Assembly: GCA_965222225.1 (NCBI GenBank)
Contig: CBDCTK010000002.1
Location: 2,912,001 to 2,976,000 of the forward strand
Source: Candidatus Poribacteria bacterium
GTDB taxonomy: Bacteria; Poribacteria; WGA-4E; JAJDTR01
Reading direction: 5' to 3'
Length of the DNA stretch: 64,000 nt
Shown here: in pieces, positions 1-64,000 of the stretch
Position numbering within the stretch: the stretch's first letter is position 1
Layout: each line of letters opens with the position of its first letter
Position numbers and translations under genes: made by a program
The notes under the pieces: model-generated
What the model saw: the letters and a program-made list of their open reading frames with translations, nothing else
Database searches by the model: none
Told to the model about the DNA's origin: nothing

Positions 1-590
1 CCCGGCGTCCCGTCCGGTTTTGCGGCGTCGATGATACGCAGATGCAGTTGCGCAATCCGAAGGTGGTCGTCCAGAACGCGGCGCGCCACACCGGTAACAA
101 AGGGATTCGCCAAATGTTGAGCGTACCGCGGCATCCACACAATATCGTTGGGTAGATTCGGAGGGTGCCCGACCCGACGCGCCGGTCTCAACTCCACCTT
201 GTCCGCGGTCGCCGGATCCGTGAGCAATGCCTCTTCCTTCGCGCCTATCTTCAGCGTTTTCAACGACCCGCCGAGCAATTCCTGCAACGCTTGATGGTTT
301 CGGTCGATTTTCAACCGCGCAGCCTTGACCTCCTCTCGGATGGCGTCCACCACGCCGTTCGGTATGAGGTTGTCGATCACGCAGAACCCGTATCGATCAA
401 GCGAATCGGCGCACCCCTCCACCACCTCGTCTGCCGATAACGCCGCCGCGCTGAAGGCGTAACCCCGGTTACGAGCCAGATCGTCGGTGACGGCTTTCGG
501 GTCATGCTCGGCTTGCGCTATGCGTTCTCGAATCTCCCGAAGTTCTCGTTCCAAGCGTGCTGCTTTAGCGTACAGTGCGGAAATGTTCAT
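1..590 (-). CDS. Phytanoyl-CoA dioxygenase (PhyH)-like protein, N-terminal part (runs off the window)
   Basis: Hand translation from ATG at 590: MNISALYAKAARLE...SLDRYGFCVIDNLIPNGVVDAIREEV...YAQHLANPFVTGVARRVL. The 'xxxGFCVIxN' and 'HLANPxVxxVAxxVL' patterns fit PhyH N-termini. Not in the ORF track because it has no stop in the window. Confidence 0.6.
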   Translation of the reverse strand, partial: MNISALYAKAARLERELREIRERIAQAEHDPKAVTDDLARNRGYAFSAAALSADEVVEGCADSLDRYGFCVIDNLIPNGVVDAIREEVKAARLKIDRNHQALQELLGGSLKTLKIGAKEEALLTDPATADKVELRPARRVGHPPNLPNDIVWMPRYAQHLANPFVTGVARRVLDDHLRIAQLHLRIIDAAKPDGTP

Positions 591-673
591 CTATCAATCC
601 TATCCTTGTTAATCGCCTCTTTTACGAACCGATGTGTGTTGAAACCTAGTATTTTCTGGGGCTTCAGGGTTAA

Positions 674-935
674 GAACCTGTTTGAAAAATAGATGTCAAA
701 TCCATTTTGAAGCTGTTGAGTGCTATAATCTGTAGCCCCGCTGGGGCTTAGGTGCGTGGGGTTTCGGCGTTTCCTACACACCTTCATGGATCTCTATCGC
801 AGTCGCTATTCGCTCCCTTGATCGCACTCTGGGGCTTTTAGAGGCTTGTGCGCCGTGCGCACCCTACAAGATCCCTGATGAAAACCTTGGTTTTGAGGCG
901 AAATGTATTACAAAAATGAAATCTCAAACAGGTTC
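674..935. mobile_element. MITE with perfect 12-bp TIRs and a TAA target duplication (IS5-family-like ends)
   Basis: GAACCTGTTTGA at 674-685 and TCAAACAGGTTC at 924-935, with TAA on both sides (671-673, 936-938). It contains REP hairpins and one 35-bp element. Related left ends occur at about 5361, 14079, 17217, 17468, 17719 and 39511. Confidence 0.75.
788..822 (+). repeat. 35-bp micro-element copy
   Basis: GGATCTCTATCG CAGT CGCT ATT CGCT CCCT TGAT, followed by C. Confidence 0.9.
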
Positions 936-1414
936 TAAGTGTGGGAATGAAACTTGCTACAGGAACGCGTGTTTGCCCTATGAGTCCAAGTTGATTGCAA
1001 TGATACCCAATATGGTTCTGGTGGCTCCGATGTATGCGTTCTTGACACAACTGCTTGACACTTCCAACTACCGGGTGGTTTCTGCCGAGATTATAACAGA
1101 TATAGTCATTTCAATCAAGAGTTATGCATATAGGATTTACACTGTTCGGTTTGTAGGAGCGAGTTTTGCTCGCGATAGGAGGTCGCGATTCGGAGATCGC
1201 TCCTACAATCCTTTGGATGCGTCACTGCGTAAGTCCTAAGTTAATTTCATTTCCACACTTAATGGTTAATTCGCTAAGTATTTATGTATTATCCGGACAT
1301 CAAAGCCCCAGAGGGGCGACACTTGGATTACGTCCCAATCGAAAACATCACAAAGCGAGAGTTAGGCGGCTGCATCAATTTGGACCATGTATTCGAGACA
1401 CATCTGACCTTTCT

Positions 1415-1622
1415 GGATCTCTATCGCACGGGATCTACTATCGCCCTCCCTAATCAGTCGGCTGATCGTTGTTCACTCGTTTGATCGCAGTGCGCACCCT
1501 ACAAGATGGCAATTCAGAATTGTACTTTTGTACAAAGTCGAGCTTAGCACGGGGAACTCTATCGCACTCATTAGCCATTCGCTTAATTCTTCGTCATCCA
1601 GCCAGTTGATCGCTCGCTTGAT
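1415..1622 (+). repeat. Cluster of nested and stacked 35-bp micro-elements with a REP
   Basis: The copy at 1431-1466 sits inside the copy at 1415-1485. At 1552-1622 one full copy is followed by two extra 3' ends. Confidence 0.85.
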
Positions 1623-1755
1623 CGCGGTAAGAGAGGAAATCGGGATTTGACATCGAAGAATTTCGTCGGCGCAAAAACGGAAGCAGAATAGTTGGGTTTC
1701 ATTGCATTCAACCCAACCTACGGGCTACCCTATGCCGCGTCGTCCCATGACAACC

Positions 1756-4700
1756 CTACTTCACAATCACCATCCGCCGCAAATCACGAAACGAAGGCGT
1801 CGCCAATACATAGAAATAGATCCCGCTGGCAACCGACTCCCCACCGTCGTTGCGACCATCCCAATACGCCGCATTCCCCCGATCGGTGTAATACCCCGCC
1901 AGCTGGTGCCCCATCTCCAACCGTCGCACCAAGCCACCCTTGGTATCATAGATTGTCAGCGTGACATCTGATGCCTCCGCCAACCGGTACGGAATCCACG
2001 TTTCCGGGTTGAACGGGTTCGGATAGTTCGCCAATAGGGCGGTCTCCCTTGGCGCAACGGATTCCAAAAGCTGTTCAAACACCTCAATTCCTCGTTTCAC
2101 GATTGCATCCTTATCCGCAATGGACCGTGCGGCGGTTAGCCAATCCCGAATCGCCCCTGCGGTCAGCGCGTGGGATGCCTCCCCAAGCAGTGAAGGCGCG
2201 GCTGCGGCATCGTCTAATGCGATCGCAACCATCACCAAATCTTGGATGTTTACAACCCCGTCTCCGTTGGTATCTGTCAACGAACTTCGACCTTCATTCC
2301 CCAAACCCGACGCAACCGCCACCAAATCCAAGATATCCACGAAGCCGTCGCGGTTCACATCCTCGGCTCGAGGAGGCCGCTTGGTAAACTGAACCAGAAC
2401 CCCTCGATCCTGTAGGCTCGGAATGTGGGTATAGATTGAGCGATAACTCAGCGGGTTATTCTTCACCTGAACAGCGTCTTCACTGCCCAATTCCGTATTT
2501 GCCACCAAGGGGGAGAGATCGGAAATACTGTTGGAATTAAGAATCACAAATGTCAGGTTGGTCAAATCCGACAAGGGGGAGACATCCGATATTCTGTTGC
2601 CGGCAACAAAAAAGAGTCTAAGGTTAGTCAAACCCGCCAAGGGGGAGATATCCGATACTGAGTTCGACCCAAGATCTAACCAACTCAGATGGATCAAACC
2701 CTTCAGAGGGGAGAGCTCCGAAATCGAGTTGTTCAGGAGAATCAGCGTTTTCAAATTGGTCGCCGCCTCTAACCCGGTCAAATCGCTAATTGAAGCCTTT
2801 CGCGCTCCCAGCTTGGTCAAAGTCGCCATGTCGGCGCCTCGGATAGTGGCGCTTGGCGACACCCCGAGTGCCGATGCGACCGCCGCACGCAGGTTGGGAT
2901 CGGGAATATCAATCTCAGCCGCCCACTGAATCCACTCGGAAGTATCCCATAGCCCGACCATGCCCGTTTCCGCTCCCGAAGCGAGGGGCGTCCCGTCAGG
3001 GGAAAACGACACGGACGAAATCCTATCGGTATGTCGAAGCGTGGCTAGGTTTTCCCCGCTCGGAACATCCCATAGCTTAACCACAACACCTCCCACGGAA
3101 GCGAGGGTGTTCCCATCGGGCGCATACGACACGGAGGTGACGCGTCTATGCTGTAGTGTGTGGATAGTCGAGTTGGTCGCAGCGTCCCATACCTTGATTG
3201 TCCCATCCGACGACGCGGTGGTGAGCGTGCGCCCGTCCGGCGAATACGACAAAGTAGCGCCCCGCGAGTTTTGAAGTGTGGCGGTAGTTGAGTTGGTCGC
3301 CACATTCCATAACTTTACCGTCCCATCCCGCGACGTGGTGGCGAGCGTACTTCCATCGGGCGAATACAACACGGAGGTGACCTGATCGTGTCGAAGCGTG
3401 GCGATGGTTGAGTTTTTCGCTACGTCCCATAACTTTACCGTCCCATCCCACGACCTGGAGGCAAGCACACCTCCATCGGGTGAATACGATACAGAAGTGA
3501 CATGATCATTCCGAAGCGTTCCGATGACATCGTTTGTCGCCGCGTTCCACAACTTGACCGTCCCATCCCACGACCCCGACGCCAGCGTGCGCCCGTCCGG
3601 CGAAAACGCTACGGTTCTGACGGAATCCGCATGCCCCTCAAGGGTGGCGATGGTTTCCCGCTCTGCCACGTTCCACAGCTTGACCGTGCCATCATCAGAC
3701 CCGGAAGCAAGAGCCTTACCATCCGGCGAAAACGATACCGAATTAACCCTCTCTGTATGCCCTCTGAGGGTGCCGATATAATTGGGCGGAAGTTCCATAA
3801 GCGTAAGCCTTTCATGATGCCAATTTCCCTCCGTATCAACGACTTGAATAGTAATCGGATGGTTAACCGGGTTGGAAAGACTCGTCAAGCCGTTGGACGG
3901 AATAACGCCGTCATAATCGAATTGGATGAGGGCATTCGTTTCGCCTCCCAGCACACGACACACCTTTACTTCACGTTGTCTGGCAGCCGAGTGTGGTACT
4001 ATTGTATTAACGAATAGCTGTGCTTGGAGAAGCCCGTCGAGATCGCCAATTCTGAATTCTAGGGAGACGCTCTGTGAGCCGGTTAGATATCCACGCGGTG
4101 ATACGAGTGTGACGGTGGGCCGCGATCCCTGTTCGATTGGCACCTCGGGATTGAGGTACGGGTGACCGGTGAGGAACTCGGCGCTGCACGCGGATAACTG
4201 ATCGTAATCCGGCCCATAAGACATGATGTACCCGCCATCGTGAAAATTATGCTCCAATCCGAAGGCATGTCCCAGTTCATGCGCCGCTTTCGCCCAGTGA
4301 AATTCATCGGTAACCAAAGCACTCCCGCCATCCTTGTTATACCGTCGTCCCAAGCCCTCTATCTCTCCGGACAGCCTATACGTACTATTATCGATGACAA
4401 TTAGATAGACATTCTTACTAAGACTAAACGCAGCCCCAATCTCAGGAAATACAGCCTCGGCATTATTGCGCGCGCCAATGTAGCGACTGTCGGGATGCTC
4501 GCCATTCACGACGTGAACCACCGGTTCGTCCTGTGCGTCGGTCTCAATCCGGAAGGTTTTGCTCCCATGTCCATGCGCCTCCATCTGATCGGCAAAAAAG
4601 CTCTGTATGGCGCGCATCTCATCCTTCATCCTCTGAACCACGTCGGGGCGAGATGGGCGGTCATTGGGGATAAAGTAAACCATCCGCACCGTTCGCGGCT

Positions 4701-4875
4701 CCCCCACATCCAAGGTTGGGGTTCCGACATCGCACGGCTCGCCCGGCTGCCAATCGGGAGTCCCGCAAAGCGGCGTTCTGTCCTTCGCCGACGATTGGGA
4801 ATAGGCTGGATTCAGTGTGGAGGTGGCGAGACAAACCAACAGGGGGAGCGTGAAACGAAGAAGTTGCGTTGTCAA
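1756..4875 (-). CDS. Secreted multidomain protein: metzincin-type Zn protease + WD40 repeats + LRR + dockerin-like + FlgD/T9SS-like C-terminal domain
   Basis: Signal peptide; HELGHAFGLEH with Met-turn IMSY; about 7 WD40 repeats (GH...SPDG..LASGS.DGTVKLW); IPDPNLRAA cap and LRRs; DVNRDG/DTNGDG; ANYPNPFNPETWIPY. Confidence 0.9.
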   Translation of the reverse strand: MTTQLLRFTLPLLVCLATSTLNPAYSQSSAKDRTPLCGTPDWQPGEPCDVGTPTLDVGEPRTVRMVYFIPNDRPSRPDVVQRMKDEMRAIQSFFADQMEAHGHGSKTFRIETDAQDEPVVHVVNGEHPDSRYIGARNNAEAVFPEIGAAFSLSKNVYLIVIDNSTYRLSGEIEGLGRRYNKDGGSALVTDEFHWAKAAHELGHAFGLEHNFHDGGYIMSYGPDYDQLSACSAEFLTGHPYLNPEVPIEQGSRPTVTLVSPRGYLTGSQSVSLEFRIGDLDGLLQAQLFVNTIVPHSAARQREVKVCRVLGGETNALIQFDYDGVIPSNGLTSLSNPVNHPITIQVVDTEGNWHHERLTLMELPPNYIGTLRGHTERVNSVSFSPDGKALASGSDDGTVKLWNVAERETIATLEGHADSVRTVAFSPDGRTLASGSWDGTVKLWNAATNDVIGTLRNDHVTSVSYSPDGGVLASRSWDGTVKLWDVAKNSTIATLRHDQVTSVLYSPDGSTLATTSRDGTVKLWNVATNSTTATLQNSRGATLSYSPDGRTLTTASSDGTIKVWDAATNSTIHTLQHRRVTSVSYAPDGNTLASVGGVVVKLWDVPSGENLATLRHTDRISSVSFSPDGTPLASGAETGMVGLWDTSEWIQWAAEIDIPDPNLRAAVASALGVSPSATIRGADMATLTKLGARKASISDLTGLEAATNLKTLILLNNSISELSPLKGLIHLSWLDLGSNSVSDISPLAGLTNLRLFFVAGNRISDVSPLSDLTNLTFVILNSNSISDLSPLVANTELGSEDAVQVKNNPLSYRSIYTHIPSLQDRGVLVQFTKRPPRAEDVNRDGFVDILDLVAVASGLGNEGRSSLTDTNGDGVVNIQDLVMVAIALDDAAAAPSLLGEASHALTAGAIRDWLTAARSIADKDAIVKRGIEVFEQLLESVAPRETALLANYPNPFNPETWIPYRLAEASDVTLTIYDTKGGLVRRLEMGHQLAGYYTDRGNAAYWDGRNDGGESVASGIYFYVLATPSFRDLRRMVIVK

Positions 4876-4918
4876 AAATTAAGCTCCTTTATACCCGGAA
4901 TTGCGTGGAGGCGCTCCG

Positions 4919-5013
4919 ATCAACCGACTGATTAGGGAGGGCGATAGTAGATCCCTCAAGCGAGTGGATAGGGAGCGATCAAAGGAATGGATAATGACTG
5001 CGATAGAGTTTCC
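4919..5013 (-). repeat. Triple nested 35-bp micro-element
   Basis: Reverse complement reads GGAAACTCTATCG CAGT CATT ATC CATT CCTT TGAT / CGCT CCCT ATC CACT CGCT TGA / GGGATCTACTATCG CCCT CCCT AAT CAGT CGGT TGAT. Confidence 0.85.
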
Positions 5014-5029
5014 ATACCCAAGTTGCTAC

Positions 5030-5905
5030 TTAGCTCGACTTTGTACATTTGAACGTCATAACGGACAGCGTCAATTAGGCGTTGAAGAAGAACGAGGGAG
5101 ATTTTGATGGCCTGGCTTATTTAGTTGACCATTGAAGAATTCCCCAGCGGTTTCTGATACCATACAACCTGTCGCCCCGCCGGGGATTCGGTGTGGGGTG
5201 ATTCGCTGTTGCTATACACCTATCGCCTCTCTGGGGCTTACAAAGGCCTCTTGGATCTCTATCGCGCGCGCTAACCGCTTGCCTGATTCTATTCGGTCAT
5301 TTGATCCGTACAAGAAGCGGTGGGCATTGCCCACCCTACAAATGTACAAAGTCGAACTTAGAACCTGTTTGAATAATTGGTGGCAAAGCCATTTTTGGTC
5401 ATTTGTAGAAAGTTTTTTCATGTTTTCATTGTGGTCTGCTACATACCTATGGGATTGCTATCGCACTCACAATTCGTTCGTTTGATCCCCGCTGGGGGTT
5501 AGGTGCACGGGGTTTTGGTGTTTCTATACACCTTCATGAATCTCTATCGCATTCGCTATTCGCTCCCTTGATCCCACTCTGGGGCTTTTAGAGGCTGGTG
5601 CGCAGGGGATCTCTATCGCAGTCATTATCCATTCCTTTGATCGCATCCTACAAGAGATTGCCTTGATTGGCAGTGTTTCTAGTCATTGCAACTAAGAATT
5701 ATACATTTAGGATTTGCGCTGTTCGGTTTAGAGTGGCGCATTTTATTGCGCGTATTTTGTCGGAGCGAGCGTTACTCGCGACGGGGAATCGCGACCAGGA
5801 GATCGCTCCTACAAAGGCGTTTTCGGGTAGAATGAAACGTCGGAAGTTCTTTTTTTTGTACGCGATTTCTTTTGGATTTCCGCTCAACCCAACCTACGGG
5901 CTGAC
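5030..5905. repeat. Intergenic mosaic of MITE fragments, GTAG-REPs and at least four 35-bp elements
   Basis: 5030-5180 resembles 49533-49675; 5487-5655 resembles 736-870; 5680-5812 resembles 1103-1208. Micro-elements at 5253, 5451, 5538 and 5606. Confidence 0.8.
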
Positions 5906-5912
5906 CACTGTT

Positions 5913-8900
5913 TTAGAACCGTTGCTCCAGCTTCAAATCGACCCCATACTTCCCATGCTCACTGCGCTCCCCTGTAACCGAGAGCCCACGCTTAATCTGA
6001 TATTCCACTTCGATACGCGGCTCCCCGTGAATTTTCAAGGTTGAGGAATAAGAAATGAGAAGACGATCGAAAATTTCTTTGGAAAGAAGGACTCGCGGTT
6101 TTCCGATGTCGGTGGGGTCATGGTCCCACACCACTTCGTGCATGCCGATGAGTTGCGCCAATCGGTTTTGGAGATACTGTTGTGACGGGCGGACGATCAA
6201 GGGCACGGACGCGCCGAGGGGTGACCTTTCACGTGCGGCGTCGCCGGTTGCCAGAATGAAAAGAATTTGCATCTGGCTCAAATTGTACTCTTCGCTGGCG
6301 CCGCGGTACAACACATCCGCGTAAAATTGGGAATGATGCCTCTGCTCCTCCTGCTTGAGGTAACCGCTGAAATGCGCGCGGATTTCCACGTCCCGTGTGT
6401 GATCGCTGCCGTCGGTCGAGATAACCTGAACCCGCTCGATTGGGTCTAAGGTTTTGGCATTAATCTCATAGCGGGGATTAAATTCATAGGGGTTGGTGTT
6501 CTCGACAAACGAACCCTCCTCAATTGTAAACCGATAAATAATGCCGTTAAGCGAGAACTCGCTCGTTGGCAGCAAATTCACTCGCCCGATGAACGACGGT
6601 TTCTGTATCCGCCCGGAAAGTTTTCCGTCTATCGACACCTCAATATCAAGCTTGCCCAAATTGGATATTACCCGGAAATCGTTCGGGGCATGCACGTCCA
6701 AATCGAATCTCAGGTCCCTCATGACGGGGTAATCGGACCAGACTTCAAGGTGAATTTTGGCTGCTTGATCGAACCACTCATTAACGAGATCCTGCCAATG
6801 TCGTTCGTAAGTACCTTCTAATATGCGAACTGAGCCCTGAATCGGCGGCAAGCCTTCAACGGAGTCGGCGGAATTGGCAATCATCAGATTCCCGCTTTCG
6901 CCGCCCCCGACTGCTCCTTTCATGAATAAGTTCACTTCGCCGCATGTGATGCGGTAGAGTCCGTAGTCTTCAAAGGTGGAACCCCCTTCCAGCGTGGCCG
7001 TGAGATCGAGGTATCCCACGCGGTGCCAGTTGGAGGTACCGTAACCGTCCGCTCGGTAAGCCCCTCCGTTCAAAACCCCTTCCCAGTGCCGTATCTGAAA
7101 TCCTTCATTCGTAAAATCCACGGTAACGTCGGTATTCTTGACGTTGATATTTGCATCTGGTAGATCAAATGCCAGGTCGGCGAAGTTGGCGACGCCTTTG
7201 AGTCGAGGCGCGTCAATCTCCCCTCCAATGGTGACATTAACGCTTCCGGAGCCTTCGGCGAACCCCACCTGCTTCTGGATAAGGGGTAGAAATTCCAAAT
7301 CTTCAATGAATACATCCAATCTCCCTTCGATGGTGTTGGCTTGACCGGGAAGGTTCGAGGTTGGCAGATTCGCATGCAGCCTGTCGAGAGACAAGTCGAG
7401 AGGAATCGATCCGGAGAAGTCCGCACGATTGGATCCGATAACAAAACGAGCCGGTTCTTCGGTATGCAGCTTTCCATTCCGGTAAGCAATCCTACCGACG
7501 CACTCGTCTACACGGGCGCGGTTAATTGATAGATTGAAGGTGTCCCACCGGCAAGTGATTTCGGGGTTTTCGCCCGTGCCGCGCACGTGCAACTCTGAAT
7601 TGAGGCGCCCGTCAACGGCATACCCGTCGGGAAGAAAATCGGAGACAAAGCCAAGATTCAGGTTGCTCGTACGCATGTCGAGAACGTAGTGACCCGTGTA
7701 CGGCGCTTCGTCATCTGCTATTACCGCTTCCTTGCCGGAGACCGACCACTGACCGTTCTCCACTACCAACGTGAAACGCTCCTTCTCACCGATGCCAACA
7801 CGTTGGTCCTGTAAGATGAATCCATCGGCAAGATTAAGCTGCCCGGCGGCTAAATGACACTCGAGTGGGTTGAGGTTTCGGACTTCATAGTCAAGAGCGT
7901 TGATGAAAAGTTCTTCAACCTTTAGCCCGCCCGCCGCATAGCTGGCAAGGTTATGCGGAGTTAACGGCAAAATAATCTTGGGAAGCCACGGCGCATCGCC
8001 CGCCGTGACAAACCGCTCTATCGGGAGGCTTAAATGTCCTTGCGCGGTCACATGTCCGGTCAGATTGGCCGCCATCTTCGCCGGCAGAACGTTTCGGGCG
8101 AAGTCGGAGAGTTGCGCCTGTTGGGCATGAAAACTCCGAACTTCAACGGTTCTGGGGAGGAGTCCGTTCATATCGCAATAAACGTTCAGCGCATACTTGC
8201 CTTCGCCGATTTCAAAGCGAAACTCCGGTACGCGGAGCTCATCCTGTTCCACTCGCAGGCTTAGCCGTGCGTCCGAAATCGGTGTATCAAAGTTGGTGAA
8301 TTTGACCATCCCACCTTGGAGGGATGCCGTGCCGTATAAATGCGGCGCGGCGGTTGTGCCGCGTATCTTGAGGTTTATATCGGCTATCCCGCTGGTGGTT
8401 TCGAGTTGTGGCTGAAACCGGGAGAGAAAACTGAGATCGGCTTCTTGACTGCGTATTTCGAGATTAACGGGCTGGTCGAGGAATCGGTCTTTCAAGTCGT
8501 GCGGTTGGAGTCGCAGATCAATCGGTATGGTGCCCTGTATTCTCAAATGGTTTCCATAACCGCTCAATTGGGTCTGCTTAATCTCGAATACACGCTCGCG
8601 ATATTCCACCTGTCCGGTATCCGTGAACTCCAGGAAATGAGACGTGAGTTGATCGCCGACGCTGCCGTGCGCCTCCCACTCTGCATCAATGACGGGATTA
8701 GCGATATTCCCGCCTACATGAGCCACGCCGGTCAAACTCGCTTCAACCCCGACGGTGCTGTTGAACAGCGGCACCGTCATCCCGGGCAACAGGGCGCCGA
8801 ACGGAAAGCCCGTGAGTTCAAAATCAAACTCCAAATCACCATCCAAGTTGATCCAGCCGCGGGTGTCAGCCCATTTGGCGATGTTCGGGGATGGGCGATT

Positions 8901-11900
8901 GCCGGATTGATTGGCGACTACCGAATCCTCGTTTTCCTCTGCTTCGTTGCTCTCCATACTGCTAGGCGACCCAATTTGGAACGAGTTTATCCGGAACGTG
9001 CCATCGGCTAATTCGGCGCGAATCGGTTCGACGGTTAGCATGTCGCGGTTGTTAAAATCTACGTGTAAATTGTCAAGCGTCAGTTGCGCCGAAATTCGAT
9101 CAAGGCTGTAGCCGTCCCCGTCAAGTTCGAGCCGCGAATCGACTATCGCTCGGGTAATCTTGTCGGAGAACAGATACTCGGAGATTTCGTGACTGCCGAT
9201 CTTGTTGACGAAGTGCCTCGCGAAATCGGTTAGATTGATGCCTTTTCCATCTAGCTGAAGTTGAAAAGAGGGATCAAGCGACCGAATAGGGAGCGCGATA
9301 GTGATCCCCTCAAGCGACGATTCTCCCTCCTCCCTTTCATTGGAATCGCCCTCCGCGTACGACAGAAAGAGATCGATGAGTGTGGTTTGCGTCTTTGTTC
9401 GAGGCAGCTGCCAATTCGCCTTCGCTTGATAGCGCCCCTCTCCTATCTGCCATGCGGCGGTATCTGCGGTAACTGTCAGCAGCTTGTCGGATGTCCCGTC
9501 TCCGCCAACGACTCGCAGATCAAGGTTTATGTTTTCAAGCGGCTGAGGGTAATCGAGAACGTGCACTTTGGCGTCGGTTACGCCGATTGATGCGTCAACC
9601 CTCGGGTCGCTGAACGTTCCGGTGAGATGTGCGTCGAGGTTTAGCTGTCCCTCCGTAGACAGCTTAATCGTAGGTTGCCAATCGTGGATTGCCTCGAAGA
9701 GCTGCTCTAGATTCATGGAACCCAAATCAAAATCCACGATGTATGTTCGGAGATCGACGGTTGAGGATTGAAGGCTATCGAGATCCACGGCGGCAGTGGC
9801 TTCGGCTTCCACCGGCACGCCCGTCAGGAGAAAATTGAAGGGTTCGACTGTCAGCGTTTGGTCGGCATAGGCAACCTTGCCCGACGCCTCGCTTACGACG
9901 ATCGGAACGGGGGCGTTTTCAACGCGGAGTTCGGGAATCGCCCACTCAAGCGTGAGTTCGGGGTTTGCGAGGCTTCCGGCGCCGATGAGCTTGTAGCTGG
10001 CGCTTCCGGTTAGGGTTGCGGGGAGGTCCAACACGCCGCATAAGGGTTCAAGCCGGAAGTCTCGGGATTCGGCGACAAAATCAATCGACTGATCGTCTAG
10101 CGTCAAGCAGCAAGTCACGAACGGGGTGTCAACGGTTTTCCCTTCTAAATTGGCGAGCGAGAAGGAATCAACTCTCCAGATGTTGTCGATAAAACCGAAC
10201 CTGATTGGCGCCGCATTTGTCAACCGCCTGCCGTTGACTTCGAGTGCGAGGGAAGAGATCGACGTATCAAGCGTGAATTGTGTCAAATCTAGCAGTGTGC
10301 CGCTGAGTTGGAATGTGCCGTTAGCCGTCGCCGGAATCTCTTTTAAGGCATTGTGAAATATGCCTAGTATGGGACCGATGTTTATCCCGTTGCTCCGCAT
10401 GAAAAGTTGGTAGGGGTTGCCGAGGGTCGATTCTATGATGCCGCGTATCTGGCTGCTGCCGTCAAAGCCGATGCCTTCGAATCGGAGCGCGTTCTCGGTG
10501 AACACGCCGCTGATTCGAATCTCGGGGGAATTACGATTGCCATCACCTTCAGGGATTATGGTGTGATTGTCGTAGGTGATGTCGGAGAAATCGAAATTGA
10601 CATCAACTCGCGGATTGGCGGCATTGCCTTCACCGGTCGCGTGCACGAGGAGGTCGGCGTCCAACAGAAAATCCGGTTCCGGTATAGCGCGGGCAATCGC
10701 AAGTTCTTTCAATCGCATCGGATCGCTCTGAAACTGGAGTTGATAGTCAAGCTCCGGCGTGATTTGGAAATTGATGACGCCGCGTTGTTCCCGCGCGAAC
10801 ACCTCAAAGTCGGACACGTGCACGGTGTAATCCTCTATGACTAGGGGAAGGATTAGGGGGTCGAGCGCCAAATCCCAGGCTTTCGCATCCGCGACGTTGA
10901 GCCTGCCGCGCCCGTCAATGCCGTTTAACGTCCCGTCAAGCGCCAGATTGCCGGTGACAACACCCTCGACGGGGTACTCGGCGCCTGCCAATAGCCGCAC
11001 ATAATCCGAAATCTGAAAGGGATGGGCACGGACGCGGAACTCGACGGGGATATCGCCCTCGACTTGAGCGACTCCGTCCAGGGTCAATAGGCTCTCCCCT
11101 TTGGATAGGCGGACGGGTTGGAGGGTTACGCTGCCGTTCCGATAATGGAAGTTCGCTGTCAACACGCCGATGGGCACATCGAAAAGACTGGCTTCGGGGA
11201 TTTCCAGAAATCCGGTTAGCGGAACATCCGATGTAATCTTTCCGCGGAGTGTCGCGTCGCCGCCGAGATTGGGGGCGCGTATGATTTCCATCAATTTGCC
11301 GGTGTCGATGCGCCGTATCTCCAGATCGAGATTCAACGCCCCTTCTAGACCGGCTGCGCCGTTGACTCGGATGTTGGCGTCGTCGAGATTGGCGGCAACT
11401 TGGAGTTGGTTCCCCGCTATCTCAAAACTGGCTTCCGAAACGCGGATGCGAACATCGTTCATCGTGGCTTGGTCGATTTTCAACCCGCCCGTAAGCGTTA
11501 AGGAATCAGCGATCGCCGATTTCGGATTCTCTTCGCTTTGCGGCGACACCTCTTGAGTTGTCGGCAGCGAGCCGCTGATGTGGAGGCGGCTGTCGAGGAT
11601 TCCAGTCATGGTGAGAAAGTCTTCGGGAAGGTCGATGAACACTGGGAGGATTTCCTCGACGTTGGCGCCCTCAAGCTCTGCCCAGCCATCGTAGGCAATC
11701 GGCGATTCTGCGTTCTCTTCGGATGAAGGTGTCTGCGCCGTGGTATCCCGAGGCGATTGCTCGGAAATGGACATTAGAGAAAAAAGACTTCTTCCCAGGC
11801 CCCCGAAACGCGCCTCCAAACCCGCGGTGAGTTTGCCGGACGCGAGCGTCCCATTCACGTCGGTCAACTTAAGCGCGTTCCGGTTGAATTCGGCATTGAC

Positions 11901-13094
11901 GTTGAGTTCCTCCAACTGGAAGTTGTTGAAGGCTGCCGCGCGCAACTCGAGGTGCAGGTTGCCGCTGATATCCGATGATGTCCCCTTCGCTTCGAGGTTT
12001 ATCCGCGCATTCCCGGCGACCTCGAATCGGTCGGGGAGGAGATTTTGGAAGTCACCCAAATCAATATCCAAATCGATTCTGGTCTCCAGATAGCGCGACG
12101 CCTCCGTGAAATCGCGGACTTTTCCGGCAATCGCCAAGCGCGACTTCCCCATCGCAAGTTGCATCTCTTTCAACTCACCCTCGTCCGCGAGCAGCTTGAA
12201 CCGGGTTTTGAACTCATGAATCTTCGTCTTTACGCCATTTAGCTCGAAACTCCCATCTTGAATAGCCAAGTTTCCGGTGTGCTCCCACCGATCAAGCGGT
12301 CCTTCGACCCGACTTTGAATGCCGCTGACAGCAATCTTCAGATTACGTTCGCCGTCTTCATAGTTCACGTACCCATCGACAAACTCGATATTGGAGATTC
12401 CGAATTGGAACGGCAGGCTTGAATCCGATGTGGAATCGGTTTGCGGCGCAAGTGAAGTTAGGTTGAGCCGCCCATCCTCCCGCATACGAAGGTTGAACTC
12501 GGGTCGCATGAAACGCAGCTTGGTGATGTGGAATTTGCCGCCTATCAATCGCCAAAGATCGTATTTTAACACAATCTCTTCCGCGGAGATGAACGGGTGA
12601 TGTCGAAGAAGTCTATCCGAGATTTCAAACCGCTTGAGGCTCAAGCCCGTGAAGATGTCCCCGGAAAGATGGCCGATGCTGACAATGTATTTGAAGACAT
12701 TGAATAATCGGCGATCATCAAATCGCCAGTTTCCCGTCTCGTTGCCATCGCGCCTTATGGCGTATCGCCATTTGTGGTTTTTGTCAGAGACGACCCACTC
12801 TCCAAGTTTGTCAAGGAAGGCAACGGAGACGGCAGGGGAGAATTCGACGCCGTAGTCGGCAAATGCGGATTGCAACACCTCCGGAAGCCGCCCATTATCC
12901 AACGTTACGGCATGCAGATCCGCATACTCTACCGTAAATAGAAGAGGCTGTTCGAATTGCTGACCCAGCCGCGTTTCGAGGGTTGCGCGAATTTTTTCAA
13001 GGAGATAGGCGGAGCGCAGAAACACGACAGCGCCGATGATGAGGCAGATAGGAATTGTTGTGAGTAGTGCTATGACTATGTTTCGTCGGCTCAT
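5913..13094 (-). CDS. tamB: Translocation and assembly module TamB/AsmA-like protein (DUF490 C-terminus)
   Basis: About 2390 aa with an N-terminal TM anchor (MSRRNIVIALL..., likely start 13094) and long beta-taco repeats. The C-terminus '...IEVEYQIKRGLSVTGERSEHGKYGVDLKLEQRF' is typical of TamB. Confidence 0.85.
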   Translation of the reverse strand: MSRRNIVIALLTTIPICLIIGAVVFLRSAYLLEKIRATLETRLGQQFEQPLLFTVEYADLHAVTLDNGRLPEVLQSAFADYGVEFSPAVSVAFLDKLGEWVVSDKNHKWRYAIRRDGNETGNWRFDDRRLFNVFKYIVSIGHLSGDIFTGLSLKRFEISDRLLRHHPFISAEEIVLKYDLWRLIGGKFHITKLRFMRPEFNLRMREDGRLNLTSLAPQTDSTSDSSLPFQFGISNIEFVDGYVNYEDGERNLKIAVSGIQSRVEGPLDRWEHTGNLAIQDGSFELNGVKTKIHEFKTRFKLLADEGELKEMQLAMGKSRLAIAGKVRDFTEASRYLETRIDLDIDLGDFQNLLPDRFEVAGNARINLEAKGTSSDISGNLHLELRAAAFNNFQLEELNVNAEFNRNALKLTDVNGTLASGKLTAGLEARFGGLGRSLFSLMSISEQSPRDTTAQTPSSEENAESPIAYDGWAELEGANVEEILPVFIDLPEDFLTMTGILDSRLHISGSLPTTQEVSPQSEENPKSAIADSLTLTGGLKIDQATMNDVRIRVSEASFEIAGNQLQVAANLDDANIRVNGAAGLEGALNLDLEIRRIDTGKLMEIIRAPNLGGDATLRGKITSDVPLTGFLEIPEASLFDVPIGVLTANFHYRNGSVTLQPVRLSKGESLLTLDGVAQVEGDIPVEFRVRAHPFQISDYVRLLAGAEYPVEGVVTGNLALDGTLNGIDGRGRLNVADAKAWDLALDPLILPLVIEDYTVHVSDFEVFAREQRGVINFQITPELDYQLQFQSDPMRLKELAIARAIPEPDFLLDADLLVHATGEGNAANPRVDVNFDFSDITYDNHTIIPEGDGNRNSPEIRISGVFTENALRFEGIGFDGSSQIRGIIESTLGNPYQLFMRSNGINIGPILGIFHNALKEIPATANGTFQLSGTLLDLTQFTLDTSISSLALEVNGRRLTNAAPIRFGFIDNIWRVDSFSLANLEGKTVDTPFVTCCLTLDDQSIDFVAESRDFRLEPLCGVLDLPATLTGSASYKLIGAGSLANPELTLEWAIPELRVENAPVPIVVSEASGKVAYADQTLTVEPFNFLLTGVPVEAEATAAVDLDSLQSSTVDLRTYIVDFDLGSMNLEQLFEAIHDWQPTIKLSTEGQLNLDAHLTGTFSDPRVDASIGVTDAKVHVLDYPQPLENINLDLRVVGGDGTSDKLLTVTADTAAWQIGEGRYQAKANWQLPRTKTQTTLIDLFLSYAEGDSNEREEGESSLEGITIALPIRSLDPSFQLQLDGKGINLTDFARHFVNKIGSHEISEYLFSDKITRAIVDSRLELDGDGYSLDRISAQLTLDNLHVDFNNRDMLTVEPIRAELADGTFRINSFQIGSPSSMESNEAEENEDSVVANQSGNRPSPNIAKWADTRGWINLDGDLEFDFELTGFPFGALLPGMTVPLFNSTVGVEASLTGVAHVGGNIANPVIDAEWEAHGSVGDQLTSHFLEFTDTGQVEYRERVFEIKQTQLSGYGNHLRIQGTIPIDLRLQPHDLKDRFLDQPVNLEIRSQEADLSFLSRFQPQLETTSGIADINLKIRGTTAAPHLYGTASLQGGMVKFTNFDTPISDARLSLRVEQDELRVPEFRFEIGEGKYALNVYCDMNGLLPRTVEVRSFHAQQAQLSDFARNVLPAKMAANLTGHVTAQGHLSLPIERFVTAGDAPWLPKIILPLTPHNLASYAAGGLKVEELFINALDYEVRNLNPLECHLAAGQLNLADGFILQDQRVGIGEKERFTLVVENGQWSVSGKEAVIADDEAPYTGHYVLDMRTSNLNLGFVSDFLPDGYAVDGRLNSELHVRGTGENPEITCRWDTFNLSINRARVDECVGRIAYRNGKLHTEEPARFVIGSNRADFSGSIPLDLSLDRLHANLPTSNLPGQANTIEGRLDVFIEDLEFLPLIQKQVGFAEGSGSVNVTIGGEIDAPRLKGVANFADLAFDLPDANINVKNTDVTVDFTNEGFQIRHWEGVLNGGAYRADGYGTSNWHRVGYLDLTATLEGGSTFEDYGLYRITCGEVNLFMKGAVGGGESGNLMIANSADSVEGLPPIQGSVRILEGTYERHWQDLVNEWFDQAAKIHLEVWSDYPVMRDLRFDLDVHAPNDFRVISNLGKLDIEVSIDGKLSGRIQKPSFIGRVNLLPTSEFSLNGIIYRFTIEEGSFVENTNPYEFNPRYEINAKTLDPIERVQVISTDGSDHTRDVEIRAHFSGYLKQEEQRHHSQFYADVLYRGASEEYNLSQMQILFILATGDAARERSPLGASVPLIVRPSQQYLQNRLAQLIGMHEVVWDHDPTDIGKPRVLLSKEIFDRLLISYSSTLKIHGEPRIEVEYQIKRGLSVTGERSEHGKYGVDLKLEQRF
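9273..9318 (-). repeat. 35-bp micro-element plus a 3' remnant, inserted in-frame in tamB
   Basis: Reverse complement GTCGCTTGA GGGGATCACTATCG CGCT CCCT ATT CGGT CGCT TGAT, encoding SLEGITIALPIRSLD. Confidence 0.85.
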
Positions 13095-13156
13095 TGGTGT
13101 AAAGGAATGTCCGGTGACCTGTGACCAACAAAAACGGGTGTCTCTATTTTCCCCGT

Positions 13157-13999
13157 TTACTGGCGACAACCACCGACGAGTTCTTGATGCGCTTGATCTA
13201 CCATCTGCTCAACGAGGTTAAGCGCGAAGGATTGCGCTCTATGCCCATCCTCGTTAATCCAAAGGAGATATTCGATGTTGCCTGCGGGACCCCGGATAGG
13301 CGAGTGCGTAATTCCCAACACGGACATCTCCATCTCCCGGACAAATTGAATGAGGGTTCGGATAACGTTGAGGTGAATCTGTGGATCGCGAACGACGCCC
13401 CCCTTATTGACGTATTCTTTGCCTGCCTCGAATTGCGGCTTAATCAAGAGGATGAGGTCGCTCCCCGCTTCGACGCATCCCTTCACCGCGGGTAACATCG
13501 TGCGCAGCGAGATAAACGAAACGTCAACAACGCAAATCTCTACCGGGAGATCGAATAGCGTTCGATCTATCGCGCGGGCGTTGGTACGTTCGATAACTCC
13601 CACCCTCGAATCTTGGCGCAGTTTCCACGCCAATTGACCGTAGCCCACATCCACGGCATAGACGTGCCGCGCGCCGTTTTGGAGAAGGCAGTCCGTGAAT
13701 CCGCCGGTAGACGCCCCGACATCGAGCGCGGTTTTCCCCAAAACGTCCACATCGAAAACATGGAGCGCTTTCTCCAGCTTCAGCCCGCCGCGGCTCACAT
13801 ATCGGAGCGGTTGTTTTATCTCAATGCTCGCGTCTACCGGGACGCTCTGTCCCGGCTTGGAATGCAATTCACCTTCGACGAGGACTTCACCCGCAAGAAT
13901 AAGCCGCTTCGCTTGTTCTCGGCTATCGACAAGCTCCCGATCTGCGAGGAGTGTATCAAGCCGTTGTTTGTTAGGATTGTGGATCGTCGTAGGTTGCAT
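13157..13999 (-). CDS. tlyA: TlyA family rRNA 2'-O-methyltransferase
   Basis: S4 domain RLD..L....SRE.A; YVSRGGLKL; LDVGASTGGFTD; DVSFISL; LIKPQFE; SPIRG..GNIEY. Confidence 0.95.
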   Translation of the reverse strand: MQPTTIHNPNKQRLDTLLADRELVDSREQAKRLILAGEVLVEGELHSKPGQSVPVDASIEIKQPLRYVSRGGLKLEKALHVFDVDVLGKTALDVGASTGGFTDCLLQNGARHVYAVDVGYGQLAWKLRQDSRVGVIERTNARAIDRTLFDLPVEICVVDVSFISLRTMLPAVKGCVEAGSDLILLIKPQFEAGKEYVNKGGVVRDPQIHLNVIRTLIQFVREMEMSVLGITHSPIRGPAGNIEYLLWINEDGHRAQSFALNLVEQMVDQAHQELVGGCRQ

Positions 14000-14398
14000 A
14001 AAAACAGTGGCTAGTGGGGAAATCCATCTAAGAAGGGAATCGGCGATGTGATGATTGGAGATTCCGTTCTAGCGCTTAGAGCCTGTTTGAATAATTAGGT
14101 GTCAAAGCCATTTTTGGGCATCAGAGGCATTTAAGTTGCTACTACTTTGAAATTCTCAACCGTGATTTGATGATTGAAGATTGCTCCTACAGGACATACT
14201 TCATTAAGAAAAGGCTGGTGCGCAGTGCGCACCCTACATCGGCTATCGACAAGCTCCCGATCCGCGAGGAGTGTATCAAGCCGTTGTTTGTTAGGATTGT
14301 GGATCGTCGTAGGTTGCATAAAAACAGTGGCTAGTGGGGAAATCCATCTAAGAAGGGAATCGGCGATGTGATGATTAAAGATTCCATTCTAGCGCTTA
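13919..14398. repeat. 160-bp direct duplication of the tlyA 5' end and upstream region, flanking a 160-bp MITE/REP insert
   Basis: 13919-14078 matches 14239-14398 with about 4 mismatches. The insert 14079-14238 begins GAGCCTGTTTGAA and ends GCACCCTACA. Confidence 0.9.
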
Positions 14399-14547
14399 CA
14401 AAGGCTGATGTGAGAAGAAAACAAGAGGAGAATCAAGGAAGGGAATTTGAAAAGAGGAAATCGGGGATTGATGATTGCGAATCCCGGCACTTCTATAATC
14501 AGATGCGATTCCCTTTCTATCTGGCGGTATCCAATAGCCGGGAATAT

Positions 14548-14948
14548 TTATCGGCCCTCAACGCTGTCAGCTTTGCCATGTATTCGTTCCCTGATTTCCG
14601 CGCGTAAATCGTTTGCCACGCCGTCCATTTTATCTAGCACTTTCATTATGTCCGTATGGTGTGCGTCATAAAGCCCATCCATCCTGTCGCTGAGCTTGTC
14701 CATCCTGTCGTCGAGTTTGCTCATTTTGCAGAGAGCCTATCTGCGAGACTCCCCATGTCTGCGCTGAGCCTGTCTGCGAGATTCTTCATGTCTGCGCGCA
14801 GTTTGTCATTTAATCTGTACATATCGGCTCTGAGTTCCGATATGTCCTTTTTTGTTGCCATGCTCGTAGTAAGTTTCCACCACAATGCGGCAATCCCGAC
14901 CAGCGGCGCAATAACTGGCGCGATAACTTTAATCCATTCTTCCATCAC
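14548..14948 (-). pseudogene. Small TM + coiled-coil (Bdr/DUF1640-like) protein, frameshifted
   Basis: MEEWIKVIAPVIAPLVGIAALWW...ATKKDISELRADM. At GCA AAA TGA, one extra A restores ...AKMSKLDDRMDKLSDRMDG...VEGR* ending at 14548. Confidence 0.65.
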
Positions 14949-14987
14949 TTTTCTCCTTTAGGGGTCAGCGGTTGGACTAGAATTTCA

Positions 14988-15016
14988 ATTATAACACCGT
15001 CGCAGCCGATTTTCAA
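14988..15016 (-). promoter_or_regulatory. Sigma70-like promoter
   Basis: TTGAAA-17 bp-TATAAT on the minus strand, 40 bp upstream of the 14948 ATG. Confidence 0.55.
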
Positions 15017-15090
15017 CCTCTGCCTATCAACCACAGGACAATCGCATCCAATTATGGGTAGTAGAAACGTCTTCTACCTCGCTTGACCGC

Positions 15091-16950
15091 TCACTTCCCT
15101 ACAAGCTTCCGCCCTTCGCGCACAACCGCTTCCTCGTCACAACCACACAGGCTGTACAGCGTCTTCACATCGCCGTGCTCAATGAACTGATCCGGGATAC
15201 CGAGACGCCTCACTTGAACGCCTTGAATCCCCCGATGCGCGAGCGCCTCCAACACCGCGCTTCCAAAGCCACCCATCAGCACGCCGTCCTCAATCGTAAT
15301 AACCCGCCCGATTCTTTCCGCCAGCGACACAATCAACTCCTCGTCAAGCGGTTTGACGAAACGCGCATTGACGACGGCAGCGGAGATTCCGAAATCCGCC
15401 AACACGTCCGCGGCTTCGACAGCGGGATACACACGATTCCCGATGGCGACAATCAGCAGATCTTCGCCCTCGCGGAGGACTTCTCCCTTCCCGATAGGCA
15501 ACGCCTGCGATTCATTCTGCATGGGAACGCCAATCCCTGCACCGCGGGGATAACGAAAGGCGATTGGTCCATCCTCGTACTCAACGGCGGTGCTTACCAT
15601 GTGTTGCAGTTCATCTTCATCTTTGGGCGCCATCGCCACCATGTTCGGCAACGAGCGCAAATAGGCGTAGTCGAACACGCCGTGATGGGTGGGACCGTCG
15701 GCGCCCACAAGCCCGGCGCGGTCCAAGACGAAGGTCACGGGCAAGTTTTGGATACAAACATCGTGAATCACCTGATCATAAGCGCGTTGCAGGAAGGTGG
15801 AATAAACGGCGACAACCGGCTTGATTCCCTGAGTCGCCAACCCGGCGGCGAAGGTGACGGCGCACTGTTCAGCCAGACCCACATCGAAGAACCGTTTGGG
15901 GAACGCCTCTTGGAACTTGTCCAATCCGGTGCCGCTGGGCATTGCCGCGGTCACACCCACAATTCGAGAGTCGCCCTTTGCCAGTTTGATTAACGTTTGA
16001 CTGAACACATCGGTATACGCGGGTACTGAGGATTTGGCGGCGATAAACTTGCCGGTCTGAACATCGAGTTTGCCGCTGAGGCTATAGAATCCCACAGGAT
16101 CGGTTTCGGCGGGGGCGTACCCTTTCCCTTTCCGAGTGCTGACATGCAACAGAATCGGACCTTGCAGCGCCTTGACGCCCTCAAGTACCGGCAACACGGC
16201 TTCAAGGTCGTTGCCGTCGAGGGGCCCGAAGTACCGAAAACCGAACTCCTCGAACAGCGTGCCCGGCTTGAGCGCAGCTTCTATCTTCCGCGCCACGAGT
16301 TTGGCGTCGGGCGAGATGAAATCCATGAACTCTTTGGCTCCGGATCTGAGGACATTGTACGCCTTGTTGCTCGTGAGCCGATTAAAGTATTTCGAGAACG
16401 CCCCGACGGTCGCGGATATCGACATCTGGTTATCGTTGAGCACCACGATCATATCGGTCCGGAAATCGCCCGCGGCATTCAGCGCCTCGAACGCCATGCC
16501 TCCCGTAAGTCCGCCGTCACCGATCACGGCGACAACTTTGTAATTCTCCTTGTTGATTTCCCGTGCGGTGGCGATTCCTAGCGCGGCGGCGAGTGAGGTG
16601 CTCGAATGACCCGCGCCGAACACATCGTACTCGCTCTCTTCTCGGCTCAAAAAGCCGCTGATGCCCCCGTATTCGCGCACGGTCGGGAACTGATCGCGCC
16701 TTCCGGTCAATAGCTTGTGGGGATAGGCTTGGTGCCCGATATCCCAGATGACCCGATCGCGCGGGGTGTCAAAAACGCGATGAAGCGCGATGGCAAGTTC
16801 AATCGTTCCAAAGTTTGGCGCAAAATGCCCCGGGTGTTCGGACAGTACGGCGAGCATATATTCGCGAATCTCCTGAGCCAGAGTTTTCAACTCTGCGAGG
16901 CTTAATGATTTCAGATTCGCGGGACTGTCGATTTTTTCGAGTATCATCAA
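15091..16950 (-). CDS. dxs: 1-deoxy-D-xylulose-5-phosphate synthase
   Basis: WDIGHQAYPHKLLTGR, GHSSTS, GDGGLTGGMAFEALN, LNDNQMSI, DVGLAEQ, YSTFLQRAYDQ, DRAGLVGADGPTHHG. Confidence 0.97.
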   Translation of the reverse strand: MMILEKIDSPANLKSLSLAELKTLAQEIREYMLAVLSEHPGHFAPNFGTIELAIALHRVFDTPRDRVIWDIGHQAYPHKLLTGRRDQFPTVREYGGISGFLSREESEYDVFGAGHSSTSLAAALGIATAREINKENYKVVAVIGDGGLTGGMAFEALNAAGDFRTDMIVVLNDNQMSISATVGAFSKYFNRLTSNKAYNVLRSGAKEFMDFISPDAKLVARKIEAALKPGTLFEEFGFRYFGPLDGNDLEAVLPVLEGVKALQGPILLHVSTRKGKGYAPAETDPVGFYSLSGKLDVQTGKFIAAKSSVPAYTDVFSQTLIKLAKGDSRIVGVTAAMPSGTGLDKFQEAFPKRFFDVGLAEQCAVTFAAGLATQGIKPVVAVYSTFLQRAYDQVIHDVCIQNLPVTFVLDRAGLVGADGPTHHGVFDYAYLRSLPNMVAMAPKDEDELQHMVSTAVEYEDGPIAFRYPRGAGIGVPMQNESQALPIGKGEVLREGEDLLIVAIGNRVYPAVEAADVLADFGISAAVVNARFVKPLDEELIVSLAERIGRVITIEDGVLMGGFGSAVLEALAHRGIQGVQVRRLGIPDQFIEHGDVKTLYSLCGCDEEAVVREGRKLVGK

Positions 16951-17155
16951 TAGACTCCATGACAGGTTGAGACAACCGTCAAATTATACCATTTCTCTAA
17001 AATTCAAGTGCATTGATTGCGTGGGTCAAGTAAAGAAACTTATTTGGATCGGAGTAAGAGGCCTTGTCTCCACGCAAAGTGGGCGGGGGAAGGGGATCTC
17101 TATCGCATTCGCTATTCGCTCATTTGATCGTCGCTGGTGCGTTCAAAGGCTGGTG

Positions 17156-17727
17156 CGCAGTGCGCACCCTACAAGATGGCAATTCGGAATTGTACTTTTG
17201 TACAAAGTCGAGCTTAGGGCCTGTTTGAATAATAGGTGGCAAAGCAATTTCGGTCACTTTGGGCGCGGCTTTTTCATGCTTTTGTGGTCGCCTGCTATAC
17301 ACCTGTCAGGATTTCTATCGTATTCGCTATTCGCTCGCTTGATCCCACGCTGGGGCTTTCAAAGGCTGGTAGGATCTCTATCGCGCTCATTATTCATTCG
17401 CTTGATCGCAGTGCGCACCCTACAAGATGGCAATTCGGAATTGTACTTTTGTACAAAGTCGAGCTTAGGGCCTGTTTGAATAATAGGTGGCAAAGCAATT
17501 TCGGTCACTTTGGGCGCGGCTTTTTCATGCTTTTGTGGTCGCCTGCTATACACCTGTCAGGATTTCTATCGTATTCGCTATTCGCTCGCTTGATCCCACG
17601 CTGGGGCTTTCAAAGGCTGGTAGGATCTCTATCGCGCTCATTATTCATTCGCTTGATCGCAGTGCGCACCCTACAAGATGGCAATTTGGAATTGTACTTT
17701 CGTACAAAGTCAAGCTTAGGGCCTGTT
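17156..17727 (+). repeat. Tandem repeat with a 251-bp unit (2.3 copies), built from REP + MITE end + two 35-bp elements
   Basis: Units start at 17156, 17407 and 17658; units 1 and 2 look identical. A further 35-bp element lies at 17093-17128. Confidence 0.9.
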
Positions 17728-17766
17728 GGTAACGACATTCGGGGGCCGAAGGACAGTCAAACTCGC

Positions 17767-18060
17767 CTAGAAGGGGATGACGTCCTCCGTTTCCGAGGCG
17801 GCTTCGGATTCCGCACCTTGAGCCGCTTCACCTTCACTTTCGGTCAGTGACGTATCCGGATCGCTCTCCTCATCCTCAACCAGTCGCCGTACCCGCAACT
17901 CCGCCTCCTCAAGCGTCTTGCGGCACAACCGCGTCAATCGAACACCCTCCTCGAACGCCGCCAAAGATTCATCCAACGTCAACGAATCCCCACGTTCAAG
18001 CCGATCGACCACGTCTTCAAGCTGTTTTAGAGTTTCCTCAAACGTCAATTCTTCAGACAT
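17767..18060 (-). CDS. xseB: Exodeoxyribonuclease VII small subunit
   Basis: TFEETLKQLEDVVDRLERGDSLTLDESLAAFEEGVRL...LEEAELRV. Confidence 0.95.
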   Translation of the reverse strand: MSEELTFEETLKQLEDVVDRLERGDSLTLDESLAAFEEGVRLTRLCRKTLEEAELRVRRLVEDEESDPDTSLTESEGEAAQGAESEAASETEDVIPF

Positions 18061-18219
18061 AAGTGTTCCTTTTCAGCATCTCTCAATATTAGGGTTCATC
18101 TTCTGAAACGAACCAACCTGTAGTGTGGAAGATTGGAAGGATGAAAGAACGGAAGAAAAAGACATTCGAAGAGGAAACATTGGTGATTTGACGATGGTAG
18201 AATCTTCTTTGTAGAAAGC

Positions 18220-19515
18220 TCATTGATTTATCGTGTTCTCCGTCCGCTTCTCGACCACCTCACACCTCAACGCGCCGCGCGAGAGCCGAACGTCAAGCGC
18301 CTCGCCATCCTCCGTCTGCGACGCATCGGTAATCACTTCACCATTCTTACGCTGACAAACACTGTAACCCCGCGCCAGCGTCGCGATCGGATTCAACGCC
18401 GCCAACTGCGCCGACACGACCTTCCACTTCTCCATACCGGTATTGACGCGTTGCGCCGCAAGTTGCTTGAGGGGCGCGGCAAAACCGTCCAATTCGCCGC
18501 TTGCATCCGTCAGCCGCTGTTTCATCTCTCGATGGCTCTGCATCTCAAGCCGATCAATCGTTTGGTAAAACCGATTGATAGCATCTATCCGCTGACCGGG
18601 TACGATACGGTTGTCCATGTTTGACAATTCGGTTCGGGCGGAGGCGATACATGCCATTATACTTCGCTCAAGCCGAGCTTCAAAATTATAAACGTGCCGC
18701 CGAAGCTCTGCTCGATCCGGAACAATCAACTCGACCGCAGCCGACGGGGTTGGAGCGCGTTTGTCAGCCACGAAATCGGATATGGTGAAGTCCGTTTCGT
18801 GCCCGACAGCCGAAACGATGGGGATCTCCGAGGCAAAAATGGCGCGGGCGACAATTTCCTCGTTGAACGCCCACAAATCCTCAATCGACCCTCCACCTCT
18901 GCCGACGATTAGGAGATCGATACCCGAAAAGCGGTTCATTCGTTCGATCGCTCGCGCAATCATGGGCGCCGCCTCGTCTCCCTGCACAAGCGTCGGGCAC
19001 AGGACGACTTCGACCAATGGATACCTTTTGCTCAACATCCGGAGGATGTCTTGCACCGCAGCCCCTGTCTCCGACGTGATAACGCCAATCTTCCGAGGAA
19101 ACTCTGGCAACGGTTTTTTGTGGTCGGGATCGAACAACCCCTCCTCCGCAAGTTGCTCTTTGAGCCGTTCAAAAGCCAACTGCAGCGCGCCGACACCAGC
19201 AGGCTCCATCCGATCGCCGATAATCTGGTATTCCCCGCGTGCCTCATAGATACCAAGACGCCCATTCAGCAAAACCGCGTCTCCGTCTTTCGGGGGAAAT
19301 TTCAGTCGCATGGCGGCTTGACGAAACATAGCGCAACTTATCTGGCTTTGGTCGTCCTTCAGTTTGAAATAGATGTGCCCCGATCTCGGACGTGCAATGC
19401 CCGAAATCTCGCCCTCAATCCAGCAGTCTTGGAACCTCGGTTCCGACTCGACGACATTCCGCAGAATCGCCGTGATTTCACTAACGGTGTATGTCTTTTT
19501 ATCGGGAAACATCAT
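18220..19515 (-). CDS. xseA: Exodeoxyribonuclease VII large subunit
   Basis: GEIS...SGHIYFKLKD, IGVITSETGAAVQD, VQGDEA, GRGGGSIEDLWAFNEE, SAVGHETD, RAPTPSAA, LARGYS. Confidence 0.97.
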   Translation of the reverse strand: MMFPDKKTYTVSEITAILRNVVESEPRFQDCWIEGEISGIARPRSGHIYFKLKDDQSQISCAMFRQAAMRLKFPPKDGDAVLLNGRLGIYEARGEYQIIGDRMEPAGVGALQLAFERLKEQLAEEGLFDPDHKKPLPEFPRKIGVITSETGAAVQDILRMLSKRYPLVEVVLCPTLVQGDEAAPMIARAIERMNRFSGIDLLIVGRGGGSIEDLWAFNEEIVARAIFASEIPIVSAVGHETDFTISDFVADKRAPTPSAAVELIVPDRAELRRHVYNFEARLERSIMACIASARTELSNMDNRIVPGQRIDAINRFYQTIDRLEMQSHREMKQRLTDASGELDGFAAPLKQLAAQRVNTGMEKWKVVSAQLAALNPIATLARGYSVCQRKNGEVITDASQTEDGEALDVRLSRGALRCEVVEKRTENTINQ

Positions 19516-19612
19516 TGTGTTTTATTTTCATTAATATTTACATATATTGATTGCATGTTACGCGATTTGACAATTGAAGATTGCTGCGACAAACCATTTG
19601 CCTGTAGGAGCG

Positions 19613-19676
19613 ATCAAAGGAATGAATAATGACTGCGATAGAGAACTCTATCGCGTTCCCTATTCGGTCACTTGAT
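19613..19676. repeat. Two divergent 35-bp micro-elements fused at their 5' ends; the right one overlaps the ymdB stop
   Basis: ATCAAAGGAATGAATAATGACTG-CGATAGAG-AA-CTCTATCG-CGTTCCCTATTCGGTCACTTGAT. Confidence 0.85.
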
Positions 19677-20460
19677 CCTCCAAAGGCACCCGAATCCGCT
19701 CAATGGACAGCGCCTTCCCCGTATCATCATCTACCTCAATCACGACGCCGCAAAGTATAACGTCCCTCTTCGCCACATTATGCCGTATCGGAAGCATGGT
19801 GGTGAAATGGTAGAGCACATCCTCTTTTCGGGTGCCGATGACGGAATCATGGGGGCCTGTCATTCCAACGTCGGTGATGTATGCCGTACCGCCCGGGAGA
19901 ACCCGCTCATCCGCGGTTTGAACGTGCGTATGCGTCCCAACCACCGCCGCCACCCGCCCGTCGGCGTGCCAGCCCATGGCTATCTTTTCGGCGGTTGCCT
20001 CCGCGTGGAAATCCAAAAACAGACAAGCAACCTTCTCCCGAATCTCGGGCAAAATCTCGTCAAGCGTTTGAAAGGGATTGTCGAACCCTCCCATATAGAC
20101 TTGACCGGCGATATTTATCACGCCTAGCCGGTCTCCGCAGGAATTTGAAACCACTGTCCAGCCGCAGCCGGGAGCGCTTTTCGGATAATTTGCGGGCCGC
20201 ACGAGATTCGACTGATTGTCTATGAACGTCAGAATTTCACGCTGCGCCCAAACATGGTTGCCGGTTGTAATCGCATGAACACCCGCCCCCGATAGCTCAT
20301 TAACAATCGCTTTTGTTAACCCTTTGCCTCCCGCGGCGTTCTCGCCGTTCACCACAGCGAAGCTGAAACGCCCGTAACGCTCCGACAGTAGTGGGAGCAG
20401 CGTCAAAACTGCTTTTCGCCCCGGCTGTCCGACAATATCTCCAACGAACAATATCTTCAT
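19660..20460 (-). CDS. ymdB: YmdB/TIGR00282 metallophosphoesterase
   Basis: MKILFVGDIVG.PGR, NGENAAGGKG, TTGNH, RPANYP, DFHAEATAEK, GTHTHVQTAD, TDVGMTG. Confidence 0.95.
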   Translation of the reverse strand: MKILFVGDIVGQPGRKAVLTLLPLLSERYGRFSFAVVNGENAAGGKGLTKAIVNELSGAGVHAITTGNHVWAQREILTFIDNQSNLVRPANYPKSAPGCGWTVVSNSCGDRLGVINIAGQVYMGGFDNPFQTLDEILPEIREKVACLFLDFHAEATAEKIAMGWHADGRVAAVVGTHTHVQTADERVLPGGTAYITDVGMTGPHDSVIGTRKEDVLYHFTTMLPIRHNVAKRDVILCGVVIEVDDDTGKALSIERIRVPLEDQVTE

Positions 20461-20513
20461 AATAGTGATGCGTTGCAGAGGAATAGCAGAAACCGAGTTT
20501 TCAAGAAGAACAA

Positions 20514-20578
20514 GAAATCTCTATCGCACAGGATTTTCTATCGGGAGTTCTATCGCCTTCCTAATCCAGTCAGTTGAT
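20514..20578 (+). repeat. 35-bp micro-element preceded by two stacked 5' ends
   Basis: GAAATCTCTATCGCAC / AGGATTTTCTATC / GGGAGTTCTATCG CCTT CCTA ATC CAGT CAGT TGAT. Confidence 0.8.
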
Positions 20579-20586
20579 CGGTTTCG

Positions 20587-21099
20587 TCAAAGTTGATTCA
20601 AGGTAAAGACGGAGTTGAGCGAGCAGCCCAGCGCTTCAATCTTTTCACGCCCGCCCTGCTGCCGATCAATGGCGCACACGACATGCTCGACGACCAATTC
20701 CCGTTCCCGTATTTCGCCTACGGACTCGCACACCTGCCCCGCTGTCGTGATAACGTCCTCAATGACGACAACTCGGTCGCCCGGCTGAAATCCCCCCTCG
20801 ACGAGATTGCATGTCCCGTAGGTCTTCGCCTCTTTGCGCACGTATAGGCACGGCTTTCCAGTGCGCAGAGACAGCCCGGTCGCCAAGGGGACCCCGCCCA
20901 ACTCCAACCCCGCGAGCCTATCGAAAGCGTCGGGCAAAAGCGACTCCATTTCAGCCGCAAGAGCCGCCAATAAAGCGGGGTCGCTTTCAAATCGGTATTT
21001 GTCCCAGTAAAATGAACTAATCTTCCCCGATCTCAGCTTGAACTCCCCGGTCAAGTAGGAGACCTCTCTGATTTTGCTTGCAAGTTCCTGTTTGGTCAT
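20587..21099 (-). CDS. pyrE: Orotate phosphoribosyltransferase
   Basis: GEFKLRSGKIS.FY.DK, YVRKEAKTYGT, PRPP motif VVIEDVITTAG; likely start MTKQEL at 21099. Confidence 0.92.
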   Translation of the reverse strand: MTKQELASKIREVSYLTGEFKLRSGKISSFYWDKYRFESDPALLAALAAEMESLLPDAFDRLAGLELGGVPLATGLSLRTGKPCLYVRKEAKTYGTCNLVEGGFQPGDRVVVIEDVITTAGQVCESVGEIRERELVVEHVVCAIDRQQGGREKIEALGCSLNSVFTLNQL

Positions 21100-21242
21100 G
21101 TTCGAGTCTTGGTATTGAGACCTTGTTTGAATCATCTTCGATTTGACGATTGAAAAACCTACAAGAAATGGTGGGCAATGCCCACCCTACAGAAATACTG
21201 TTTGGTCATGGTCGAATCCGGTATTAAAGACAAGTGCAGACT

Positions 21243-22292
21243 CTAGGCAAAAACGTGTATCTCGGCTTTCGCCGACTCAGCGACCCGTCCCACCACGGCG
21301 GCTTCCGGGCAATCTCGCCCATGCAATTCCGCCACCGCCTCGGACGCCTCGGATTCCGGCACCGCAAATAGCAATCCGCCCGAGGTCTCGGCTTCCAGCA
21401 ACACATGGCGCATCTCCTCGGAAACCTCCGGATCGAACGTCACAACCCCATCCAAGAACTTGGTGTTGGCGGCGTAGGCGCGGGTATAGGTCTTCTTCTT
21501 GACCAACTGTGACGCGCCGTCAAAAACGGGAATCTTGTCGGCAAACAAATCCAGCCGAACGCCATTCCCTTGCGCCATTTCAAAACCGTGCCCGAGCAAT
21601 CCGAACCCCGTAATGTCGGTGCAGGCATGGGCGTTGTGCTGCTGCATCACCTCCGATGCCGAGGCGTTGAGCCGCGCCATCGACTCGACAATCTCCGGAA
21701 GAACAGTTTCACTGATTTTGTTGAACTTCAATCCTGTTGTAAGAATTCCGACACCGAGCCGTTTCGTGAGAATCAGGGCATCGCCCGGCTTCGCGCCGAA
21801 ATTCCTGACAATCCGATCCGGATGAATGACACCCGTCACGGCAAGCCCGTACATCAGTTCTTGGGAGGTCACGGTATGTCCGCCGAGACTCACCGCTTTC
21901 GCCTGCTTGACCTTATCGGCTCCGCCGCGCAACACATCGTGGAGGATGCCGAGATCGAGTTGATCCTTGGGCCAACAGGTGATGTTCAACGCGGTTTTGG
22001 GGATGCCCCCCATGCTATAGACATCGCTCAGCGAGTTGGTCGCGGCGATGGCGCCGTAGTCATACGGATCGTCGACGATCGGCGTAAAATAATCGGTGGT
22101 GTTGATGATGGCGAGCTCCTCGCTAAGCTGGTAGACGCCGGCGTCATCGGATGTCTCCGTGCCCACGAGCAGGTTCGGATCATCCATTGCGGGCAAACCG
22201 TCCAAAACCTGTGCCAGATCCCCCGGATCCAGTTTGGACGCTCAGCCGGCGCACTCAACCGTCTTCGTTAAGCGAATTTTCTTCTTCGTCAT
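21243..22292 (-). CDS. selD: Selenide, water dikinase (selenoprotein, Sec17)
   Basis: ATG at 22292 gives MTKKKIRLTKTVECAG-[TGA 22244-22242]-ASKLDPGDLAQVL, in frame with the 320-aa ORF (SDDAGVY, TTDYFTPIVDDP, NSLSDVYSMGG, GGHT, TDITGFGLLGH, ETSGGLL). Confidence 0.95.
22199..22240 (-). promoter_or_regulatory. Bacterial SECIS hairpin immediately 3' of the selD UGA
   Basis: mRNA UGA-G-CGUCCAAACUG-GAUCC-GGG-GGAUC-UGGCA-CAGGUUUUGGACG: lower stem CGUCCAAA/UUUGGACG, upper stem GAUCC/GGAUC, G-rich apical loop. Confidence 0.8.
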
Positions 22293-22310
22293 TAGCCTAA
22301 AAGCCCTTTC

Positions 22311-22871
22311 CTAATCCTGATGTTTCGGGGTACCAAAGAGAGTCTCCACGCTGTCCCTAAACTGTTGAAAAATCGTTCCCTCCCGTTGACAATCCGGTTG
22401 GTTGCACAAACTTGCCGCCAGTTCGCGGTAGTACCATTCCTGCGCGCCCTTCCCCCTGCTAAAACGATCCCAAACATCGTCCCCGACAACCTCGTAATCT
22501 GCAATGATTGTCAGAAGATTATGAAGTTTATCGGCGCAAGTAACCGTACGCACCTCCAAGGGAGCGGTTTTCAAGAATTTCACCGTATGCTGCTTCCGCT
22601 GCTCCCAAGGCAACGACTTTTCCGGTTCCGAACACCCTTGCACAATCTGCGCGACGTTCCCGCCGAACTTCTCGCGGATATAGTCGACCGTAAGAGAGGT
22701 GTCTTCAACGGTATCGTGAAGAATTCCCGCGACAACAAGCTCCTCGGAACAACCCGCGTCCGAGAGGATACGCGCCACGGCGCGCGGATGGGAAATATAT
22801 GGGATGTCACTGCCCTTGCGGAACTGACCGCGATGCGCCTCCTCGGCGACTTCAATGGCAACATCAATCAT
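22311..22871 (-). CDS. HD-domain protein, (p)ppGpp hydrolase-like (SAH/Mesh1 type)
   Basis: AHRGQFRKGSDIPYISHP, AGILHDTVEDT, ADKLHNL; no synthetase domain. Confidence 0.85.
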   Translation of the reverse strand: MIDVAIEVAEEAHRGQFRKGSDIPYISHPRAVARILSDAGCSEELVVAGILHDTVEDTSLTVDYIREKFGGNVAQIVQGCSEPEKSLPWEQRKQHTVKFLKTAPLEVRTVTCADKLHNLLTIIADYEVVGDDVWDRFSRGKGAQEWYYRELAASLCNQPDCQREGTIFQQFRDSVETLFGTPKHQD

Positions 22872-23252
22872 CTTTTGTCCACCGCGCATAGGGGCAGATA
22901 TCCTTTCCACAACTCCGGTCGGGGCGACACCCATTTACAAACAGGTTGGAATCAATAACAACCGAAAATTCGTCTATTTAAGAATAATAACATATTGGCA
23001 GGGGAGCGTCAAGCGATTGCCGTCAGCGCCTAGGGCAATCGCATTTGATATTTAGGATGGGAGGACGGAAGACGGGAAAACAGGAACTTGAGCCACGGAT
23101 TAGTGGATAGTACGTACGGACGACAGAGGAATTGAAATGAAGAAATTCAAGAAGAGAGAACGAGGAAAATTGGGGATTTGATGATTGGAACTCGCACCTT
23201 TCGTTGTACCAGCCGCTTGATCGCTATTCCCTACAGTCCCCATCAAAATACA

Positions 23253-23339
23253 TTAGCTGCAAACACCAAATCAAACACATTGACAACCCCATCCCCGTTC
23301 ACGTCGATGCCCGCTTCATCCTCCCGAACCCCTGGGCCA
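23253..23339 (-). pseudogene. Orphan 3' end of a dockerin-terminated gene
   Basis: Reverse translation ...EDEAGIDVNGDGVVNVFDLVFAANVF*, matching the C-termini of the 29716 and 32141 paralogs; cut by the repeat at 23340. Confidence 0.7.
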
Positions 23340-23533
23340 TTGTCTGAATCGCAGGATTTGCTATCGCGCTCATTATTCATTCGCTTGATCGTCTTTGATT
23401 CAACCGGCGTCAGTTGCCTAATTATGTGTATGCGTTGGCTTCTGGATTCCCAAACTGTCGTGGATTAAAGATCACCCGCTTTTAATCTGCGCAATCTGTG
23501 TAATCCGAACATCTTGGCGCGCTAGCGATTCAA
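23340..23533. mobile_element. MITE-like element (TCTGAATCGC...GCGATTCA ends) carrying a 35-bp element
   Basis: Homologous along its length to 29517-29720; contains 9-mer AATCTGCGC/AATCTGTGT repeats. Confidence 0.7.
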
Positions 23534-23563
23534 TTTGCTTTCAAAACGATGAAACTAAATCCT

Positions 23564-24550
23564 CTATTTCGGAACATACTCTACTAATCCGGCGTTTTGC
23601 AGGGCTTCGCGGATTCGGGTGCGGTCTTTTGGTGTAAATTGCCTGTTTTTCACAGGGGTCATCGGCGATCCCTTTGCAAGCCAATCGTTCCGACGTTGAA
23701 TAGCGAGGTTGTAACTCATCTCGTCTGGAAAACGAGTTAATATCATAGCGGAACGCCTACGTGCACGATCCAAGTTTGGGTCGGATGGCGGGGCGGGATG
23801 TGATATGATATCGATTAGGGGGCGAATCACGCGTCTATCAAGCGTAAAATCCAAGCACTCAAGAAAAAACATAGCTTCGCCCTTTCCTCCGTTCTTTTCT
23901 ATCTCATCTTCTAGCATCTGGATGAGGATGGCGATTCCCTCACCACCGGCATACCCCAGTCCAAAAAGCGCCCCGTTCGTAACATGATACCCATAGTTTC
24001 CATAATAGTTGATGCGCGCGCGCGAGCTGTGTTCAGTCGGACGCTCAGCCAACACGGCCTTCAGGGCGGGAACCGCCGCTTCGCCTGCCAATATTGCTAG
24101 ATCAATGGCTGCTGTCTTCCTCACTCGCCAAGACGTATCATTTTGCAACGAATCGGTGATAACATCTATCGCCTCGCGATTGCGTGAATAGCCCAAGAGT
24201 GTAATGGCGCGTTGTCTAACTTCATGAGAGTCATCATTCAGGGCAGCGGCTAACAGCTTGACTGTTCCCGATGAGAGAAATACGTTGCCCGTCATCGCCA
24301 AAGCGTCAAAGGCTCTGTCATACAGCGTTTCCTCATGAAGATTGCGAGCAACGATCCTCAGGTCAACTGTTTGAAGGGACCGCCCGGGCCACTGGTAACT
24401 AATAACATCGACCTGCACGGGATGTTCTCGATCCGATGTCTCCGTTTCTTGAGAATGCAGATTAAAAACACCTATTACGGTCAACATACAGCAGGTTGAA
24501 AAGAAACTAAGAACGCAGTGGCGGAATGCAGAGAATTTGACGCTCATCAT
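23564..24550 (-). CDS. Secreted HEAT-repeat protein
   Basis: Signal-like N-terminus; HEAT/PBS repeats (LNDDSHEVRQRAITLLG, LQNDTSWRVRKTAAIDLA). Confidence 0.75.
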   Translation of the reverse strand: MMSVKFSAFRHCVLSFFSTCCMLTVIGVFNLHSQETETSDREHPVQVDVISYQWPGRSLQTVDLRIVARNLHEETLYDRAFDALAMTGNVFLSSGTVKLLAAALNDDSHEVRQRAITLLGYSRNREAIDVITDSLQNDTSWRVRKTAAIDLAILAGEAAVPALKAVLAERPTEHSSRARINYYGNYGYHVTNGALFGLGYAGGEGIAILIQMLEDEIEKNGGKGEAMFFLECLDFTLDRRVIRPLIDIISHPAPPSDPNLDRARRRSAMILTRFPDEMSYNLAIQRRNDWLAKGSPMTPVKNRQFTPKDRTRIREALQNAGLVEYVPK

Positions 24551-24598
24551 GACAAGGCTCCTTATTTGGCGTACGTGATTGGCAACCTAATTTTATCC

Positions 24599-25897
24599 TT
24601 ATGGCTTGGGATATTTCCAATTAATTACTTTCCCTTGGAGATAATTGTCAGGTTCGTATTTCATCACTGTTGCCGCTATGAACCAGTAAGTATCGGTAAG
24701 CCAAATCTCAACAAAACGTCGAAATGCATCTTCGCCGACAGAAGGGGCGCCGATGAGTCGTGCGGCTTGTGCTTCAGGATCATCGGGCGTCCCCTTTTGG
24801 ACGACGTGATGATAGAAGTAGGAGTAGTGGCTGTCGATGTGTAAATCTTTTGGCCCCGTAAAACCTTCATGCTTCTTGACAGCCGGTTCTATGTCGCTAT
24901 AGTTCACTTCGTCGGGCTTTCCGGGCACTGTAGCTAGGTCGCCTTGAGCATTCTTGAAATTAATCCAACTCTGAGGCCAATTTGCTTGTGCCATGCCGAA
25001 ATGTCTGTTGATTCTAATATGTATCGGCATCTCTACGCTGAGACCGGTTACATACCTTAAACCTTGATTGGGGCCAGAGTCTACACGGGCTGATTCAACA
25101 TTATACGCGCGATTGCTTATTGTGGTGTCCGCATTTCCCAAATCATTCTCCTCCCTTGGTTCTGCCTTGCCCCAAGTGGTTGTATCCGTAGAAAAGGGAA
25201 TGTCTGTCTCCCATCCGCTTCTGTCGTCAACATCAACAGATTTGGACGCAGAAACTTTCGTGTTGTTAACGGTTGCAGTAACCTCTATCGTACTACTGCT
25301 AACCATTATTCCACGCCACGTTGGGATTGGTCCTGTATTTTCCGTGATAGTTGTTTCCTCATGGGTAATGCTTGGATGTACACTCTTGGTGAATTTGGTT
25401 ACACTTTTCCAGTTAAACTTGGGATTAAGGTTTGACGGACTTGCGGTTGCAGTGAAAGTCGCGGTTCCGCCTCTTGTGACCGAGTCGGGGCCGACCAGAG
25501 AAAGTTTTAAAACCGTGACTTCCATCGTATCTATACTTATCAACCCATCATTATCCGTCACGGTCAGAGTGACGTTGTATATGCCCGGCGAAGTGTAGGG
25601 GTGCGATGGCGTTTCGCCAGTGCCTGTCGAACCGTCGCCGAAATTCCATGTGTAGGTTAACGTCCCGCCATCGGGGTCATGCGAATTTGAGCCGTTGAAC
25701 TGGACCTTTGCCTCGCCAGTATTCGGGTCAATAGGGACAACCTGATCCGGGGCCGCATCTGCTACCGGCGGCATTCCACTCGGGGAGGGGGTGTATCCGT
25801 TGTAGGGAGTACCACTTCCTCCACTGGATCGGGTGTTATAACGGCGTCTAGTCGCCGCCATTGTTTGACTGAGCGAGGTGTGTCGAGATCTATTCAT
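24599..25897 (-). CDS. PKD-domain protein with an unknown C-terminal domain
   Basis: PPVADA...[23 protein letters not shown]...[20 protein letters not shown]. Confidence 0.8.
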
Positions 25898-26280
25898 CGT
25901 AGTCTGAAATCCTTTCGTTCCGTTTTAGAGTCCGTTTGTAGATTTATTTCGAAGAAAAATATATCTTTAGATAGTCCTAATTTTCTTACGTATTAGACCT
26001 GATGCCGTACAGCTCAATATAGCGTAATAAGATCTCGGTTGATTGTTGGCTTGATTCTCCAATCTTCACAGCATAATCATACCTTGTAAAAAGTCATTTT
26101 TCAATCAGAAATAGTTAATATATGTTAAGTATTATATAATTAAGCCTGCTTCATAGGACATAGACAATTCCTCGCTTGGGTTTCCGGTGGTCCCTGCCCA
26201 CTGTCTTTCTCGCCCTTCCATCCTTCCACCAGCCAGCTAACCCTATACAAAAAAAGCCCGCCAGCGGCGTCATGAGAAAC

Positions 26281-26369
26281 AGTGATGAGTGACCAGTTGC
26301 CAGTGTCCAGTAAAAGCCAAACATTTTCTTGCCGTTACTGACCACCAACCACTGACCACAAGCCACTGG
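26281..26369. repeat. Inverted heptamer-repeat cassette (AGTGNNN)n...(ACTNNCC)n with a short empty core
   Basis: AGTGATG AGTGACC AGTTGCC AGTGTCC AGT ... ACTGACC ACCAACC ACTGACC ACAAGCC ACT. Confidence 0.65.
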
Positions 26370-26438
26370 GTTTCTAAGACTTCCACTAACGGGCTTGTCT
26401 TTCTTCCACACCCTATGGTTATTACCGTGAACTGAAGA

Positions 26439-26581
26439 GAAACTCTATCGATCAACTGAGTGAATAACGAAGGATTAAGCGAATGAATAATGAGCGCGAT
26501 AGTGAATCCTGATAGAAAGTCCTACTCCCTATTCAGTCGCTTGAGGGATTTACTATCGCCTTCGCTATCCGCTCAGTTGAT
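26439..26581. repeat. Four nested 35-bp micro-elements in both orientations
   Basis: The outer forward copy is split by a reverse copy, which is itself split by another reverse copy. A fourth copy is inserted at the outer TGA|T and ends 1 bp from the stop codon at 26583. Confidence 0.85.
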
Positions 26582-26582
26582 C

Positions 26583-29024
26583 CTATTTCACAATCACCAT
26601 CCGCCGCGCCGCCGCATAATCCCCCGCCCGGAATTGATAAATATAAATCCCGCTCGCAACCGATTCCCCGTCTTCGTTCCGCCCGTCCCAATACGCCGCC
26701 TTTCCACGCTCCGCGTAATACCCCGTCGCCTGATTCCCGAGCGCCAACCGCCGTACCAGCGTCCCCTTCGTGTCATAAATTGTAATCACCACTTCCGCCT
26801 CTTGAGCGAGACGATACGGGATCCACGTCTCCGGATTGAAGGGGTTAGGGTAATTCGGCAACAGCGCCGTCTCTTTAGGCGTCAACGCCGCAAGCAACTG
26901 CTCAAGGAAGCGGATTCCCCGTTGAAAATTCGGGTCAACGACACCTAAACCCTGTGCGCCTGCAAGCCATCTCTCGACATCCGCAGCGCTAATAATCGAC
27001 GGGTCCAGGGAATCTGCCGAAGGCGCAGCTCTGCCATCCCCGATTGCCCCGGCAACCTGAACAAGATCAAACACATTCACAACCCCGTCCCCGTTTACAT
27101 CCCCCCGCAAGCCATCTCTTCCGAACGCCTGCGCGACCACCACCAAATCCAAAATATTCACCACCCCATCGCCGTTGACATCCGCTGTATTCTTCGGCTT
27201 CACACGCAAGTACATCTCCCCGTCAAGGTTAGCTAGCGCGTGCTCCGTGTTCACCAACCCGCTGGCGACGCCCTGCACCTCCTCTGGCAGCGTGATGACC
27301 TGTGCTTCGCCGCTGTGGTTGTACACCGCCCATCCGTTCGTGAACTCGCGGATATAAAGCCCTGGGATGTCTTCGTTGAATAGTTGGGTCTTCTCGCCGA
27401 CCGGTCTGCCCAAGTCCGCATCCCAAAAGTCGTACCAAGTGTTTGGCGCTGCTTGGTAAAGAGTGTATCCCTCACTAAGCGTAAGGCTCAGTGTCGTAAG
27501 GAAGCGCATCCAGCGCCGGTTTTCTGGACTGTCGGATGGTTCGTGGTGAATCGCTTCGCCTACAACGCCGTTAATTCGAGGTGTTCGGAGATTATGTTCG
27601 GCCCACTGAAGTGTGGTTTCTGTTTCATGTAGCGTGCGATCGCGCTCAGTGTATCCGCTGATAAACCAGTTTGGGATTCCCGTTTCCATGGAAAGACCGT
27701 TGATGTAGGGTGCAGTGTCGGGGATGCGATTTCGATTCGAATTCACTTGTATTAAGAAATTGGGGCGTGTTACGGCCCTAATTTCTTGTACCAGAGCGAT
27801 GCGCGCGGCTTTCTGTGATTCAGAACTGTAGAGATCGATCGGCAACAAATCGTAGCCCCACGCGTCGAGTACAATGCCGTCGTATAGCCCGCATTTATCG
27901 ACATCGGAAACCATTTTTACGACGTGAGCGCGAGCGTGCGGGTTTGTATAGTCTAGATCTGCGCCGGTTTCAAAATCTTGCAAAAACAATTCGCCGGCGG
28001 TGTTCCGAGCCCAGAGGGACGATTCACGCGGTAGCTGGGTAAAAAAAGCCTTGTGCCAAGGTATATACGCGATAAAAATGGTATTGGGATTCGTGGCGAT
28101 TATTGTGTCGCGGAGTGATATGGAGTGCTCAAGGTCCGTAGAAATTAACCGGCTGTCAGCGTTACGATATATCATGTCAAAGAATTGGTCGGCAGGACCA
28201 AAAGGCATTTGGCTGCCGGAATCATACGACATGAGCCAAGTGGGCATGAATACAGCGGGGAAGGTCATATCGTTTAAGCGAGGTAGTAACGGTAAGGGGG
28301 GCATCTCGCAAAACTGGTCGTATGCAAACTCACTTAAACTTAACCCGTCAAGCGGGCTATGATCATTTATAACATTGTGTTCGATATATAGTGTTTCTAA
28401 ACTCGTCAAATTGGCGAGCGGGCGAACGTCGGTGATATGGTTGCGTGCGATATAGAGTCTTTCCAAATTGACTAAATTGGCGAGCGGGCGAATGTCCATG
28501 ATACGGTTGTCTGCGAGATAGAGTCTTTCCAAATTCACCAAATTCATGAGTGGGCGAACGTCGGTGATACGATTCGCCGTTAAGTTTAAGCCAAGGAGAT
28601 GTGTTAGATTTGATAGTGGCGAAACATCGACAATATTACAAAAACTCAAATCAAGATCTGCAAGTTGCACGAGCTGCCTCAATGGTCGCAAATCTGACAC
28701 AAGTCCAAATTGCAAATACAGACGTTCTAACTGCGTTAACGATGCAAGCGGAGTTAAATCCGACATTTTATTCCGGCCAAGCCGGAGGTCTCGGAGCGAT
28801 ACGGCGAACTCCATTCCCGTGAGCTCTACTATCCCTGCGTTTGGTGCATTCAGCGCGTGTAGTTCTGCCATGCGCTGCTTTGTAATGTCGTCCCCCGGCT
28901 GAAGCTCCATTGCTTCTCGAAGTACCTGCTCCAAATTGGGATCGGGAATATGGATAACCTCTGCGCACACGGGCACAGTTGCCAGCATGCAAAACATCAA
29001 TACATAAAACATTTTCATAATCAT
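26583..29024 (-). CDS. Secreted LRR + putative glycoside-hydrolase-like (GHL15-type) domain + dockerin + FlgD-like tail
   Basis: IPDPNLEQ cap, internalin-like LRRs, KCGLYDGIVLDAW, IREFTNGWAVYN, DVNGDG x2, PNYPNPFNPETWIPY. Confidence 0.8.
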   Translation of the reverse strand: MIMKMFYVLMFCMLATVPVCAEVIHIPDPNLEQVLREAMELQPGDDITKQRMAELHALNAPNAGIVELTGMEFAVSLRDLRLGRNKMSDLTPLASLTQLERLYLQFGLVSDLRPLRQLVQLADLDLSFCNIVDVSPLSNLTHLLGLNLTANRITDVRPLMNLVNLERLYLADNRIMDIRPLANLVNLERLYIARNHITDVRPLANLTSLETLYIEHNVINDHSPLDGLSLSEFAYDQFCEMPPLPLLPRLNDMTFPAVFMPTWLMSYDSGSQMPFGPADQFFDMIYRNADSRLISTDLEHSISLRDTIIATNPNTIFIAYIPWHKAFFTQLPRESSLWARNTAGELFLQDFETGADLDYTNPHARAHVVKMVSDVDKCGLYDGIVLDAWGYDLLPIDLYSSESQKAARIALVQEIRAVTRPNFLIQVNSNRNRIPDTAPYINGLSMETGIPNWFISGYTERDRTLHETETTLQWAEHNLRTPRINGVVGEAIHHEPSDSPENRRWMRFLTTLSLTLSEGYTLYQAAPNTWYDFWDADLGRPVGEKTQLFNEDIPGLYIREFTNGWAVYNHSGEAQVITLPEEVQGVASGLVNTEHALANLDGEMYLRVKPKNTADVNGDGVVNILDLVVVAQAFGRDGLRGDVNGDGVVNVFDLVQVAGAIGDGRAAPSADSLDPSIISAADVERWLAGAQGLGVVDPNFQRGIRFLEQLLAALTPKETALLPNYPNPFNPETWIPYRLAQEAEVVITIYDTKGTLVRRLALGNQATGYYAERGKAAYWDGRNEDGESVASGIYIYQFRAGDYAAARRMVIVK

Positions 29025-29516
29025 TTATCTGGCACCCACCGCGGTTTCGCCTCGACGGGCGTTTCCTCCTTTTTCTCAAGCGGCGTTGCGCGCAGGATAG
29101 CCAACCCATCCTGTCGATACGCCGTATATCGGCCTTGAGCCTCGCCGTGCACCAGCTCGTTCAATGCCTGAGCCACGCCCGGCGTGTCCTCGTTGAAATA
29201 ATCGTGCAGCGCCAACCACCCCCCATCCACCAGATGTGACAAAATGCAACTTAGCTCCTTACGTGTCGGTTCATAATGGTGGCTGGAATCAATAAACGCC
29301 AAGCGTATGGGGGACCTCCAAAAATGCTGGAGGTATAAAACCGTATCCGATAATACGGGCGTAATGTGCTCGTGCAACCGAAACTCCCACAGGTTCTCGC
29401 GCATCTCGAAGTAAGCATCATCGAATAGCTGACGCAGCGGACGGTAGTCTTTTGTGTACGAATCGATCGCTACGAGCGGGTACTCGTGTAAATCGTCATC
29501 CCGTAGCGCGTGCCCG
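29021..29516 (-). pseudogene. 5'-truncated class I SAM methyltransferase (Methyltransf_24-like)
   Basis: The frame is open from about 29516: GHALRDD...LVAIDSY...LAFIDSSHHYE...GGWLALHDY. The N-terminal motif I is missing, cut by the MITE. Its stop overlaps the ATG of the next gene. Confidence 0.7.
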
Positions 29517-29720
29517 TTGTCTGAATCGCGGATTTGCTATCGCACTCACTATCCGTTCGCTTGATTTGATTAAATTCGACCAATCATCTTCGATGCAACC
29601 GGCGCCATTTGCCTAATTATGCGTATGCGTTGACTTCAGGATTCCCAAACTGTTGTGGATTAACGGATTGCCCGCTTTTATCTGCGCAATCTGTGTAATC
29701 CGTTTAATCAGCGATTCAGA
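29517..29720. mobile_element. MITE-like element with TCTGAATCGC/GCGATTCAGA TIRs
   Basis: 10-bp inverted ends; second copy at 23340; a third left end at 41702; contains a 35-bp element at 29529-29565. Confidence 0.75.
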
Positions 29721-31662
29721 ACTGATTCGCCACAAACACCAAATCAAACACGTTGACGACACCATCTCCATTCACGTCCGCCTCCAAACTGTCCGTCCCA
29801 AACCCCTGAGCCACCAACGTCAAATCGAAGATATCCACCACCCCATCCCCGTTCACACCCGCCGGATTCTTGGGTTTGACGCGCAGATACATCTCCCCGT
29901 CAAGATTGGTGAGGACGTGTTCCATGTTCGCCAACCCGCTGGCGACACCTTGCACCTCCTCCGGCAACGTGATGACTTGCGGCTCGCCGCTGTGGTTATA
30001 TACCGCCCACCCGTTCGTGAATTCGCGTATATAAAGCCCTTCAATCTCTTGATACAGTTGCCCCTTCTCGCCTATTGGCCTGCCCAAATCCGCATCCCAG
30101 AAATCGTACCAATAGTGGTTATGACCACTATAACCATTGGTAAATACCACATATCCATCGGAATGGGTGAGAGTGAGCGTTGTGGAGACTCGCATCCAGC
30201 GCAGGTTGTCGGGGCTGTCGGGCGGTTGTGAAGGGATTGCTTCGCCCTCGTAGCCGTTGATGCGCGGCTCGCGAAGATTTTCATCTAGCCAGCGCAACGA
30301 GTTCTCAACCTTAGATAGAGCAGCGTCAAGTTCATGGGCAGGTGTCATGCGAGGTATTCCGGTCTCCATAAACCCGCCGTTAATGTACGGTCCGGTGCGG
30401 GGTATGATTCGCTGATTGGTATTGCCCATGATTAAGAAGTCGGGGCGGGTGTTGGCGCGTATGCGCTGAATGATGTTATCGCGTGCGCGCTGCTCCGCTT
30501 CAAAGCCGCTCCAACCGACAGATACCGGTTTAACCTCTTTCCACCAGTCGAAAAAGATGCCGTCGTATAGCCCGCATTTGTCTACGGCAATAGCTTGCGC
30601 TACAATCATATCTTGAACGTCCGGATGCGTAAAGTCAATAACATGCCACGTTTCCCCGACTCTATTACCGTTTTCGTCGCGTACCCAATAGGGCGAATCC
30701 TCGGGAAAATAATGTGAGCCGGCATCGCGCATGCGGATTTCCGACAAAAATATCATATTGGGATTTATGGCGAGATGGCTGTCACGAAGCGTCTGGGCGT
30801 AATTGGGCTCACCGAGTACATACCACCTGCCATCGATGTTGCGGTAATTATGCCCAAAGATAAGACGTGAAAACACGAAGTCATGCAGCGCACGGCGCTC
30901 CACCTCGGGAAGATTGGGTTTGTTCAGGATGCCACCCCACGGCGCGAATATTGATGGATACGTTCTGTTTTCAAGGCGCGGCTGTAAGGGGAGCGGCGGT
31001 TCCTCGCAGGTTTGGTCATATGTAAAATATTCAAACGCTATATGGTCAAGCGGGCTGTGATCGAGGATGTAATTGTCGTGAATTTCCAGATGTACTAGCT
31101 GTGGAAGTGCTGCGATGGGACGCACATCCGTAATCTTGTTGTCACGCAATCGCAATTCGCGTAAGCGTTTGAGATTCTGCAAGGGCTTGAGGTCGGAAAT
31201 ATTGTTGCGGCTTAAGTTAAGTGTTTCAAGCCACGTTAATTTTCGTAAAGGTGTGATATCCGTGATTTCGTGGCAAGTGCCCGCGTCCAAATGTTTTATG
31301 CGCGTAAGATTCGTAAGCGGACTGATGTCATCGATTGGATTTCTCCAAAAAAGTAACACTTGCAATTTGGTCAGTTCCGTTATGGGGGACAGATCGGTTA
31401 TTGCATTGCGGCGGATGTCTAGGTTGATGAGGTTTGTGGCGAATTCTATACCGTTCAAGGACCTAATTCCACGCTTACGCGCGCCTAGACGACGCAGTTC
31501 ACGCATGACATCTTCTGTCAGCATGGCATTTGGAGGTAGTTCAAGTGCTTCATAAATAGCTGCGCGCAGGTTGGGGTCGGGGATATGTACGGGTTGTGTG
31601 TATGCGGCGTGTGGCAAGAAAATCACCAACAAGATTTGGAGACATCGATTTATAACGTTCAT
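29716..31662 (-). CDS. Secreted LRR + putative glycoside-hydrolase-like domain + dockerin
   Basis: Paralog of 26583: IPDPNLRAA, LRRs, DFTHPDVQD, KCGLYDGIFFDWW, YIREFTNGWAVYN, DVNGDG. Confidence 0.8.
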   Translation of the reverse strand: MNVINRCLQILLVIFLPHAAYTQPVHIPDPNLRAAIYEALELPPNAMLTEDVMRELRRLGARKRGIRSLNGIEFATNLINLDIRRNAITDLSPITELTKLQVLLFWRNPIDDISPLTNLTRIKHLDAGTCHEITDITPLRKLTWLETLNLSRNNISDLKPLQNLKRLRELRLRDNKITDVRPIAALPQLVHLEIHDNYILDHSPLDHIAFEYFTYDQTCEEPPLPLQPRLENRTYPSIFAPWGGILNKPNLPEVERRALHDFVFSRLIFGHNYRNIDGRWYVLGEPNYAQTLRDSHLAINPNMIFLSEIRMRDAGSHYFPEDSPYWVRDENGNRVGETWHVIDFTHPDVQDMIVAQAIAVDKCGLYDGIFFDWWKEVKPVSVGWSGFEAEQRARDNIIQRIRANTRPDFLIMGNTNQRIIPRTGPYINGGFMETGIPRMTPAHELDAALSKVENSLRWLDENLREPRINGYEGEAIPSQPPDSPDNLRWMRVSTTLTLTHSDGYVVFTNGYSGHNHYWYDFWDADLGRPIGEKGQLYQEIEGLYIREFTNGWAVYNHSGEPQVITLPEEVQGVASGLANMEHVLTNLDGEMYLRVKPKNPAGVNGDGVVDIFDLTLVAQGFGTDSLEADVNGDGVVNVFDLVFVANQF

Positions 31663-32140
31663 GCGGAATTCTCCTTATGCGAAACGAAGAGTAAATTCAA
31701 AATCGCCTTGTTTACAGCCTACACTCCGCACCTATTTTGGGGGTTTACAAGATTTATTGAAATCCTGTAAACCCGCGTGGGTACTGAGTTTATTAATTTT
31801 TGACAATCCAATTGGGGCTTGGATTCGATTCGAGTTGCGCCCCAAAACGGTGTTTTTTGGTCGACTAAATGGTCGCAAAGCTAGTATTCATGGAGTGCGG
31901 AATACGGGATATATGTATTGCTAACGTGTTAAGTCTGCGAATTTGTTATTAGCTCCGCATTGTAGTGTCAATATATAGCGTGTTACTTGTAGTACGAATA
32001 CAATATATACTAGTGTCATTGGTTTCTAGACGGATATCATGAAATTCCTAAATTTGCACTCATAAGGTGCGGAATATAGGTTACAGCATCAATTGGCTAT
32101 TAAATCACTGGTAGGCGCGGTTTTCAACCGCGCCGTTCTT

Positions 32141-34078
32141 CTATAATGCGTTTGCCACCATCACCAAATCAAACACATTCACCACCCCATCCCCGTTCAC
32201 ATCCGCCTCCAAACCATCCGTCCCCAACCCCTGCGCTACGAGTACCAAGTCAAGAATATCAACAATCCCGTCGCCGTTCAGGTCTGCCGGATTCACCGGT
32301 TTCACCCGTAAGTACATCTCCCCGTCAAGATTCGGCAACTCGTGTTCCGTGTTTACCAAACCACTGGCTACGCCTTGCACTTCCTCTGGCAGAGCTATCA
32401 CTTGCGGTTGCCCACTTCGATTATGGATTGCCCACCCGTTTGTAAATTCACGGATATAGAGTCCTTTAACATTGTTATAGGTTTGAGATTTCGCGCCTAT
32501 AGGTTGGCCCAAATCTATATTCCAAAACTCGTACCAAAGTTCACCGTGTCCCGGTTTGATAAAATACACATAACCATCGGAGAGTGTAAGACTCAATGTG
32601 GTAAAGGCGCGCATCCACCTAACATTCGCCGGGCTGTCAAGAGGCTCAAAAGGTAATTTCAAACCTTCCAGTGCGTTGATGCGAGGTTCTCGCAGGTTGG
32701 ATTCGAGCCACTGGAGCGAATCGGCAATTTCCGAAAATAACAATTCCGCTGTCTCGGCGTCATGGTCGGACGGGACGATGGTTTCCATGAAACTGCCATT
32801 TATGTGTGGTGCGTTGCGAGGCGCTATTCCCCTGTTCATATTGCCCATTACCAGAAAATCGGGGCGCACGTTTGACCTGATACGTTGCATGATAGCATCC
32901 CGCGCCTGTTGCTCGGTGGCGTTGTCGATAAACGGGATATAGTTTTCGTCGTCGCCGAGCACGTTTCCAATTTCGCTCCACCAGTCAAGAAAAATGCCGT
33001 CGTAAAGACCACATTTCGAGACGGCGACCGCTTGTTGAACTATCATATCTTGGACGAGCGGATGCGTAAAGTTTATCACACGCCGCGGGCCATCATAGTA
33101 AACGTTGCCTTGATGATCGTGCACCCAAACCCAGTCGGGCGAATTCGGAGGCGGATAGCCGCCCCCTTCGTCACGCATCCTGATTTCCGCGATGGTAATC
33201 GTGTTCGGGTTGCGCGCCAAGAGCTCGTCGCGCTCGTTGACCGGTTTGGTCAGCGAACCTTTTACGCGCAGTTGCCACTTGCCGTCCGCATTGAATAAAT
33301 AATCGTAATAGAGGCCGATTCCAATAATAATCAGGTCATATTGCGAGTTGTGCTTGAAGGGACCGAAAATGGAAGGGAACGAACGATTTTCCAGACGGGG
33401 TGCCAGGGGTTCCGGCGGGAACTCGCAGGTCTGGTCATAATACAATGTTTCGATCGACAAGTGGTCAAGTATAGAGTGATCGATTATTAGGTTATCCTCG
33501 ATCTTCAGCACCTTTAGGTCTGTCAATCCGGCAAGCGGCGAGATGTCGGAAATACGGTTGCCATGCAACAACAACTTCTCCAGATTCGTCAAGTTGGCGA
33601 GCGGCGTCAAATCGGAAATACCATTGTAATGCATCTGAAGTATCCGCAGATTGGTTAATCTGCTAAGCGGGGATATGTCGGTAATGCCGTTTCCGTTTAG
33701 TATCAATATGTCCAAATTGCGGAGATTAGGGAGCGGAGCCAGGTCGGAAATTCGGTTCTCGCCCAACAACAACTCCTTCAGATTCGTCAAGTTGGCGAGC
33801 GGCGTCAAATCGGAAATACGGTTGCCATTCAAATCCAACAATCTCAAATTTGGCGCATGTTGCAGACCTTCGAGATTTTCAATCTCTCTATCCACCGCGT
33901 CTAGCCGCTCAAGCCGCCGCAAAGCTACTACCGTGATTCGTTCGGAATTGGCCCCAAGCGCCTCGGCAACGACAGCCCGTAGATTCGGGTCGGGGAATTG
34001 GACGACTTGGGCAAATGCGGGACCGCATAAGGTCATATAAAGCAAAAGATGAAGCATGATTTTCCGTCGAGAATTCAT
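32141..34078 (-). CDS. Secreted LRR + putative glycoside-hydrolase-like domain + dockerin
   Basis: Third paralog: FPDPNLRA, LRRs, NFTHPLVQD, KCGLYDGIFLDWW; likely start MNSRRKIMLH at 34078. Confidence 0.8.
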   Translation of the reverse strand: MNSRRKIMLHLLLYMTLCGPAFAQVVQFPDPNLRAVVAEALGANSERITVVALRRLERLDAVDREIENLEGLQHAPNLRLLDLNGNRISDLTPLANLTNLKELLLGENRISDLAPLPNLRNLDILILNGNGITDISPLSRLTNLRILQMHYNGISDLTPLANLTNLEKLLLHGNRISDISPLAGLTDLKVLKIEDNLIIDHSILDHLSIETLYYDQTCEFPPEPLAPRLENRSFPSIFGPFKHNSQYDLIIIGIGLYYDYLFNADGKWQLRVKGSLTKPVNERDELLARNPNTITIAEIRMRDEGGGYPPPNSPDWVWVHDHQGNVYYDGPRRVINFTHPLVQDMIVQQAVAVSKCGLYDGIFLDWWSEIGNVLGDDENYIPFIDNATEQQARDAIMQRIRSNVRPDFLVMGNMNRGIAPRNAPHINGSFMETIVPSDHDAETAELLFSEIADSLQWLESNLREPRINALEGLKLPFEPLDSPANVRWMRAFTTLSLTLSDGYVYFIKPGHGELWYEFWNIDLGQPIGAKSQTYNNVKGLYIREFTNGWAIHNRSGQPQVIALPEEVQGVASGLVNTEHELPNLDGEMYLRVKPVNPADLNGDGIVDILDLVLVAQGLGTDGLEADVNGDGVVNVFDLVMVANAL

Positions 34079-34379
34079 CAATTTCTCCTTTTCAATCACA
34101 GGCATTCCTATAGATTCAGCCAGTTCCTCCGTAACGCGAATGATTCTACCACACCTCCTGTTTCCCATCTATACAAAACGAGGTTTGAAGGGATGCTCGA
34201 TAGACCTTGAAACTACAATCACGGGACGGCGCGGGAGCATCCTCTACGGTTAATGATATCGGTTGACCAATAGGTGGAAAGCGGGTAAAATGGGTTTCGG
34301 TTACATCAGCAAAAACACACTGAGTTTCGCAACCCAATCTCTCCACAGCGGACTTTAATCTTAGCATACGAGACGACCT

Positions 34380-35843
34380 GTGCCTCGACCGAATATCATT
34401 CTCTTCCACGCCGAAAGCTGGGATGGCCGCATGCTCGGCTGTGCCGGACATCCGGCGCTCCGTCATGCCACGCCGAACGTCGACCGCATTGCGGAGTCCG
34501 GCGCCTTCTTCGAGAACGCCTACTGCACCCACCCCATCTGCTGCCCGTCGCGCGCCAATATGTGGTCGGGGCGGTACACGCACCATTGCGAGAGTTGGAA
34601 CAACTTCAAAGGGCTTGAGCCGGGGATGTGGTCGCTGCTCGGCGAACTCCCCAAAACCCACGTCGTCGGGAATTTCGGGAAGCTGGATTACATGTCGGGG
34701 AGTCACTCTCAATCGGCGCGGCTCGGGGCGTGGCTGGCTACCAGCGGAATCAACAAGCCGAACTTCGACAAGGACAAATCGCAGTGTTTCAGCGTGGAGC
34801 CGAGTGATGAAATACGCTGTCATCAGCGCGATTGGGATTACGTTGACGGGGCGGTGGACTTTCTGAAACAACGCCGGGAGGAGCCGTTTTTCCTGTGTAT
34901 CAGCCCGGGGCTCGCCCACGCGCCGTTCCGAACGAATCGCCATTGGCTGGACCGGATCCCGGAGGAGGCGGTCGATATCCCGGCTATGGACAGCACCGAC
35001 CATCCGGTTCGATTGTATCAGCGCATGACCAAGGCGTGGCGCTACGGGTTGGACGAATCGGTGGTGCGGCAGGTACGCCGAATCTACTTCGCCATGTGCG
35101 CCGAGGCGGATGCGCTCGTGGGACGGGTGTACGATGCGGTGCGGGCGCTCGGTTTGGCGGAGAACACGTACTTCGTCTTCGCGAGCGACCACGGTGAGTT
35201 GGCGTTGGAGCACCAAGAGTGGTACAAGATGTCTTTCTATGAAGGTTCCGTTCGCGTGCCGCTTATCGTCACGGGGCCCGGTGTTGAACGCGGACTTCGC
35301 TTATCGAATCTGGTGTCACTCATCGACATCTGCCCGACCTTCATGGAGATGGCGGGGCTGCCGCAGCCGGAAATGCTTGACGGCGAATCGCTGTTGCCGC
35401 TGGTCACCGGAGACACCATCGAGAGCCGCGACTCGGCTTATGCCTGTTTTACGGGCATCACGCTCAACACGTCGGGTTATATGCTGCGGAAAGGCGAGTG
35501 GAAATATGTGGCGTATGTCGACTATCCGGCTCAGTTGTTCAATATCGAAACCGATCCGGGGGAACTGGACGACGTGTGCACGGAGCGACCCGATATCGCT
35601 GCCCGGATGGATTCGGAGTTGCGCTCCATCGTGGATTATGAGCAGACGCATCGGGACCTGCTCGCATACAACAAGGAGGCGTTCCGGCAGTGGCGGCGTC
35701 AAGCCTTGCGGGGCTTGCACCTGGATCAGCGCTACGCGCTAGAGAACAACCCGTCAACCGACTATTGGAGGATTATGGACAACTGTTTCACGGGATATAA
35801 CGAGGATGACGAGGAATTGGTTAACCAGTGGTTGGAGGCGTGA
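34380..35843 (+). CDS. Sulfatase (choline-sulfatase-like)
   Basis: RPNIILF, TPNVDRIA, CCPSRANMWSGRY (CxPxR formylglycine motif), SDHGE, KMSFYEGSVRVPL. Confidence 0.92.
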   Translation: MPRPNIILFHAESWDGRMLGCAGHPALRHATPNVDRIAESGAFFENAYCTHPICCPSRANMWSGRYTHHCESWNNFKGLEPGMWSLLGELPKTHVVGNFGKLDYMSGSHSQSARLGAWLATSGINKPNFDKDKSQCFSVEPSDEIRCHQRDWDYVDGAVDFLKQRREEPFFLCISPGLAHAPFRTNRHWLDRIPEEAVDIPAMDSTDHPVRLYQRMTKAWRYGLDESVVRQVRRIYFAMCAEADALVGRVYDAVRALGLAENTYFVFASDHGELALEHQEWYKMSFYEGSVRVPLIVTGPGVERGLRLSNLVSLIDICPTFMEMAGLPQPEMLDGESLLPLVTGDTIESRDSAYACFTGITLNTSGYMLRKGEWKYVAYVDYPAQLFNIETDPGELDDVCTERPDIAARMDSELRSIVDYEQTHRDLLAYNKEAFRQWRRQALRGLHLDQRYALENNPSTDYWRIMDNCFTGYNEDDEELVNQWLEA

Positions 35844-36035
35844 GAAGCAGTGGCCAGTGGCTAGTGAAGCGGAGATCCGCGCGTGATGGGAGGAAGAGGA
35901 CGAGGGGAAGGGTGGTAAAGCAGACAACGGGAAAACGAGTGAACGAGAAAACGGGAAGGGGGGAAGGTTGTAAGAGTGGAAGGAAGAAACCGAGTTTTGA
36001 GGAAAAAACTCGGTTTCAGCTTTCAGAGGCTGGTG

Positions 36036-36070
36036 GGATCTCTATCGCGCTCCCTATTCGGTCACTTGAT
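36036..36070 (+). repeat. 35-bp micro-element inserted in a REP hairpin
   Basis: GGCTGGTG[GGATCTCTATCGCGCTCCCTATTCGGTCACTTGAT]CGCAGTGCGCACCCTAC; the empty site GGCTGGTGCGCAGTGCGCACCCTAC is at 14213 and 17148. Confidence 0.9.
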
Positions 36071-36118
36071 CGCAGTGCGCACCCTACAAATATACTCGAA
36101 TATTGCAGAGGAAATCAT

Positions 36119-36598
36119 ATGATTTCCGAATCTGAAGGGGTGGAGTCGCTGCGCGGGCGGCATTGGCAATTCACTGACATCGGACTTACGCCCAATCAGA
36201 CGCATCAACTCGCGGGGGTTTCCGGGGCGTGCCTCGAAATTGAGGCGGTCATTGACCCGGGCAGCGCGAGGGAGTGTCGGCTAGGGGTGCTATGCGGGGA
36301 CAATGACAGGGAGCAGACACCCATCGTTTATGACGCAGAGAGGAGGTCAATCTCACTGAAGGGAGTGAATGATGCTTTGGATTTGGCGGCGGGCGAATTT
36401 CTGAGGTTGCGGGTGTTTATCGACCGGTCGTTGGTGGAGGTGTTCGCGAATCGGCGCGTATGTCTGAGTGCGTGGTCGTATCCGCGTCAGGAGGAAGGAG
36501 GATTTGTGAGGTTGTCGGCTGTCGGGGGGCGTGCGCTGGTGAAGTCGATTGATGTTTGGGAGATGGGAGGAAAGCAGTGGTCTGTGGTCAGTGACTAG
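36119..36598 (+). CDS. Stand-alone GH32 C-terminal beta-sandwich domain (possibly a gene remnant)
   Basis: VESLR...LEIEAVI...LRLRVFIDRSLVEVFAN...YP...IDVWEM; no catalytic propeller upstream. Confidence 0.65.
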   Translation: MISESEGVESLRGRHWQFTDIGLTPNQTHQLAGVSGACLEIEAVIDPGSARECRLGVLCGDNDREQTPIVYDAERRSISLKGVNDALDLAAGEFLRLRVFIDRSLVEVFANRRVCLSAWSYPRQEEGGFVRLSAVGGRALVKSIDVWEMGGKQWSVVSD

Positions 36599-36769
36599 TG
36601 GTGAAAGTGGGAAGGATGGAAGGGGAGGAAGACGGGAAGAATGTAAAACAGTGGGCAGTGGCTAGTGGTGAGAGCGGAAGGGAGGAAGAGGGAGATGCGG
36701 TGCTGGGTTTCACCGGGAGCCGTATCAATCAACCTACGGGCTGAGAATGAAAGTCGGAGGACATGACTA

Positions 36770-38014
36770 ATGAGAGAAACGGATTTTGTGTTGGACGGAA
36801 CCCTACGCTCGGATGGAGCATCAATTCGCGACGTAGGGTCGAATCATTTCAGATTGACGCTGGGGCGTGTACCCCAACCCACGATGGCTACGGCGCAGAT
36901 TCCGCCGCATCTCGGAAAGCATTATCCGGGGCGGCAGGAGGGTTGGGCAAACTGGGTGCGATTCGAGATTGCCCGCAACCCCAAGGGGAACGCACTTCGG
37001 CTTGATGTGGAATTCGACGCGCCCGAAGAGTGGGGCACATTTCGCTCGCAAAAGGAGGGCGGCGTGCCGTATCCGTTCACAAACTACGATCCGTGCTGGT
37101 CTTACGACGGGGAGGAGTGGAGGTATATCTCGTGGGAGGAGGATTTTGTTCCGGGACGCGCGGGGACGCTCATCTTTCCACCGTTCGAGCAGGATCGGGT
37201 GCTGGTTTGCACGCAGTTACCGATGACCGTTGAGGATGCGGAGGCGATGCTTGCGGAGTGGCAAGAACACCCGCATGTGGAGGTGCATATTCTCGGGGAG
37301 TCGATCGGGGGGCGGAAACTTCATCGCGTGACCATCACCGATCCGCAGGGAAACGTGCCGCCTTCACGCCGCTGGGTGCATCATGCCGCCAATCAGCATC
37401 CGGGCGAAGGGGTGTCGCAGTGGTACATCGCGGGAATGGTAAAGTGGTTCTTGAGCGATGAGGCGGCGGAGGCACGCTCTTGGACGATTGGGCATTTCAC
37501 GCTCATGATGAATCCCGACGGCGTCGACCATGGGTGGTGCCGCGTCAACGCGCAGGGGATTGATAGTAACCGGAATTTTCGGGTGGAGGGGTCTGATCAG
37601 GCGCTCCAGCCACATGAGGCGTTCATCTTCCAGCGAGATTTTGAGTCGCTCCTACACTCCGATGCTCCGGTGACGACGAGTTGGGCGATGCATTCGTCGC
37701 CATCGGCAAAACTGTCACCGATGTTGGTTGGTCGGGGACCGGAGTTGCGGGGCGTGTTGGGGCCTGACGAGGATTTCGGGGCGTTGTTGAAGGAGCGTGA
37801 TCCGAACAACTTGATTAACGACTATCGTGAGCATCATAGGGGAGTGACGCCGGAGTGCTTTTGGGACGGGGGACCGCATCATGCGTGGGGTATCACAACG
37901 TTTCTGGTTGAGGGAGGCGGAAAGGGTCTTAACAAAGCGCAGGCTATCGAGGCTGGGGGTATTCTTATGCGGGCGCTTACGGCGTATTATGCTGGGGATC
38001 AACTGAGCGGATAG
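36770..38014 (+). CDS. M14 zinc carboxypeptidase family protein
   Basis: LGESIGGR, ANQHPGE, MMNPDG, GIDSNRNF, downstream H and E ligands. Confidence 0.8.
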   Translation: MRETDFVLDGTLRSDGASIRDVGSNHFRLTLGRVPQPTMATAQIPPHLGKHYPGRQEGWANWVRFEIARNPKGNALRLDVEFDAPEEWGTFRSQKEGGVPYPFTNYDPCWSYDGEEWRYISWEEDFVPGRAGTLIFPPFEQDRVLVCTQLPMTVEDAEAMLAEWQEHPHVEVHILGESIGGRKLHRVTITDPQGNVPPSRRWVHHAANQHPGEGVSQWYIAGMVKWFLSDEAAEARSWTIGHFTLMMNPDGVDHGWCRVNAQGIDSNRNFRVEGSDQALQPHEAFIFQRDFESLLHSDAPVTTSWAMHSSPSAKLSPMLVGRGPELRGVLGPDEDFGALLKERDPNNLINDYREHHRGVTPECFWDGGPHHAWGITTFLVEGGGKGLNKAQAIEAGGILMRALTAYYAGDQLSG

Positions 38015-38106
38015 CGAAGACGATAGAGATGGTGGGCGGTGCCCACCCTACAGAGGTCGCGACCTGGAGAGGGATTTCTATCGCACTCCTTATTCAGTCG
38101 CTTGAT
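37998..38106. repeat. Two 35-bp micro-elements: a reverse copy over the M14 stop and a forward copy in a REP
   Basis: 37998-38030 reverse complement ATCTCTATCG TCTT CGCT ATC CGCT CAGT TGAT; 38071-38106 splits GGAGA|TCGCTCCTAC. Confidence 0.85.
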
Positions 38107-38181
38107 CGCTCCTACATAGGAAGAAAGGGTATCGGGGATTCGGTGACTGCCGATCCCGCCCTGCACAGAGGAGGTTTGGGA

Positions 38182-39522
38182 ATGAACACTGTATTTCAGA
38201 TTATACCGTGTCAGGTTCAATTCGGCGTTATAATGTTGGCGGCTCTGGTCGCGTATCTGCTGTTGGTTTCGGCGGGGTGTGTCGATGACATAGATAATCT
38301 GGCGGGACCGAAGCCTTTGGTCGTTACAGCGATTGACGGCGCGGCGTTGCAGAAGGCGATGGATCGGCATACGGGCAGGACGGTGCGTATCAGTGAGCCG
38401 ACGACGATAACCTGCTCCGTGTTGGAATCTGTCGTCGGCGATGAAATCTCGCGGCATGCGCTGCTGATTCCTCCGGGTATCGAGCTTGACCTGAACGGCA
38501 GCACGCTGACCCTCGATCTCCGTTCCAACTCGCACGGCGTCAGGCTCTCCAGCAATTCCGCCATTCGCAACGGGACAATCCGGGTCGTGCACAGCGAGGG
38601 CAAAGGGTCGCAGGCGATTTGGCATTCGGGCATCAGCGTGGGCGCTCCGTACGACGATGGCGGCACGCCCGCGAAGCCGAGTTATTTCTCCAAAGTGTCC
38701 AACTGGCGGATCGAGGATATCACCATCGATCAGCAGGTGGAGGCGTCCGCTATTCAACTGATGTCCGAGGCGTGTTTCGGCGTGATCCGACGCGTTCGGA
38801 TTCTTGATTCTTCGAAGGCGTTGATCGGCATTGGATTGGACTGGGGGAGCGTCGGGAAGGTGACCACGGCGGATGACCAGATTCCCCGTATGCGCGAGCT
38901 GTGGGAACGGGGTGAAATCTATAGCACGCACCCGCATGACATTCTGATTGAGGATATCCGTGTCGGGCATCTCACGCGGAATGTTGACGGCAACGACGCC
39001 GGAGTCCGCTGCTCGGCGTGTTACAATATCCAGATCCGAAACCTGCAGGTGGCGTCGGCGGCGACCGCGGTGGCGATTTTCGGCGGGGACTGCGGTTTTG
39101 AGTTTGCGCCAATATCACTTCGTCCGTTGGCTCACGCGGGATACGAGATTGATAGCGTGGTGATTGATACGGCGTTCCGTTACGGGATTGTGTTGAACGG
39201 GTTGGCGGACAATGTTTATCGGTCAAGCGAGAATTACGGTTATGAAACGCTGATTGATACGGCGCATCCCGGATTGAATCGCGTGGTGGTGAGTGACTGC
39301 CGGCTGAACGGCGGGGGCACGCCGAACAATCAGGGCATCTTTATCACGGCGGTTACGGAGGCGGAGGTGCGGAATGTAGTGGTGGAGGGGTTCGGGATGG
39401 GAGCGAGAATCAAGAATTGGGTGAACGGATTGCGTTTTGTGAATTGCGATTTGGCTCGGAATAATGAGCCGTATACGGTTCTTAGCACCGTCGAAGCGCC
39501 GAGGAATTTGGTGTTTGAATAA
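38182..39522 (+). CDS. Exported right-handed beta-helix (pectin lyase-like) protein, possible lipoprotein
   Basis: GGAGG RBS; VSAGC lipobox-like; GIELDLNGSTL, IRNGTI, and repeated 'IxIEDIxI' strands. Confidence 0.6.
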   Translation: MNTVFQIIPCQVQFGVIMLAALVAYLLLVSAGCVDDIDNLAGPKPLVVTAIDGAALQKAMDRHTGRTVRISEPTTITCSVLESVVGDEISRHALLIPPGIELDLNGSTLTLDLRSNSHGVRLSSNSAIRNGTIRVVHSEGKGSQAIWHSGISVGAPYDDGGTPAKPSYFSKVSNWRIEDITIDQQVEASAIQLMSEACFGVIRRVRILDSSKALIGIGLDWGSVGKVTTADDQIPRMRELWERGEIYSTHPHDILIEDIRVGHLTRNVDGNDAGVRCSACYNIQIRNLQVASAATAVAIFGGDCGFEFAPISLRPLAHAGYEIDSVVIDTAFRYGIVLNGLADNVYRSSENYGYETLIDTAHPGLNRVVVSDCRLNGGGTPNNQGIFITAVTEAEVRNVVVEGFGMGARIKNWVNGLRFVNCDLARNNEPYTVLSTVEAPRNLVFE

Positions 39523-39753
39523 TGGTGGCGAAGCCATTTTTAGTGATTTGAGATACTACACACCTTTCGCATCGCTCGTGCTTTCAAAGGCTGATCGGGA
39601 GTGCCCACCCTACAGGGTCGCGATCGGGAGATTGTTCCTACAGACAATCAAAGCGGACGGAAAAAAGCTATCGCACGGGATCTCTATCGCACTCCTTGTT
39701 CAGTCGCCTGATCGCTACTACAATCGAAACCCGAGTCCGCGTGCACGACGCTG

Positions 39754-41652
39754 TTGATGAAATCCAACACTTCCGCTCAACTTAGGCTTAAAGTTGCCCT
39801 CCTCGTCGCGCTGTTAATTCCGCTAAACGCCGCGTTTCAGATGCAGCCGGGCTTGGCGCACATGTCGATGATCTCGCTGCTCTACAACGCGGTCACAATT
39901 CTGTTCGTTCTGGTGGCGTTCAGCCGTCTCATTGAGAAATTCCTTCCGAAACTTGCGCTTTCCCGCGCCGAGTTGCTCTCGCTTTATGTGTCGGTCTCCC
40001 TATCGACGTCAATTGGCGGGCACATGTGCGTGCAGATTCTGATCTCCGTCATCAGCTACGCCTTCGCGTTCGCGACGCCGGAGAACGACTGGCAGGCGCT
40101 GTTCTGGAACTACATTCCCGAGTGGCTGTCGGTCAGAGACAAGGGAGCGCTGGATAACCTGTATCGCGGGGACTCCACGCTGTACCTCGCGCCGCACATC
40201 AGGGCGTGGTCGCCGCCGATGTTCGTGTGGGGTTGTTTTCTGTTTGCGCTGTTTTCGGTGATGTTGGCTATCAACTTCATCCTGCGGAAACAGTGGACGG
40301 AAAACGAGAGGCTGAGCTATCCGCTTATTCAGTTGCCGCTGGAGATGACAAGCCGGAGGCGCAGCTTTTTCGGGAGCAAGGCGATGTGGATCGGCTTTGG
40401 CGTCGCCGCGTTTATTGATCTGCTCAACGGGTTCAACCATCTCTTTCCGCAGATACCGCGCATCGGTCTCACGCGCTCTAGGGAAAACGACCTCGCCGAC
40501 CTGTTTACCATCCATCCTTGGGATGCCATTGGCTGGTTGCCGGTGGGCATTTATCCGTTCGCTGTCGGCTTGGCGTTTTTCATTCCGCTGGATCTGTCGT
40601 TCTCGGTCTGGGTGTTTTACCTGTATTGGAAACTTCAGCGGGTCTTGGGGAGCGCTTTTGCTTTGCCGCACGGGTTTCCGTATGCCTCGGAGCAGTCGTT
40701 CGGCGCTTACGCCGGTATCGGGGTGATGGGGCTCTGGGCGGCAAGGAGGCATCTGGTTCAGGTCGCCAGAAAATGCTTGGGGGTGAGTTCGCGCGTCGAC
40801 GATGCCGATGAACCGCTGTCGTATCGCGGGACGGCAATCTGGCTGCTGGCGAGTTTGGCGTTCCTGTTCGCGTTCTGTCATCGGGCAGGGATGTCTTTCT
40901 GGGTAATCGCCCTATTCTTCGGGCTGTATTATATGTTGGCTATCGGGATTACGCGGGTGCGGGCGGAGCTCGGCTCGCCGGTGCATGATCAGCATTTTGC
41001 CGGGGCGGATGAGATGACGTATGCTTTTGCCGGCGCCAAGCCGCTCGGCACGAGCAATATGACGATGCTTTCTTACTTCTACTTCTTTAATCGGGCATAC
41101 GACTGCCTGCTGATGCCGCATCAGCTCGAAGGGCTGAAGATTGCCGAGCGGGCGGATATTCAGTATCGGCGGTTCGGGGGCGTCATGGTCTTTGCAACGG
41201 TGCTGGGTATCGCCACGTCGATCTGGGGGTATCTGCATTTTGCCTATCAGGGTGAGATTAACACCGGTTGGGCGGGCGAAGAGGCGTTCCAGCGGCTTGA
41301 GGGTTGGCTGGCGCATCCGTCGGGGACAAATGGATCGGTTATCACAGCGATCGGCGTCGGATTTTTGGTGTCGGTCGCGCTGACGCTGATGCGGGGGCAA
41401 TTTCTTTGGATGCCGTTGCACGCGGCTGGCTATGCCGTCACCACGACGTGGACGATGAATTTTTTCTGGTTCTCTATCTTCGTCAGCTTTGTGTTGAAAT
41501 GGCTGATTGTCAAGCACCGCGGGCTGCGGGGTTTTCGCAGGGCGGCGCCGTTTTTTCTGGGGTTGGTGCTTGGCGAGTTTGTGGTTACGACGTTTTGGGG
41601 GGTGTTCGGGATAGTCACGGGGCAGTCGACGTATATTACGATTGATATGTAG
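39754..41652 (+). CDS. Polytopic membrane protein (DUF6785/DUF6784-type, putative transporter)
   Basis: About 15 TM segments; LSRAELL, RKQW.ENERLSYPL, FFIPLD..FS.W, RVRAELG, W.PLH..GY, PFFLGLVLGE. Confidence 0.7.
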   Translation: MMKSNTSAQLRLKVALLVALLIPLNAAFQMQPGLAHMSMISLLYNAVTILFVLVAFSRLIEKFLPKLALSRAELLSLYVSVSLSTSIGGHMCVQILISVISYAFAFATPENDWQALFWNYIPEWLSVRDKGALDNLYRGDSTLYLAPHIRAWSPPMFVWGCFLFALFSVMLAINFILRKQWTENERLSYPLIQLPLEMTSRRRSFFGSKAMWIGFGVAAFIDLLNGFNHLFPQIPRIGLTRSRENDLADLFTIHPWDAIGWLPVGIYPFAVGLAFFIPLDLSFSVWVFYLYWKLQRVLGSAFALPHGFPYASEQSFGAYAGIGVMGLWAARRHLVQVARKCLGVSSRVDDADEPLSYRGTAIWLLASLAFLFAFCHRAGMSFWVIALFFGLYYMLAIGITRVRAELGSPVHDQHFAGADEMTYAFAGAKPLGTSNMTMLSYFYFFNRAYDCLLMPHQLEGLKIAERADIQYRRFGGVMVFATVLGIATSIWGYLHFAYQGEINTGWAGEEAFQRLEGWLAHPSGTNGSVITAIGVGFLVSVALTLMRGQFLWMPLHAAGYAVTTTWTMNFFWFSIFVSFVLKWLIVKHRGLRGFRRAAPFFLGLVLGEFVVTTFWGVFGIVTGQSTYITIDM

Positions 41653-41711
41653 CCAGTGGGGAAGGAAGGATGGTCAAGATTCCGAGTTGAAGGGTTGGTA
41701 ATTGTCTGAAT

Positions 41712-41838
41712 GGGATCTCTATCGGGATTTACTATCGCCTTCGCTATCCACTCAGTTGATCGGATTAAGGGATTTCTATGGAATCTCTATCGCAGTCATT
41801 ATCCATTCCTTTGATCGCTCATTATCCATTCGCTTGAT
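41712..41838 (+). repeat. Stack of full and partial 35-bp micro-elements inside a MITE end
   Basis: Full copies at 41724-41760 and 41780-41815, with extra 5' and 3' ends. Confidence 0.85.
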
Positions 41839-41948
41839 TGGCACCGTCTTTTATCCCGCTTAAATGTACAAAGTCGAGCTAAGGCGTTATTACAAAAGGC
41901 TGGTGGGCAGTGCCCACCCTACAGAAAACTACAGGAGATTGATTTCAC

Positions 41949-41978
41949 TTGACATCGCGCCCTTTGTTCGCTTATCGT
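41949..41978 (+). promoter_or_regulatory. Putative sigma70 promoter for res
   Basis: TTGACA-18 bp-TATCGT, about 70 bp upstream of the start. Confidence 0.4.
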
Positions 41979-42049
41979 GTTTAGTTAAATTCACCTTATT
42001 TTGCAGTGATTCTGGGAAACGACACTATTCGTTTTAGAGGTACATTGTT

Positions 42050-45000
42050 TTGGCGAATCCTTTCTTCGATCAGCCCATCCTCAACTCGCCCTACGAGCCC
42101 CCAAGCCGTCATTGGGAGCTGGATGCGTCGGGACAGCCAACCCAGAATAGAATAGACAACCGAAGGCGGGCAGAATTCATCACGCCGGTGCCCAAGCCGA
42201 AGAAGCGAAGGCGATCCTCCTCTAAACAAACGGACATCATATTCGACGAAGGAAAGGGACTTTCAACTCAGCAGCAGCAGTACCACACGGCGATTATCAA
42301 TGAGGTGCGCCAATTCGTTGACCAGTGGCGAAACATCCCGAACTCGAACCAATGGCAGGTGACGCCCGAGACTGCGCTCTTGCTTCAGCATTGGCGGCAC
42401 CATCAATTCAGCGGTATCCGACCCTTTTTCTGCCAAGTCGAAGCCATGGAAACCGTCATCTGGCTCACCGAGGTTGCGCCGCGCATGAGTCAAGTCGGGA
42501 AGCGCTTCCTTGACCACCTCAAGAACGCCAACAACGACGCCAATCCGGAGCTATCACGGCTGGCGCTCAAGCTGGCAACGGGCGCCGGAAAGACCACGGT
42601 CATGGCGATGTTAATCGCTTGGCAGACAGTCAACGCCGCACGGCGTCCGCAGAGTGGAAGGTTCACGCGCGGTTTCCTTGTGGTTACCCCCGGCATCACC
42701 ATCAAGGACCGGCTGCGTGTGCTGCAGCCCAACGATCCGGACAGTTATTACCGGAGCCGCGAGTTGTTGCCAAGCGACATGCTTCCCGACTTGGAAAAGG
42801 CGAAGATTGTCATCACGAACTACCACGCCTTTAAGTTGCGCGAACGTACGGAACTCTCCAAGGGCGGCCGCGCACTGCTTCAAGGACGAGGGCAGCCCAT
42901 CACGACCCTGGAAACCGAGGGACAGATGCTGCAACGGGCGATGCCCGAACTCATGGGAATTAAGAATCTCATGGTTCTCAACGATGAAGCGCATCACTGC
43001 TACCGCGAGAAGCCGGGCGAGCCGGACGAGGAAAAACTCACGGCGGATGACAGGCAGGAAGCCAAGAAGAACGCGGAAGCAGCCCGCCTCTGGATTTCGG
43101 GGCTAGAGATGGTGGGCAAAAGGCTCGGCATCAACCGCGTGATGGATCTCTCGGCAACGCCGTTTTTCCTGCGCGGCTCAGGCTATGCCGAGGGCACCTT
43201 GTTCCCTTGGACGATGAGCGACTTCTCGCTCATGGATGCCATCGAATGCGGGATTGTCAAGCTGCCGCGGGTGCCGGTAGCGGACAATATCCCCGGCGGC
43301 GAGATGCCCAAGTTTCGCGAGTTGTGGAAAAACATAAGCGCCGACATGCCGAAGAAGGGGCGGGGCAAATCCAAAGATCTCGATCCGCTGAGTCTGCCGG
43401 CGGTACTCCAAACGGCGCTTGAGGCGCTGTACGGGCACTACGCCAACACCTTCGAACTCATGCAAAAGGCGAAGATAGATGTCCCGCCCTGCTTTATTGT
43501 CGTTTGCAACAACACGTCGACATCCAAGCTGGTCTACGACTACATTTCCGGTTTCCACCGTGAAAACGATGATGGCTCAACAACCTTGGTAGACGGGCGA
43601 CTCGAACTGTTTCGTAACTATGACGAGTACGGCAACCAGTACGCCCGACCGCGTACACTGTTAATCGACAGCGAACAGTTGGAATCCGGCGACGCACTAG
43701 ACAAAAACTTCCGCAAGATGGCGAGCGACGAGATTGAGCGCTTTCGGAGGGAGATTATCGAGCGCACCGGCAATCGCGAAGCGGCGGACAAAATCACGGA
43801 CCAAGAACTCCTGCGCGAAGTGATGAACACGGTAGGCAAACCGGGAACTCTCGGGGATTCGATTCGCTGCGTGGTTTCGGTGTCCATGCTCACCGAGGGA
43901 TGGGATGCCAACACCGTCAGCCACGTGCTCGGCGTTCGCGCTTTTGGTACACAGTTGCTCTGCGAGCAGGTTGTCGGTCGGGCGCTGCGCCGCCAATCCT
44001 ACGATCTCAATGATGCTGGTTTATTCGACGTGGAGTACGCAGACGTATTGGGGATACCCTTCGACTTTACAGCGAGACCCGTTCCTGTCATACCCAAGCC
44101 ACCTAAGCCAACTATTCAGGTGAAGGCGATGCGGCCCGAGCGGGATGCGCTTGAAGTTCGATTCCCGCGGGTAGCGGGTTATCGTGTAGAGTTGCCCGAG
44201 GAGCGGCTCAACGCCGAATACAACGACGACTCGGTGCTGACACTCACTCCAGAACTTGTCGGTCCGTCGATAACGAGGAACGAAGGAATTATCGGCGAGG
44301 GCGTCGATCTCAATCTGATTCACACCGGCGACCTCCGCCCCTCGACGCTATTGTTTAAGCTCACGCAGCGGTTAATCTTTACGAAGTGGCGGGATACGGG
44401 CGAAGAACCAAAACCCCATCTCTTTAATCAACTCAAGCGCATCACAAAGAGGTGGCTCGACGGTTATCTCGTCTGCAAGGGGGGAACCTATCCCGCCCAA
44501 CTCATGTACCAAGAGTTGGCTGACATGGCATGCGAGCGCATAACGGCTGCCATCACACGAAAGGAAATCGGCAGGCGTCCCGTCAAAACGGTGCTCGACC
44601 CCTACAACCCTACCGGCTCCACCGCCCACGTCAGTTTCAGCACCTCCAAGACAGACCGCTATAAAACGGATTCTCGCCGCTGCCACATCAACTGGGTCAT
44701 TCTTGATAGCGACTGGGAGGCGGAGTTCTGCCGCGTGGCGGAATCCCATCCGCGCGTCAAAGCCTACGTCAAGAATCACAACCTCGGTCTTGATGTGCCC
44801 TACCGTTACGGGTCGGCCACGCGGACGTACCTACCGGACTTTATCGTCCTCGTCGATGATGGGCACGGCGAGGACGACCTCTTGCGCCTCATCGTTGAGA
44901 TTAAAGGTTATCGCGGAGAGGACGCCAAGGACAAGAAATCCACGATGGAAACGTACTGGGTTCCCGGCGTAAATCTCCACGGCAGCTACGGGCGCTGGGC

Positions 45001-45106
45001 GTTTGCCGAATTCACGGATGTTTACGAGATTGAATCGGACTTTGAAGCCAAGGTGGAGGCAGAGTTCAACAAAATGATTGAGGAACACGTCAATCTGTGT
45101 AGTTAA
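42050..45106 (+). CDS. res: Type III restriction endonuclease Res subunit (BPTD_3080-like)
   Basis: PILNSPY, RPFFCQ.EA, LATGAGKT, NDEAHHCY, SATP, MLTEGWD, EQVVGRALRR, C-terminal PD...EIKG nuclease motif. Confidence 0.92.
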   Translation: MANPFFDQPILNSPYEPPSRHWELDASGQPTQNRIDNRRRAEFITPVPKPKKRRRSSSKQTDIIFDEGKGLSTQQQQYHTAIINEVRQFVDQWRNIPNSNQWQVTPETALLLQHWRHHQFSGIRPFFCQVEAMETVIWLTEVAPRMSQVGKRFLDHLKNANNDANPELSRLALKLATGAGKTTVMAMLIAWQTVNAARRPQSGRFTRGFLVVTPGITIKDRLRVLQPNDPDSYYRSRELLPSDMLPDLEKAKIVITNYHAFKLRERTELSKGGRALLQGRGQPITTLETEGQMLQRAMPELMGIKNLMVLNDEAHHCYREKPGEPDEEKLTADDRQEAKKNAEAARLWISGLEMVGKRLGINRVMDLSATPFFLRGSGYAEGTLFPWTMSDFSLMDAIECGIVKLPRVPVADNIPGGEMPKFRELWKNISADMPKKGRGKSKDLDPLSLPAVLQTALEALYGHYANTFELMQKAKIDVPPCFIVVCNNTSTSKLVYDYISGFHRENDDGSTTLVDGRLELFRNYDEYGNQYARPRTLLIDSEQLESGDALDKNFRKMASDEIERFRREIIERTGNREAADKITDQELLREVMNTVGKPGTLGDSIRCVVSVSMLTEGWDANTVSHVLGVRAFGTQLLCEQVVGRALRRQSYDLNDAGLFDVEYADVLGIPFDFTARPVPVIPKPPKPTIQVKAMRPERDALEVRFPRVAGYRVELPEERLNAEYNDDSVLTLTPELVGPSITRNEGIIGEGVDLNLIHTGDLRPSTLLFKLTQRLIFTKWRDTGEEPKPHLFNQLKRITKRWLDGYLVCKGGTYPAQLMYQELADMACERITAAITRKEIGRRPVKTVLDPYNPTGSTAHVSFSTSKTDRYKTDSRRCHINWVILDSDWEAEFCRVAESHPRVKAYVKNHNLGLDVPYRYGSATRTYLPDFIVLVDDGHGEDDLLRLIVEIKGYRGEDAKDKKSTMETYWVPGVNLHGSYGRWAFAEFTDVYEIESDFEAKVEAEFNKMIEEHVNLCS

Positions 45107-45195
45107 CCTGAGGGAAGCAGTTAGCTGTAGGGTGGGCACTGCCCACCATCTTCAAACCACAATCTCTCGGTCATTCGTCAGAAACTAGGTGAGTC

Positions 45196-46359
45196 ATGAG
45201 TGGTCGACGCTTACAAATAACATTGCAGCCTGACGTGTTGCGTTGGGCGCGAGAACGAGCCAAACTTCAGCCCGAAGAATTGGCGAACAAGATGGGCGTG
45301 AAACGGCATGAGCGCGTGTTGGAATGGGAGCGCGATGGGAAGATTAGCGTTGCACAGGTAGACAAACTCGCCAAATGCACCTATACGCCGTTGGGGTTTC
45401 TATATTCGAAAGAACCGCCTGACGAGCGCTTGCCAATCGCCGACTTCCGATCTCGAGAGGGCACTCCGCCACCTAGCCCCGACCTGCTTGATACCGTCTA
45501 TTTGATGCAGCGGCGGCAAGGATGGATGCGCGATGAACTTATTAAGGACGGCGTTGAGCCGCTGGATTTTGTCGGGGCTTACGGGTTGGATTCCCAGCCT
45601 CGGCACGTTGCAAGCGCCATGCGCGAGGCGCTCCAACTTCCCAATGGATGGGCACAGGCGGAAGGGACCAAAAGTGACGCTCTTAGGCGTCTGCGAAGCC
45701 GATTTGATGCCGCAGGCGTGTTGGTTTGTTTTAACGGCGTGGTGGGCAACAACACGCGCCGAAAGTTAGATCCAAAGGAATTTCAGGGTTTTGCGCTTGC
45801 TGATGAGTATGCCCCTCTTATCTTCGTGAATAATGCGGATTTCAGAGCTGCACAAATCTTCACCCTAGCTCACGAACTAGCTCATCTCTTCATTGCCAAG
45901 ACTGGTGTCTCTACTCTTGAAGCCCTTCAACCGTCCCCAGATGATACCGAGAAGTTCTGTGACAAAGCTGCGCCGGAATTTCTGGTGCCAGCGGAAGAAT
46001 TACGTGCGTTCTGGTCTCTGTCCGGAACGAATAATCCTTTGCAAGCTGTTGCTACCAAGTTCAAAGTGAGTTCCATTGTGGCCGCTCGCCGGGCGCTTGA
46101 CCTCAAGTTAATCAGTACGGATACTTTCTTCAACTTCTATAGAGCGAATGCCAAAGAATGGGACGGCAATCAGCCGCGTGAAGATGACGGTAGAAACTTC
46201 TGGAATACGCAGAAATGGCGGATAGGGCCCCGATTTTCCACAGCAATTGTACGAGCGGTCAAAGAAGAGCGCACGCTCTATCGCGAGGCGTACAACCTCA
46301 CCGGTCTGTGGGGAGACACCTTTGAAAACATTCCGGGAAAGATGGGGATGGTGTTGTGA
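45196..46359 (+). CDS. XRE-HTH + ImmA/IrrE Zn metallopeptidase
   Basis: VLRWARER...LA...WE.G HTH; EFQGFAL; AQIFTLAHELAH. Confidence 0.9.
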   Translation: MSGRRLQITLQPDVLRWARERAKLQPEELANKMGVKRHERVLEWERDGKISVAQVDKLAKCTYTPLGFLYSKEPPDERLPIADFRSREGTPPPSPDLLDTVYLMQRRQGWMRDELIKDGVEPLDFVGAYGLDSQPRHVASAMREALQLPNGWAQAEGTKSDALRRLRSRFDAAGVLVCFNGVVGNNTRRKLDPKEFQGFALADEYAPLIFVNNADFRAAQIFTLAHELAHLFIAKTGVSTLEALQPSPDDTEKFCDKAAPEFLVPAEELRAFWSLSGTNNPLQAVATKFKVSSIVAARRALDLKLISTDTFFNFYRANAKEWDGNQPREDDGRNFWNTQKWRIGPRFSTAIVRAVKEERTLYREAYNLTGLWGDTFENIPGKMGMVL

Positions 46360-46918
46360 TGAACCGAGTGTGTAGGTTGGGTTGAACGGAAATCTCATGA
46401 AAAATTACATGCAGCAGTTGGGTTTCGCTATACTTTTTCACTCAAGCAGGGCATCGGAAAGTAGAGCGCTGCTTGGAAGCTTGATAGAACTTGGTTGTTG
46501 ACTGCTTAACCTAACCTATGCCGCTGGTCTTAGAGGTGGCACTTTTTAAAACATTTCTTATACGATGGATCAATCGGGGAAAATAGTGTACACTACATAA
46601 GAACATTCTCCGTTCTATGGATTTAGTAAGAAGCCCCTTGATGCCGACGAGAGCCTATTTAAAGTCGTGCATCAGCGCGCTATGTTGGAGCAGACAGCCG
46701 CAGAAGATTTAATGTGGAGCAAGAATTATGGTCGCAGCGAACTGGAGACCCCTAGACCACGGGAGTTTTGCCTTCGCTGCAGGGCAGCATATTCGTCGTA
46801 GGACAAAGGTATACCCGGGTAACAAAATGAGTTTTAGAATCCTTCGCAATATCAATGTTGTTGTTTGCCGTATTTTACATAAACCTGTCCCGGCTATTTC
46901 TTGGAAGATAAGGAGTCA

Positions 46919-47719
46919 ATGGTTCTTATGAAGCCACAGATCATAGCCTTCGAAAATCCACCAGTCAATGAAGTTGTGGTATCAACCTATTTTGATCCAC
47001 CATTATCTGACTTCCGCAACGAGCATATCGGCCTGTTCTGGGGAATAATAAAGGACGAATTTCCTAACGTGCACCAGCGGATTCCAGTGGGATTCGCACC
47101 AGAGGTCATTGATAACGAGTTTCCAATGCCCAGGTACTGGTTTATCTCGGAGAATGAAACAAACTTAATTCAGATTCAACAAAATGCCTTTATGTTTAAC
47201 TGGCGGCGTAGACACGAGGAGAGATATCCGCGCTTTCACAGGACTATCAAGCCGACATTTGACAAATACTACGGTATTTTCAGCGAATTTGCCCGAACGC
47301 AAGCCAACGTCACTGACCTTACTATTAGCCGTTGTGAATTGGGATACATTAATATTCTAGAAACGTTTGAGTTGTGGAAAGGACCGCAAGATACGACAAA
47401 GGTCATCCCGTCATTCTCGTTTCTAGAAGTTGGTATCAACAATGCCGTGCCTCAGGGATTCAATTCCAATTACATTTACAACGTAGAAACTGATTTGCAG
47501 ATTAACATTGGTATACGAGCTGTAACTAAAGTACAGGAACGAGGATCCCCGGTGCTGATATTTGAAATTAGAGCGATTGGTAACTTCGGGCAGGTTGCAC
47601 AACCAGCAACGGATGAATGGTTCGAGCGTGCTCATGGGGCCATTAAAAATTGCTTTCTTGGTATGACAAGTTCCGAGATTCAGAATCGCTTTTGGAAACC
47701 CGTGGAGGAAATGCAATGA
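46919..47719 (+). CDS. TIGR04255 family protein
   Basis: FENPPVNEVV, RYWFIS....LIQIQQNAF.FNWR, YPRF, ELGYIN, WFERAH...F; AGGAG RBS. Confidence 0.8.
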   Translation: MVLMKPQIIAFENPPVNEVVVSTYFDPPLSDFRNEHIGLFWGIIKDEFPNVHQRIPVGFAPEVIDNEFPMPRYWFISENETNLIQIQQNAFMFNWRRRHEERYPRFHRTIKPTFDKYYGIFSEFARTQANVTDLTISRCELGYINILETFELWKGPQDTTKVIPSFSFLEVGINNAVPQGFNSNYIYNVETDLQINIGIRAVTKVQERGSPVLIFEIRAIGNFGQVAQPATDEWFERAHGAIKNCFLGMTSSEIQNRFWKPVEEMQ

Positions 47720-48555
47720 ATACGGAAGCAACTGCTACTGACGAAGATTATCGACTACTTGCATCCTTGATGGATTTCGGCTCCACTTCGACCTCAGACC
47801 CAAATTGGGACTGGATTCCGCCAAGTCCCCGTCCCATTTTCTTCGATACTGATGCTGAAACACATACCGATTGGTCGTTTAGTGGCGTTGTCGGTGAATC
47901 TTCTGACATAGTTACAGATGATTTGAACCGCCCAACTAGCCGGGAAAATATGTTGGCGGCCGAGCCTAAAGCACGGATGCCAAAGGTGCGGTTAACGAAA
48001 ATGTCCTATATTGTCCTATTCGGCGCATTACGTAGCAATGCGCAGTTCAATAATTCTGCTATGAGCAAGATGTTAGCGTGGAGCGACTGGACATCCGTTA
48101 ACCACAGACCTCCCCCATCCGTCTATGATATGACTGCCCTAACCGGTCTGCAAGTGCAATTAATGCCTAAAGCTACAGAAAAACAGAGAGAATTTCAGCA
48201 AGTTTGGCAAGCTTATAAGGTCCGAATCGAGTATTTGCGTAGCGAAGCCGAACTTGATGGTATCACTGTGAACGAGGCGTCCGAAAGGGATTTTTGGTCA
48301 TTCTTCAGATCAATGCCATTCTTACGCAAATCGGGCGTAATACTCATGGACAACGGTAATCTGCGCGCTGTTTGGCGCGGCGAACACAAAAGTCGACTGG
48401 GCCTTCAGTTTCTAGGAGATCAATCGGTAGAGTTTGTTATCTTCAAGCGCCGTCAGGCTGCCAAAGAGGTTTCGAGAGCGGCTGGGTTCGACACGCTAAA
48501 TGGGTTCAAGAAACAGATCCATGCTTTCGATCTCAAGACATTGGTGTACACATGA
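47716..48555 (+). CDS. Hypothetical protein, translationally coupled on both sides
   Basis: ATGA overlaps at 47716-47719 and 48552-48555; low-complexity N-half and globular C-half (LMDNGNLRAVW...LGLQFLG). Confidence 0.65.
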   Translation: MNTEATATDEDYRLLASLMDFGSTSTSDPNWDWIPPSPRPIFFDTDAETHTDWSFSGVVGESSDIVTDDLNRPTSRENMLAAEPKARMPKVRLTKMSYIVLFGALRSNAQFNNSAMSKMLAWSDWTSVNHRPPPSVYDMTALTGLQVQLMPKATEKQREFQQVWQAYKVRIEYLRSEAELDGITVNEASERDFWSFFRSMPFLRKSGVILMDNGNLRAVWRGEHKSRLGLQFLGDQSVEFVIFKRRQAAKEVSRAAGFDTLNGFKKQIHAFDLKTLVYT

Positions 48556-49028
48556 TCGGAGACGAACTGCCCGACGATGCGCACGTAGTCCGCTATGTCA
48601 AGTCATCGTGGATTAGCGACGAAGATGGTAGTATAGATGGTGAGGCATTCCGATTGAAATCAAATGAAAGCGGTCTCTCCGTTAACTGGTTGGAATGGTT
48701 TGGAAACTGTACCAAAGCACAGCAACTAAATGGGGTAAGGCGGCTCTACCGGTTGGAGATGCGAAAGAGCGGATGTCTAGCGGAATTAAATGTCGGTGCA
48801 ACAAAGCGATATGTTCTTAAACACACTGCCCTTAAGTTCATCCATGAGCCTTTGCCTGCCGAGAGTATCTATGAGGCAGATCCGTCACATAGTGAGATAA
48901 CAGGGCTACCACCGGGAGATTCTCTTCCGGCCGCACTGCTTGGCGACATGATCGCCGAATCCATATTAGCCACTCATCCGACATTACAACAGGTAATTGA
49001 CAAAATGACAGACATTGAAGACAGATGA
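48552..49028 (+). CDS. Hypothetical protein, possible ART/RES-like toxin fold
   Basis: HVVRY...EAFRL...GLSVNWLE...DPSHSEI. Confidence 0.6.
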   Translation: MIGDELPDDAHVVRYVKSSWISDEDGSIDGEAFRLKSNESGLSVNWLEWFGNCTKAQQLNGVRRLYRLEMRKSGCLAELNVGATKRYVLKHTALKFIHEPLPAESIYEADPSHSEITGLPPGDSLPAALLGDMIAESILATHPTLQQVIDKMTDIEDR

Positions 49029-49151
49029 AACGTTTGAGCACACCAACATCACCACGCCCAAGTATTAAATTGTGAGAGTGGAGACCGAGTCCAACAAAAC
49101 AACTAAAGAATACGTTACTCGTTGCGTTGCAATGAACCCGTAGGAAGACCA

Positions 49152-49415
49152 ATGAACAGAGATGAAGTCTTGAAGGTGCTCCGAGCGCATAAAGCGATTC
49201 TTGCACAACGCTTTGGAATCACAAACCTCGCCTTATTCGGCTCAGTGGCGCGTAACGACATGTCCGATGACAGCGACATTGACATCTTGGTTCGTTTTGA
49301 CTGACCGGGAACCTCAAAAGCCTACTTCGGGATGCAGTTTTACTTGGAGGACCTGTTGGGTTGTCCCGTTGATTTGGTCACTGACAAGGCGTTGCGGGTG
49401 GAACTACGTCCCTAA
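49152..49415 (+). pseudogene. Minimal nucleotidyltransferase (MNT antitoxin) with an in-frame TGA; no HEPN partner
   Basis: LALFGSVAR....DSDIDILVRFD*PGTSKAYFGMQFYLEDLLGCPVDLVT; stop at 49302-49304. Confidence 0.8.
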
Positions 49416-49532
49416 GGCAATCAATGTGTAGGAACGCTCAGGGAACCCACGGCTGACGTTCTTTCATTGGCACACGACCGTATTTGTCGGACACAGAACG
49501 GGAATTTATGAGCCACAAAGCTTTTTGTTGCC

Positions 49533-49762
49533 AAGTTCGACTTTGTACATTTAAGCGGGATAACGGACGGTGTCAATTAAGCGTTGAAGAAAAGCGGGGG
49601 AGATTTTAACTAGCTGGTCTTTTTGGTTGAACATTGAAAAAGTCGTCAGCGGTTTCTGATATTGTGCAACTTGTCAGGATCTCTATCGCCCTCACTGTGG
49701 GATCTTCTATCGCCTTCGTTATCCACTCAGTTGATCGTTCGGTTGATCCCGCGCTGGGGCTT
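49533..49762. repeat. MITE-like repeat with two nested 35-bp elements
   Basis: Homologous to 5030-5185; the copy at 49699-49735 is nested in the copy at 49677-49747. Confidence 0.75.
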
Positions 49763-50910
49763 ACAATGGATTAGTTGTGCATAAATGCGGGACAACACCC
49801 GTCTCTTAACTCGCCACTCGCCACTCGCCACTAATTACTGTTTTTCCCACTGAACTATGCCTGCTAAACGCAAAAAGAATACAAAGACCAAGACCGTCGA
49901 AACACTCACACATCCTGACGATAAACGGGCCAACATCCCGACCGCTGAACTCCAGCCGGTGATGGAGGACGATGACCCCGTACCGGTCACCTACGAGCGC
50001 AACCGCGACCTCGATCCCCAATTCGTGTGGCGGGGCAAGGATGAACAGGACTGGTCGAATCTGGTGGTGCAGGCGCCACCGCTTTTCATCCAAGAAAAGG
50101 TGCATCCGAAGGTGCTGATTGACGACCTGATGCGCGACGCGCAGTCCGACCGGGAGGCGCCTAAGGAGCAACTCGACCTGTTCGCGGATTTCAACGGCTT
50201 GCCGAGCGAAGACGCCAAGACGGAGTTCTACCAGCACGACGCCAACTGGTCGAACCGGATGATTCTCGGCGACAGCTTGCGGGTGATGGCATCGCTGGCG
50301 GAGCGCGAAGGGCTGCGCGGAAAGGTGCAGTGCATCTACATCGATCCGCCCTACGGCATCAAGTTCAACTCCAACTTCCAGTGGTCCACCACCAGCCGCG
50401 ACGTTAAGGACGGCAAGGCTGATCACATCACACACGAGCCAGAGCAGGTGAAGGCGTTTCGGGACACCTGGCGCGACGGAATTCACTCCTACCTGACCTA
50501 TCTGCGAGACCGGCTGACTGTGGCGCGTGACTTGCTGACGGAGAGCGGTTCAATCTTTGTGCAGATCGGGGATGAGAATGTGCATCGGGTGAGAGGATTG
50601 ATGGATGAAGTATTTGGGGAAGAGAATTTCTTTGCACAGATCGCTTTTAGAAAGTCTTCTCCTCTTGGTTCTAAGGGGTTGATGGGGATTTATGATGTAT
50701 TGCTGTGGTATTCAAGGGAGCGAAGTGTATCTAAATATCGCCAATTGTTGGTTGATAAGTTATATGGCACAGACGCGCCATTTACTATGGGAGACTTGAA
50801 GTCCTCTGGGTATACCCCTTCGTGTACGTATGACTTTGAATTCAGGGGACAGACCATAAAACTGCAAAGAAAGAGTTGGCGAACGACTGCCGAAGGCATG
50901 AAAAATTTAA

Positions 50911-52159
50911 CGGAATTAGTAGCTTGTAGCTTTTAGACTGACGACAAACATAAAACTTGGTACCCTGTCGTAAATCTTTTCGTCACACGTAGATGTCCAT
51001 AGTGACTATTCTTCTCGTAGGAGTTTGCTATGGACATTTTGAATCTTATGAAAGAGTTTCCAAATCAAGAATCTTGTCTCAGATTTATAGAGGAAAAACG
51101 TTGGAAGGACGGTGTTTGCTGTATCCACTGTGGCAGTGAAAAAGTTGGACGCAAGAACAAAAACGACATTACTACTGGTTGGAATTGCTACGATTGTGAA
51201 TCTAGCTTTTCGGCTACAGCAGGAACCATCTTCCATGGTACCAAGATACCTCTCCAGAAATGGTTTTTGGCTATCTCAATTCTTTCCAATGCCAAGAAAA
51301 GCATATCGAGTTGTCAGCTTGCTCGTGACTTGGACATGAATCAAAAGTCCGCTTGGTATATGGCAATGCGCCTCCGTGAGAAAATGAGTGATAGTGATGA
51401 ATTGCTGAAAGGGATAGTTGAAGCGGACGAAACCTATGTCGGCGGCAAACCCAGAGCAAAATCTAAGAGAGGTAGAGGCACAAATAAATCTCCCGTCATC
51501 GGCGTAGTCGAGAGAGGCGGTCGGGTGGTTGCTAAATTCATGAAGGTTCTATCTGGTGAAAATATCAGAGAATTCATCCTTAGCAATGTCTCACCCGATG
51601 AGTCTATTCTTATGACTGATGAATTTCGCTCTTACAATAGTCTGGACGAAGATATCGAAAGACATGTTATCCATCACCAAGAGAGATATGTTTCTGAGGA
51701 CGGCGTAACTCACACCAACACCATCGAGTCGTTTTGGGCTTGTGTCAAGAGGTCATTCTACGGAACGCATCATCACTACAGCAAGAAGTGGCTGCCACTG
51801 TATATCATGGAGTCTTGCTGGAAATATAATCGCAGAAAAGATGATGAGATTTTCATAAGATTTTTTGATGAATGCTTCACCTGAGCCACATGAATTGTTT
51901 GGCTATCGGTATATTCTGTCAACGACAACATCATGGTGTGCTGAAAATCCCATAGTGTTGGAAATTAAAATCCCGCAGATAACCCGCAATGCTCCCGCGA
52001 GCATGTACAAACGCTTGGTCAACATGATATGCCTCCATTTCTCTCTTATAGAGATGTATTTTAGTGTGAATCAAGATTCCGAACACTGTCTAAAATGATT
52101 GTACATTAAGAAGAGAAAAGCAAGCAAATCGACCAAAAAGCAGTTAACTACTAAGTCCC
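50911..52159 (+). mobile_element. IS1595-family insertion sequence, 1249 bp, 8-bp TSD
   Basis: AAATTTAA at 50903-50910 and 52160-52167; imperfect TIRs CGGAATTAGTAGC..GCTTTT / AAAAGC..AACTACTAAGTCCC. Confidence 0.92.
51030..51884 (+). CDS. IS1595 (ISXO2-like) DDE transposase
   Basis: Zn ribbon CxxC/CxxC, GTIFHGTKIPL..W, VEADETYVGG, TDE, HTNTIESFW. Confidence 0.93.
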   Translation: MDILNLMKEFPNQESCLRFIEEKRWKDGVCCIHCGSEKVGRKNKNDITTGWNCYDCESSFSATAGTIFHGTKIPLQKWFLAISILSNAKKSISSCQLARDLDMNQKSAWYMAMRLREKMSDSDELLKGIVEADETYVGGKPRAKSKRGRGTNKSPVIGVVERGGRVVAKFMKVLSGENIREFILSNVSPDESILMTDEFRSYNSLDEDIERHVIHHQERYVSEDGVTHTNTIESFWACVKRSFYGTHHHYSKKWLPLYIMESCWKYNRRKDDEIFIRFFDECFT

Positions 52160-53463
52160 AAATTTAATTCTCGCAGATCGCCTCATTGACACCAAAGGAG
52201 AAATTCCAAGATACAAACAGATTGCCGCAGATTTCCCGATGCAAGAAATTAACAATTTGTGGGATGATACCTCCGGTGCCACGAATATGAAGTACGTTGT
52301 TGAAACCTCCAATAAAGTCATCCAGCGCTGCATCCTCATGACGACCGACCCGGGCGATCTCGTACTCGACCCCACCTGCGGCTCAGGCACCACCGCTTAC
52401 GTCGCCGAGGGTTGGGGCAGGCGCTGGATCACGATTGACACCTCTCGCGTAGCGCTTGCCTTAGCGCGTTCCCGCATCATGGGGGCGCGTTACGACTACT
52501 ACCTTCTCTCCGACAGCCGTGAGGGACAACTCAAAGAGGCGGAGATTGAAGGCAAAGCGCCCTCGGAAACCCCAACCTACGACGATATCCGTCAGGCGTT
52601 CGTGTACGAGCGAGTGCCGCACATCACGCTCAAGTCCATCGCCAACAACGCCGAGATTGATGTTATCTGGGAGCGGTATGAGGAGGAGCTGGCGCCGCTC
52701 CGCGCCGAGTTGTCGGAGGTTAGCGGTCAAGCGAAAACGCTTGAAGAGTGGGAGATTCCGCGCGAACGCCCCGATGATTGGAACCCCACCGCCGAGCCGC
52801 TGCTCGCCGCTTTCTGGGAACTGCGTCTCGCCCGCCAGAAAGAGATTGACGCCTCCATCGCCGCCAAAGCCGAGGTCGAATACCTTTACGACAAACCCTA
52901 CGAAGACAAAAAGAAGGTGCGCGTGGCGGGTCCCTTCACCGTGGAGAGCCTGTCGCCGCACCGCGTGCTGGGGGTTGACGAGGACGACGAACTGATTGAT
53001 AACCTCGCTGAAGATAAGCTCGGCTACGGCGAAGCTCAAGACTTCGCCACCGTAATCTTGGAGCACCTCAAGACCTCCGGCGTTCAGCAGGCGCATAAGG
53101 AGGACCGCATCTCTTTTACCAGTATCAAACCTTGGCCCGGCGCCCTCGTCTGTGCCGAGGGCAGATACGTCGAGCGAGACCCCGACTCCGGCGACGAAAA
53201 ACGCGCCGGTATCTTCATTGGCCCCGAATTTGGCACCGTCTCCCGTCCCGACCTCGTTGAGGCTGCCCGCGAGGCGGCGGACGCCGACTTTGACCTCCTG
53301 ATAGCTTGTGCTTTCTCCTACGAAGCGCACTCCACTGATCTCCACAAACTCGGTAAAATCCCGATACTCAAAGCGAGGATGAACGCCGATCTCCACATGG
53401 CTGCCGATCTCAGCAATACCGGTAAGGGGAATCTGTTTGTGATTTTCGGAGAGCCGGATATTA

Positions 53464-53831
53464 CAGTGGCCAGTGGCCCGTGGCTAGTGACCAGTAAAGG
53501 AGAAAAATTTGCAAATTATGAACAAGTTAAAAAGTTATCAAGACTTGGAAGTTTGGAAGAAATCAATCGAGTTGGCAGAGATGGTCTATCGAATCTCTGC
53601 GGAGTTTCCGCCGGAGGATCAAACGAGCGAATAGCGAGTGCGATAGAGATCTCTAACGGAGACATTTCTGATTCTGGCGCAGCGGTTGGGGATCGCCAAA
53701 GCCGAACAAATCAATCCCTTACTAGCCCTGGCGGGGGACATTGGACGGATGCTCAACGGTCTCAAACGCTCGCTGCGATCCAGAACTTGACCGACGCGGA
53801 CTTCCCGCTGGCACTGACCACTGGCGACTGG
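53464..53831 (+). mobile_element. Heptamer-repeat-flanked four-helix-bundle cassette inserted in-frame in mod
   Basis: Left end AGTGGCC AGTGGCC CGTGGCT AGTGACC AGT; right end GCTGGC ACTGACC ACTGGCG ACT; lies between FGEPDI and QVTVHGVDVF. Confidence 0.8.
53518..53790 (+). pseudogene. Four helix bundle protein (23S rRNA IVP/bAvd-like), internally deleted, in the +1 frame of mod
   Basis: MNKLKSYQDLEVWKKSIELAEMVYRISAEFPPE-[35-bp element, stops]-TETFLILAQRLGIAKAEQINPLLALAGDIGRMLNGLKRSLRSRT*. Confidence 0.85.
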
Positions 53832-54187
53832 ACACAAGTAACGGTGCACGGTGTTGATGTTTTTCATCCCAACACGGGGGAGATTCGGAGCGACAGCACG
53901 GACGGCATCGCCTGCTGGTTCATTGATACCGATTACAACGCGGAGAGTGTTTTTGTGCGTCACGCCTATTTCCTCGGCGCGAATGACCCGTACAAATCCC
54001 TCAAGACGACGCTGAAAGCGGAGATTAACCACGAGGCGTGGGAGACGCTCCACAGCGACACCTCGCGGCCGTTTGAGAAGCCGGCATCCGGGCGGATTGC
54101 CGTTAAGGTTATTAATCACCTTGGGGATGAGGTGATGAAGGTTTTTCGGGTGTAGGGACGCACCGAAACAGAGAATTTTCTTCAAAA

Positions 54188-54223
54188 GGGATCTCTATCG
54201 CCCTCGCTGTTCGCTCGGTTGAT
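54188..54223 (+). repeat. 35-bp micro-element copy
   Basis: GGGATCTCTATCG CCCT CGCT GTT CGCT CGGT TGAT. Confidence 0.9.
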
Positions 54224-54265
54224 CGGTTTCTTCCACTAACCACTGACCACTAGGCACTGCATTTC

Positions 54266-56338
54266 ATGGATTTTCGAATTGCCAACACCTTCACCGACAG
54301 CCTTGCCAAACTGACCGGGGTTGAGCAGAAGGCTGCCAAGACGGCGGCTTTCGACCTCCAGATGAATCCGGCGCAGCCAGGACTGCAATTCCACAAGCTG
54401 GCGAAGACCAAGGACCCGAACTTCTGGTCTGTACGCGTCAATAACGACGTGCGAATCATCGTGCATCGCAGCCAGAACAGCTTGGTGCTGTGCTACGTGG
54501 ATCACCACGACAACGCCTATCGGTGGGCGGAGCGGCGCAAGCTGGATGTTCATCCCCAAACCGGCGCTGCTCAATTGGTTGAAGTGCGGGAGACTATCTA
54601 AGAAATCACCGTTCCCGTCTACGCCCCAACCGAGACGGAGGTGCCACCTAAGCCGCCGCTCTTCGCGGAAATGCCCGATGACGATTTGCTGGGTTACGGC
54701 GTGCCTGAGGAGTGGCTGGAGGAGGTTCGCAAGGCCGACGAGGATAGCCTGCTGGTGTTGTCCGATCACTTGCCGAGAGAGGCGGCGGAGGCGTTGCTTG
54801 AGTTGGCTGTCGGCGGAACGCCGCCGATAATCCTGCCCGTTGTTACCGCCGCCGACCCGTTCGATCACCCCGATGCTCAGCGCCGTTTCCGTTTGATGGC
54901 AAACGTCGAGGAACTGGAGCGCGCGCTCGACTACCCTTGGGAGAAGTGGGCGGTGTTCCTTCACCCGGCGCAGCGGCAGGTGGTCGAAGGGGATTACAAT
55001 GGCGCGTTTCGAGTGGCTGGCTCAGCCGGTACCGGCAAGACCGTCGTGGCAATCCACCGCGCCGTATCTCTCGCACGCGCGAACCCGGACGCCAGGGTTC
55101 TACTCACCACCTTCTCCAAGATCTTGGCTGATGCGCTGCGGACAAAACTCAAACGGTTAATCTACAACGAACCGCGGCTTGCGGAACAGGTGGAAGTCGA
55201 CGCGGTGGACGCGGTTGGTGAGCGGCTGTATCGGGCGCATTTCGGCTCCCGGGAAATAGCAACCCAGGAACAGATACAGTCGATTCTGACCGACGTTCTC
55301 AAGGGCACGGAGACGAATCGTTTCAGTTTGCGATTCCTGCTTGGCGAATGGGAGAGCGTCGTTGACGCCTGGCAGTTGGATAGCTGGGAGGCGTATCGCG
55401 ATATCAGAAGGCTTGGGCGCAAAACACGTCTGCCGGTGGAGAGACGGTTTCTCCTTTGGTCCATTTTTGAACAGGTCAAGACCGGTCTTCGGGAACGCGG
55501 CTTGGTGACCCGTGCGGAATTGTTCAGTTTAACTGCGCAAAAACTCAAAGCGCGCCGGCATCCGCCGTTCGATTTCGTGGTTGTGGATGAGGCGCAGGAC
55601 GTTAGCGTTCCCCAACTGCGTTTCCTCGCCGCATTGGGCGGGGACCGCGCTAACAGTCTCTTTTTCGCAGGCGATCTTGGACAACGGATTTTCCAAACGC
55701 CGTTTTCGTGGAAAGCGCTGGGTGTCGATGTTCGGGGAAGATCTCAGACGCTTAAAATCAACTATCGAACGTCACATCAAATTCGGCAGCAGGCAGATCT
55801 GTTGCTGGGGTTGGAAGGCGCCGATGTCGATGGTAACGTTGAGGATCGACGCGGAACGATTTCGGCATTTAACGGCGAACCTCCGACAATCCACCGCTGT
55901 GAGAGCGAGCAGGACGAGGCGGAAATTGTCGGCGTATGGTTGCAGGAACGTCGGGACGAAGGCGTGGAAGCGGTGGAGATTGGGGTATTCGTGCGATCAA
56001 CGAGGGAGCTGGAGCGTGCGTGTGCGGCGGTGCGCGGTGCCGGGTTGCCGTATCGGGTGTTGGACGATGGGAGTACAACGGGTGACGACCCCGTATCCGT
56101 TAGCACAATGCACTTGGCGAAGGGCTTGGAGTTCCGCGCCGTAGCCGTCATGGCGTGTGACGACGAAGTCATCCCGCTACAGGAGCGGATAGAGACCGTT
56201 GCGGATGATGCGGACCTTGAGGAGGTCTACAACACGGAGCGGCACCTGTTATACGTCGCCTGTACACGGGCGCGGGATCATTTGCTCATCACGAGTGTTG
56301 AGCCGGCGTCGGAGTTTTTGGATGACTTGGAGATGTAG
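54266..56338 (+). pseudogene. RelE-like N-domain + UvrD/SF1 helicase, split by one in-frame TAA
   Basis: The ORFs 54266-54601 and 54641-56338 share a frame (VRETI*EITVPV); GSAGTGKT, VVDEAQD, INYR, TMHLAKGLEF, LLYVACTRAR. Confidence 0.85.
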
Positions 56339-56595
56339 ACTGCCGCGGCAATTGTAGGAGCGATCTCCAAATCACGACAGGTCGAGAATCGGAAGTTGGT
56401 TTTCACTTGGATTTCCGAGGCATCAATTGGAGCGGATACTCCGGATGCAATTCATAGTCTCGGTGTTATCGGAAAATTCCTTTCAACCCAACCTACGGGC
56501 TGGCTCGCTATCCTCGGGTTGATCTCTATAGGAAACTCATCACTCTCCACTAGTCACTGCCTCCCCACTCCCCACTGTCTCTCCACACAATGTGC

Positions 56596-56624
56596 TTGAC
56601 TTTTGTCGCAAGCGCCGCTATGAT
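56596..56624 (+). promoter_or_regulatory. Sigma70-like promoter
   Basis: TTGACT-17 bp-TATGAT upstream of the PhyH gene. Confidence 0.55.
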
Positions 56625-56764
56625 GTTTACCAATACGCTAGCGCACGTTGACAACAGTAGTAGGGTGGCGCCGCCCGCCATTGCTTGTTCGGCACCATAA
56701 ATCCCTGCATCTTAACTCGCCACTCTCCACTAACCACTGCTCTTACCATGCAAGGGGTTCGTGT

Positions 56765-57628
56765 ATGAAAATCATTGATTCGGATATGCAGAAACAGTTT
56801 ATGAATGACGGTTTTTACGTCTTCAGAAATATGCTTGAGCCAGAACTGATCGATACGTTGAGGGGAATCACGGATGATGTGCTCGCGCAGCAGGAGGAGG
56901 CGCATTTCGAGCAGCAACGCGCGCCGGGCAGCATGGTGCTCATCGATTGGGAGATGGCGTACCGGCATGATGTGCTAGCTGAACTGATTGCTCACCCGAA
57001 AATGCTGAAGGGGCTGTCTGAACTGGGATTCGCGGAGCCGAAGTTTGGGCATGGGCGCATCATCAGCAAGCCGCCGCACAGCCCGCGATTGTTTTGGCAC
57101 GAGGACGGCAGGTTCTGGTACGATCCGGTCAGTTATACGCCGCAGCCCATCCAGTGTTTTCTGATGTACTATCTCGTGGACACCGCGCCGGAGAACGGGT
57201 GCTTGCGGGTGATTCCGGGATCGCATCTGAAGCGCCACGCGCTGCATGACCAAGTTCCAGTGCGGCATGCCGAAAAATTGAAAACGTATGCGGATCCGCA
57301 TCACATCGCTTTCCAACATGCGGAGGGAGAGATTGATGTGCCGGTGAAGGCGGGGGATGCGGTGATGGGCTACGGCACGCTGTTTCACTCCGCCCACGCC
57401 AACCAGACGAATCAACGCCGGACGGGGCTTACGATGTGGTATTATCCCGATTTCGTCGACCTGCCCGAGCACACCCAAGCTACAGTGGCGTCCTTGGAGA
57501 CCGACACCCAAGTCACGAGATGCTCGCCGGGGCAGAGGCAGCGTCTTATGGAGCCACTCAGGATTGTGTACGAAGGCGATGCCGAATCCATCCCGCAGCA
57601 GTGGACGCCGGGAGAGGATTTGAGATAG
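56765..57628 (+). CDS. Phytanoyl-CoA dioxygenase (PhyH) family protein
   Basis: F..DGFYV, KPP....FWHED, ENGCLRVIPGSH, GD.......LFHSAHANQT..RR. Confidence 0.9.
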   Translation: MKIIDSDMQKQFMNDGFYVFRNMLEPELIDTLRGITDDVLAQQEEAHFEQQRAPGSMVLIDWEMAYRHDVLAELIAHPKMLKGLSELGFAEPKFGHGRIISKPPHSPRLFWHEDGRFWYDPVSYTPQPIQCFLMYYLVDTAPENGCLRVIPGSHLKRHALHDQVPVRHAEKLKTYADPHHIAFQHAEGEIDVPVKAGDAVMGYGTLFHSAHANQTNQRRTGLTMWYYPDFVDLPEHTQATVASLETDTQVTRCSPGQRQRLMEPLRIVYEGDAESIPQQWTPGEDLR

Positions 57629-57801
57629 CGAAGTGGATGCCGCAGAACATGAGCACACTACGCCCGGTTATAGCTGCAGAAACCGAATCGACGCACGCCG
57701 CACGAGTTCCGGCACTCCCTTTGGGCACCTCTTGACCTAACTCCGTACTTTGAGCATAGCGTTCAATATTCATTTTATGTGACAACAAATATTTCTGACC
57801 C

Positions 57802-57830
57802 TTGAAAACTTAACATATGTAAGGTATAAT
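57802..57830 (+). promoter_or_regulatory. Near-consensus sigma70 promoter facing a repeat cluster
   Basis: TTGAAA-17 bp-TATAAT. Confidence 0.55.
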
Positions 57831-57842
57831 TCACCGGTATAT

Positions 57843-58044
57843 GTAGGGTGGGCACCGCCCACCATTCTTTCTACAGGATCAACTGCGATCAACCGAACGA
57901 TCAACTGAGTTGATAACGAAGGCGATAATAAATCCTACCTCTGTAGGAGGGGCATCTTGCCCCGACTAATCTTTAGCTGTGCGATTGGCATCTTTGACAG
58001 CGAAGGCGATAGAAGCTCCCTATAGTGTTCCCATAGAAATCCCC
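57843..58044. repeat. GTAG-REPs plus stacked reverse 35-bp micro-elements
   Basis: GTAGGGTGGGCACCGCCCACC; full reverse copy at 57900-57935 with extra 3' ends at 57878 and 57888; stacked 5' ends at 58005-58044. Confidence 0.75.
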
Positions 58045-58693
58045 ACGAGGCGTATTTCCAATAATTCCTTGAGCTACACCGTAATAAAATTAATCCAAGA
58101 TTATTTCTTTAATCTCCTTATTTTGTGTCTGAGGGATGCGGGAAAGTTCACAATCTATTCGCACAAATTCGCAGTTTTTCGCAGACCGCGGAAATCCCTT
58201 CCAACCCGCGTCATTACAGGTTTCCCGGGCGAGTTTTACGATTCGCGAACATATGCGAGGTGCAGAATTGCAACTCCGAATCGAATGCCATCAGGCGAGA
58301 TCACAAAAAATGTGGACAGCGATTAAACAAAGGGAGAATGACTGCGTTAAAGTTCCCACAGCGAATCCCGTGCGACAGAGCTCTTCAAGAACCACCCCTA
58401 AAAACATGAGCGCACTTTAGCGCACTTTCGTGAGACAAACCGGAACCTACTCGAACCGGCGTCATTACGGGATTCCAATGCAATTTCTGTCGCTCGCGAA
58501 CAAGTGCGCTTTTGGACGAAGTGTCTCCGCTAATTCAGAACAACAACGGTAATTGCCGATCATGAGAAGCGATGCCGTAAAAGTCTTTAACATTCCTAAA
58601 CCCGTTAATACGCAAACAATCAATGCGCCGGCGACCAAAACAAACGCACATACTCGCTAACACAGCCGGAGGCATACTCCGCACGAGGTAGTT

Positions 58694-60292
58694 ATGACTG
58701 AAGAGAAGCGACCGAATATTCTGCTGATCCTGAACGATGACATGGGTTATTCCGACCTCGGCTGCTACGGCGGGGAGGTGCAGACGCCGAACCTTAACAG
58801 GCTTGCCAACCGCGGACTGCGATTCACGCAGTTCTACAACACGGCGCGTTGCTGCCCTTCGCGCGCATCGCTGTTGACGGGGCTGCACCCGCACCAAACA
58901 GGCGTTGGACACATGACGGCCGATGACGGACTGGAGGGTTATCGCGGGGATTTGAATCATCGTTGCGTGACGATTGCCGAGGCGCTTGGCGCGACGGGTT
59001 ACCGAACCTATATGAGCGGGAAGTGGCACATTTCGCGTCACATACAACCCGAGGGACCCAAACACAGTTGGCCGCGCCAGCGGGGTTTCGACCGATATTT
59101 CGGCATCCTCTCGGGCGCCGCGAATTACTGGAAGCCGCATTCACTCACCCGTGGGGACGATTGGGTTCCGCCCGACGAGCTCCCGGACGAATTCTTCTTG
59201 ACCGACGCGATCAGCGATGAAGCATCGGGATTCATTCGAGACCATCACGCAAAATCACCCGATGACCCCTTCTTTAGCTACGTCGCCTACACGTCGCCGC
59301 ATTGGCCGTTGCACGCGCACGAGGAGGATATCGCGCGTTATGAGGGTCGATTCTCCGCCGGTTGGGATGCGCTGCGTGAGGAACGCCTGCTGCGTATGCG
59401 GGAGATGGGCATCTTGGAGGATTGCTGGGAATTGAGTGATCGAGATGCGTCGCAACCTCCGTGGTCGGATGCGGGGCATAAGGAGTGGAATCTGCGGCGT
59501 ATGGAGGTTTACGCAGCGCAGATTGACCGCATGGATCAGGGGATTGGGCGGATCATCAGCACGTTGGAAGCCACCGGACAACTGGAAAACACGCTGATTC
59601 TCTTCTTGGTGGACAACGGCGGGTGCGCTGCAGAATTGGGCGGGCCCAACACGCGTATCAGGCGAGATTGGCCCGTCTCACCGCCGCTGACACGCGATGG
59701 GAGACCGGTCAGCACGGGGAACGACCCGACAATTATGCCGGGACCGGAAACGACATATCAAAGCTACGGCGTGCCGTGGGCGAACTTGTCAAATACGCCG
59801 TTCCGCGAATACAAGCACTGGGTGCATGAGGGCGGCATCAGCACGCCGTTTATCGCGCATTGGCCCGAGCACATCACAGGCGCGGGCGAGTTTCGGCATC
59901 AGCCGGGACAGTTGACGGATGTGATGGCAACGTGTCTCGAGGTCGCCGGCGCGGCGTATCCGGGGGAGAACGATGGGAATCCGGTTTATCCGCTAGAGGG
60001 CACGAGTTTGACCCCCATTTTTGATAACCGGGACAACGGGGTGGGCGTGTTGTATTGGGAGCACGAGGGGAATAGAGCGGTGCGGCGAGAGAATTGGAAG
60101 CTGGTCACAAAGTATCCGGGGGATTGGGAGTTGTATGACATGGAGGCGGACCGCACGGAGTTGGAGGATTTGAGCGGGAAGTGCTCGGACATCGTGAAGG
60201 AGTTGAGCGGGTTGCACGCTGATTGGACGGATCGGTGTCAGGTTCAGCCGTGGAGGGATATTTTGGAGTCGCGGGATCAAGCGACTGGATAA
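58694..60292 (+). CDS. Arylsulfatase
   Basis: RPNILLILNDDMGYSDLG, CCPSRASLLTG, GKWH, PHWPLHA, DNG, HEGGISTP. Confidence 0.93.
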   Translation: MTEEKRPNILLILNDDMGYSDLGCYGGEVQTPNLNRLANRGLRFTQFYNTARCCPSRASLLTGLHPHQTGVGHMTADDGLEGYRGDLNHRCVTIAEALGATGYRTYMSGKWHISRHIQPEGPKHSWPRQRGFDRYFGILSGAANYWKPHSLTRGDDWVPPDELPDEFFLTDAISDEASGFIRDHHAKSPDDPFFSYVAYTSPHWPLHAHEEDIARYEGRFSAGWDALREERLLRMREMGILEDCWELSDRDASQPPWSDAGHKEWNLRRMEVYAAQIDRMDQGIGRIISTLEATGQLENTLILFLVDNGGCAAELGGPNTRIRRDWPVSPPLTRDGRPVSTGNDPTIMPGPETTYQSYGVPWANLSNTPFREYKHWVHEGGISTPFIAHWPEHITGAGEFRHQPGQLTDVMATCLEVAGAAYPGENDGNPVYPLEGTSLTPIFDNRDNGVGVLYWEHEGNRAVRRENWKLVTKYPGDWELYDMEADRTELEDLSGKCSDIVKELSGLHADWTDRCQVQPWRDILESRDQATG

Positions 60293-60325
60293 GGAGCGCG
60301 ATAGCCAATCCCGATAGAGATTCCC
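60276..60325 (-). repeat. 35-bp micro-element supplying the arylsulfatase stop, plus an extra 5' end
   Basis: Reverse complement GGGAATCTCTATC GGGATTGGCTATCG CGCT CCTT ATC CAGT CGCT TGAT. Confidence 0.85.
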
Positions 60326-60415
60326 TTGCTCCGACTGACTTATGTGCAATGGAGTGACCGGAAAATGATTCGATAGAGATTCACTAGTCACTAACCACTG
60401 CTTTTTGAGGTTGCC

Positions 60416-61564
60416 ATGCCTACACTTGACTGGATTACCGTAAAAGGATTTAAGAGTATCAAGTCTATTGAGGAGTTGGATCTCCGTCCAATCAACGTCT
60501 TAATTGGATCGAACGGCGCCGGAAAGTCGAACTTCATGGAGGTTTTTTCGCTCCTTAACGCCATACGCCTAGGTGGGTTACGGGATTACGTTATGCGGTG
60601 CGGTGGCGCCGACAAGATACTTCATTTCGGCTCCAAGGCAACTCCGTATCTGAGCGTTCGAATCCATTTTGAGAATGAAAAAAGAAGGTACAGAGATTAC
60701 ATTATAAAGTTAGCGCCGGATAATGCCGATGGCATGTTTCCTTCAAGTGAACTGGTCTTTACTACGGACAAACAGGACATTGATGATGAGGTTGATGGGG
60801 CTGGTTTCGACCTTAAGGGGCGGGATGGCGAGGCGGGAATTTATAGCTCAGAGGAACGATCGGGCGCAATTCCTTTCATTCGCAAACACCTTTCTCACTG
60901 GCGGTTGTACCATTTCCAAGATACAAGCGCGTCGTCGCCCATAAAGAAAACCGTGGCGCTAAACGACAATCGTTTCTTGCGAAATGACGGCTCGAATCTT
61001 GCCGCCTTCTTGTATTATCTGCGCGAAATACATGGACGCTCGTACGACATGATACGGCGCACGGTACAGCTCGTTGCCCCATTTTTCGACGACTTTTTCC
61101 TTGAACCGCAGGCGTTAAATGAAGATACGATTCGGCTCGAATGGCGGCATCGGGGGTCAGACAGCTATTTTGACGCCTCTGCACTTTCCGACGGATCGCT
61201 GCGGTTCATCGCTCTAGCGACATTGCTGCTGCAACCGAGAGAACTGCGTCCTTCGGTGATTCTATTGGATGAACCGGAACTGGGCTTGCACCCCTCCGCG
61301 ATCACGATTCTAGCGTCCCTTATCAAGCAAGTTTCTACAGAAACTCAGATTGTGGTTGCCACCCAGTCTCCCCTGCTTTTGGATCATTTCGAGCCCGAAG
61401 ATGTGCTCGTTGCCGAACGTGTGGAGGGAGTAACCCAATTCACCAGACTGGATGGAGAGAAACTGAAGATTTGGCTTGAGGACTATAGCCTCGGTCAACT
61501 CTGGGAGAAGAATGAGTTTGGTGGTCGGCCGGCTCCGGAGGACGTAGGTCGGGAGTCAGTGTAA
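60416..61564 (+). CDS. ABC-type (AAA_21) ATPase
   Basis: KGFKSI, GSNGAGKSN, LSDGSLRF, LLDEPELGLHP, ATQS. Confidence 0.9.
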   Translation: MPTLDWITVKGFKSIKSIEELDLRPINVLIGSNGAGKSNFMEVFSLLNAIRLGGLRDYVMRCGGADKILHFGSKATPYLSVRIHFENEKRRYRDYIIKLAPDNADGMFPSSELVFTTDKQDIDDEVDGAGFDLKGRDGEAGIYSSEERSGAIPFIRKHLSHWRLYHFQDTSASSPIKKTVALNDNRFLRNDGSNLAAFLYYLREIHGRSYDMIRRTVQLVAPFFDDFFLEPQALNEDTIRLEWRHRGSDSYFDASALSDGSLRFIALATLLLQPRELRPSVILLDEPELGLHPSAITILASLIKQVSTETQIVVATQSPLLLDHFEPEDVLVAERVEGVTQFTRLDGEKLKIWLEDYSLGQLWEKNEFGGRPAPEDVGRESV

Positions 61565-62268
61565 TGACGAGATTGCTCGTTCATGTTGAGGGCCAAACCG
61601 AGGAAAGTTTCGTTAATGAAGTCCTCAAGATTCATCTATGTACTCAGAGATTTGCAGATGTCAATCCACGCATTGTTGGCAATGCACGTCAGCGGAGTCA
61701 ACGTGGTGGGGTTCAAAAGTGGACCACGGCGCGAAAGGACATCACGAATCATTTGAAGCAAGATCTAAGGTGCATTGTCACCACAATGGTGGATTACTAC
61801 GGGATGCCGCAAACAGGTTCGAGGGCATGGCCCGGACGCTCTGAAGCCAATGAACTCGCGTTTCCTAACAATGCGGAGACGGTTGAAAAGGCGCTTGCAA
61901 CCGATGTCTGCGAACAGATGGGGTCGGACTTCAACCCAGAGCGATTCGTTCCGTATGTCATGATGCACGAGTTTGAAGCCATGCTCTTTAGCGATTGCGA
62001 AAGATTCGCAGAAGGTATTGGTGAGCCTGAACTGGCGCCGAAGTTCCAGGAGATTCGAGCGAAGTTCGGGTGTCCGGAAGAGATTGATGATTCGCCCGAA
62101 ACGGCGCCATCCAAACGTATCGTGTCGCTTGTTCCCGGATATCAAAAGCCGGTATTGGGAATTTTGGCAGCGTTGGAGATTGGTCTTGGGGCAATTCGGT
62201 CGGTGTGTCCGCATTTTCGCAGTTGGTTGGCGCGGTTGGAAGGCATACCACGGCGTATGGCTGTGTAG
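61564..62268 (+). CDS. DUF4276 family (TOPRIM-like) protein
   Basis: VHVEGQTEE.F, TTMVDYYG, MHEFEA.LF, PEEIDD..ETAPSKRI, CPHF..W; TAATG coupling to the ATPase. Confidence 0.85.
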   Translation: MTRLLVHVEGQTEESFVNEVLKIHLCTQRFADVNPRIVGNARQRSQRGGVQKWTTARKDITNHLKQDLRCIVTTMVDYYGMPQTGSRAWPGRSEANELAFPNNAETVEKALATDVCEQMGSDFNPERFVPYVMMHEFEAMLFSDCERFAEGIGEPELAPKFQEIRAKFGCPEEIDDSPETAPSKRIVSLVPGYQKPVLGILAALEIGLGAIRSVCPHFRSWLARLEGIPRRMAV

Positions 62269-62333
62269 GCGGGGCGGTGGAGTTCTGCAGAACAGTCATT
62301 AGATCGCACTCAGAGTTATCTATCATCTAGGCA

Positions 62334-62362
62334 TTGAGCTACGAAAGCTTTTCAGGTATGAT
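62334..62362 (+). promoter_or_regulatory. Putative sigma70 promoter
   Basis: TTGAGC-17 bp-TATGAT, then an AGGAG RBS before the 62392 ATG. Confidence 0.45.
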
Positions 62363-62391
62363 TCGTCCCATTCTATAGTAGGAGATTATCC

Positions 62392-63387
62392 ATGGCTAGC
62401 GCAGAACAACTCAAAGCGTTACTGCAGTCGCACTTGGACAGCGACGATGAGCGTTTCTTCTCGGTTGCCATGCAGGTCGCTGCCCATGAAGCAAGACTGG
62501 GACACGGAAAACTCGCCAAAGATTTGCGAGCGATGATTGATGCGGCCAAGAGTCTACCCACCTCCGGACCATCTTTGCCGGGAAGTCGTCCACGCGGCGA
62601 ATTAGGGAATCTCCTAGAGGTATCCTACCCGAAGACCCGACTGGGAGACATGATCCTTGGCGTCTCTCTTAGAAATCAGATTCAGCGTGTCATCCGGGAA
62701 CAACGCCATGCGGATAAAATCTTAGAGCATGGATTGTCACCACGACGTAAACTGTTGTTCGTAGGTCCCCCCGGCACCGGCAAAACTCTAACCGCGTTTG
62801 TCATTGCGTCAGAACTAGGTATTCCCCTTCTACAGGTTCGGCTTGACGGGCTCATTACCAAATTCATGGGGGAAACTGCAGCCAAGCTACGGCAGGTGTT
62901 CGATTTTACGTACCGGACACGAGGCGTTTACCTATTTGACGAATTCGACGCTATTGGTTCACAGCGCGGACTGACTAACGATGTGGGTGAAATCCGTCGA
63001 GTGCTGAACAGCTTCCTGCAAATGATAGAACAGGACTGTTCTCATAGTCTCATCGTCGCCGCTACCAACCATGCCGAAATCCTTGATCGAGCGCTCTTCC
63101 GACGTTTTGACGATGTCCTGCACTACGAACTCCCGGACGAGGGGCAAATCACAAGTTTGTTGAAGACACGCTTAGCTCGCACCGCCACCAAAAGAGTCCG
63201 TTGGCGAAGTCTTGGTGACGATGGCTTGGGACTCAACTATGCGGAAGTGACACGGGCTGCAAACGAGGTGCTGAAAGAGGCACTGATTCAACAAACCTCA
63301 CAAATCGGCGAGACGGAGATTCGGGCGATGATTAATGAAAGGAAGAAAATTGCCGATAAGCTTAGCGCGGACAAATGCCGGGAATAG
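62392..63387 (+). CDS. AAA+ ATPase (IetA-like)
   Basis: MASAEQLKALLQSH, GPPGTGKT, FDEFDAIG, GEIRRVLNSFLQ, AATNH..LDRALFRRFD. Confidence 0.9.
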   Translation: MASAEQLKALLQSHLDSDDERFFSVAMQVAAHEARLGHGKLAKDLRAMIDAAKSLPTSGPSLPGSRPRGELGNLLEVSYPKTRLGDMILGVSLRNQIQRVIREQRHADKILEHGLSPRRKLLFVGPPGTGKTLTAFVIASELGIPLLQVRLDGLITKFMGETAAKLRQVFDFTYRTRGVYLFDEFDAIGSQRGLTNDVGEIRRVLNSFLQMIEQDCSHSLIVAATNHAEILDRALFRRFDDVLHYELPDEGQITSLLKTRLARTATKRVRWRSLGDDGLGLNYAEVTRAANEVLKEALIQQTSQIGETEIRAMINERKKIADKLSADKCRE

Positions 63388-63426
63388 GAACAGCATCCGC
63401 GGAAGCATCGAGTGACCGACAGAGAC

Positions 63427-64000
63427 ATGGCAAACGGAAATGACAAGAAGCATCGACACTTTATCCTCCACGCAACGGCGGCTACGGAGGCGTATCGTTC
63501 ACCGCCGCGAATCGTGGAGGATGAGGACGTTTCGGAGCGTGATCGAGTGCAGCACGCAGGGAGGCTACAGAGGCACATGAGTAGGGTGCGTGTGGTCGCG
63601 GACGCAGCCCGGCAGGCACAGCAAGAAGCCGGAATGGAGCCAGGTATTCAAATCAAATTCGAGAGTTTCCCCGGAATTGAGCTTGCCTTTGAAAAATTGG
63701 CACGAGAACATATGGGAATTGAACTGCTGAGTGTCCATGACGACCATACAAACGCGCCGTTTCGCGCCACTGTCTTCGTACCGGACGGTAAACTCAGTCA
63801 CTTTGAAAACCTTGTCCGCGACTATCTGGCGGAGAAGAAAGATAGTATGGGCCGCTCCCGTGATAACAGATTACTGATTGACACAATTCAAGAAATTCGG
63901 GCAGCAACCCTGCAGGAACTTTGGACAGACACTGACGATGTGTTTCCCACGGTTGACGAGGGACCGTTGTGGTGGGAAGTGTGGCTGCCCATTAGAGGGA
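63427..64000 (+). CDS. S8 subtilisin-like protease (IetS-like), N-terminal part (runs off the window)
   Basis: Open from ATG 63427: KHRHFIL...RDRVQHAGRL...GIELLSV...ATVFVPDGKLSHF...LWTD...WWEVWL. The catalytic domain is not visible; the call rests on the N-terminal pattern and the AAA neighbour. Confidence 0.7.
   Translation, partial: MANGNDKKHRHFILHATAATEAYRSPPRIVEDEDVSERDRVQHAGRLQRHMSRVRVVADAARQAQQEAGMEPGIQIKFESFPGIELAFEKLAREHMGIELLSVHDDHTNAPFRATVFVPDGKLSHFENLVRDYLAEKKDSMGRSRDNRLLIDTIQEIRAATLQELWTDTDDVFPTVDEGPLWWEVWLPIRG

Follow-up and report, generated by a model that had tools for sequence, protein, structure and literature searches.

Very small dispersed insertions, the SDRs, were reportedly described by Elhai et al. 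in 2008 as units of 21-27 nt that occur nested and in tandem, and these cyanobacterial repeats have been without a mechanism since. One of them, SDR5, is 21 nt long and sits precisely inside HIP1, between nucleotides 3 and 4 (as excerpted from PMC4390886 and PMC13756078), and in the available text of PMC5861425 no SDR is found outside the Nostocaceae. REP and REPIN sequences are short (20-40 nt), strand-asymmetric extragenic hairpins, thought to be mobilised in trans by a single-copy Y1 enzyme (extracts of PMC3733652, PMC3116915 and PMC6006769); one end of a REP bears an unpaired tag, GTAG or CGTC, that is conserved (PMC3733652), and the inverted doublet is the replicating unit of a REPIN (PMC3116915). 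REPs are abundant and single insertion events are rarely visible. In the IS200/IS605 family, excision and integration are precise, proceed as single-stranded DNA, take place next to a specific short sequence and are tied to the replication fork (portions of PMC5027513).

The 64,000-nt stretch of a Candidatus Poribacteria genome analysed here (the window) contains a dispersed repeat which a preliminary description, made from the sequence by eye, proposed as an undescribed class of short insertion. That was an overstatement, since the repeat, an imperfect hairpin of about 36 nt that is extragenic, high-copy and strand-asymmetric, belongs with the REP-like and SDR-like repeats, although it departs from each of them in several respects.

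Copies in the window and beyond

There are 30 strict matches to CTATCG-N19-TGAT in the window, where shuffled sequences lead us to expect 0.13 (100 shuffles, maximum 2), and a 38-nt profile derived from copies of the same genome recovers 35 copies at a score of at least 12 (Table 1); the dispersed element is therefore real, the earlier hand count having been about 35-45. The genome as a whole (5.70 Mb, two contigs) contains 874 strict matches, and contig C2 has 1,309 copies by the profile; run over the whole genome, the profile yields 1,312 matches, compared with 0 at equal threshold in reversed and complemented control sequences. No Rfam match reaches the gathering score anywhere in the window. 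A hairpin snippet of 36 nt at about 1,300 genomic places is among the smallest mobile elements seen.

The position table of the 874 strict copies bears out the fixed scaffold that had been proposed, (G)GGAT[CT]T CTATCG C-NN-T C-NN-T AT[TC] C-NN-T C-NN-T TGAT, in which a left part of 12-13 nt, (G)GGATyT-CTATCG, is followed by a 19-nt core and TGAT, and the next base is C in 793 copies. The rule that the first N is A, C or G and the second C, G or T holds as well, for example at positions 7 (A402 C257 G210 T5) and 8 (A8 C454 G189 T223). These copies have 438 different cores. The 1,309 copies on C2 occupy 1,238 distinct flank contexts and 1,154 of them (88%) lie fully outside genes; left parts (CTATCG plus arm, 1,002) and right parts (loop plus arm plus TGAT, 956) are about equally numerous.

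Table 1. Element copies, partial copies and empty target sites in the window (^ marks a point of insertion)
Feature	Position	Strand	Basis
Full copy, inserted in CTAyACACCT..TCGC-CCCC/GGGG hairpin repeat	787-822	+	strict motif, profile 52.5
Left part GGATCTCTATCGCAC of outer copy, split by nested copy at 1431	1415-1429	+	sequence read
Full copy nested in outer copy	1431-1466	+	strict motif, empty-site comparison, profile 39.0
Rest CGTTGTTCACTCGTTTGAT of split outer copy, adjoining REP CGCAGTGCGCACCCTAC	1467-1485	+	sequence read
Full copy, right end degenerate (TTAAT)	1552-1587	+	profile 39.4
Full copy	4919-4954	-	strict motif, profile 44.3
Full copy	4978-5013	-	strict motif, profile 49.6
Full copy; half unit TCTATTCGGTCATTTGAT follows at 5288-5305	5252-5287	+	strict motif, profile 31.3
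Full copy	5451-5486	+	strict motif, profile 48.2
Full copy	5537-5572	+	strict motif, profile 51.7
Full copy within REP	5606-5641	+	strict motif, profile 52.9
Full copy	9273-9308	-	strict motif, profile 53.2
Full copy	17093-17128	+	strict motif, profile 55.5
Full copy, first copy of ~251-bp duplication	17308-17343	+	strict motif, profile 51.3
Full copy in REP site GGCTGGT(A)^CGCAGTGCGCACCC	17371-17406	+	strict motif, empty-site comparison, profile 54.7
Full copy, second copy of ~251-bp duplication	17559-17594	+	strict motif, profile
Full copy, REP site as at 17371, second copy of ~251-bp duplication	17622-17657	+	strict motif, empty-site comparison, profile
Full copy, head to head with 19641 copy	19613-19648	-	strict motif, profile 49.8
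Full copy	19641-19676	+	strict motif, profile 48.9
Full copy	20543-20578	+	strict motif, profile 43.8
Full copy	23354-23389	+	strict motif, profile 51.3
Second 23-nt unit (core+TGAT), tandem behind 26474 copy	26451-26486	-	profile 20.5, 23-nt spacing
Full copy	26474-26509	-	profile 45.8
Full copy	26546-26581	+	strict motif, profile 49.7
Full copy	29530-29565	+	strict motif, profile 46.0
Full copy in REP site GGCTGGTG^CGCAGTGCGCACCC	36035-36070	+	strict motif, empty-site comparison, profile 54.8
Full copy; orthologous site of species G005 also filled, 4 core differences	37998-38033	-	orthologue comparison, profile
Full copy; orthologous site of G005 empty (GGAGA^TCGCTCCTAC)	38071-38106	+	orthologue and paralogous empty sites
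Full copy nested after CTATCGCAC of outer fragment	39677-39712	+	strict motif, orthologue comparison, profile 48.3
Full copy directly behind solo left part GGGATCTCTATCG (41713-41724)	41725-41760	+	profile 50.2
Full copy nested after GGGATTTCTAT	41780-41815	+	profile 52.1
23-nt unit CGCT CATT ATC CATT CGCT TGAT, directly behind 41780 copy	41816-41838	+	sequence read; tandem class
Full copy	49700-49735	+	strict motif, profile 48.8
Full copy	53618-53653	-	strict motif, profile 55.0
Full copy	54188-54223	+	strict motif, profile 54.5
Full copy, mildly degenerate (ATTATCG)	57900-57935	-	profile 39.1
Degenerate copy	58322-58357	-	profile 21.8
Full copy	60276-60311	-	strict motif, profile 46.7
Empty target, intact REP GGCTGGTG^CGCAGTGCGCACCCTAC	14213-14237	+	sequence match
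Empty target, intact REP	17148-17172	+	sequence match
Empty target GGAGA^TCGCTCCTAC	5798-5812	+	sequence match

A match to a library adapter or barcode had been named as a reason for doubt, but strict copies number from 459 to 1,094 in each of the nine other species searched in the genus, so the element is no adapter or assembly artefact; we regard such an error as so improbable that it can be set aside. Four genomes of another genus hold 142-166 copies each, control patterns read backwards had 0 matches in all genomes of this strict-motif scan, conserved orthologous sites carry copies, and contigs from public runs of at least four different studies span the region.

A covarying hairpin with fixed G·A oppositions

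The four CNNT modules had been read as freely hypervariable and the element as something other than a REP palindrome, and neither view survives: the four NN dinucleotides covary as the four Watson-Crick pairs of a hairpin, with invariant G·A oppositions between them. Mutual information in the 874 copies is highest at four mirrored pairs, 7-23 (0.80 bits), 8-22 (1.03), 11-19 (1.20) and 12-18 (0.47), the next highest value being 0.41. In 31 aligned window copies, the complementary strand pairs in 99.1% of 217 cells versus 76.1% after shuffling, two-sided changes occur in 68 cells versus 14.8 ± 5.2 (a number reached by 0 of 500 shuffles), and at most 47% of cells pair in slid controls. Genome-wide, all four pairs are standard on the complement in 995 of the 1,309 copies, versus 148 ± 12 with shuffled partners, and the non-Watson-Crick cells on the motif strand are A·C in 586 cases and G·T in 165; because A·C there corresponds to G·T on the complement, we assign the fold to the strand complementary to the motif.

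The covariation hairpin is also the commonest RNAfold MFE structure of the complement (151 of 400 copies). Its upper part has two 2-bp stems, separated by a tandem 5'-GA-3'/3'-AG-5' opposition and closed by a G(RAT)A loop, and its lower part one more A·G opposition together with a 3-bp ATC/GAT stem. Invariance is confined to the flanks and to the G and A positions; the four Watson-Crick pairs are nearly free provided that pairing is kept. Relative to its shuffles, the predicted free hairpin gains hardly any stability with RNA parameters (-5.3 versus -4.6 kcal/mol), and none with DNA folding parameters.

The four covarying pairs place the element, by its structure, among the small hairpin repeats of the REP-like and SDR-like kinds. 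It nonetheless differs from REPs in its consensus, which has CTATCG / GATAG and GGATC and neither GTAG nor CGTC, in a stem of just 2+2(+3) bp interrupted by the fixed G·A oppositions, in the hypervariability of its paired positions, with no single master sequence, and in that it inserts into REPs by clean, visible single-unit events. Its likeness to SDR1-8 is judged by description only: both are very small dispersed insertions, and the element's 23-nt tandem unit and its nesting may recall the SDRs, 23 nt being within their reported range, a definition taken at second hand. The differences are that SDRs belong to heterocystous cyanobacteria and the element to a Poribacteria-type phylum, that its full unit is 36 nt with a fixed left part, and that it targets REP stems and (T)CG where SDR5 targets HIP1. 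The attC sites of integrons, which are 57-141 nt long, have R and L boxes, depend on IntI and are found in arrays at the ends of cassettes, also have a conserved single-strand fold with unpaired positions, free paired sequence and strand-specific recognition. The element shares the conserved fold with unpaired positions and variable paired bases, but neither R/L boxes, cassette arrays, IntI nor a length of this order is seen for it.

Insertion sites, nesting and orientation

An exact paralogous empty site is available for 109 copies, with 36 and 35 nt as the commonest insert lengths, and paralogous repeats also differ by a 23-nt sub-unit. At the REP site GGTG^CGCAG a filled copy has as many as 36 empty twins, and the right flanks CGCAGTGCGCAC and CGCACCCTACAA occur with 13 and 16 different cores, respectively. 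The empty REP site GGCTGGTGCGCAGTGCGCACCCTAC at 14213 and 17148 is as described earlier, as are the filled sites, now placed at 36035, 17371 and 38071 (given as 36036, 17372 and 38071); the empty GGAGATCGCTCCTAC site also exists, although it begins at 5798 and not at 5797, and there are further cases at 1192 and 56354. The right junction has the fixed form TTGA(T)^(T)C(G/C), and on the motif strand copies sit immediately 5' of (T)CG or CC in a single orientation. The left junction is fuzzy, 1-3 target bases are replaced at some sites, and neither the sequence nor the length of the left end is constant (GGGATCT, GGGATTT, GGATTTA, AAGATCT and others). Insertion is favoured in stems of the genome's GTAG-type REPs, in another hairpin repeat and in copies of the element itself.

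The proposal of an insertion also holds between species, in that the window copy at 38071-38106 is missing from an otherwise aligned orthologous site of species G005. A comparison of orthologues of two species shows 36-nt differences, reverse cases included, and G000 has an additional nested copy of 36 nt. No target-site duplication was found at filled and empty sites, and the claim of a very short dispersed insertion with neither this nor terminal inverted repeats stands; a MITE is rejected on the same two grounds.

Insertion of the element into its own copies gives rise to nests and tandems, most frequently at CAC^. Of 838 copy clusters 520 are single copies and 228 are pairs, so that the element, unlike a REPIN, occurs mostly as singles and not as doublets. 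Close neighbours most often lie 23 nt apart on the same strand (72 cases); a spacing of 25 nt on opposite strands occurs in 27 cases, and stacked 23-nt core+TGAT units that lack the left part occur 72 times.

Orientation is strict within the GTAG-type REPs, with 90 versus 1 in REP1 and 41 versus 0 in REP2 (131 versus 1 in total), and by inspection the target heptamer GTGCGCA can be read on both strands of REP1. It also tracks GC skew: of 514 clusters, 66% are '+' where skew is >0 (n=244) and 30% where it is <0 (n=270; Fisher p 2e-16), and solitary copies that lie outside REPs keep the bias (n=174; 64% versus 28%, p 2e-6). The resident GTAG REPs have the same skew bias, and their GTAG strand is collinear with the element's hairpin strand, a further likeness. 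Since dnaA lies at the cumulative-skew minimum, the leading-strand template carries the hairpin strand in most cases; the bias could alternatively arise if hairpins on the lagging-strand template were selected against.

It is improbable that the copies are mainly functional host sites, such as binding sites for nucleoid, replication or repair proteins or transcript ends, spread by recombination or gene conversion and kept paired by selection at each site. The intergenic location of most copies, the pairing upheld in two genera, the many copies within other repeats, where conversion between paralogues is possible, and the retention of some orthologous copies between species are all consistent with such a role. 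However, one REP site carries 13-16 different cores, the flank contexts are almost as numerous as the copies, and clean 36-nt gains are seen at orthologous sites and within other copies, up to three deep. Orientation has no link to gene strand (rho 0.07; flanking genes 367 same versus 428 opposite), which argues against a transcript-level role, and the element is abundant in only two of the 31 Poribacteria genera searched, indicating no general host need.

Mode of movement and candidate enzymes

We give about an even chance to the reading that this is a non-autonomous, REP/SDR-like miniature element moved in trans as a single strand, most likely by a Y1 HUH enzyme. The element would move as single-stranded DNA, and a protein encoded elsewhere would recognise the hairpin shape and the fixed flanks, and cut and rejoin beside AT^CG-like sites, a logic which is that of Y1 HUH enzymes (RAYT or IS200-type TnpA). 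Every variant with intact pairs would remain mobile, which would account for several hundred coexisting core variants.

Of the candidate enzyme types named earlier (HUH/RAYT, reverse transcriptase, recombinase, Cas1-like), an HUH enzyme is favoured, by anatomy alone, as the element shares with IS200/IS605 the absence of target duplication, a fixed orientation to a short target, a putative recognition of hairpins in place of inverted ends and a replication-linked orientation (portions of PMC5027513). It differs in having a single hairpin without distinct left- and right-end hairpins, a length of 36 nt versus hundreds, and neither tnpA nor tnpB inside. Several points count against the Y1 model: the fuzzy left junction and replaced target bases are unlike textbook HUH precision, the model gives no account of the stacking of 23-nt units, and the leading-strand-template polarity is opposite to that reported for IS608 and ISDra2 relative to the lagging-strand template (same portions of PMC5027513). 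The barely stable predicted hairpin would also count against it.

As had been stated, the window contains no candidate enzyme; the five Y1_Tnp loci of the genome all lie elsewhere on C2, and none is tied to the element, each having other cognate repeats or the wrong distribution. The class-2 RAYTs of L002, L003 and L004 type have orthologues whose distribution does not match that of the element, and the L005 type is confined to g1 and has 0 copies within 1.5 kb in seven other species, with GTAG REPs there instead. In G000, copies lie on both sides of a subclass-1.2 Y1 gene and also bracket a truncated L005 remnant. In other species no copy lies within 3 kb of the subclass-1.2 gene, and the same is true of 76 of the 80 subclass-1.2 loci in the genome_contigs collection (most titled Poribacteria); inverted bracketing of the REPtron kind is absent at these 76 and at seven L005-type loci elsewhere, so that the element, unlike REPs, brackets no RAYT gene consistently. 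The subclass-1.2 gene occurs in genera without the element (g6, 7 of 7; g3, 5 of 10) and was not found in two of the four g4 genomes, which carry about 150 copies. Everywhere it is bracketed by a different hairpin repeat whose foot, CTrTCG, is shared by the element as the CTATCG directly before its hairpin. A search of the genome for a full-length IS with the element's ends found none, the Y1 genes having other flanks, and IS110 and TnpB gave no match.

This lack of any Y1 gene that fits the element's distribution or adjacency leaves room for a different mover, either a so far unrecognised site-specific recombinase or nuclease acting at (T)CG beside hairpins or an RNA/cDNA route (reverse transcriptase, target-primed synthesis), which we hold to be possible though clearly the less probable course. 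The precise right junction, variable left end and replaced bases recall primed copying from a 3' end, the stacked units lack the left part, and the genome has one reverse transcriptase gene (C2:4499560-4501572). Against that route, the numbers of left and right parts reveal no excess of 5'-truncated copies, and this sole reverse transcriptase, a 671-aa YVDD protein, has no special link to element copies; the replication-linked orientation and strict choice of REP strand are moreover easier to obtain from single-stranded DNA at the fork.

A bolder version of the Y1 reading, which we think rather unlikely, is that of a self-targeting micro-transposon with a mobile unit down to 23 nt, defined by its G·A-punctuated mini-hairpin and not by sequence, with a domesticated Y1 HUH enzyme, perhaps of the subclass-1.2 type given the CTrTCG foot, moving it as single-stranded DNA. 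An enzyme that accepts any Watson-Crick pair would give rise to several hundred co-active variants forming a neutral network, and the element would have passed between two genera of Poribacteria that belong to different families. To our knowledge the subclass-1.2 type has never been linked to any repeat family; were this version true, no earlier system would have made single REP/SDR-sized insertions, their target rule and their enzyme all readable.

The family is present as more than 1,000 copies in complete chromosomes from ten species of a single genus. Its filled and empty sites are exact to the base, its target rule can be read, its orientation is linked to replication, and covariation separates the fixed parts of the hairpin (G·A oppositions and feet) from the free ones; the recognition code of the mover is therefore directly testable with oligonucleotides. 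The copies can serve to mark strains of Poribacteria-type symbionts, and in short-read metagenomes they give rise to assembly breaks; Logan contigs break up around them.

Scaffold and hairpin of the element

The repeat reported in the preliminary description is present: the window has 30 matches to CTATCG-N19-TGAT, where 0.13 would be expected, and the genome (G000, 5.70 Mb) has 874. With a 38-nt profile built from these strict copies and a score of at least 12, 1,309 copies are detected on the main contig, C2, and 35 of these are in the window; at the same threshold the whole genome gives 1,312 hits, and reversed or complemented control sequences give none. The consensus of the 874 strict copies, (G)GGAT[CT]T CTATCG C-NN-T C-NN-T AT[TC] C-NN-T C-NN-T TGAT, bears out the scaffold first described and the set of bases given for its N positions, and the base following TGAT is C in 793 of them. 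There are 438 distinct cores among these copies, the most frequent occurring 47 times. Most copies (1,154 of 1,309) are entirely intergenic, 99 are contained in a called ORF and 56 overlap one, counts that rest on a rough ORF calling in which 80% of the contig is called coding. Rfam has no match anywhere in the window at gathering score.

With the C of CTATCG numbered as column 0, mutual information over all column pairs is highest at 11-19, 8-22, 7-23 and 12-18 (1.20, 1.03, 0.80 and 0.47 bits); the pair that ranks fifth, with 0.41 bits, falls within the left part of the element. These columns are mirror positions and the letters at them are complementary. The structure ..(((..((..((.....))..))..))) was tested on the complementary strand of 31 aligned window copies: 99.1% of 217 cells are paired, compared with 76.1% in shuffles, and 68 cells are changed on both sides, compared with 14.8 ± 5.2, a number reached by none of 500 shuffles. 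The covariation score is 0.70, and at most 0.12 when the partner is slid by 1-3 columns. Genome-wide, the 5,236 cells of the 1,309 copies are 80.4% Watson-Crick, with 11.2% A·C and 3.2% G·T on the motif strand (that carrying CTATCG-N19-TGAT) and 5.2% of other types. Because A·C exceeds G·T 3.5-fold there, we assign the fold to the complement, the hairpin strand, on which all four pairs are standard in 995 of the 1,309 copies as opposed to 148 ± 12 with shuffled partners.

The invariant C and T columns of the motif place G opposite A on the hairpin strand, where a tandem 5'-GA-3'/3'-AG-5' separates two 2-bp stems, a loop of three bases (RAT) is closed by G·A, and below the stems there is an A·G opposition; from general knowledge of nucleic acids we take these to be sheared G·A pairs. 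The free hairpin is predicted to be only marginally stable: with RNA parameters it reaches -5.3 kcal/mol, compared with -4.6 for shuffles, and with DNA parameters it does not exceed the shuffles. This is too weak for free energy to be used as evidence for the fold, and a protein is probably required for the structure. The hairpin form itself is well supported. The regularity that the first N is not T and the second not A is a single rule, seen twice through the pairing, and a possible reason for it is avoidance of an internal AT-C, the sequence where copies insert.

Filled, empty and nested sites

When the two flanks of each copy were joined and the joined string sought in the genome, an exact paralogous empty site was present for 109 copies. 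Inserts of 36 nt (41 copies) and of 35 nt (38 copies) are the most frequent, and no duplicated target bases were found at the sites of these 109. Many of the targets are resident REPs. Two or more canonical REP families with GTAG feet are present in the genome, among them GTAGGGTGCGCACTGCGCACCAGCC and GTAGGAGCGATCTCC..., with about 220-230 copies apiece. At the REP site GGCTGGTG|CGCAGTGCGCACCC a filled copy can have as many as 36 empty twins. The right flank CGCAGTGCGCAC is seen with 13 distinct cores and CGCACCCTACAA with 16, which indicates independent hits at the site, made repeatedly, and not amplification of one filled REP; the 1,309 copies as a whole occupy 1,238 distinct 12+12-nt contexts.

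Related genomes were compared at corresponding positions. One gene block of the window is syntenic in most of the nine other species of the genus, and in an intergenic region at 38.0 kb one of these, G005, aligns with G000 base for base except that 36 nt are missing, leaving the empty site ...cctggaga|tcgctcctaca...; the neighbouring copy is common to the two genomes. The sampled DNA of other species holds 86 copies, of which 16 (15 distinct) have both flanks placed in G000, although not all of the 16 are safe orthologues since some of the flanks are themselves repeats. Some of these copies are shared with G000 and differ at 0 to 4 core positions, some sites filled in G005 correspond to an uninterrupted REP in G000, the fill having replaced 1-3 target bases, and G000 has an extra 36-nt copy nested immediately after the CTATCG of an already nested copy. 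The alignment of orthologous loci that had been proposed as a check for presence and absence yields 36-nt differences between G000 and G005, and mobility of the element is well supported. The window or part of it is contained in 20 of 24 public sequencing runs listed, from 10 studies; for four public runs the contigs are short Logan contigs broken at repeats, and each listed joint links one repeat to another.

The right junction reads TTGA(T)|(T)C(G/C), with TGAT followed by CG in 331 and by CC in 250 of 702 scaffold-strict copies, and no consensus is seen in the left flank. Sites hit repeatedly are GTG|CGCA, present twice in one REP, GGAGA|TCGCTCC, and CCTGT|CGCCCC in a second hairpin repeat. 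The element also recurrently targets itself, at CTAT|CG, CTATCG| and CAC|TCG, in its loop (TAT|TCG) and at its end (TTGA|T); the biggest nesting class has 111 cases, mostly at CAC|TCG, and in 396 of the 1,309 copies a second CTATCG lies no more than 32 nt upstream. When paralogous length differences are sought more widely, 84 copies also fall in a class of 23 nt, 51 in one of 17 nt and 24 in one of 19 nt. The unit of 23 nt consists of the core and TGAT, and at 72 places one left part is followed by two 23-nt units with different cores, each internally complementary, which could reflect either a 23-nt insertion or a deletion of the left part between two full copies. An RT-like route would be expected to leave 5'-truncated copies, and the left and right parts are equally frequent.

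Orientation and replication

The orientation of the element has no relation to flanking genes (between co-directional genes, 367 copies point the same way and 428 the opposite way) or to gene-strand bias (rho 0.07), and we reject a transcript-level role on the grounds of this independence. Orientation does follow GC skew. Over 100-kb bins the correlation is rho 0.57 (p 7e-6); among 514 clusters, 66% are in '+' orientation where skew is positive (n=244) and 30% where it is negative (n=270; Fisher p 2e-16), and the corresponding values for 174 solitary copies away from REP feet are 64% and 28% (n=87 each; Fisher p 2e-6). Since dnaA sits at the global minimum of cumulative GC skew, skew can be read in the usual way around the origin, and the motif strand tends to be leading-strand sequence, the hairpin strand being the other. 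The cumulative skew of C2 also has several reversals away from dnaA, suggestive of numerous large inversions or of an atypical replication architecture.

The resident REPs have a strong replication-strand bias of their own, measured in the GTAGGGTGCGCACTGCGCACCAGCC family (24% vs 78%), with the GTAG strand skewed to the same strand as the element hairpin. Within REPs the element is oriented almost uniformly, 90 vs 1 and 41 vs 0; inspection of REP1 finds the target heptamer on both of its strands. Alternatively, the orientation bias could be caused by selection against hairpins on the lagging-strand template. Strand-specific behavior that is linked to replication and leaves no target duplication is the hallmark of single-strand HUH transposition (PMC5027513). 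A single-strand HUH mechanism is the explanation that best fits the element, with about an even chance of being correct. The polarity reported for IS608 is, however, opposite to that of the element.

Candidate enzymes, distribution and related repeats

G000 was searched for Y1_Tnp, IS110, TnpB and reverse transcriptase. IS110 and TnpB gave no match, and the one reverse-transcriptase match, a 671-aa YVDD protein adjoining a 1,016-aa ORF, looks like a defence-type enzyme and has no special link to element copies. The preliminary description had proposed looking for a master locus beside an RT, RAYT/HUH or IS110 gene, and no enzyme among these could be tied to the element.

Of the five Y1_Tnp loci, the best candidate encodes a 157-aa protein (HUH DHIH, YIKNQEAHH) that agrees with subclass 1.2 in the scheme of Quentin et al. 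2018 (PMC6006769), where no REP is listed for this subclass. In G000 inverted element copies lie on both sides of the gene. As a REPtron center it is rejected, because flanking copies are not general in other species and because the gene (YIKNQxxHH) is already bracketed by its own inverted hairpin repeat, CTATAmAC-CTrTCG-CCCC-nnn-GGGG-C, in all genera examined (four genera), with a variant CGCTCC..GGAGCG in some lineages. This repeat may be the cognate repeat of Y1 subclass 1.2; it shares the foot CTrTCG with the element, is scattered in the window as well and is a target of the element. The distribution of the gene also speaks against it as the mover of the element, since it is present in genera without the element and was not found in two element-bearing genomes. 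In the Y1 tree the copy of G012, a genome of the second element-bearing genus, groups with those of the window's genus (support 93/87), a weak hint of co-transfer.

The class-2 RAYT-like loci L002 to L005 do not fit the element in distribution or adjacency. One of these types, a YIxNNP-type RAYT, is specific to the window's genus and occupies a conserved locus behind a glycosyltransferase gene, with matches in 8 of the 10 genomes of the genus and none in the other genera searched. Six other species have the frame at full length; G000 retains just 92 codons of the C-terminal part, with element copies abutting both sides. GTAG...CTAC 'double-foot' REPs lie inside and around the gene, an arrangement given by Quentin et al. 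2018 for subclass 2.4.

Coordinates of the features discussed
Feature	Location	Remark
Syntenic gene block	window 33.7-41.7 kb	
Copy absent from G005	window 38071-38106	
Copy common to G000 and G005	window 37998-38033	
GTAG-footed REPs	window 14213-14237, 17148-17172, 1192-1206, 5798-5812, 56354-56368	
CTATAmAC-CTrTCG repeat	window 740-760, 5213-5240	examples
Direct duplication, ~251 bp	window 17308-17408 and 17559-17659	two element copies per unit, cores identical
Tandem 38-nt units	G000 C2:1578372-1578561	five units
Densest 100-kb bin	G000 C2 1.5-1.6 Mb	80 element copies
dnaA	G000 C2 2.61 Mb	
Reverse transcriptase	G000 C2:4499560-4501572	
Y1 subclass 1.2 with bracketing repeat	L007-L019, L025	gene at 1501-1971 of each locus
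YIxNNP-type RAYT, G000	L005:1444-1719 = G000 C2:3560268-3560543	
YIxNNP-type RAYT, other species	L144-L149	
Stray copies in G066	C72, C83, C91, C116	small contigs

The scaffold pattern was surveyed in 176 genomes of the phylum, from 31 genera, and is abundant in two of these genera only: the window's own, in 10 of 10 genomes (459-1,094 copies each), and a second, of another family, in 4 of 4 (142-166 copies each). By eye, the first 100 copies listed from the second genus share this scaffold and have complementary modules too, and the number of dominant cores is smaller. Six more genomes have 1-17 copies; in the four checked (G066, G146, G125 and G010) these lie on a few small contigs, which may be binning carry-over from a member of the window's genus. 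Viral contigs searched for the scaffold pattern gave no matches.

In function the element resembles REPs and SDRs, being a tiny, non-coding, hairpin-forming and putatively trans-mobilized repeat. It differs from REP/REPIN in three of the four features tested (tag, REPtron and doublet), and its possible membership in the SDR families is judged from second-hand descriptions of Elhai et al. 2008. In the literature searched, no description of repeats in Poribacteria was found.

Two local arrangements of copies are also seen: the direct duplication in the window, and a tandem array elsewhere on C2, in the densest bin of the genome, whose units have the form TCCTACAAGA + CTATCG + core + TTGA with cores that are all different.

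Follow-up and report, generated by a model that had tools for sequence, protein, structure and literature searches.

The 64,000-nt window (the whole stretch of DNA analysed) carries 32 copies of a micro-element matching the scaffold CTATCGC NN TC NN T ANN C NN TC NN T TGATC with at most two mismatches; 100 shuffles of the window yielded none. The copies, with their cores, and a composite repeat that houses three of them are as follows.

794..823, + strand, micro-element copy, core CAGT CGCT ATT CGCT CCCT; 0 mismatches
1438..1467, + strand, micro-element copy, core CCCT CCCT AAT CAGT CGGC; 1 mismatch; empty head before, half unit after
1559..1588, + strand, micro-element copy, core CACT CATT AGC CATT CGCT; 2 mismatches
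4918..4947, - strand, micro-element copy, core CCCT CCCT AAT CAGT CGGT
4977..5006, - strand, micro-element copy, core CAGT CATT ATC CATT CCTT
5357..5653, + strand, composite repeat of ~250-300 bp containing the copies at 5458, 5544 and 5613
5458..5487, + strand, micro-element copy, core CACT CACA ATT CGTT CGTT; 1 mismatch
5544..5573, + strand, micro-element copy, core CATT CGCT ATT CGCT CCCT
5613..5642, + strand, micro-element copy, core CAGT CATT ATC CATT CCTT
9272..9301, - strand, micro-element copy, core CGCT CCCT ATT CGGT CGCT; in-frame in a TamB-like ORF
17100..17129, + strand, micro-element copy, core CATT CGCT ATT CGCT CATT
17315..17344, + strand, micro-element copy, core TATT CGCT ATT CGCT CGCT; 1 mismatch
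17378..17407, + strand, micro-element copy, core CGCT CATT ATT CATT CGCT; inserted in a GTAG-type REP (left arm)
17566..17595, + strand, micro-element copy, same as 17315 through a 251-bp local duplication
17629..17658, + strand, micro-element copy, same as 17378 through the 251-bp local duplication
19612..19641, - strand, micro-element copy, core CAGT CATT ATT CATT CCTT
19648..19677, + strand, micro-element copy, core CGTT CCCT ATT CGGT CACT
20550..20579, + strand, micro-element copy, core CCTT CCTA ATC CAGT CAGT
23361..23390, + strand, micro-element copy, core CGCT CATT ATT CATT CGCT
26473..26502, - strand, micro-element copy, core CGCT CATT ATT CATT CGCT; 1 mismatch
26553..26582, + strand, micro-element copy, core CCTT CGCT ATC CGCT CAGT; long head
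29537..29566, + strand, micro-element copy, core CACT CACT ATC CGTT CGCT; 1 mismatch
36042..36071, + strand, micro-element copy, core CGCT CCCT ATT CGGT CACT; within a GTAG-type REP
37997..38026, - strand, micro-element copy, core TCTT CGCT ATC CGCT CAGT; 1 mismatch
38078..38107, + strand, micro-element copy, core CACT CCTT ATT CAGT CGCT
39684..39713, + strand, micro-element copy, core CACT CCTT GTT CAGT CGCC; 2 mismatches; empty head before
41732..41761, + strand, micro-element copy, core CCTT CGCT ATC CACT CAGT; long head
41787..41816, + strand, micro-element copy, core CAGT CATT ATC CATT CCTT
49707..49736, + strand, micro-element copy, core CCTT CGTT ATC CACT CAGT
53617..53646, - strand, micro-element copy, core CACT CGCT ATT CGCT CGTT
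54195..54224, + strand, micro-element copy, core CCCT CGCT GTT CGCT CGGT; 1 mismatch
57899..57928, - strand, micro-element copy, core CCTT CGTT ATC AACT CAGT; 2 mismatches
60275..60304, - strand, micro-element copy, core CGCT CCTT ATC CAGT CGCT

The whole genome, that of a sponge symbiont, contains 1,085 matches when at most three of the 20 fixed positions may differ, and 559 match perfectly; the reversed genome has none. The unit is ~34-38 nt long and consists of a head GGGATYT, CTATCG, the 19-nt core and TTGAT(C); a 25-nt minimal unit is also present. The right end is TTGAT followed by C in 979 of the 1,085 copies and, on our reading, at 10 of 12 junctions examined. Variation is restricted to eight stem and three loop positions (with A, C or G at the first variable position and C, G or T at the second), and the 20 scaffold positions are nearly invariant, which agrees with the contention of the earlier note that the diversity is not random decay. 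Although ORFs of at least 120 aa span 80% of the genome, 983 copies lie outside them, with no preference found for any class of intergenic region; about 25 copies fall in ORFs of more than 300 aa. The copy at 9272 forms part of a 72-nt insertion in a 2418-aa TamB-like ORF; the insertion is absent from the orthologues in the relatives G005 and G003. Rickettsia palindromic elements (100-150 bp), reportedly described by Ogata and colleagues in Science in 2000, are likewise said to lie in-frame in intact protein genes, but they are mostly genic, whereas 91% of micro-element copies are intergenic.

The eight stem positions, which had been likened to a barcode, amount to four base pairs that covary within a short, interrupted hairpin. 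Mutual information at these pairs is 1.14, 0.95, 0.75 and 0.42 bits, against 0.21 or less for every non-partner pair in the core. The 4,340 pair cells comprise 3,618 Watson-Crick, 470 A.C/C.A, 72 G.T/T.G and 180 other combinations; since A.C or C.A on the written strand is G.U on the reverse strand, wobble pairs number 470 on the reverse and 72 on the written strand. In the window, with two local duplicates excluded (30 of 32 copies kept), 118 of 120 cells are paired on the reverse strand and 108 of 120 on the written strand, compared with 58.0 ± 3.4% in shuffles, none of which (0/500) matched the observed value. The same asymmetry is seen among cores one step away from the 25 commonest, where 117 copies have moved to a reverse-strand wobble and 11 to the opposite kind. 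Mutation bias by itself is not enough to explain this ratio, because by our arithmetic the ~70:30 orientation of the copies dilutes any replication-strand bias to at most ~2.3:1.

Folding calculations on 866 copies point the same way. As RNA, the reverse strand has an energy of -4.49 kcal/mol, compared with +1.10 for the written strand and +1.21 with stem partners shuffled, and the helix appears in the minimum-energy fold of 753 copies, against 232 with shuffled partners; in 50-nt context the energies are no better than those of shuffles (z -0.7 to +1.7). The prediction for RNA is that the strand opposite to the written one folds. Under DNA parameters neither strand gives a stable hairpin (+0.82 and +2.27 kcal/mol), which favours RNA over single-stranded DNA, although DNA energy tables may undervalue tandem G.A. 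The active form is probably single-stranded and corresponds to the GA-rich strand opposite to the written one, folded into a hairpin with three conserved outer pairs and two 2-bp helices that would be free in sequence provided they pair, separated by conserved purine-purine mismatches (tandem G.A) and closed by a loop of GRAUA type. The copying machinery would then read the shape and the conserved unpaired bases and ignore the stem letters, so that the population would drift over all paired stem states, passing through G.U or G.T wobbles that are tolerated, and so present the appearance of barcodes.

The five recurring subtypes in the earlier note are all present, within a few bases of where it placed them (strand and head counting account for the shifts): CAGT-CATT-AT(C/T)-CATT-CCTT at 4977(-), 5613(+), 19612(-) and 41787(+); CCTT-CG(C/T)T-ATC-..-CAGT at 26553, 41732, 49707 and 57899(-), with an additional copy at 37997(-); CCCT-CCCT-AAT-CAGT-CGG(C/T) at 1438 and 4918(-); CGCT-CATT-ATT-CATT-CGCT at 17378, 23361 and 26473(-), and also at 17629; and CG(C/T)T-CCCT-ATT-CGGT-C(A/G)CT at 9272(-), 19648 and 36042. 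The alternatives (C/T) and (A/G) in these formulae are themselves compensatory partners, a point which that note missed. Recurrence exceeds chance: 13 of the 496 pairs of window copies are identical in stem plus loop, when 1.49 would be expected under free assortment of stem states and 0.086 if the 11 variable positions were independent, though at least two of the 13 trace to the 251-bp local duplication (17315-17407 / 17566-17658). Genome-wide, identical cores occur at 2.7 times the free-assortment expectation; when only the 671 copies whose flanks are unique are counted, the factor is 1.9.

This recurrence had been taken as a sign that master templates are limited in number, supplied for instance by an array of donor units or by related small RNAs, or else that defined positions undergo programmed diversification of the kind seen in diversity-generating retroelements (DGRs). 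We consider this very improbable. Head type and core are indeed linked, since 52 copies combine the 1-nt-longer head with the CCTT...CAGT outer stem when 22.8 are expected, and by our count 54 of the first 100 copies listed for genus g4 have one of six cores. A tandem array of differing cores does exist (C2:1578264-1578700), but it contains chimeric and half units of the sort that nested insertion and unequal exchange produce, and such arrays appear as nested insertions, not as a master locus. As many as 97 fully paired stem haplotypes are needed to cover 889 of the 1,085 copies. Sister species have different commonest cores but the same frequencies of single stems: stem-state frequencies in the closest relative, G005, are nearly equal to those here (r 0.96, 0.95, 0.99), yet the commonest core of this genome is found in none of 294 copies in the 1.2 Mb of G005 sampled. 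Nor are the two largest subtypes sets of independent insertions, 33 of 50 and 20 of 23 copies riding in larger repeats. As for DGR-like change, the spectrum is not adenine-specific and changes come paired; no DGR-type reverse transcriptase or template/variable repeat pair was found in the genome. Pairing cuts the sequence space ~17-fold, and bursts, hitch-hiking and local spread add a further 2-3-fold to core recurrence. The subtypes would arise from few allowed states, recent lineage-specific bursts, passive carriage in composites and local spread; identical variants do cluster locally.

The micro-element spreads like a miniature mobile element. Of 37 copies in G005 that could be mapped by both flanks, 23 are, on our reading, absent or unalignable in G000, six have the same or nearly the same core and eight a different one. 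The intergenic cluster with the 19612 and 19648 copies is wholly absent from G005, where the site of the 20550 copy has flanks ~97% identical, a different core and a half unit. Clean presence/absence differences between species have net lengths of 33-36 nt, with one unit of 23 nt. Junctions are non-uniform and no single target could be defined from them; small target changes may occur. Copies nest in GTAG REPs between GTG and CGCA (in both arms), in a TGTC hairpin and in the micro-element itself. So far the micro-element has been found in abundance in two genera of Candidatus Poribacteria (genome G008 has 831 copies at one mismatch or fewer), and in other genera of the same order none at all was found.

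These comparisons bear on two other explanations. The copies might be only internal modules of larger MITE-like repeats which do the moving, as suggested by the shared flanks of the two largest subtypes, by the composite at 5357..5653, for which five sister genomes each contain dozens of look-alikes (73-90% identical), and by the fact that only 39 of the 1,085 copies lack a flank 12-mer in common with another copy. This is hardly credible, given that the 671 unique-flank copies have no partner sharing 80% identical 40-nt flanks, that the clean length differences start and stop at the element itself, and that at least three unrelated host repeats as well as coding sequence carry it. Alternatively, the copies might be structured sites useful to the host (protein-binding or replication-oriented), kept by selection and spread by recombination and not by transposition; conserved pairing, near-equal stem-state frequencies in two species and an orientation that tracks strand asymmetry, like that of chromosome-architecture motifs, would fit. 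The massive turnover at orthologous sites, the absence from genera of the same order, the in-frame copies within ORFs, the nesting in other selfish repeats and the local clustering of identical variants make this improbable also.

The orientation of the micro-element follows the replication-linked GC skew and not transcription. With skew computed from coding DNA only, balanced for gene orientation, 673 of 958 copies have their written strand on the G-rich strand (odds ratio 5.5, p 1e-35), or 327 of 465 when copies are grouped in 5-kb clusters (p 5e-18), and where neighbouring genes are co-directional 305 copies have the same orientation and 345 the opposite. Genuine GTAG REPs in this genome have the same polarity: the GTAG strand is on the C-rich strand in 135/179 and 154/194 cases, and in 47/73 and 67/91 for those more than 150 nt from any micro-element. 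This weighs against a route in which some source copies give rise to the GA-rich strand as a small structured RNA that then re-enters DNA by copying or insertion, a reading which we consider unlikely even though wobble is tolerated on one strand only, stability is predicted for RNA and not with DNA parameters, and the units are tiny (25-36 nt) and self-nesting. No linked reverse transcriptase was found, the one RT-like ORF in the genome (26.8 bits, below the Pfam cut-off) lying beside a type I restriction fragment. RNA intermediates were reportedly proposed by Elhai and colleagues (2008, Genome Res 18:1484) for the small dispersed repeats (SDRs) of Nostoc punctiforme on the basis of a strand-specific pairing pattern.

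On balance, then, the micro-element is probably a REP-like mobile hairpin recognised by shape, leaving aside which enzyme moves it. IS200/IS605-family elements, for which Ton-Hoang and colleagues reportedly described single-strand transposition and palindrome-associated derivatives (2010, Cell 142:398), resemble it in holding their information on one strand, in hairpin recognition, in a constant right end with no consistent target duplication, and in orientation coupled to replication asymmetry. They differ in having distinct left and right ends, where the micro-element has one hairpin only, and a tetra- or pentanucleotide as their defined target. In most bacteria the lagging-strand template is the G-rich strand; if that holds here, the structured strand is opposite to that predicted by the IS608 paradigm, and the polarity with respect to skew seems to be the reverse of the rule. 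The SDR4/5/6 repeats of Nostoc punctiforme (see also PMC4390886, PMC13756078) are reportedly also very small (21-27 nt), dispersed, nested in their own copies and in other repeats, and have a hairpin backed by compensatory changes. They belong to heterocystous cyanobacteria, while the micro-element, in another phylum, has no link to HIP1 (120 copies in the genome, no enrichment) and follows a replication-type skew. REPs and REPINs are mobilised by RAYTs, which are Y1 (HUH) transposases (Nunvar 2010, PMC2817692; Bertels & Rainey 2011, PMC3116915; Di Nocera 2013, PMC3733652). These repeats are described as sharing with the micro-element short extragenic hairpins in hundreds of copies, a variant population around common sequences, RAYT genes in carrier genomes and mosaic clusters with other repeats. 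The micro-element, by contrast, lacks the GTAG or CGTC tag; builds its stem from two 2-bp helices, with conserved purine mismatches between them, in place of a continuous G+C-rich one; maintains about a hundred coexisting stem sequences; and forms no inverted doublets of fixed spacing, 269 of 348 neighbour pairs within 300 nt being tandem.

Mobilisation in trans by such a REP-associated Y1 transposase, acting at replication forks on a single-stranded intermediate, is conceivable, although we would put its chances somewhat below even. No enzyme tied to the micro-element was found in the genomes compared. RAYT genes above the NCBIfam cut-off occur in 8/9 other genomes of g1 and in 4/4 of g4, but also in genera without the micro-element (g6 6/7, g3 4/10, g9 1/1), and none at E <= 1e-20 was found in G008, a genome 93% complete. 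An intact IS200-like Y1 gene adjoins micro-element copies, and its g6 homologues have a different hairpin in their flanks; the closeness of copies to Y1 genes may simply reflect nesting of the micro-element in REPs. The best RAYT gene of this genome contains an in-frame TAG, while the next best is truncated. Inverted micro-elements lie on both sides of 2 of 14 RAYT loci examined (L218 and L224), and a double-headed copy lies 78 nt after the best RAYT of this genome.

The micro-element, a hairpin repeat of about 34–38 nt, is an abundant and previously undescribed repeat family of Candidatus Poribacteria. Its scaffold reads CTATCGC NN TC NN T ANN C NN TC NN T TGATC, with a GGGATYT head before it. 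At up to two mismatches this scaffold is matched 32 times in the window, against none in 100 dinucleotide shuffles, and all five core subtypes listed in the earlier note are present where that note placed them; a search of the window against Rfam gave no matches at the gathering threshold. The source genome, G000 (5.70 Mb in two contigs), contains 1,085 matches when up to three of the 20 fixed positions may deviate: 559 are exact, and 307, 140 and 79 have one, two and three mismatches respectively. The same search of the reversed genome returned none. Tabulated by position, the G000 copies show 20 near-invariant positions, eight that vary strongly and, at the centre, three semi-variable bases, between conserved ends GGGATYT-CTATCG and TTGATC. 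The GTAG/CGTC tag that REPs bear at one end is absent, GTAG occurring only in the complement of a variant of the head.

The eight variable positions, which had given the impression of a barcode, are four base pairs, and three further pairs are conserved. Mutual information among the copies reaches 1.14, 0.95, 0.75 and 0.42 bits at positions 11-19, 8-22, 7-23 and 12-18 respectively (0-based, in the 30-mer), and exceeds 0.21 bits for no pair of core positions that are not partners. The 4,340 pair cells comprise 3,618 Watson-Crick pairs, 470 A.C or C.A, 72 G.T or T.G, and 180 others. Since A.C on the written strand, the one on which the repeat was originally spelled, is G.U (G.T) on the complement, it is the complement that obeys the pairing rules. 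On this GA-rich structured strand the repeat reads GATCAA nn GA nn G RAT A nn GA nn G CGATAG, and the conserved T.C/C.T oppositions between the 2-bp helices become tandem G.A, giving an interrupted stem that is unusual for a REP. For the window, where 30 of the 32 copies were aligned after exclusion of two local duplicates, standard pairs fill 118 of 120 cells (98.3%) on the structured strand and 108 of 120 on the written strand; shuffles give 58.0 ± 3.4% on the structured strand, none of 500 reaching the observed value, and sliding the partner column by one to three positions lowers pairing to 21–56%. The degenerate letters in the subtypes of the earlier note are compensatory partners, CGCT going with CGCT and CGTT with CACT; the apparent barcode puzzle is resolved as ordinary RNA/DNA pairing logic. 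Across all copies the quartets spell C-V-B-T, the first variable base being T in just 6–12 and the second A in just 8–12 of the 1,085; the structured strand therefore never has A immediately 5' of the conserved G in its G.A oppositions.

Wobble pairs are frequent only at both ends of the helix and beside a G/C neighbour. Copies one step removed from any of the 25 commonest cores include 117 with a reverse-strand wobble and 11 with the other kind. A 70:30 mixture of orientations dilutes any strand bias of mutation and, by our own arithmetic, cannot yield a wobble asymmetry of 6–10:1, which therefore reflects selection on a single-stranded form. Folding energies were computed in a 31-nt analysis of the 866 copies whose scaffold deviates at one position at most. 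Under RNA parameters the structured strand forms the covarying structure at −4.49 kcal/mol, the written strand at +1.10 kcal/mol, and copies with stem partners swapped among them at +1.21 kcal/mol; the helix is present in the minimum-energy fold of 753 of the 866 real copies, against 232 of 866 partner-swapped ones. With DNA parameters both strands are unstable (+0.82 and +2.27 kcal/mol), and single copies folded with their flanks in 50-nt contexts have energies no better than shuffles, with z-scores near zero, a less informative analysis than the 31-nt one. Taken together, the energies and the shuffle comparison point to a weak hairpin, plausible as RNA and uncertain as DNA.

The recurrence of identical cores at unrelated loci had been taken in the earlier note to imply several master templates, or else programmed diversification of defined positions. 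The chance that two copies match at all variable positions would be 0.00017 if positions were independent, and 0.0030 if outer stem, inner stem and loop assorted freely; the observed value for the G000 copies is 0.0081, or 2.7 times free assortment, and for the 671 flank-unique copies 0.0047, or 1.9 times. Flank-unique copies are those lacking any partner with 80% identical flanks over 40 nt, a criterion adopted in place of clustering by any shared 12-mer in the flanks, which was too lenient and put 1,033 copies into one cluster. The association between outer and inner stem is significant (G of 1724 against 876 ± 28, and 1063 against 721 ± 25 for the flank-unique set), with effect sizes that are modest save for one subtype. 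The core CAGT CATT ... CATT CCTT occurs in 68 copies against 12.9 expected. Other subtypes are as common as expected, CCTT CGCT ATT CGCT CAGT for one having 15 copies against about 15 by our own arithmetic. The copies of the two largest subtypes mostly share flanks (33 of 50 and 20 of 23), and hence ride in larger composite repeats such as that at window 5357-5653. These multi-module composites, 150–300 bp long, are also seen at window 936-1262 and 16984-17130; they carry the two most over-represented cores, and each of five sister genomes contains dozens of look-alikes at 73–92% identity. The probability that two copies are of the same variant falls with distance, from 0.038 below 300 nt to 0.025 at 2–10 kb and 0.006–0.008 beyond 50 kb, and this local clustering accounts for the excess of identical pairs in the window (13 against 1.49). 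The count of identical cores there is further inflated by a local tandem duplication of 251-bp period (window 17315-17407 and 17566-17658), each half of which holds two copies.

Comparison with 1.2 Mb of G005, the closest relative found, with genes at about 90% nucleotide identity to those of G000, argues against a finite set of templates. The 294 copies in this sample have state frequencies that follow those of G000 closely (r of 0.96 for the outer stem, 0.95 for the inner stem and 0.99 for the loop) and show the same wobble asymmetry (151 against 30); the commonest core of G000 is absent from them, and its other top cores are found 0–4 times. G000 has 97 stem haplotypes in which every pair is intact, and together they account for 889 of the 1,085 copies. 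The repertoire of G012, from the other carrier genus (g4), is narrower: six cores make up 54 of the first 100 copies listed, the commonest accounting for 20. Overall, the variants form a stationary cloud spread across the permitted stems, with bursts particular to single lineages, and not a fixed donor set. The variable positions use A/C/G or C/G/T and change pairwise, so the adenine-specific spectrum expected of a diversity-generating retroelement does not appear. What survives of the earlier interpretation is the existence of subtypes and of defined variable positions; its fixed templates and programmed diversification do not. The one weak reverse-transcriptase-like ORF detected in G000 (670 aa, G000:C2:4499560-4501572; minus strand at positions 1061-3073 of locus L230) scores 26.8 bits, below the cut-off, and adjoins a fragment of a type I restriction R-subunit; it may be a defence-type enzyme.

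Individual loci turn over rapidly. A 400-kb sample of G005 carries 90 copies, of which 37 have both flanks locatable in G000. In alignments read by eye, 23 of these are absent or unalignable in G000, six keep an identical or nearly identical core, and eight have a different core between similar flanks. One of these eight corresponds to the window copy at 20550, whose flanks are about 97% identical to G005 but which differs in its core and by the addition of a half unit. When BLAST gaps were parsed strictly, just three clean events emerged, and a relaxed listing was then read by eye; clean net length differences between genomes are 33–36 nt, and one difference consists of a 23-nt core-plus-tail joined to an existing CTATCG head. 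The right end is constant, TTGAT being followed by C in 979 of the 1,085 copies and in 10 of 12 readable junctions, and the left junction is often, loosely, TG|. Neither a terminal inverted repeat nor a constant target duplication was seen at the junctions read, and in most copies head and tail are not inverted repeats of one another.

Three further small repeats occur genome-wide, for example at window 36072-36090 and at loci L013-L016:
GTAG-tagged REP, with two stem variants, strongly oriented with GC skew
TGTC-tagged GCCCC-NNN-GGGGC hairpin, which in other genera flanks an IS200-like Y1 gene
GGCGGGGCAAGATG hairpin

The micro-element is nested in all three. In the palindromic GTAG REP it lies at GTG|CGCA, in either arm; its other sites are the TGTC-GCCCC hairpin, the GGCGGGGCAAGATG hairpin and the micro-element itself, and this nesting gives rise to empty heads, half units, head-to-head forms and arrays, of which the following are examples on contig C2 of G000:
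C2:1578264-1578700, array of ten copies, five at a 38-nt period with differing cores and some at a 25-nt period
C2:2705093-2708255, array of twenty copies

Variants in tandem, sought as a sign of a master locus, are therefore present, but the arrays include chimeric units, as though built by repeated insertion and by unequal exchange, and do not look like a master locus. The 348 neighbour pairs within 300 nt are 269 tandem, 58 head-to-head and 21 tail-to-tail, and no spacing dominates among the inverted pairs in this range, as it would in REPIN-type doublets. Two other multi-copy sequences were noted in the window. About 365 bp at window 31718-32083 match at least five places in G005 at 97–99% identity, clearly more than the roughly 90% typical of genes in synteny, which suggests a small mobile element recently active or exchanged; and about 0.9 kb at window 26530-27440, with multiple copies at about 76–88% identity in all five sister genomes searched (G004-G008), is a putative IS or multi-copy gene family.

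ORFs of 120 aa or more make up 80% of G000, and 983 of the 1,085 copies are found outside them. Convergent, divergent and tandem classes of intergenic region each hold copies in proportion to their length. Density is uneven, from 0 to 68 per 100 kb in 100-kb bins, with hot spots near 1.5, 1.9, 2.7 and 3.0 Mb. About 25 copies lie within ORFs of more than 300 aa, only in stop-free frames. One of these is in an ORF of 2418 aa, TamB/AsmA-like, at window 5913..13169, where a 72-nt in-frame insertion (24 codons; window 9230-9360, minus strand) holds a copy translated as ...GITIALPIRSLD... and is missing from the G005 and G003 orthologues. Relative to co-directional neighbour genes there is no preferred orientation (305 same, 345 opposite). 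GC skew was calculated from coding DNA alone, as an average over genes pointing either way. By this measure the G-rich strand is the written one for 673 of 958 copies (odds ratio 5.5, p 1e-35) and, by majority vote, for 327 of 465 5-kb clusters (p 5e-18). The GTAG REPs of G000 share this polarity, the C-rich strand being the one that bears GTAG in 135 of 179 and 154 of 194 cases, and in 47 of 73 and 67 of 91 cases more than 150 nt from any micro-element; in composites, GTAG and the structured form of the micro-element are on one and the same strand. This skew-tied orientation, common to both repeats, suggests propagation at replication forks. The strand bias of genes (57% against 54%) is too weak to calibrate the leading strand, and the cumulative GC skew of G000 changes sign many times, which suggests many rearrangements.

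A Y1 enzyme is the most economical candidate for mobilising the micro-element. G000 has five Y1_Tnp matches. An intact IS200-like gene among its Y1 genes (G000:C2:3080255-3080728; 65.8 bits, over the cut-off) has micro-elements 17 nt past its stop codon and, inverted, 108 and 205 nt upstream; its candidacy as cognate enzyme was rejected, for the homologues from the g6 and g4 genera have the TGTC-GCCCC hairpin on their flanks instead, and the micro-element at the G000 gene has merely inserted into that hairpin. The best REP-associated tyrosine transposase (RAYT) of G000 (C2:3088913-3089326, L210; 133.9 bits) contains an in-frame TAG and is followed after 78 nt by a double-headed micro-element, and a second, truncated RAYT (C2:1545693-1545926, L211) lies inside a dense micro-element cluster; intact orthologues of these loci are present in sister genomes. 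RAYTs over the cut-off are found in carriers (eight of nine other genomes of the same genus, g1, and all four of g4) and also in genera without the micro-element (six of seven in g6, four of ten in g3 and the one of g9). Inverted micro-elements flank both sides of two of 14 RAYT loci (L218 and L224) and one side of some others, a pattern confounded by nesting in flanking GTAG REPs and TGTC hairpins.

A cyanobacterial host with HIP1/SDR-type elements was considered and rejected, the look-alikes shown all being Candidatus Poribacteria MAGs; HIP1, with 120 copies in G000, is not enriched there, and no phycobilisome families were found in that genome. With one genome taken per species, the 80 stretches listed, of at least 125 with the exact scaffold, all belong to Candidatus Poribacteria MAGs. 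A survey of 121 genomes of the phylum found the exact scaffold abundant in all eight searched from the genus of G000 (323–862 copies) and in all four of g4, a genus of another family (118–137 copies); elsewhere there were two copies in g2 and one copy each in two further genomes, while the remaining 106 genomes searched had none. This patchy distribution suggests that the family was transferred between two symbiont lineages, or else lost elsewhere. In our literature searches, no paper turned up that connects Poribacteria with repeats of the REP, MITE or SDR type.

Among known systems, the micro-element resembles REPs in being an imperfect stem-loop palindrome of 20–40 nt, present in hundreds of mostly extragenic copies with their replication-linked polarity; it differs in its interrupted stem, its very many coexisting stem sequences, and the lack of a GTAG/CGTC tag and of REPIN doublets. 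By description, the SDR elements of Nostoc are similarly very small, dispersed hairpins with compensatory changes, nested in themselves and in other repeats; the micro-element belongs to another phylum and occurs without HIP1. Unlike DDE-type MITEs it has no terminal inverted repeats and no fixed target-site duplication, and unlike diversity-generating retroelements it has variable positions that are not adenine-specific, in a genome whose sole RT-like ORF falls below the cut-off. An orientation biased with replication-type skew and a constant right end, TTGAT|C, recall IS200/IS605 elements, from which a single hairpin in place of two ends and a left target that is only loosely TG| set it apart.

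Within one genome the mobile hairpin family fills nearly the whole space of paired stem states, and its module frequencies are equal in sister species despite near-complete turnover of loci, which argues for recognition by shape and makes the family a rare natural system for gauging mutation–selection balance on a structural neutral network. We regard as rather improbable the bolder proposal that the micro-element is a replicator defined almost purely by shape, in which the stem letters would be free, only the purine mismatches, loop and ends would be read, and spread would proceed via a structured RNA or a lagging-strand-type single-stranded copy integrated at replication forks. Were it true, this replicator, at 25–36 nt, would be among the smallest self-spreading elements known; some 100 coexisting stem genotypes at equal equilibrium frequencies across species would amount to a natural neutral-network experiment; and the old proposal of RNA-mediated micro-elements would become testable in a second phylum. 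In practical terms, the repeats flag fast-changing intergenic regions of sponge-symbiont genomes, can enter genes in frame and break short-read assemblies; contigs of public RNA libraries that cover the region end at the repeats.
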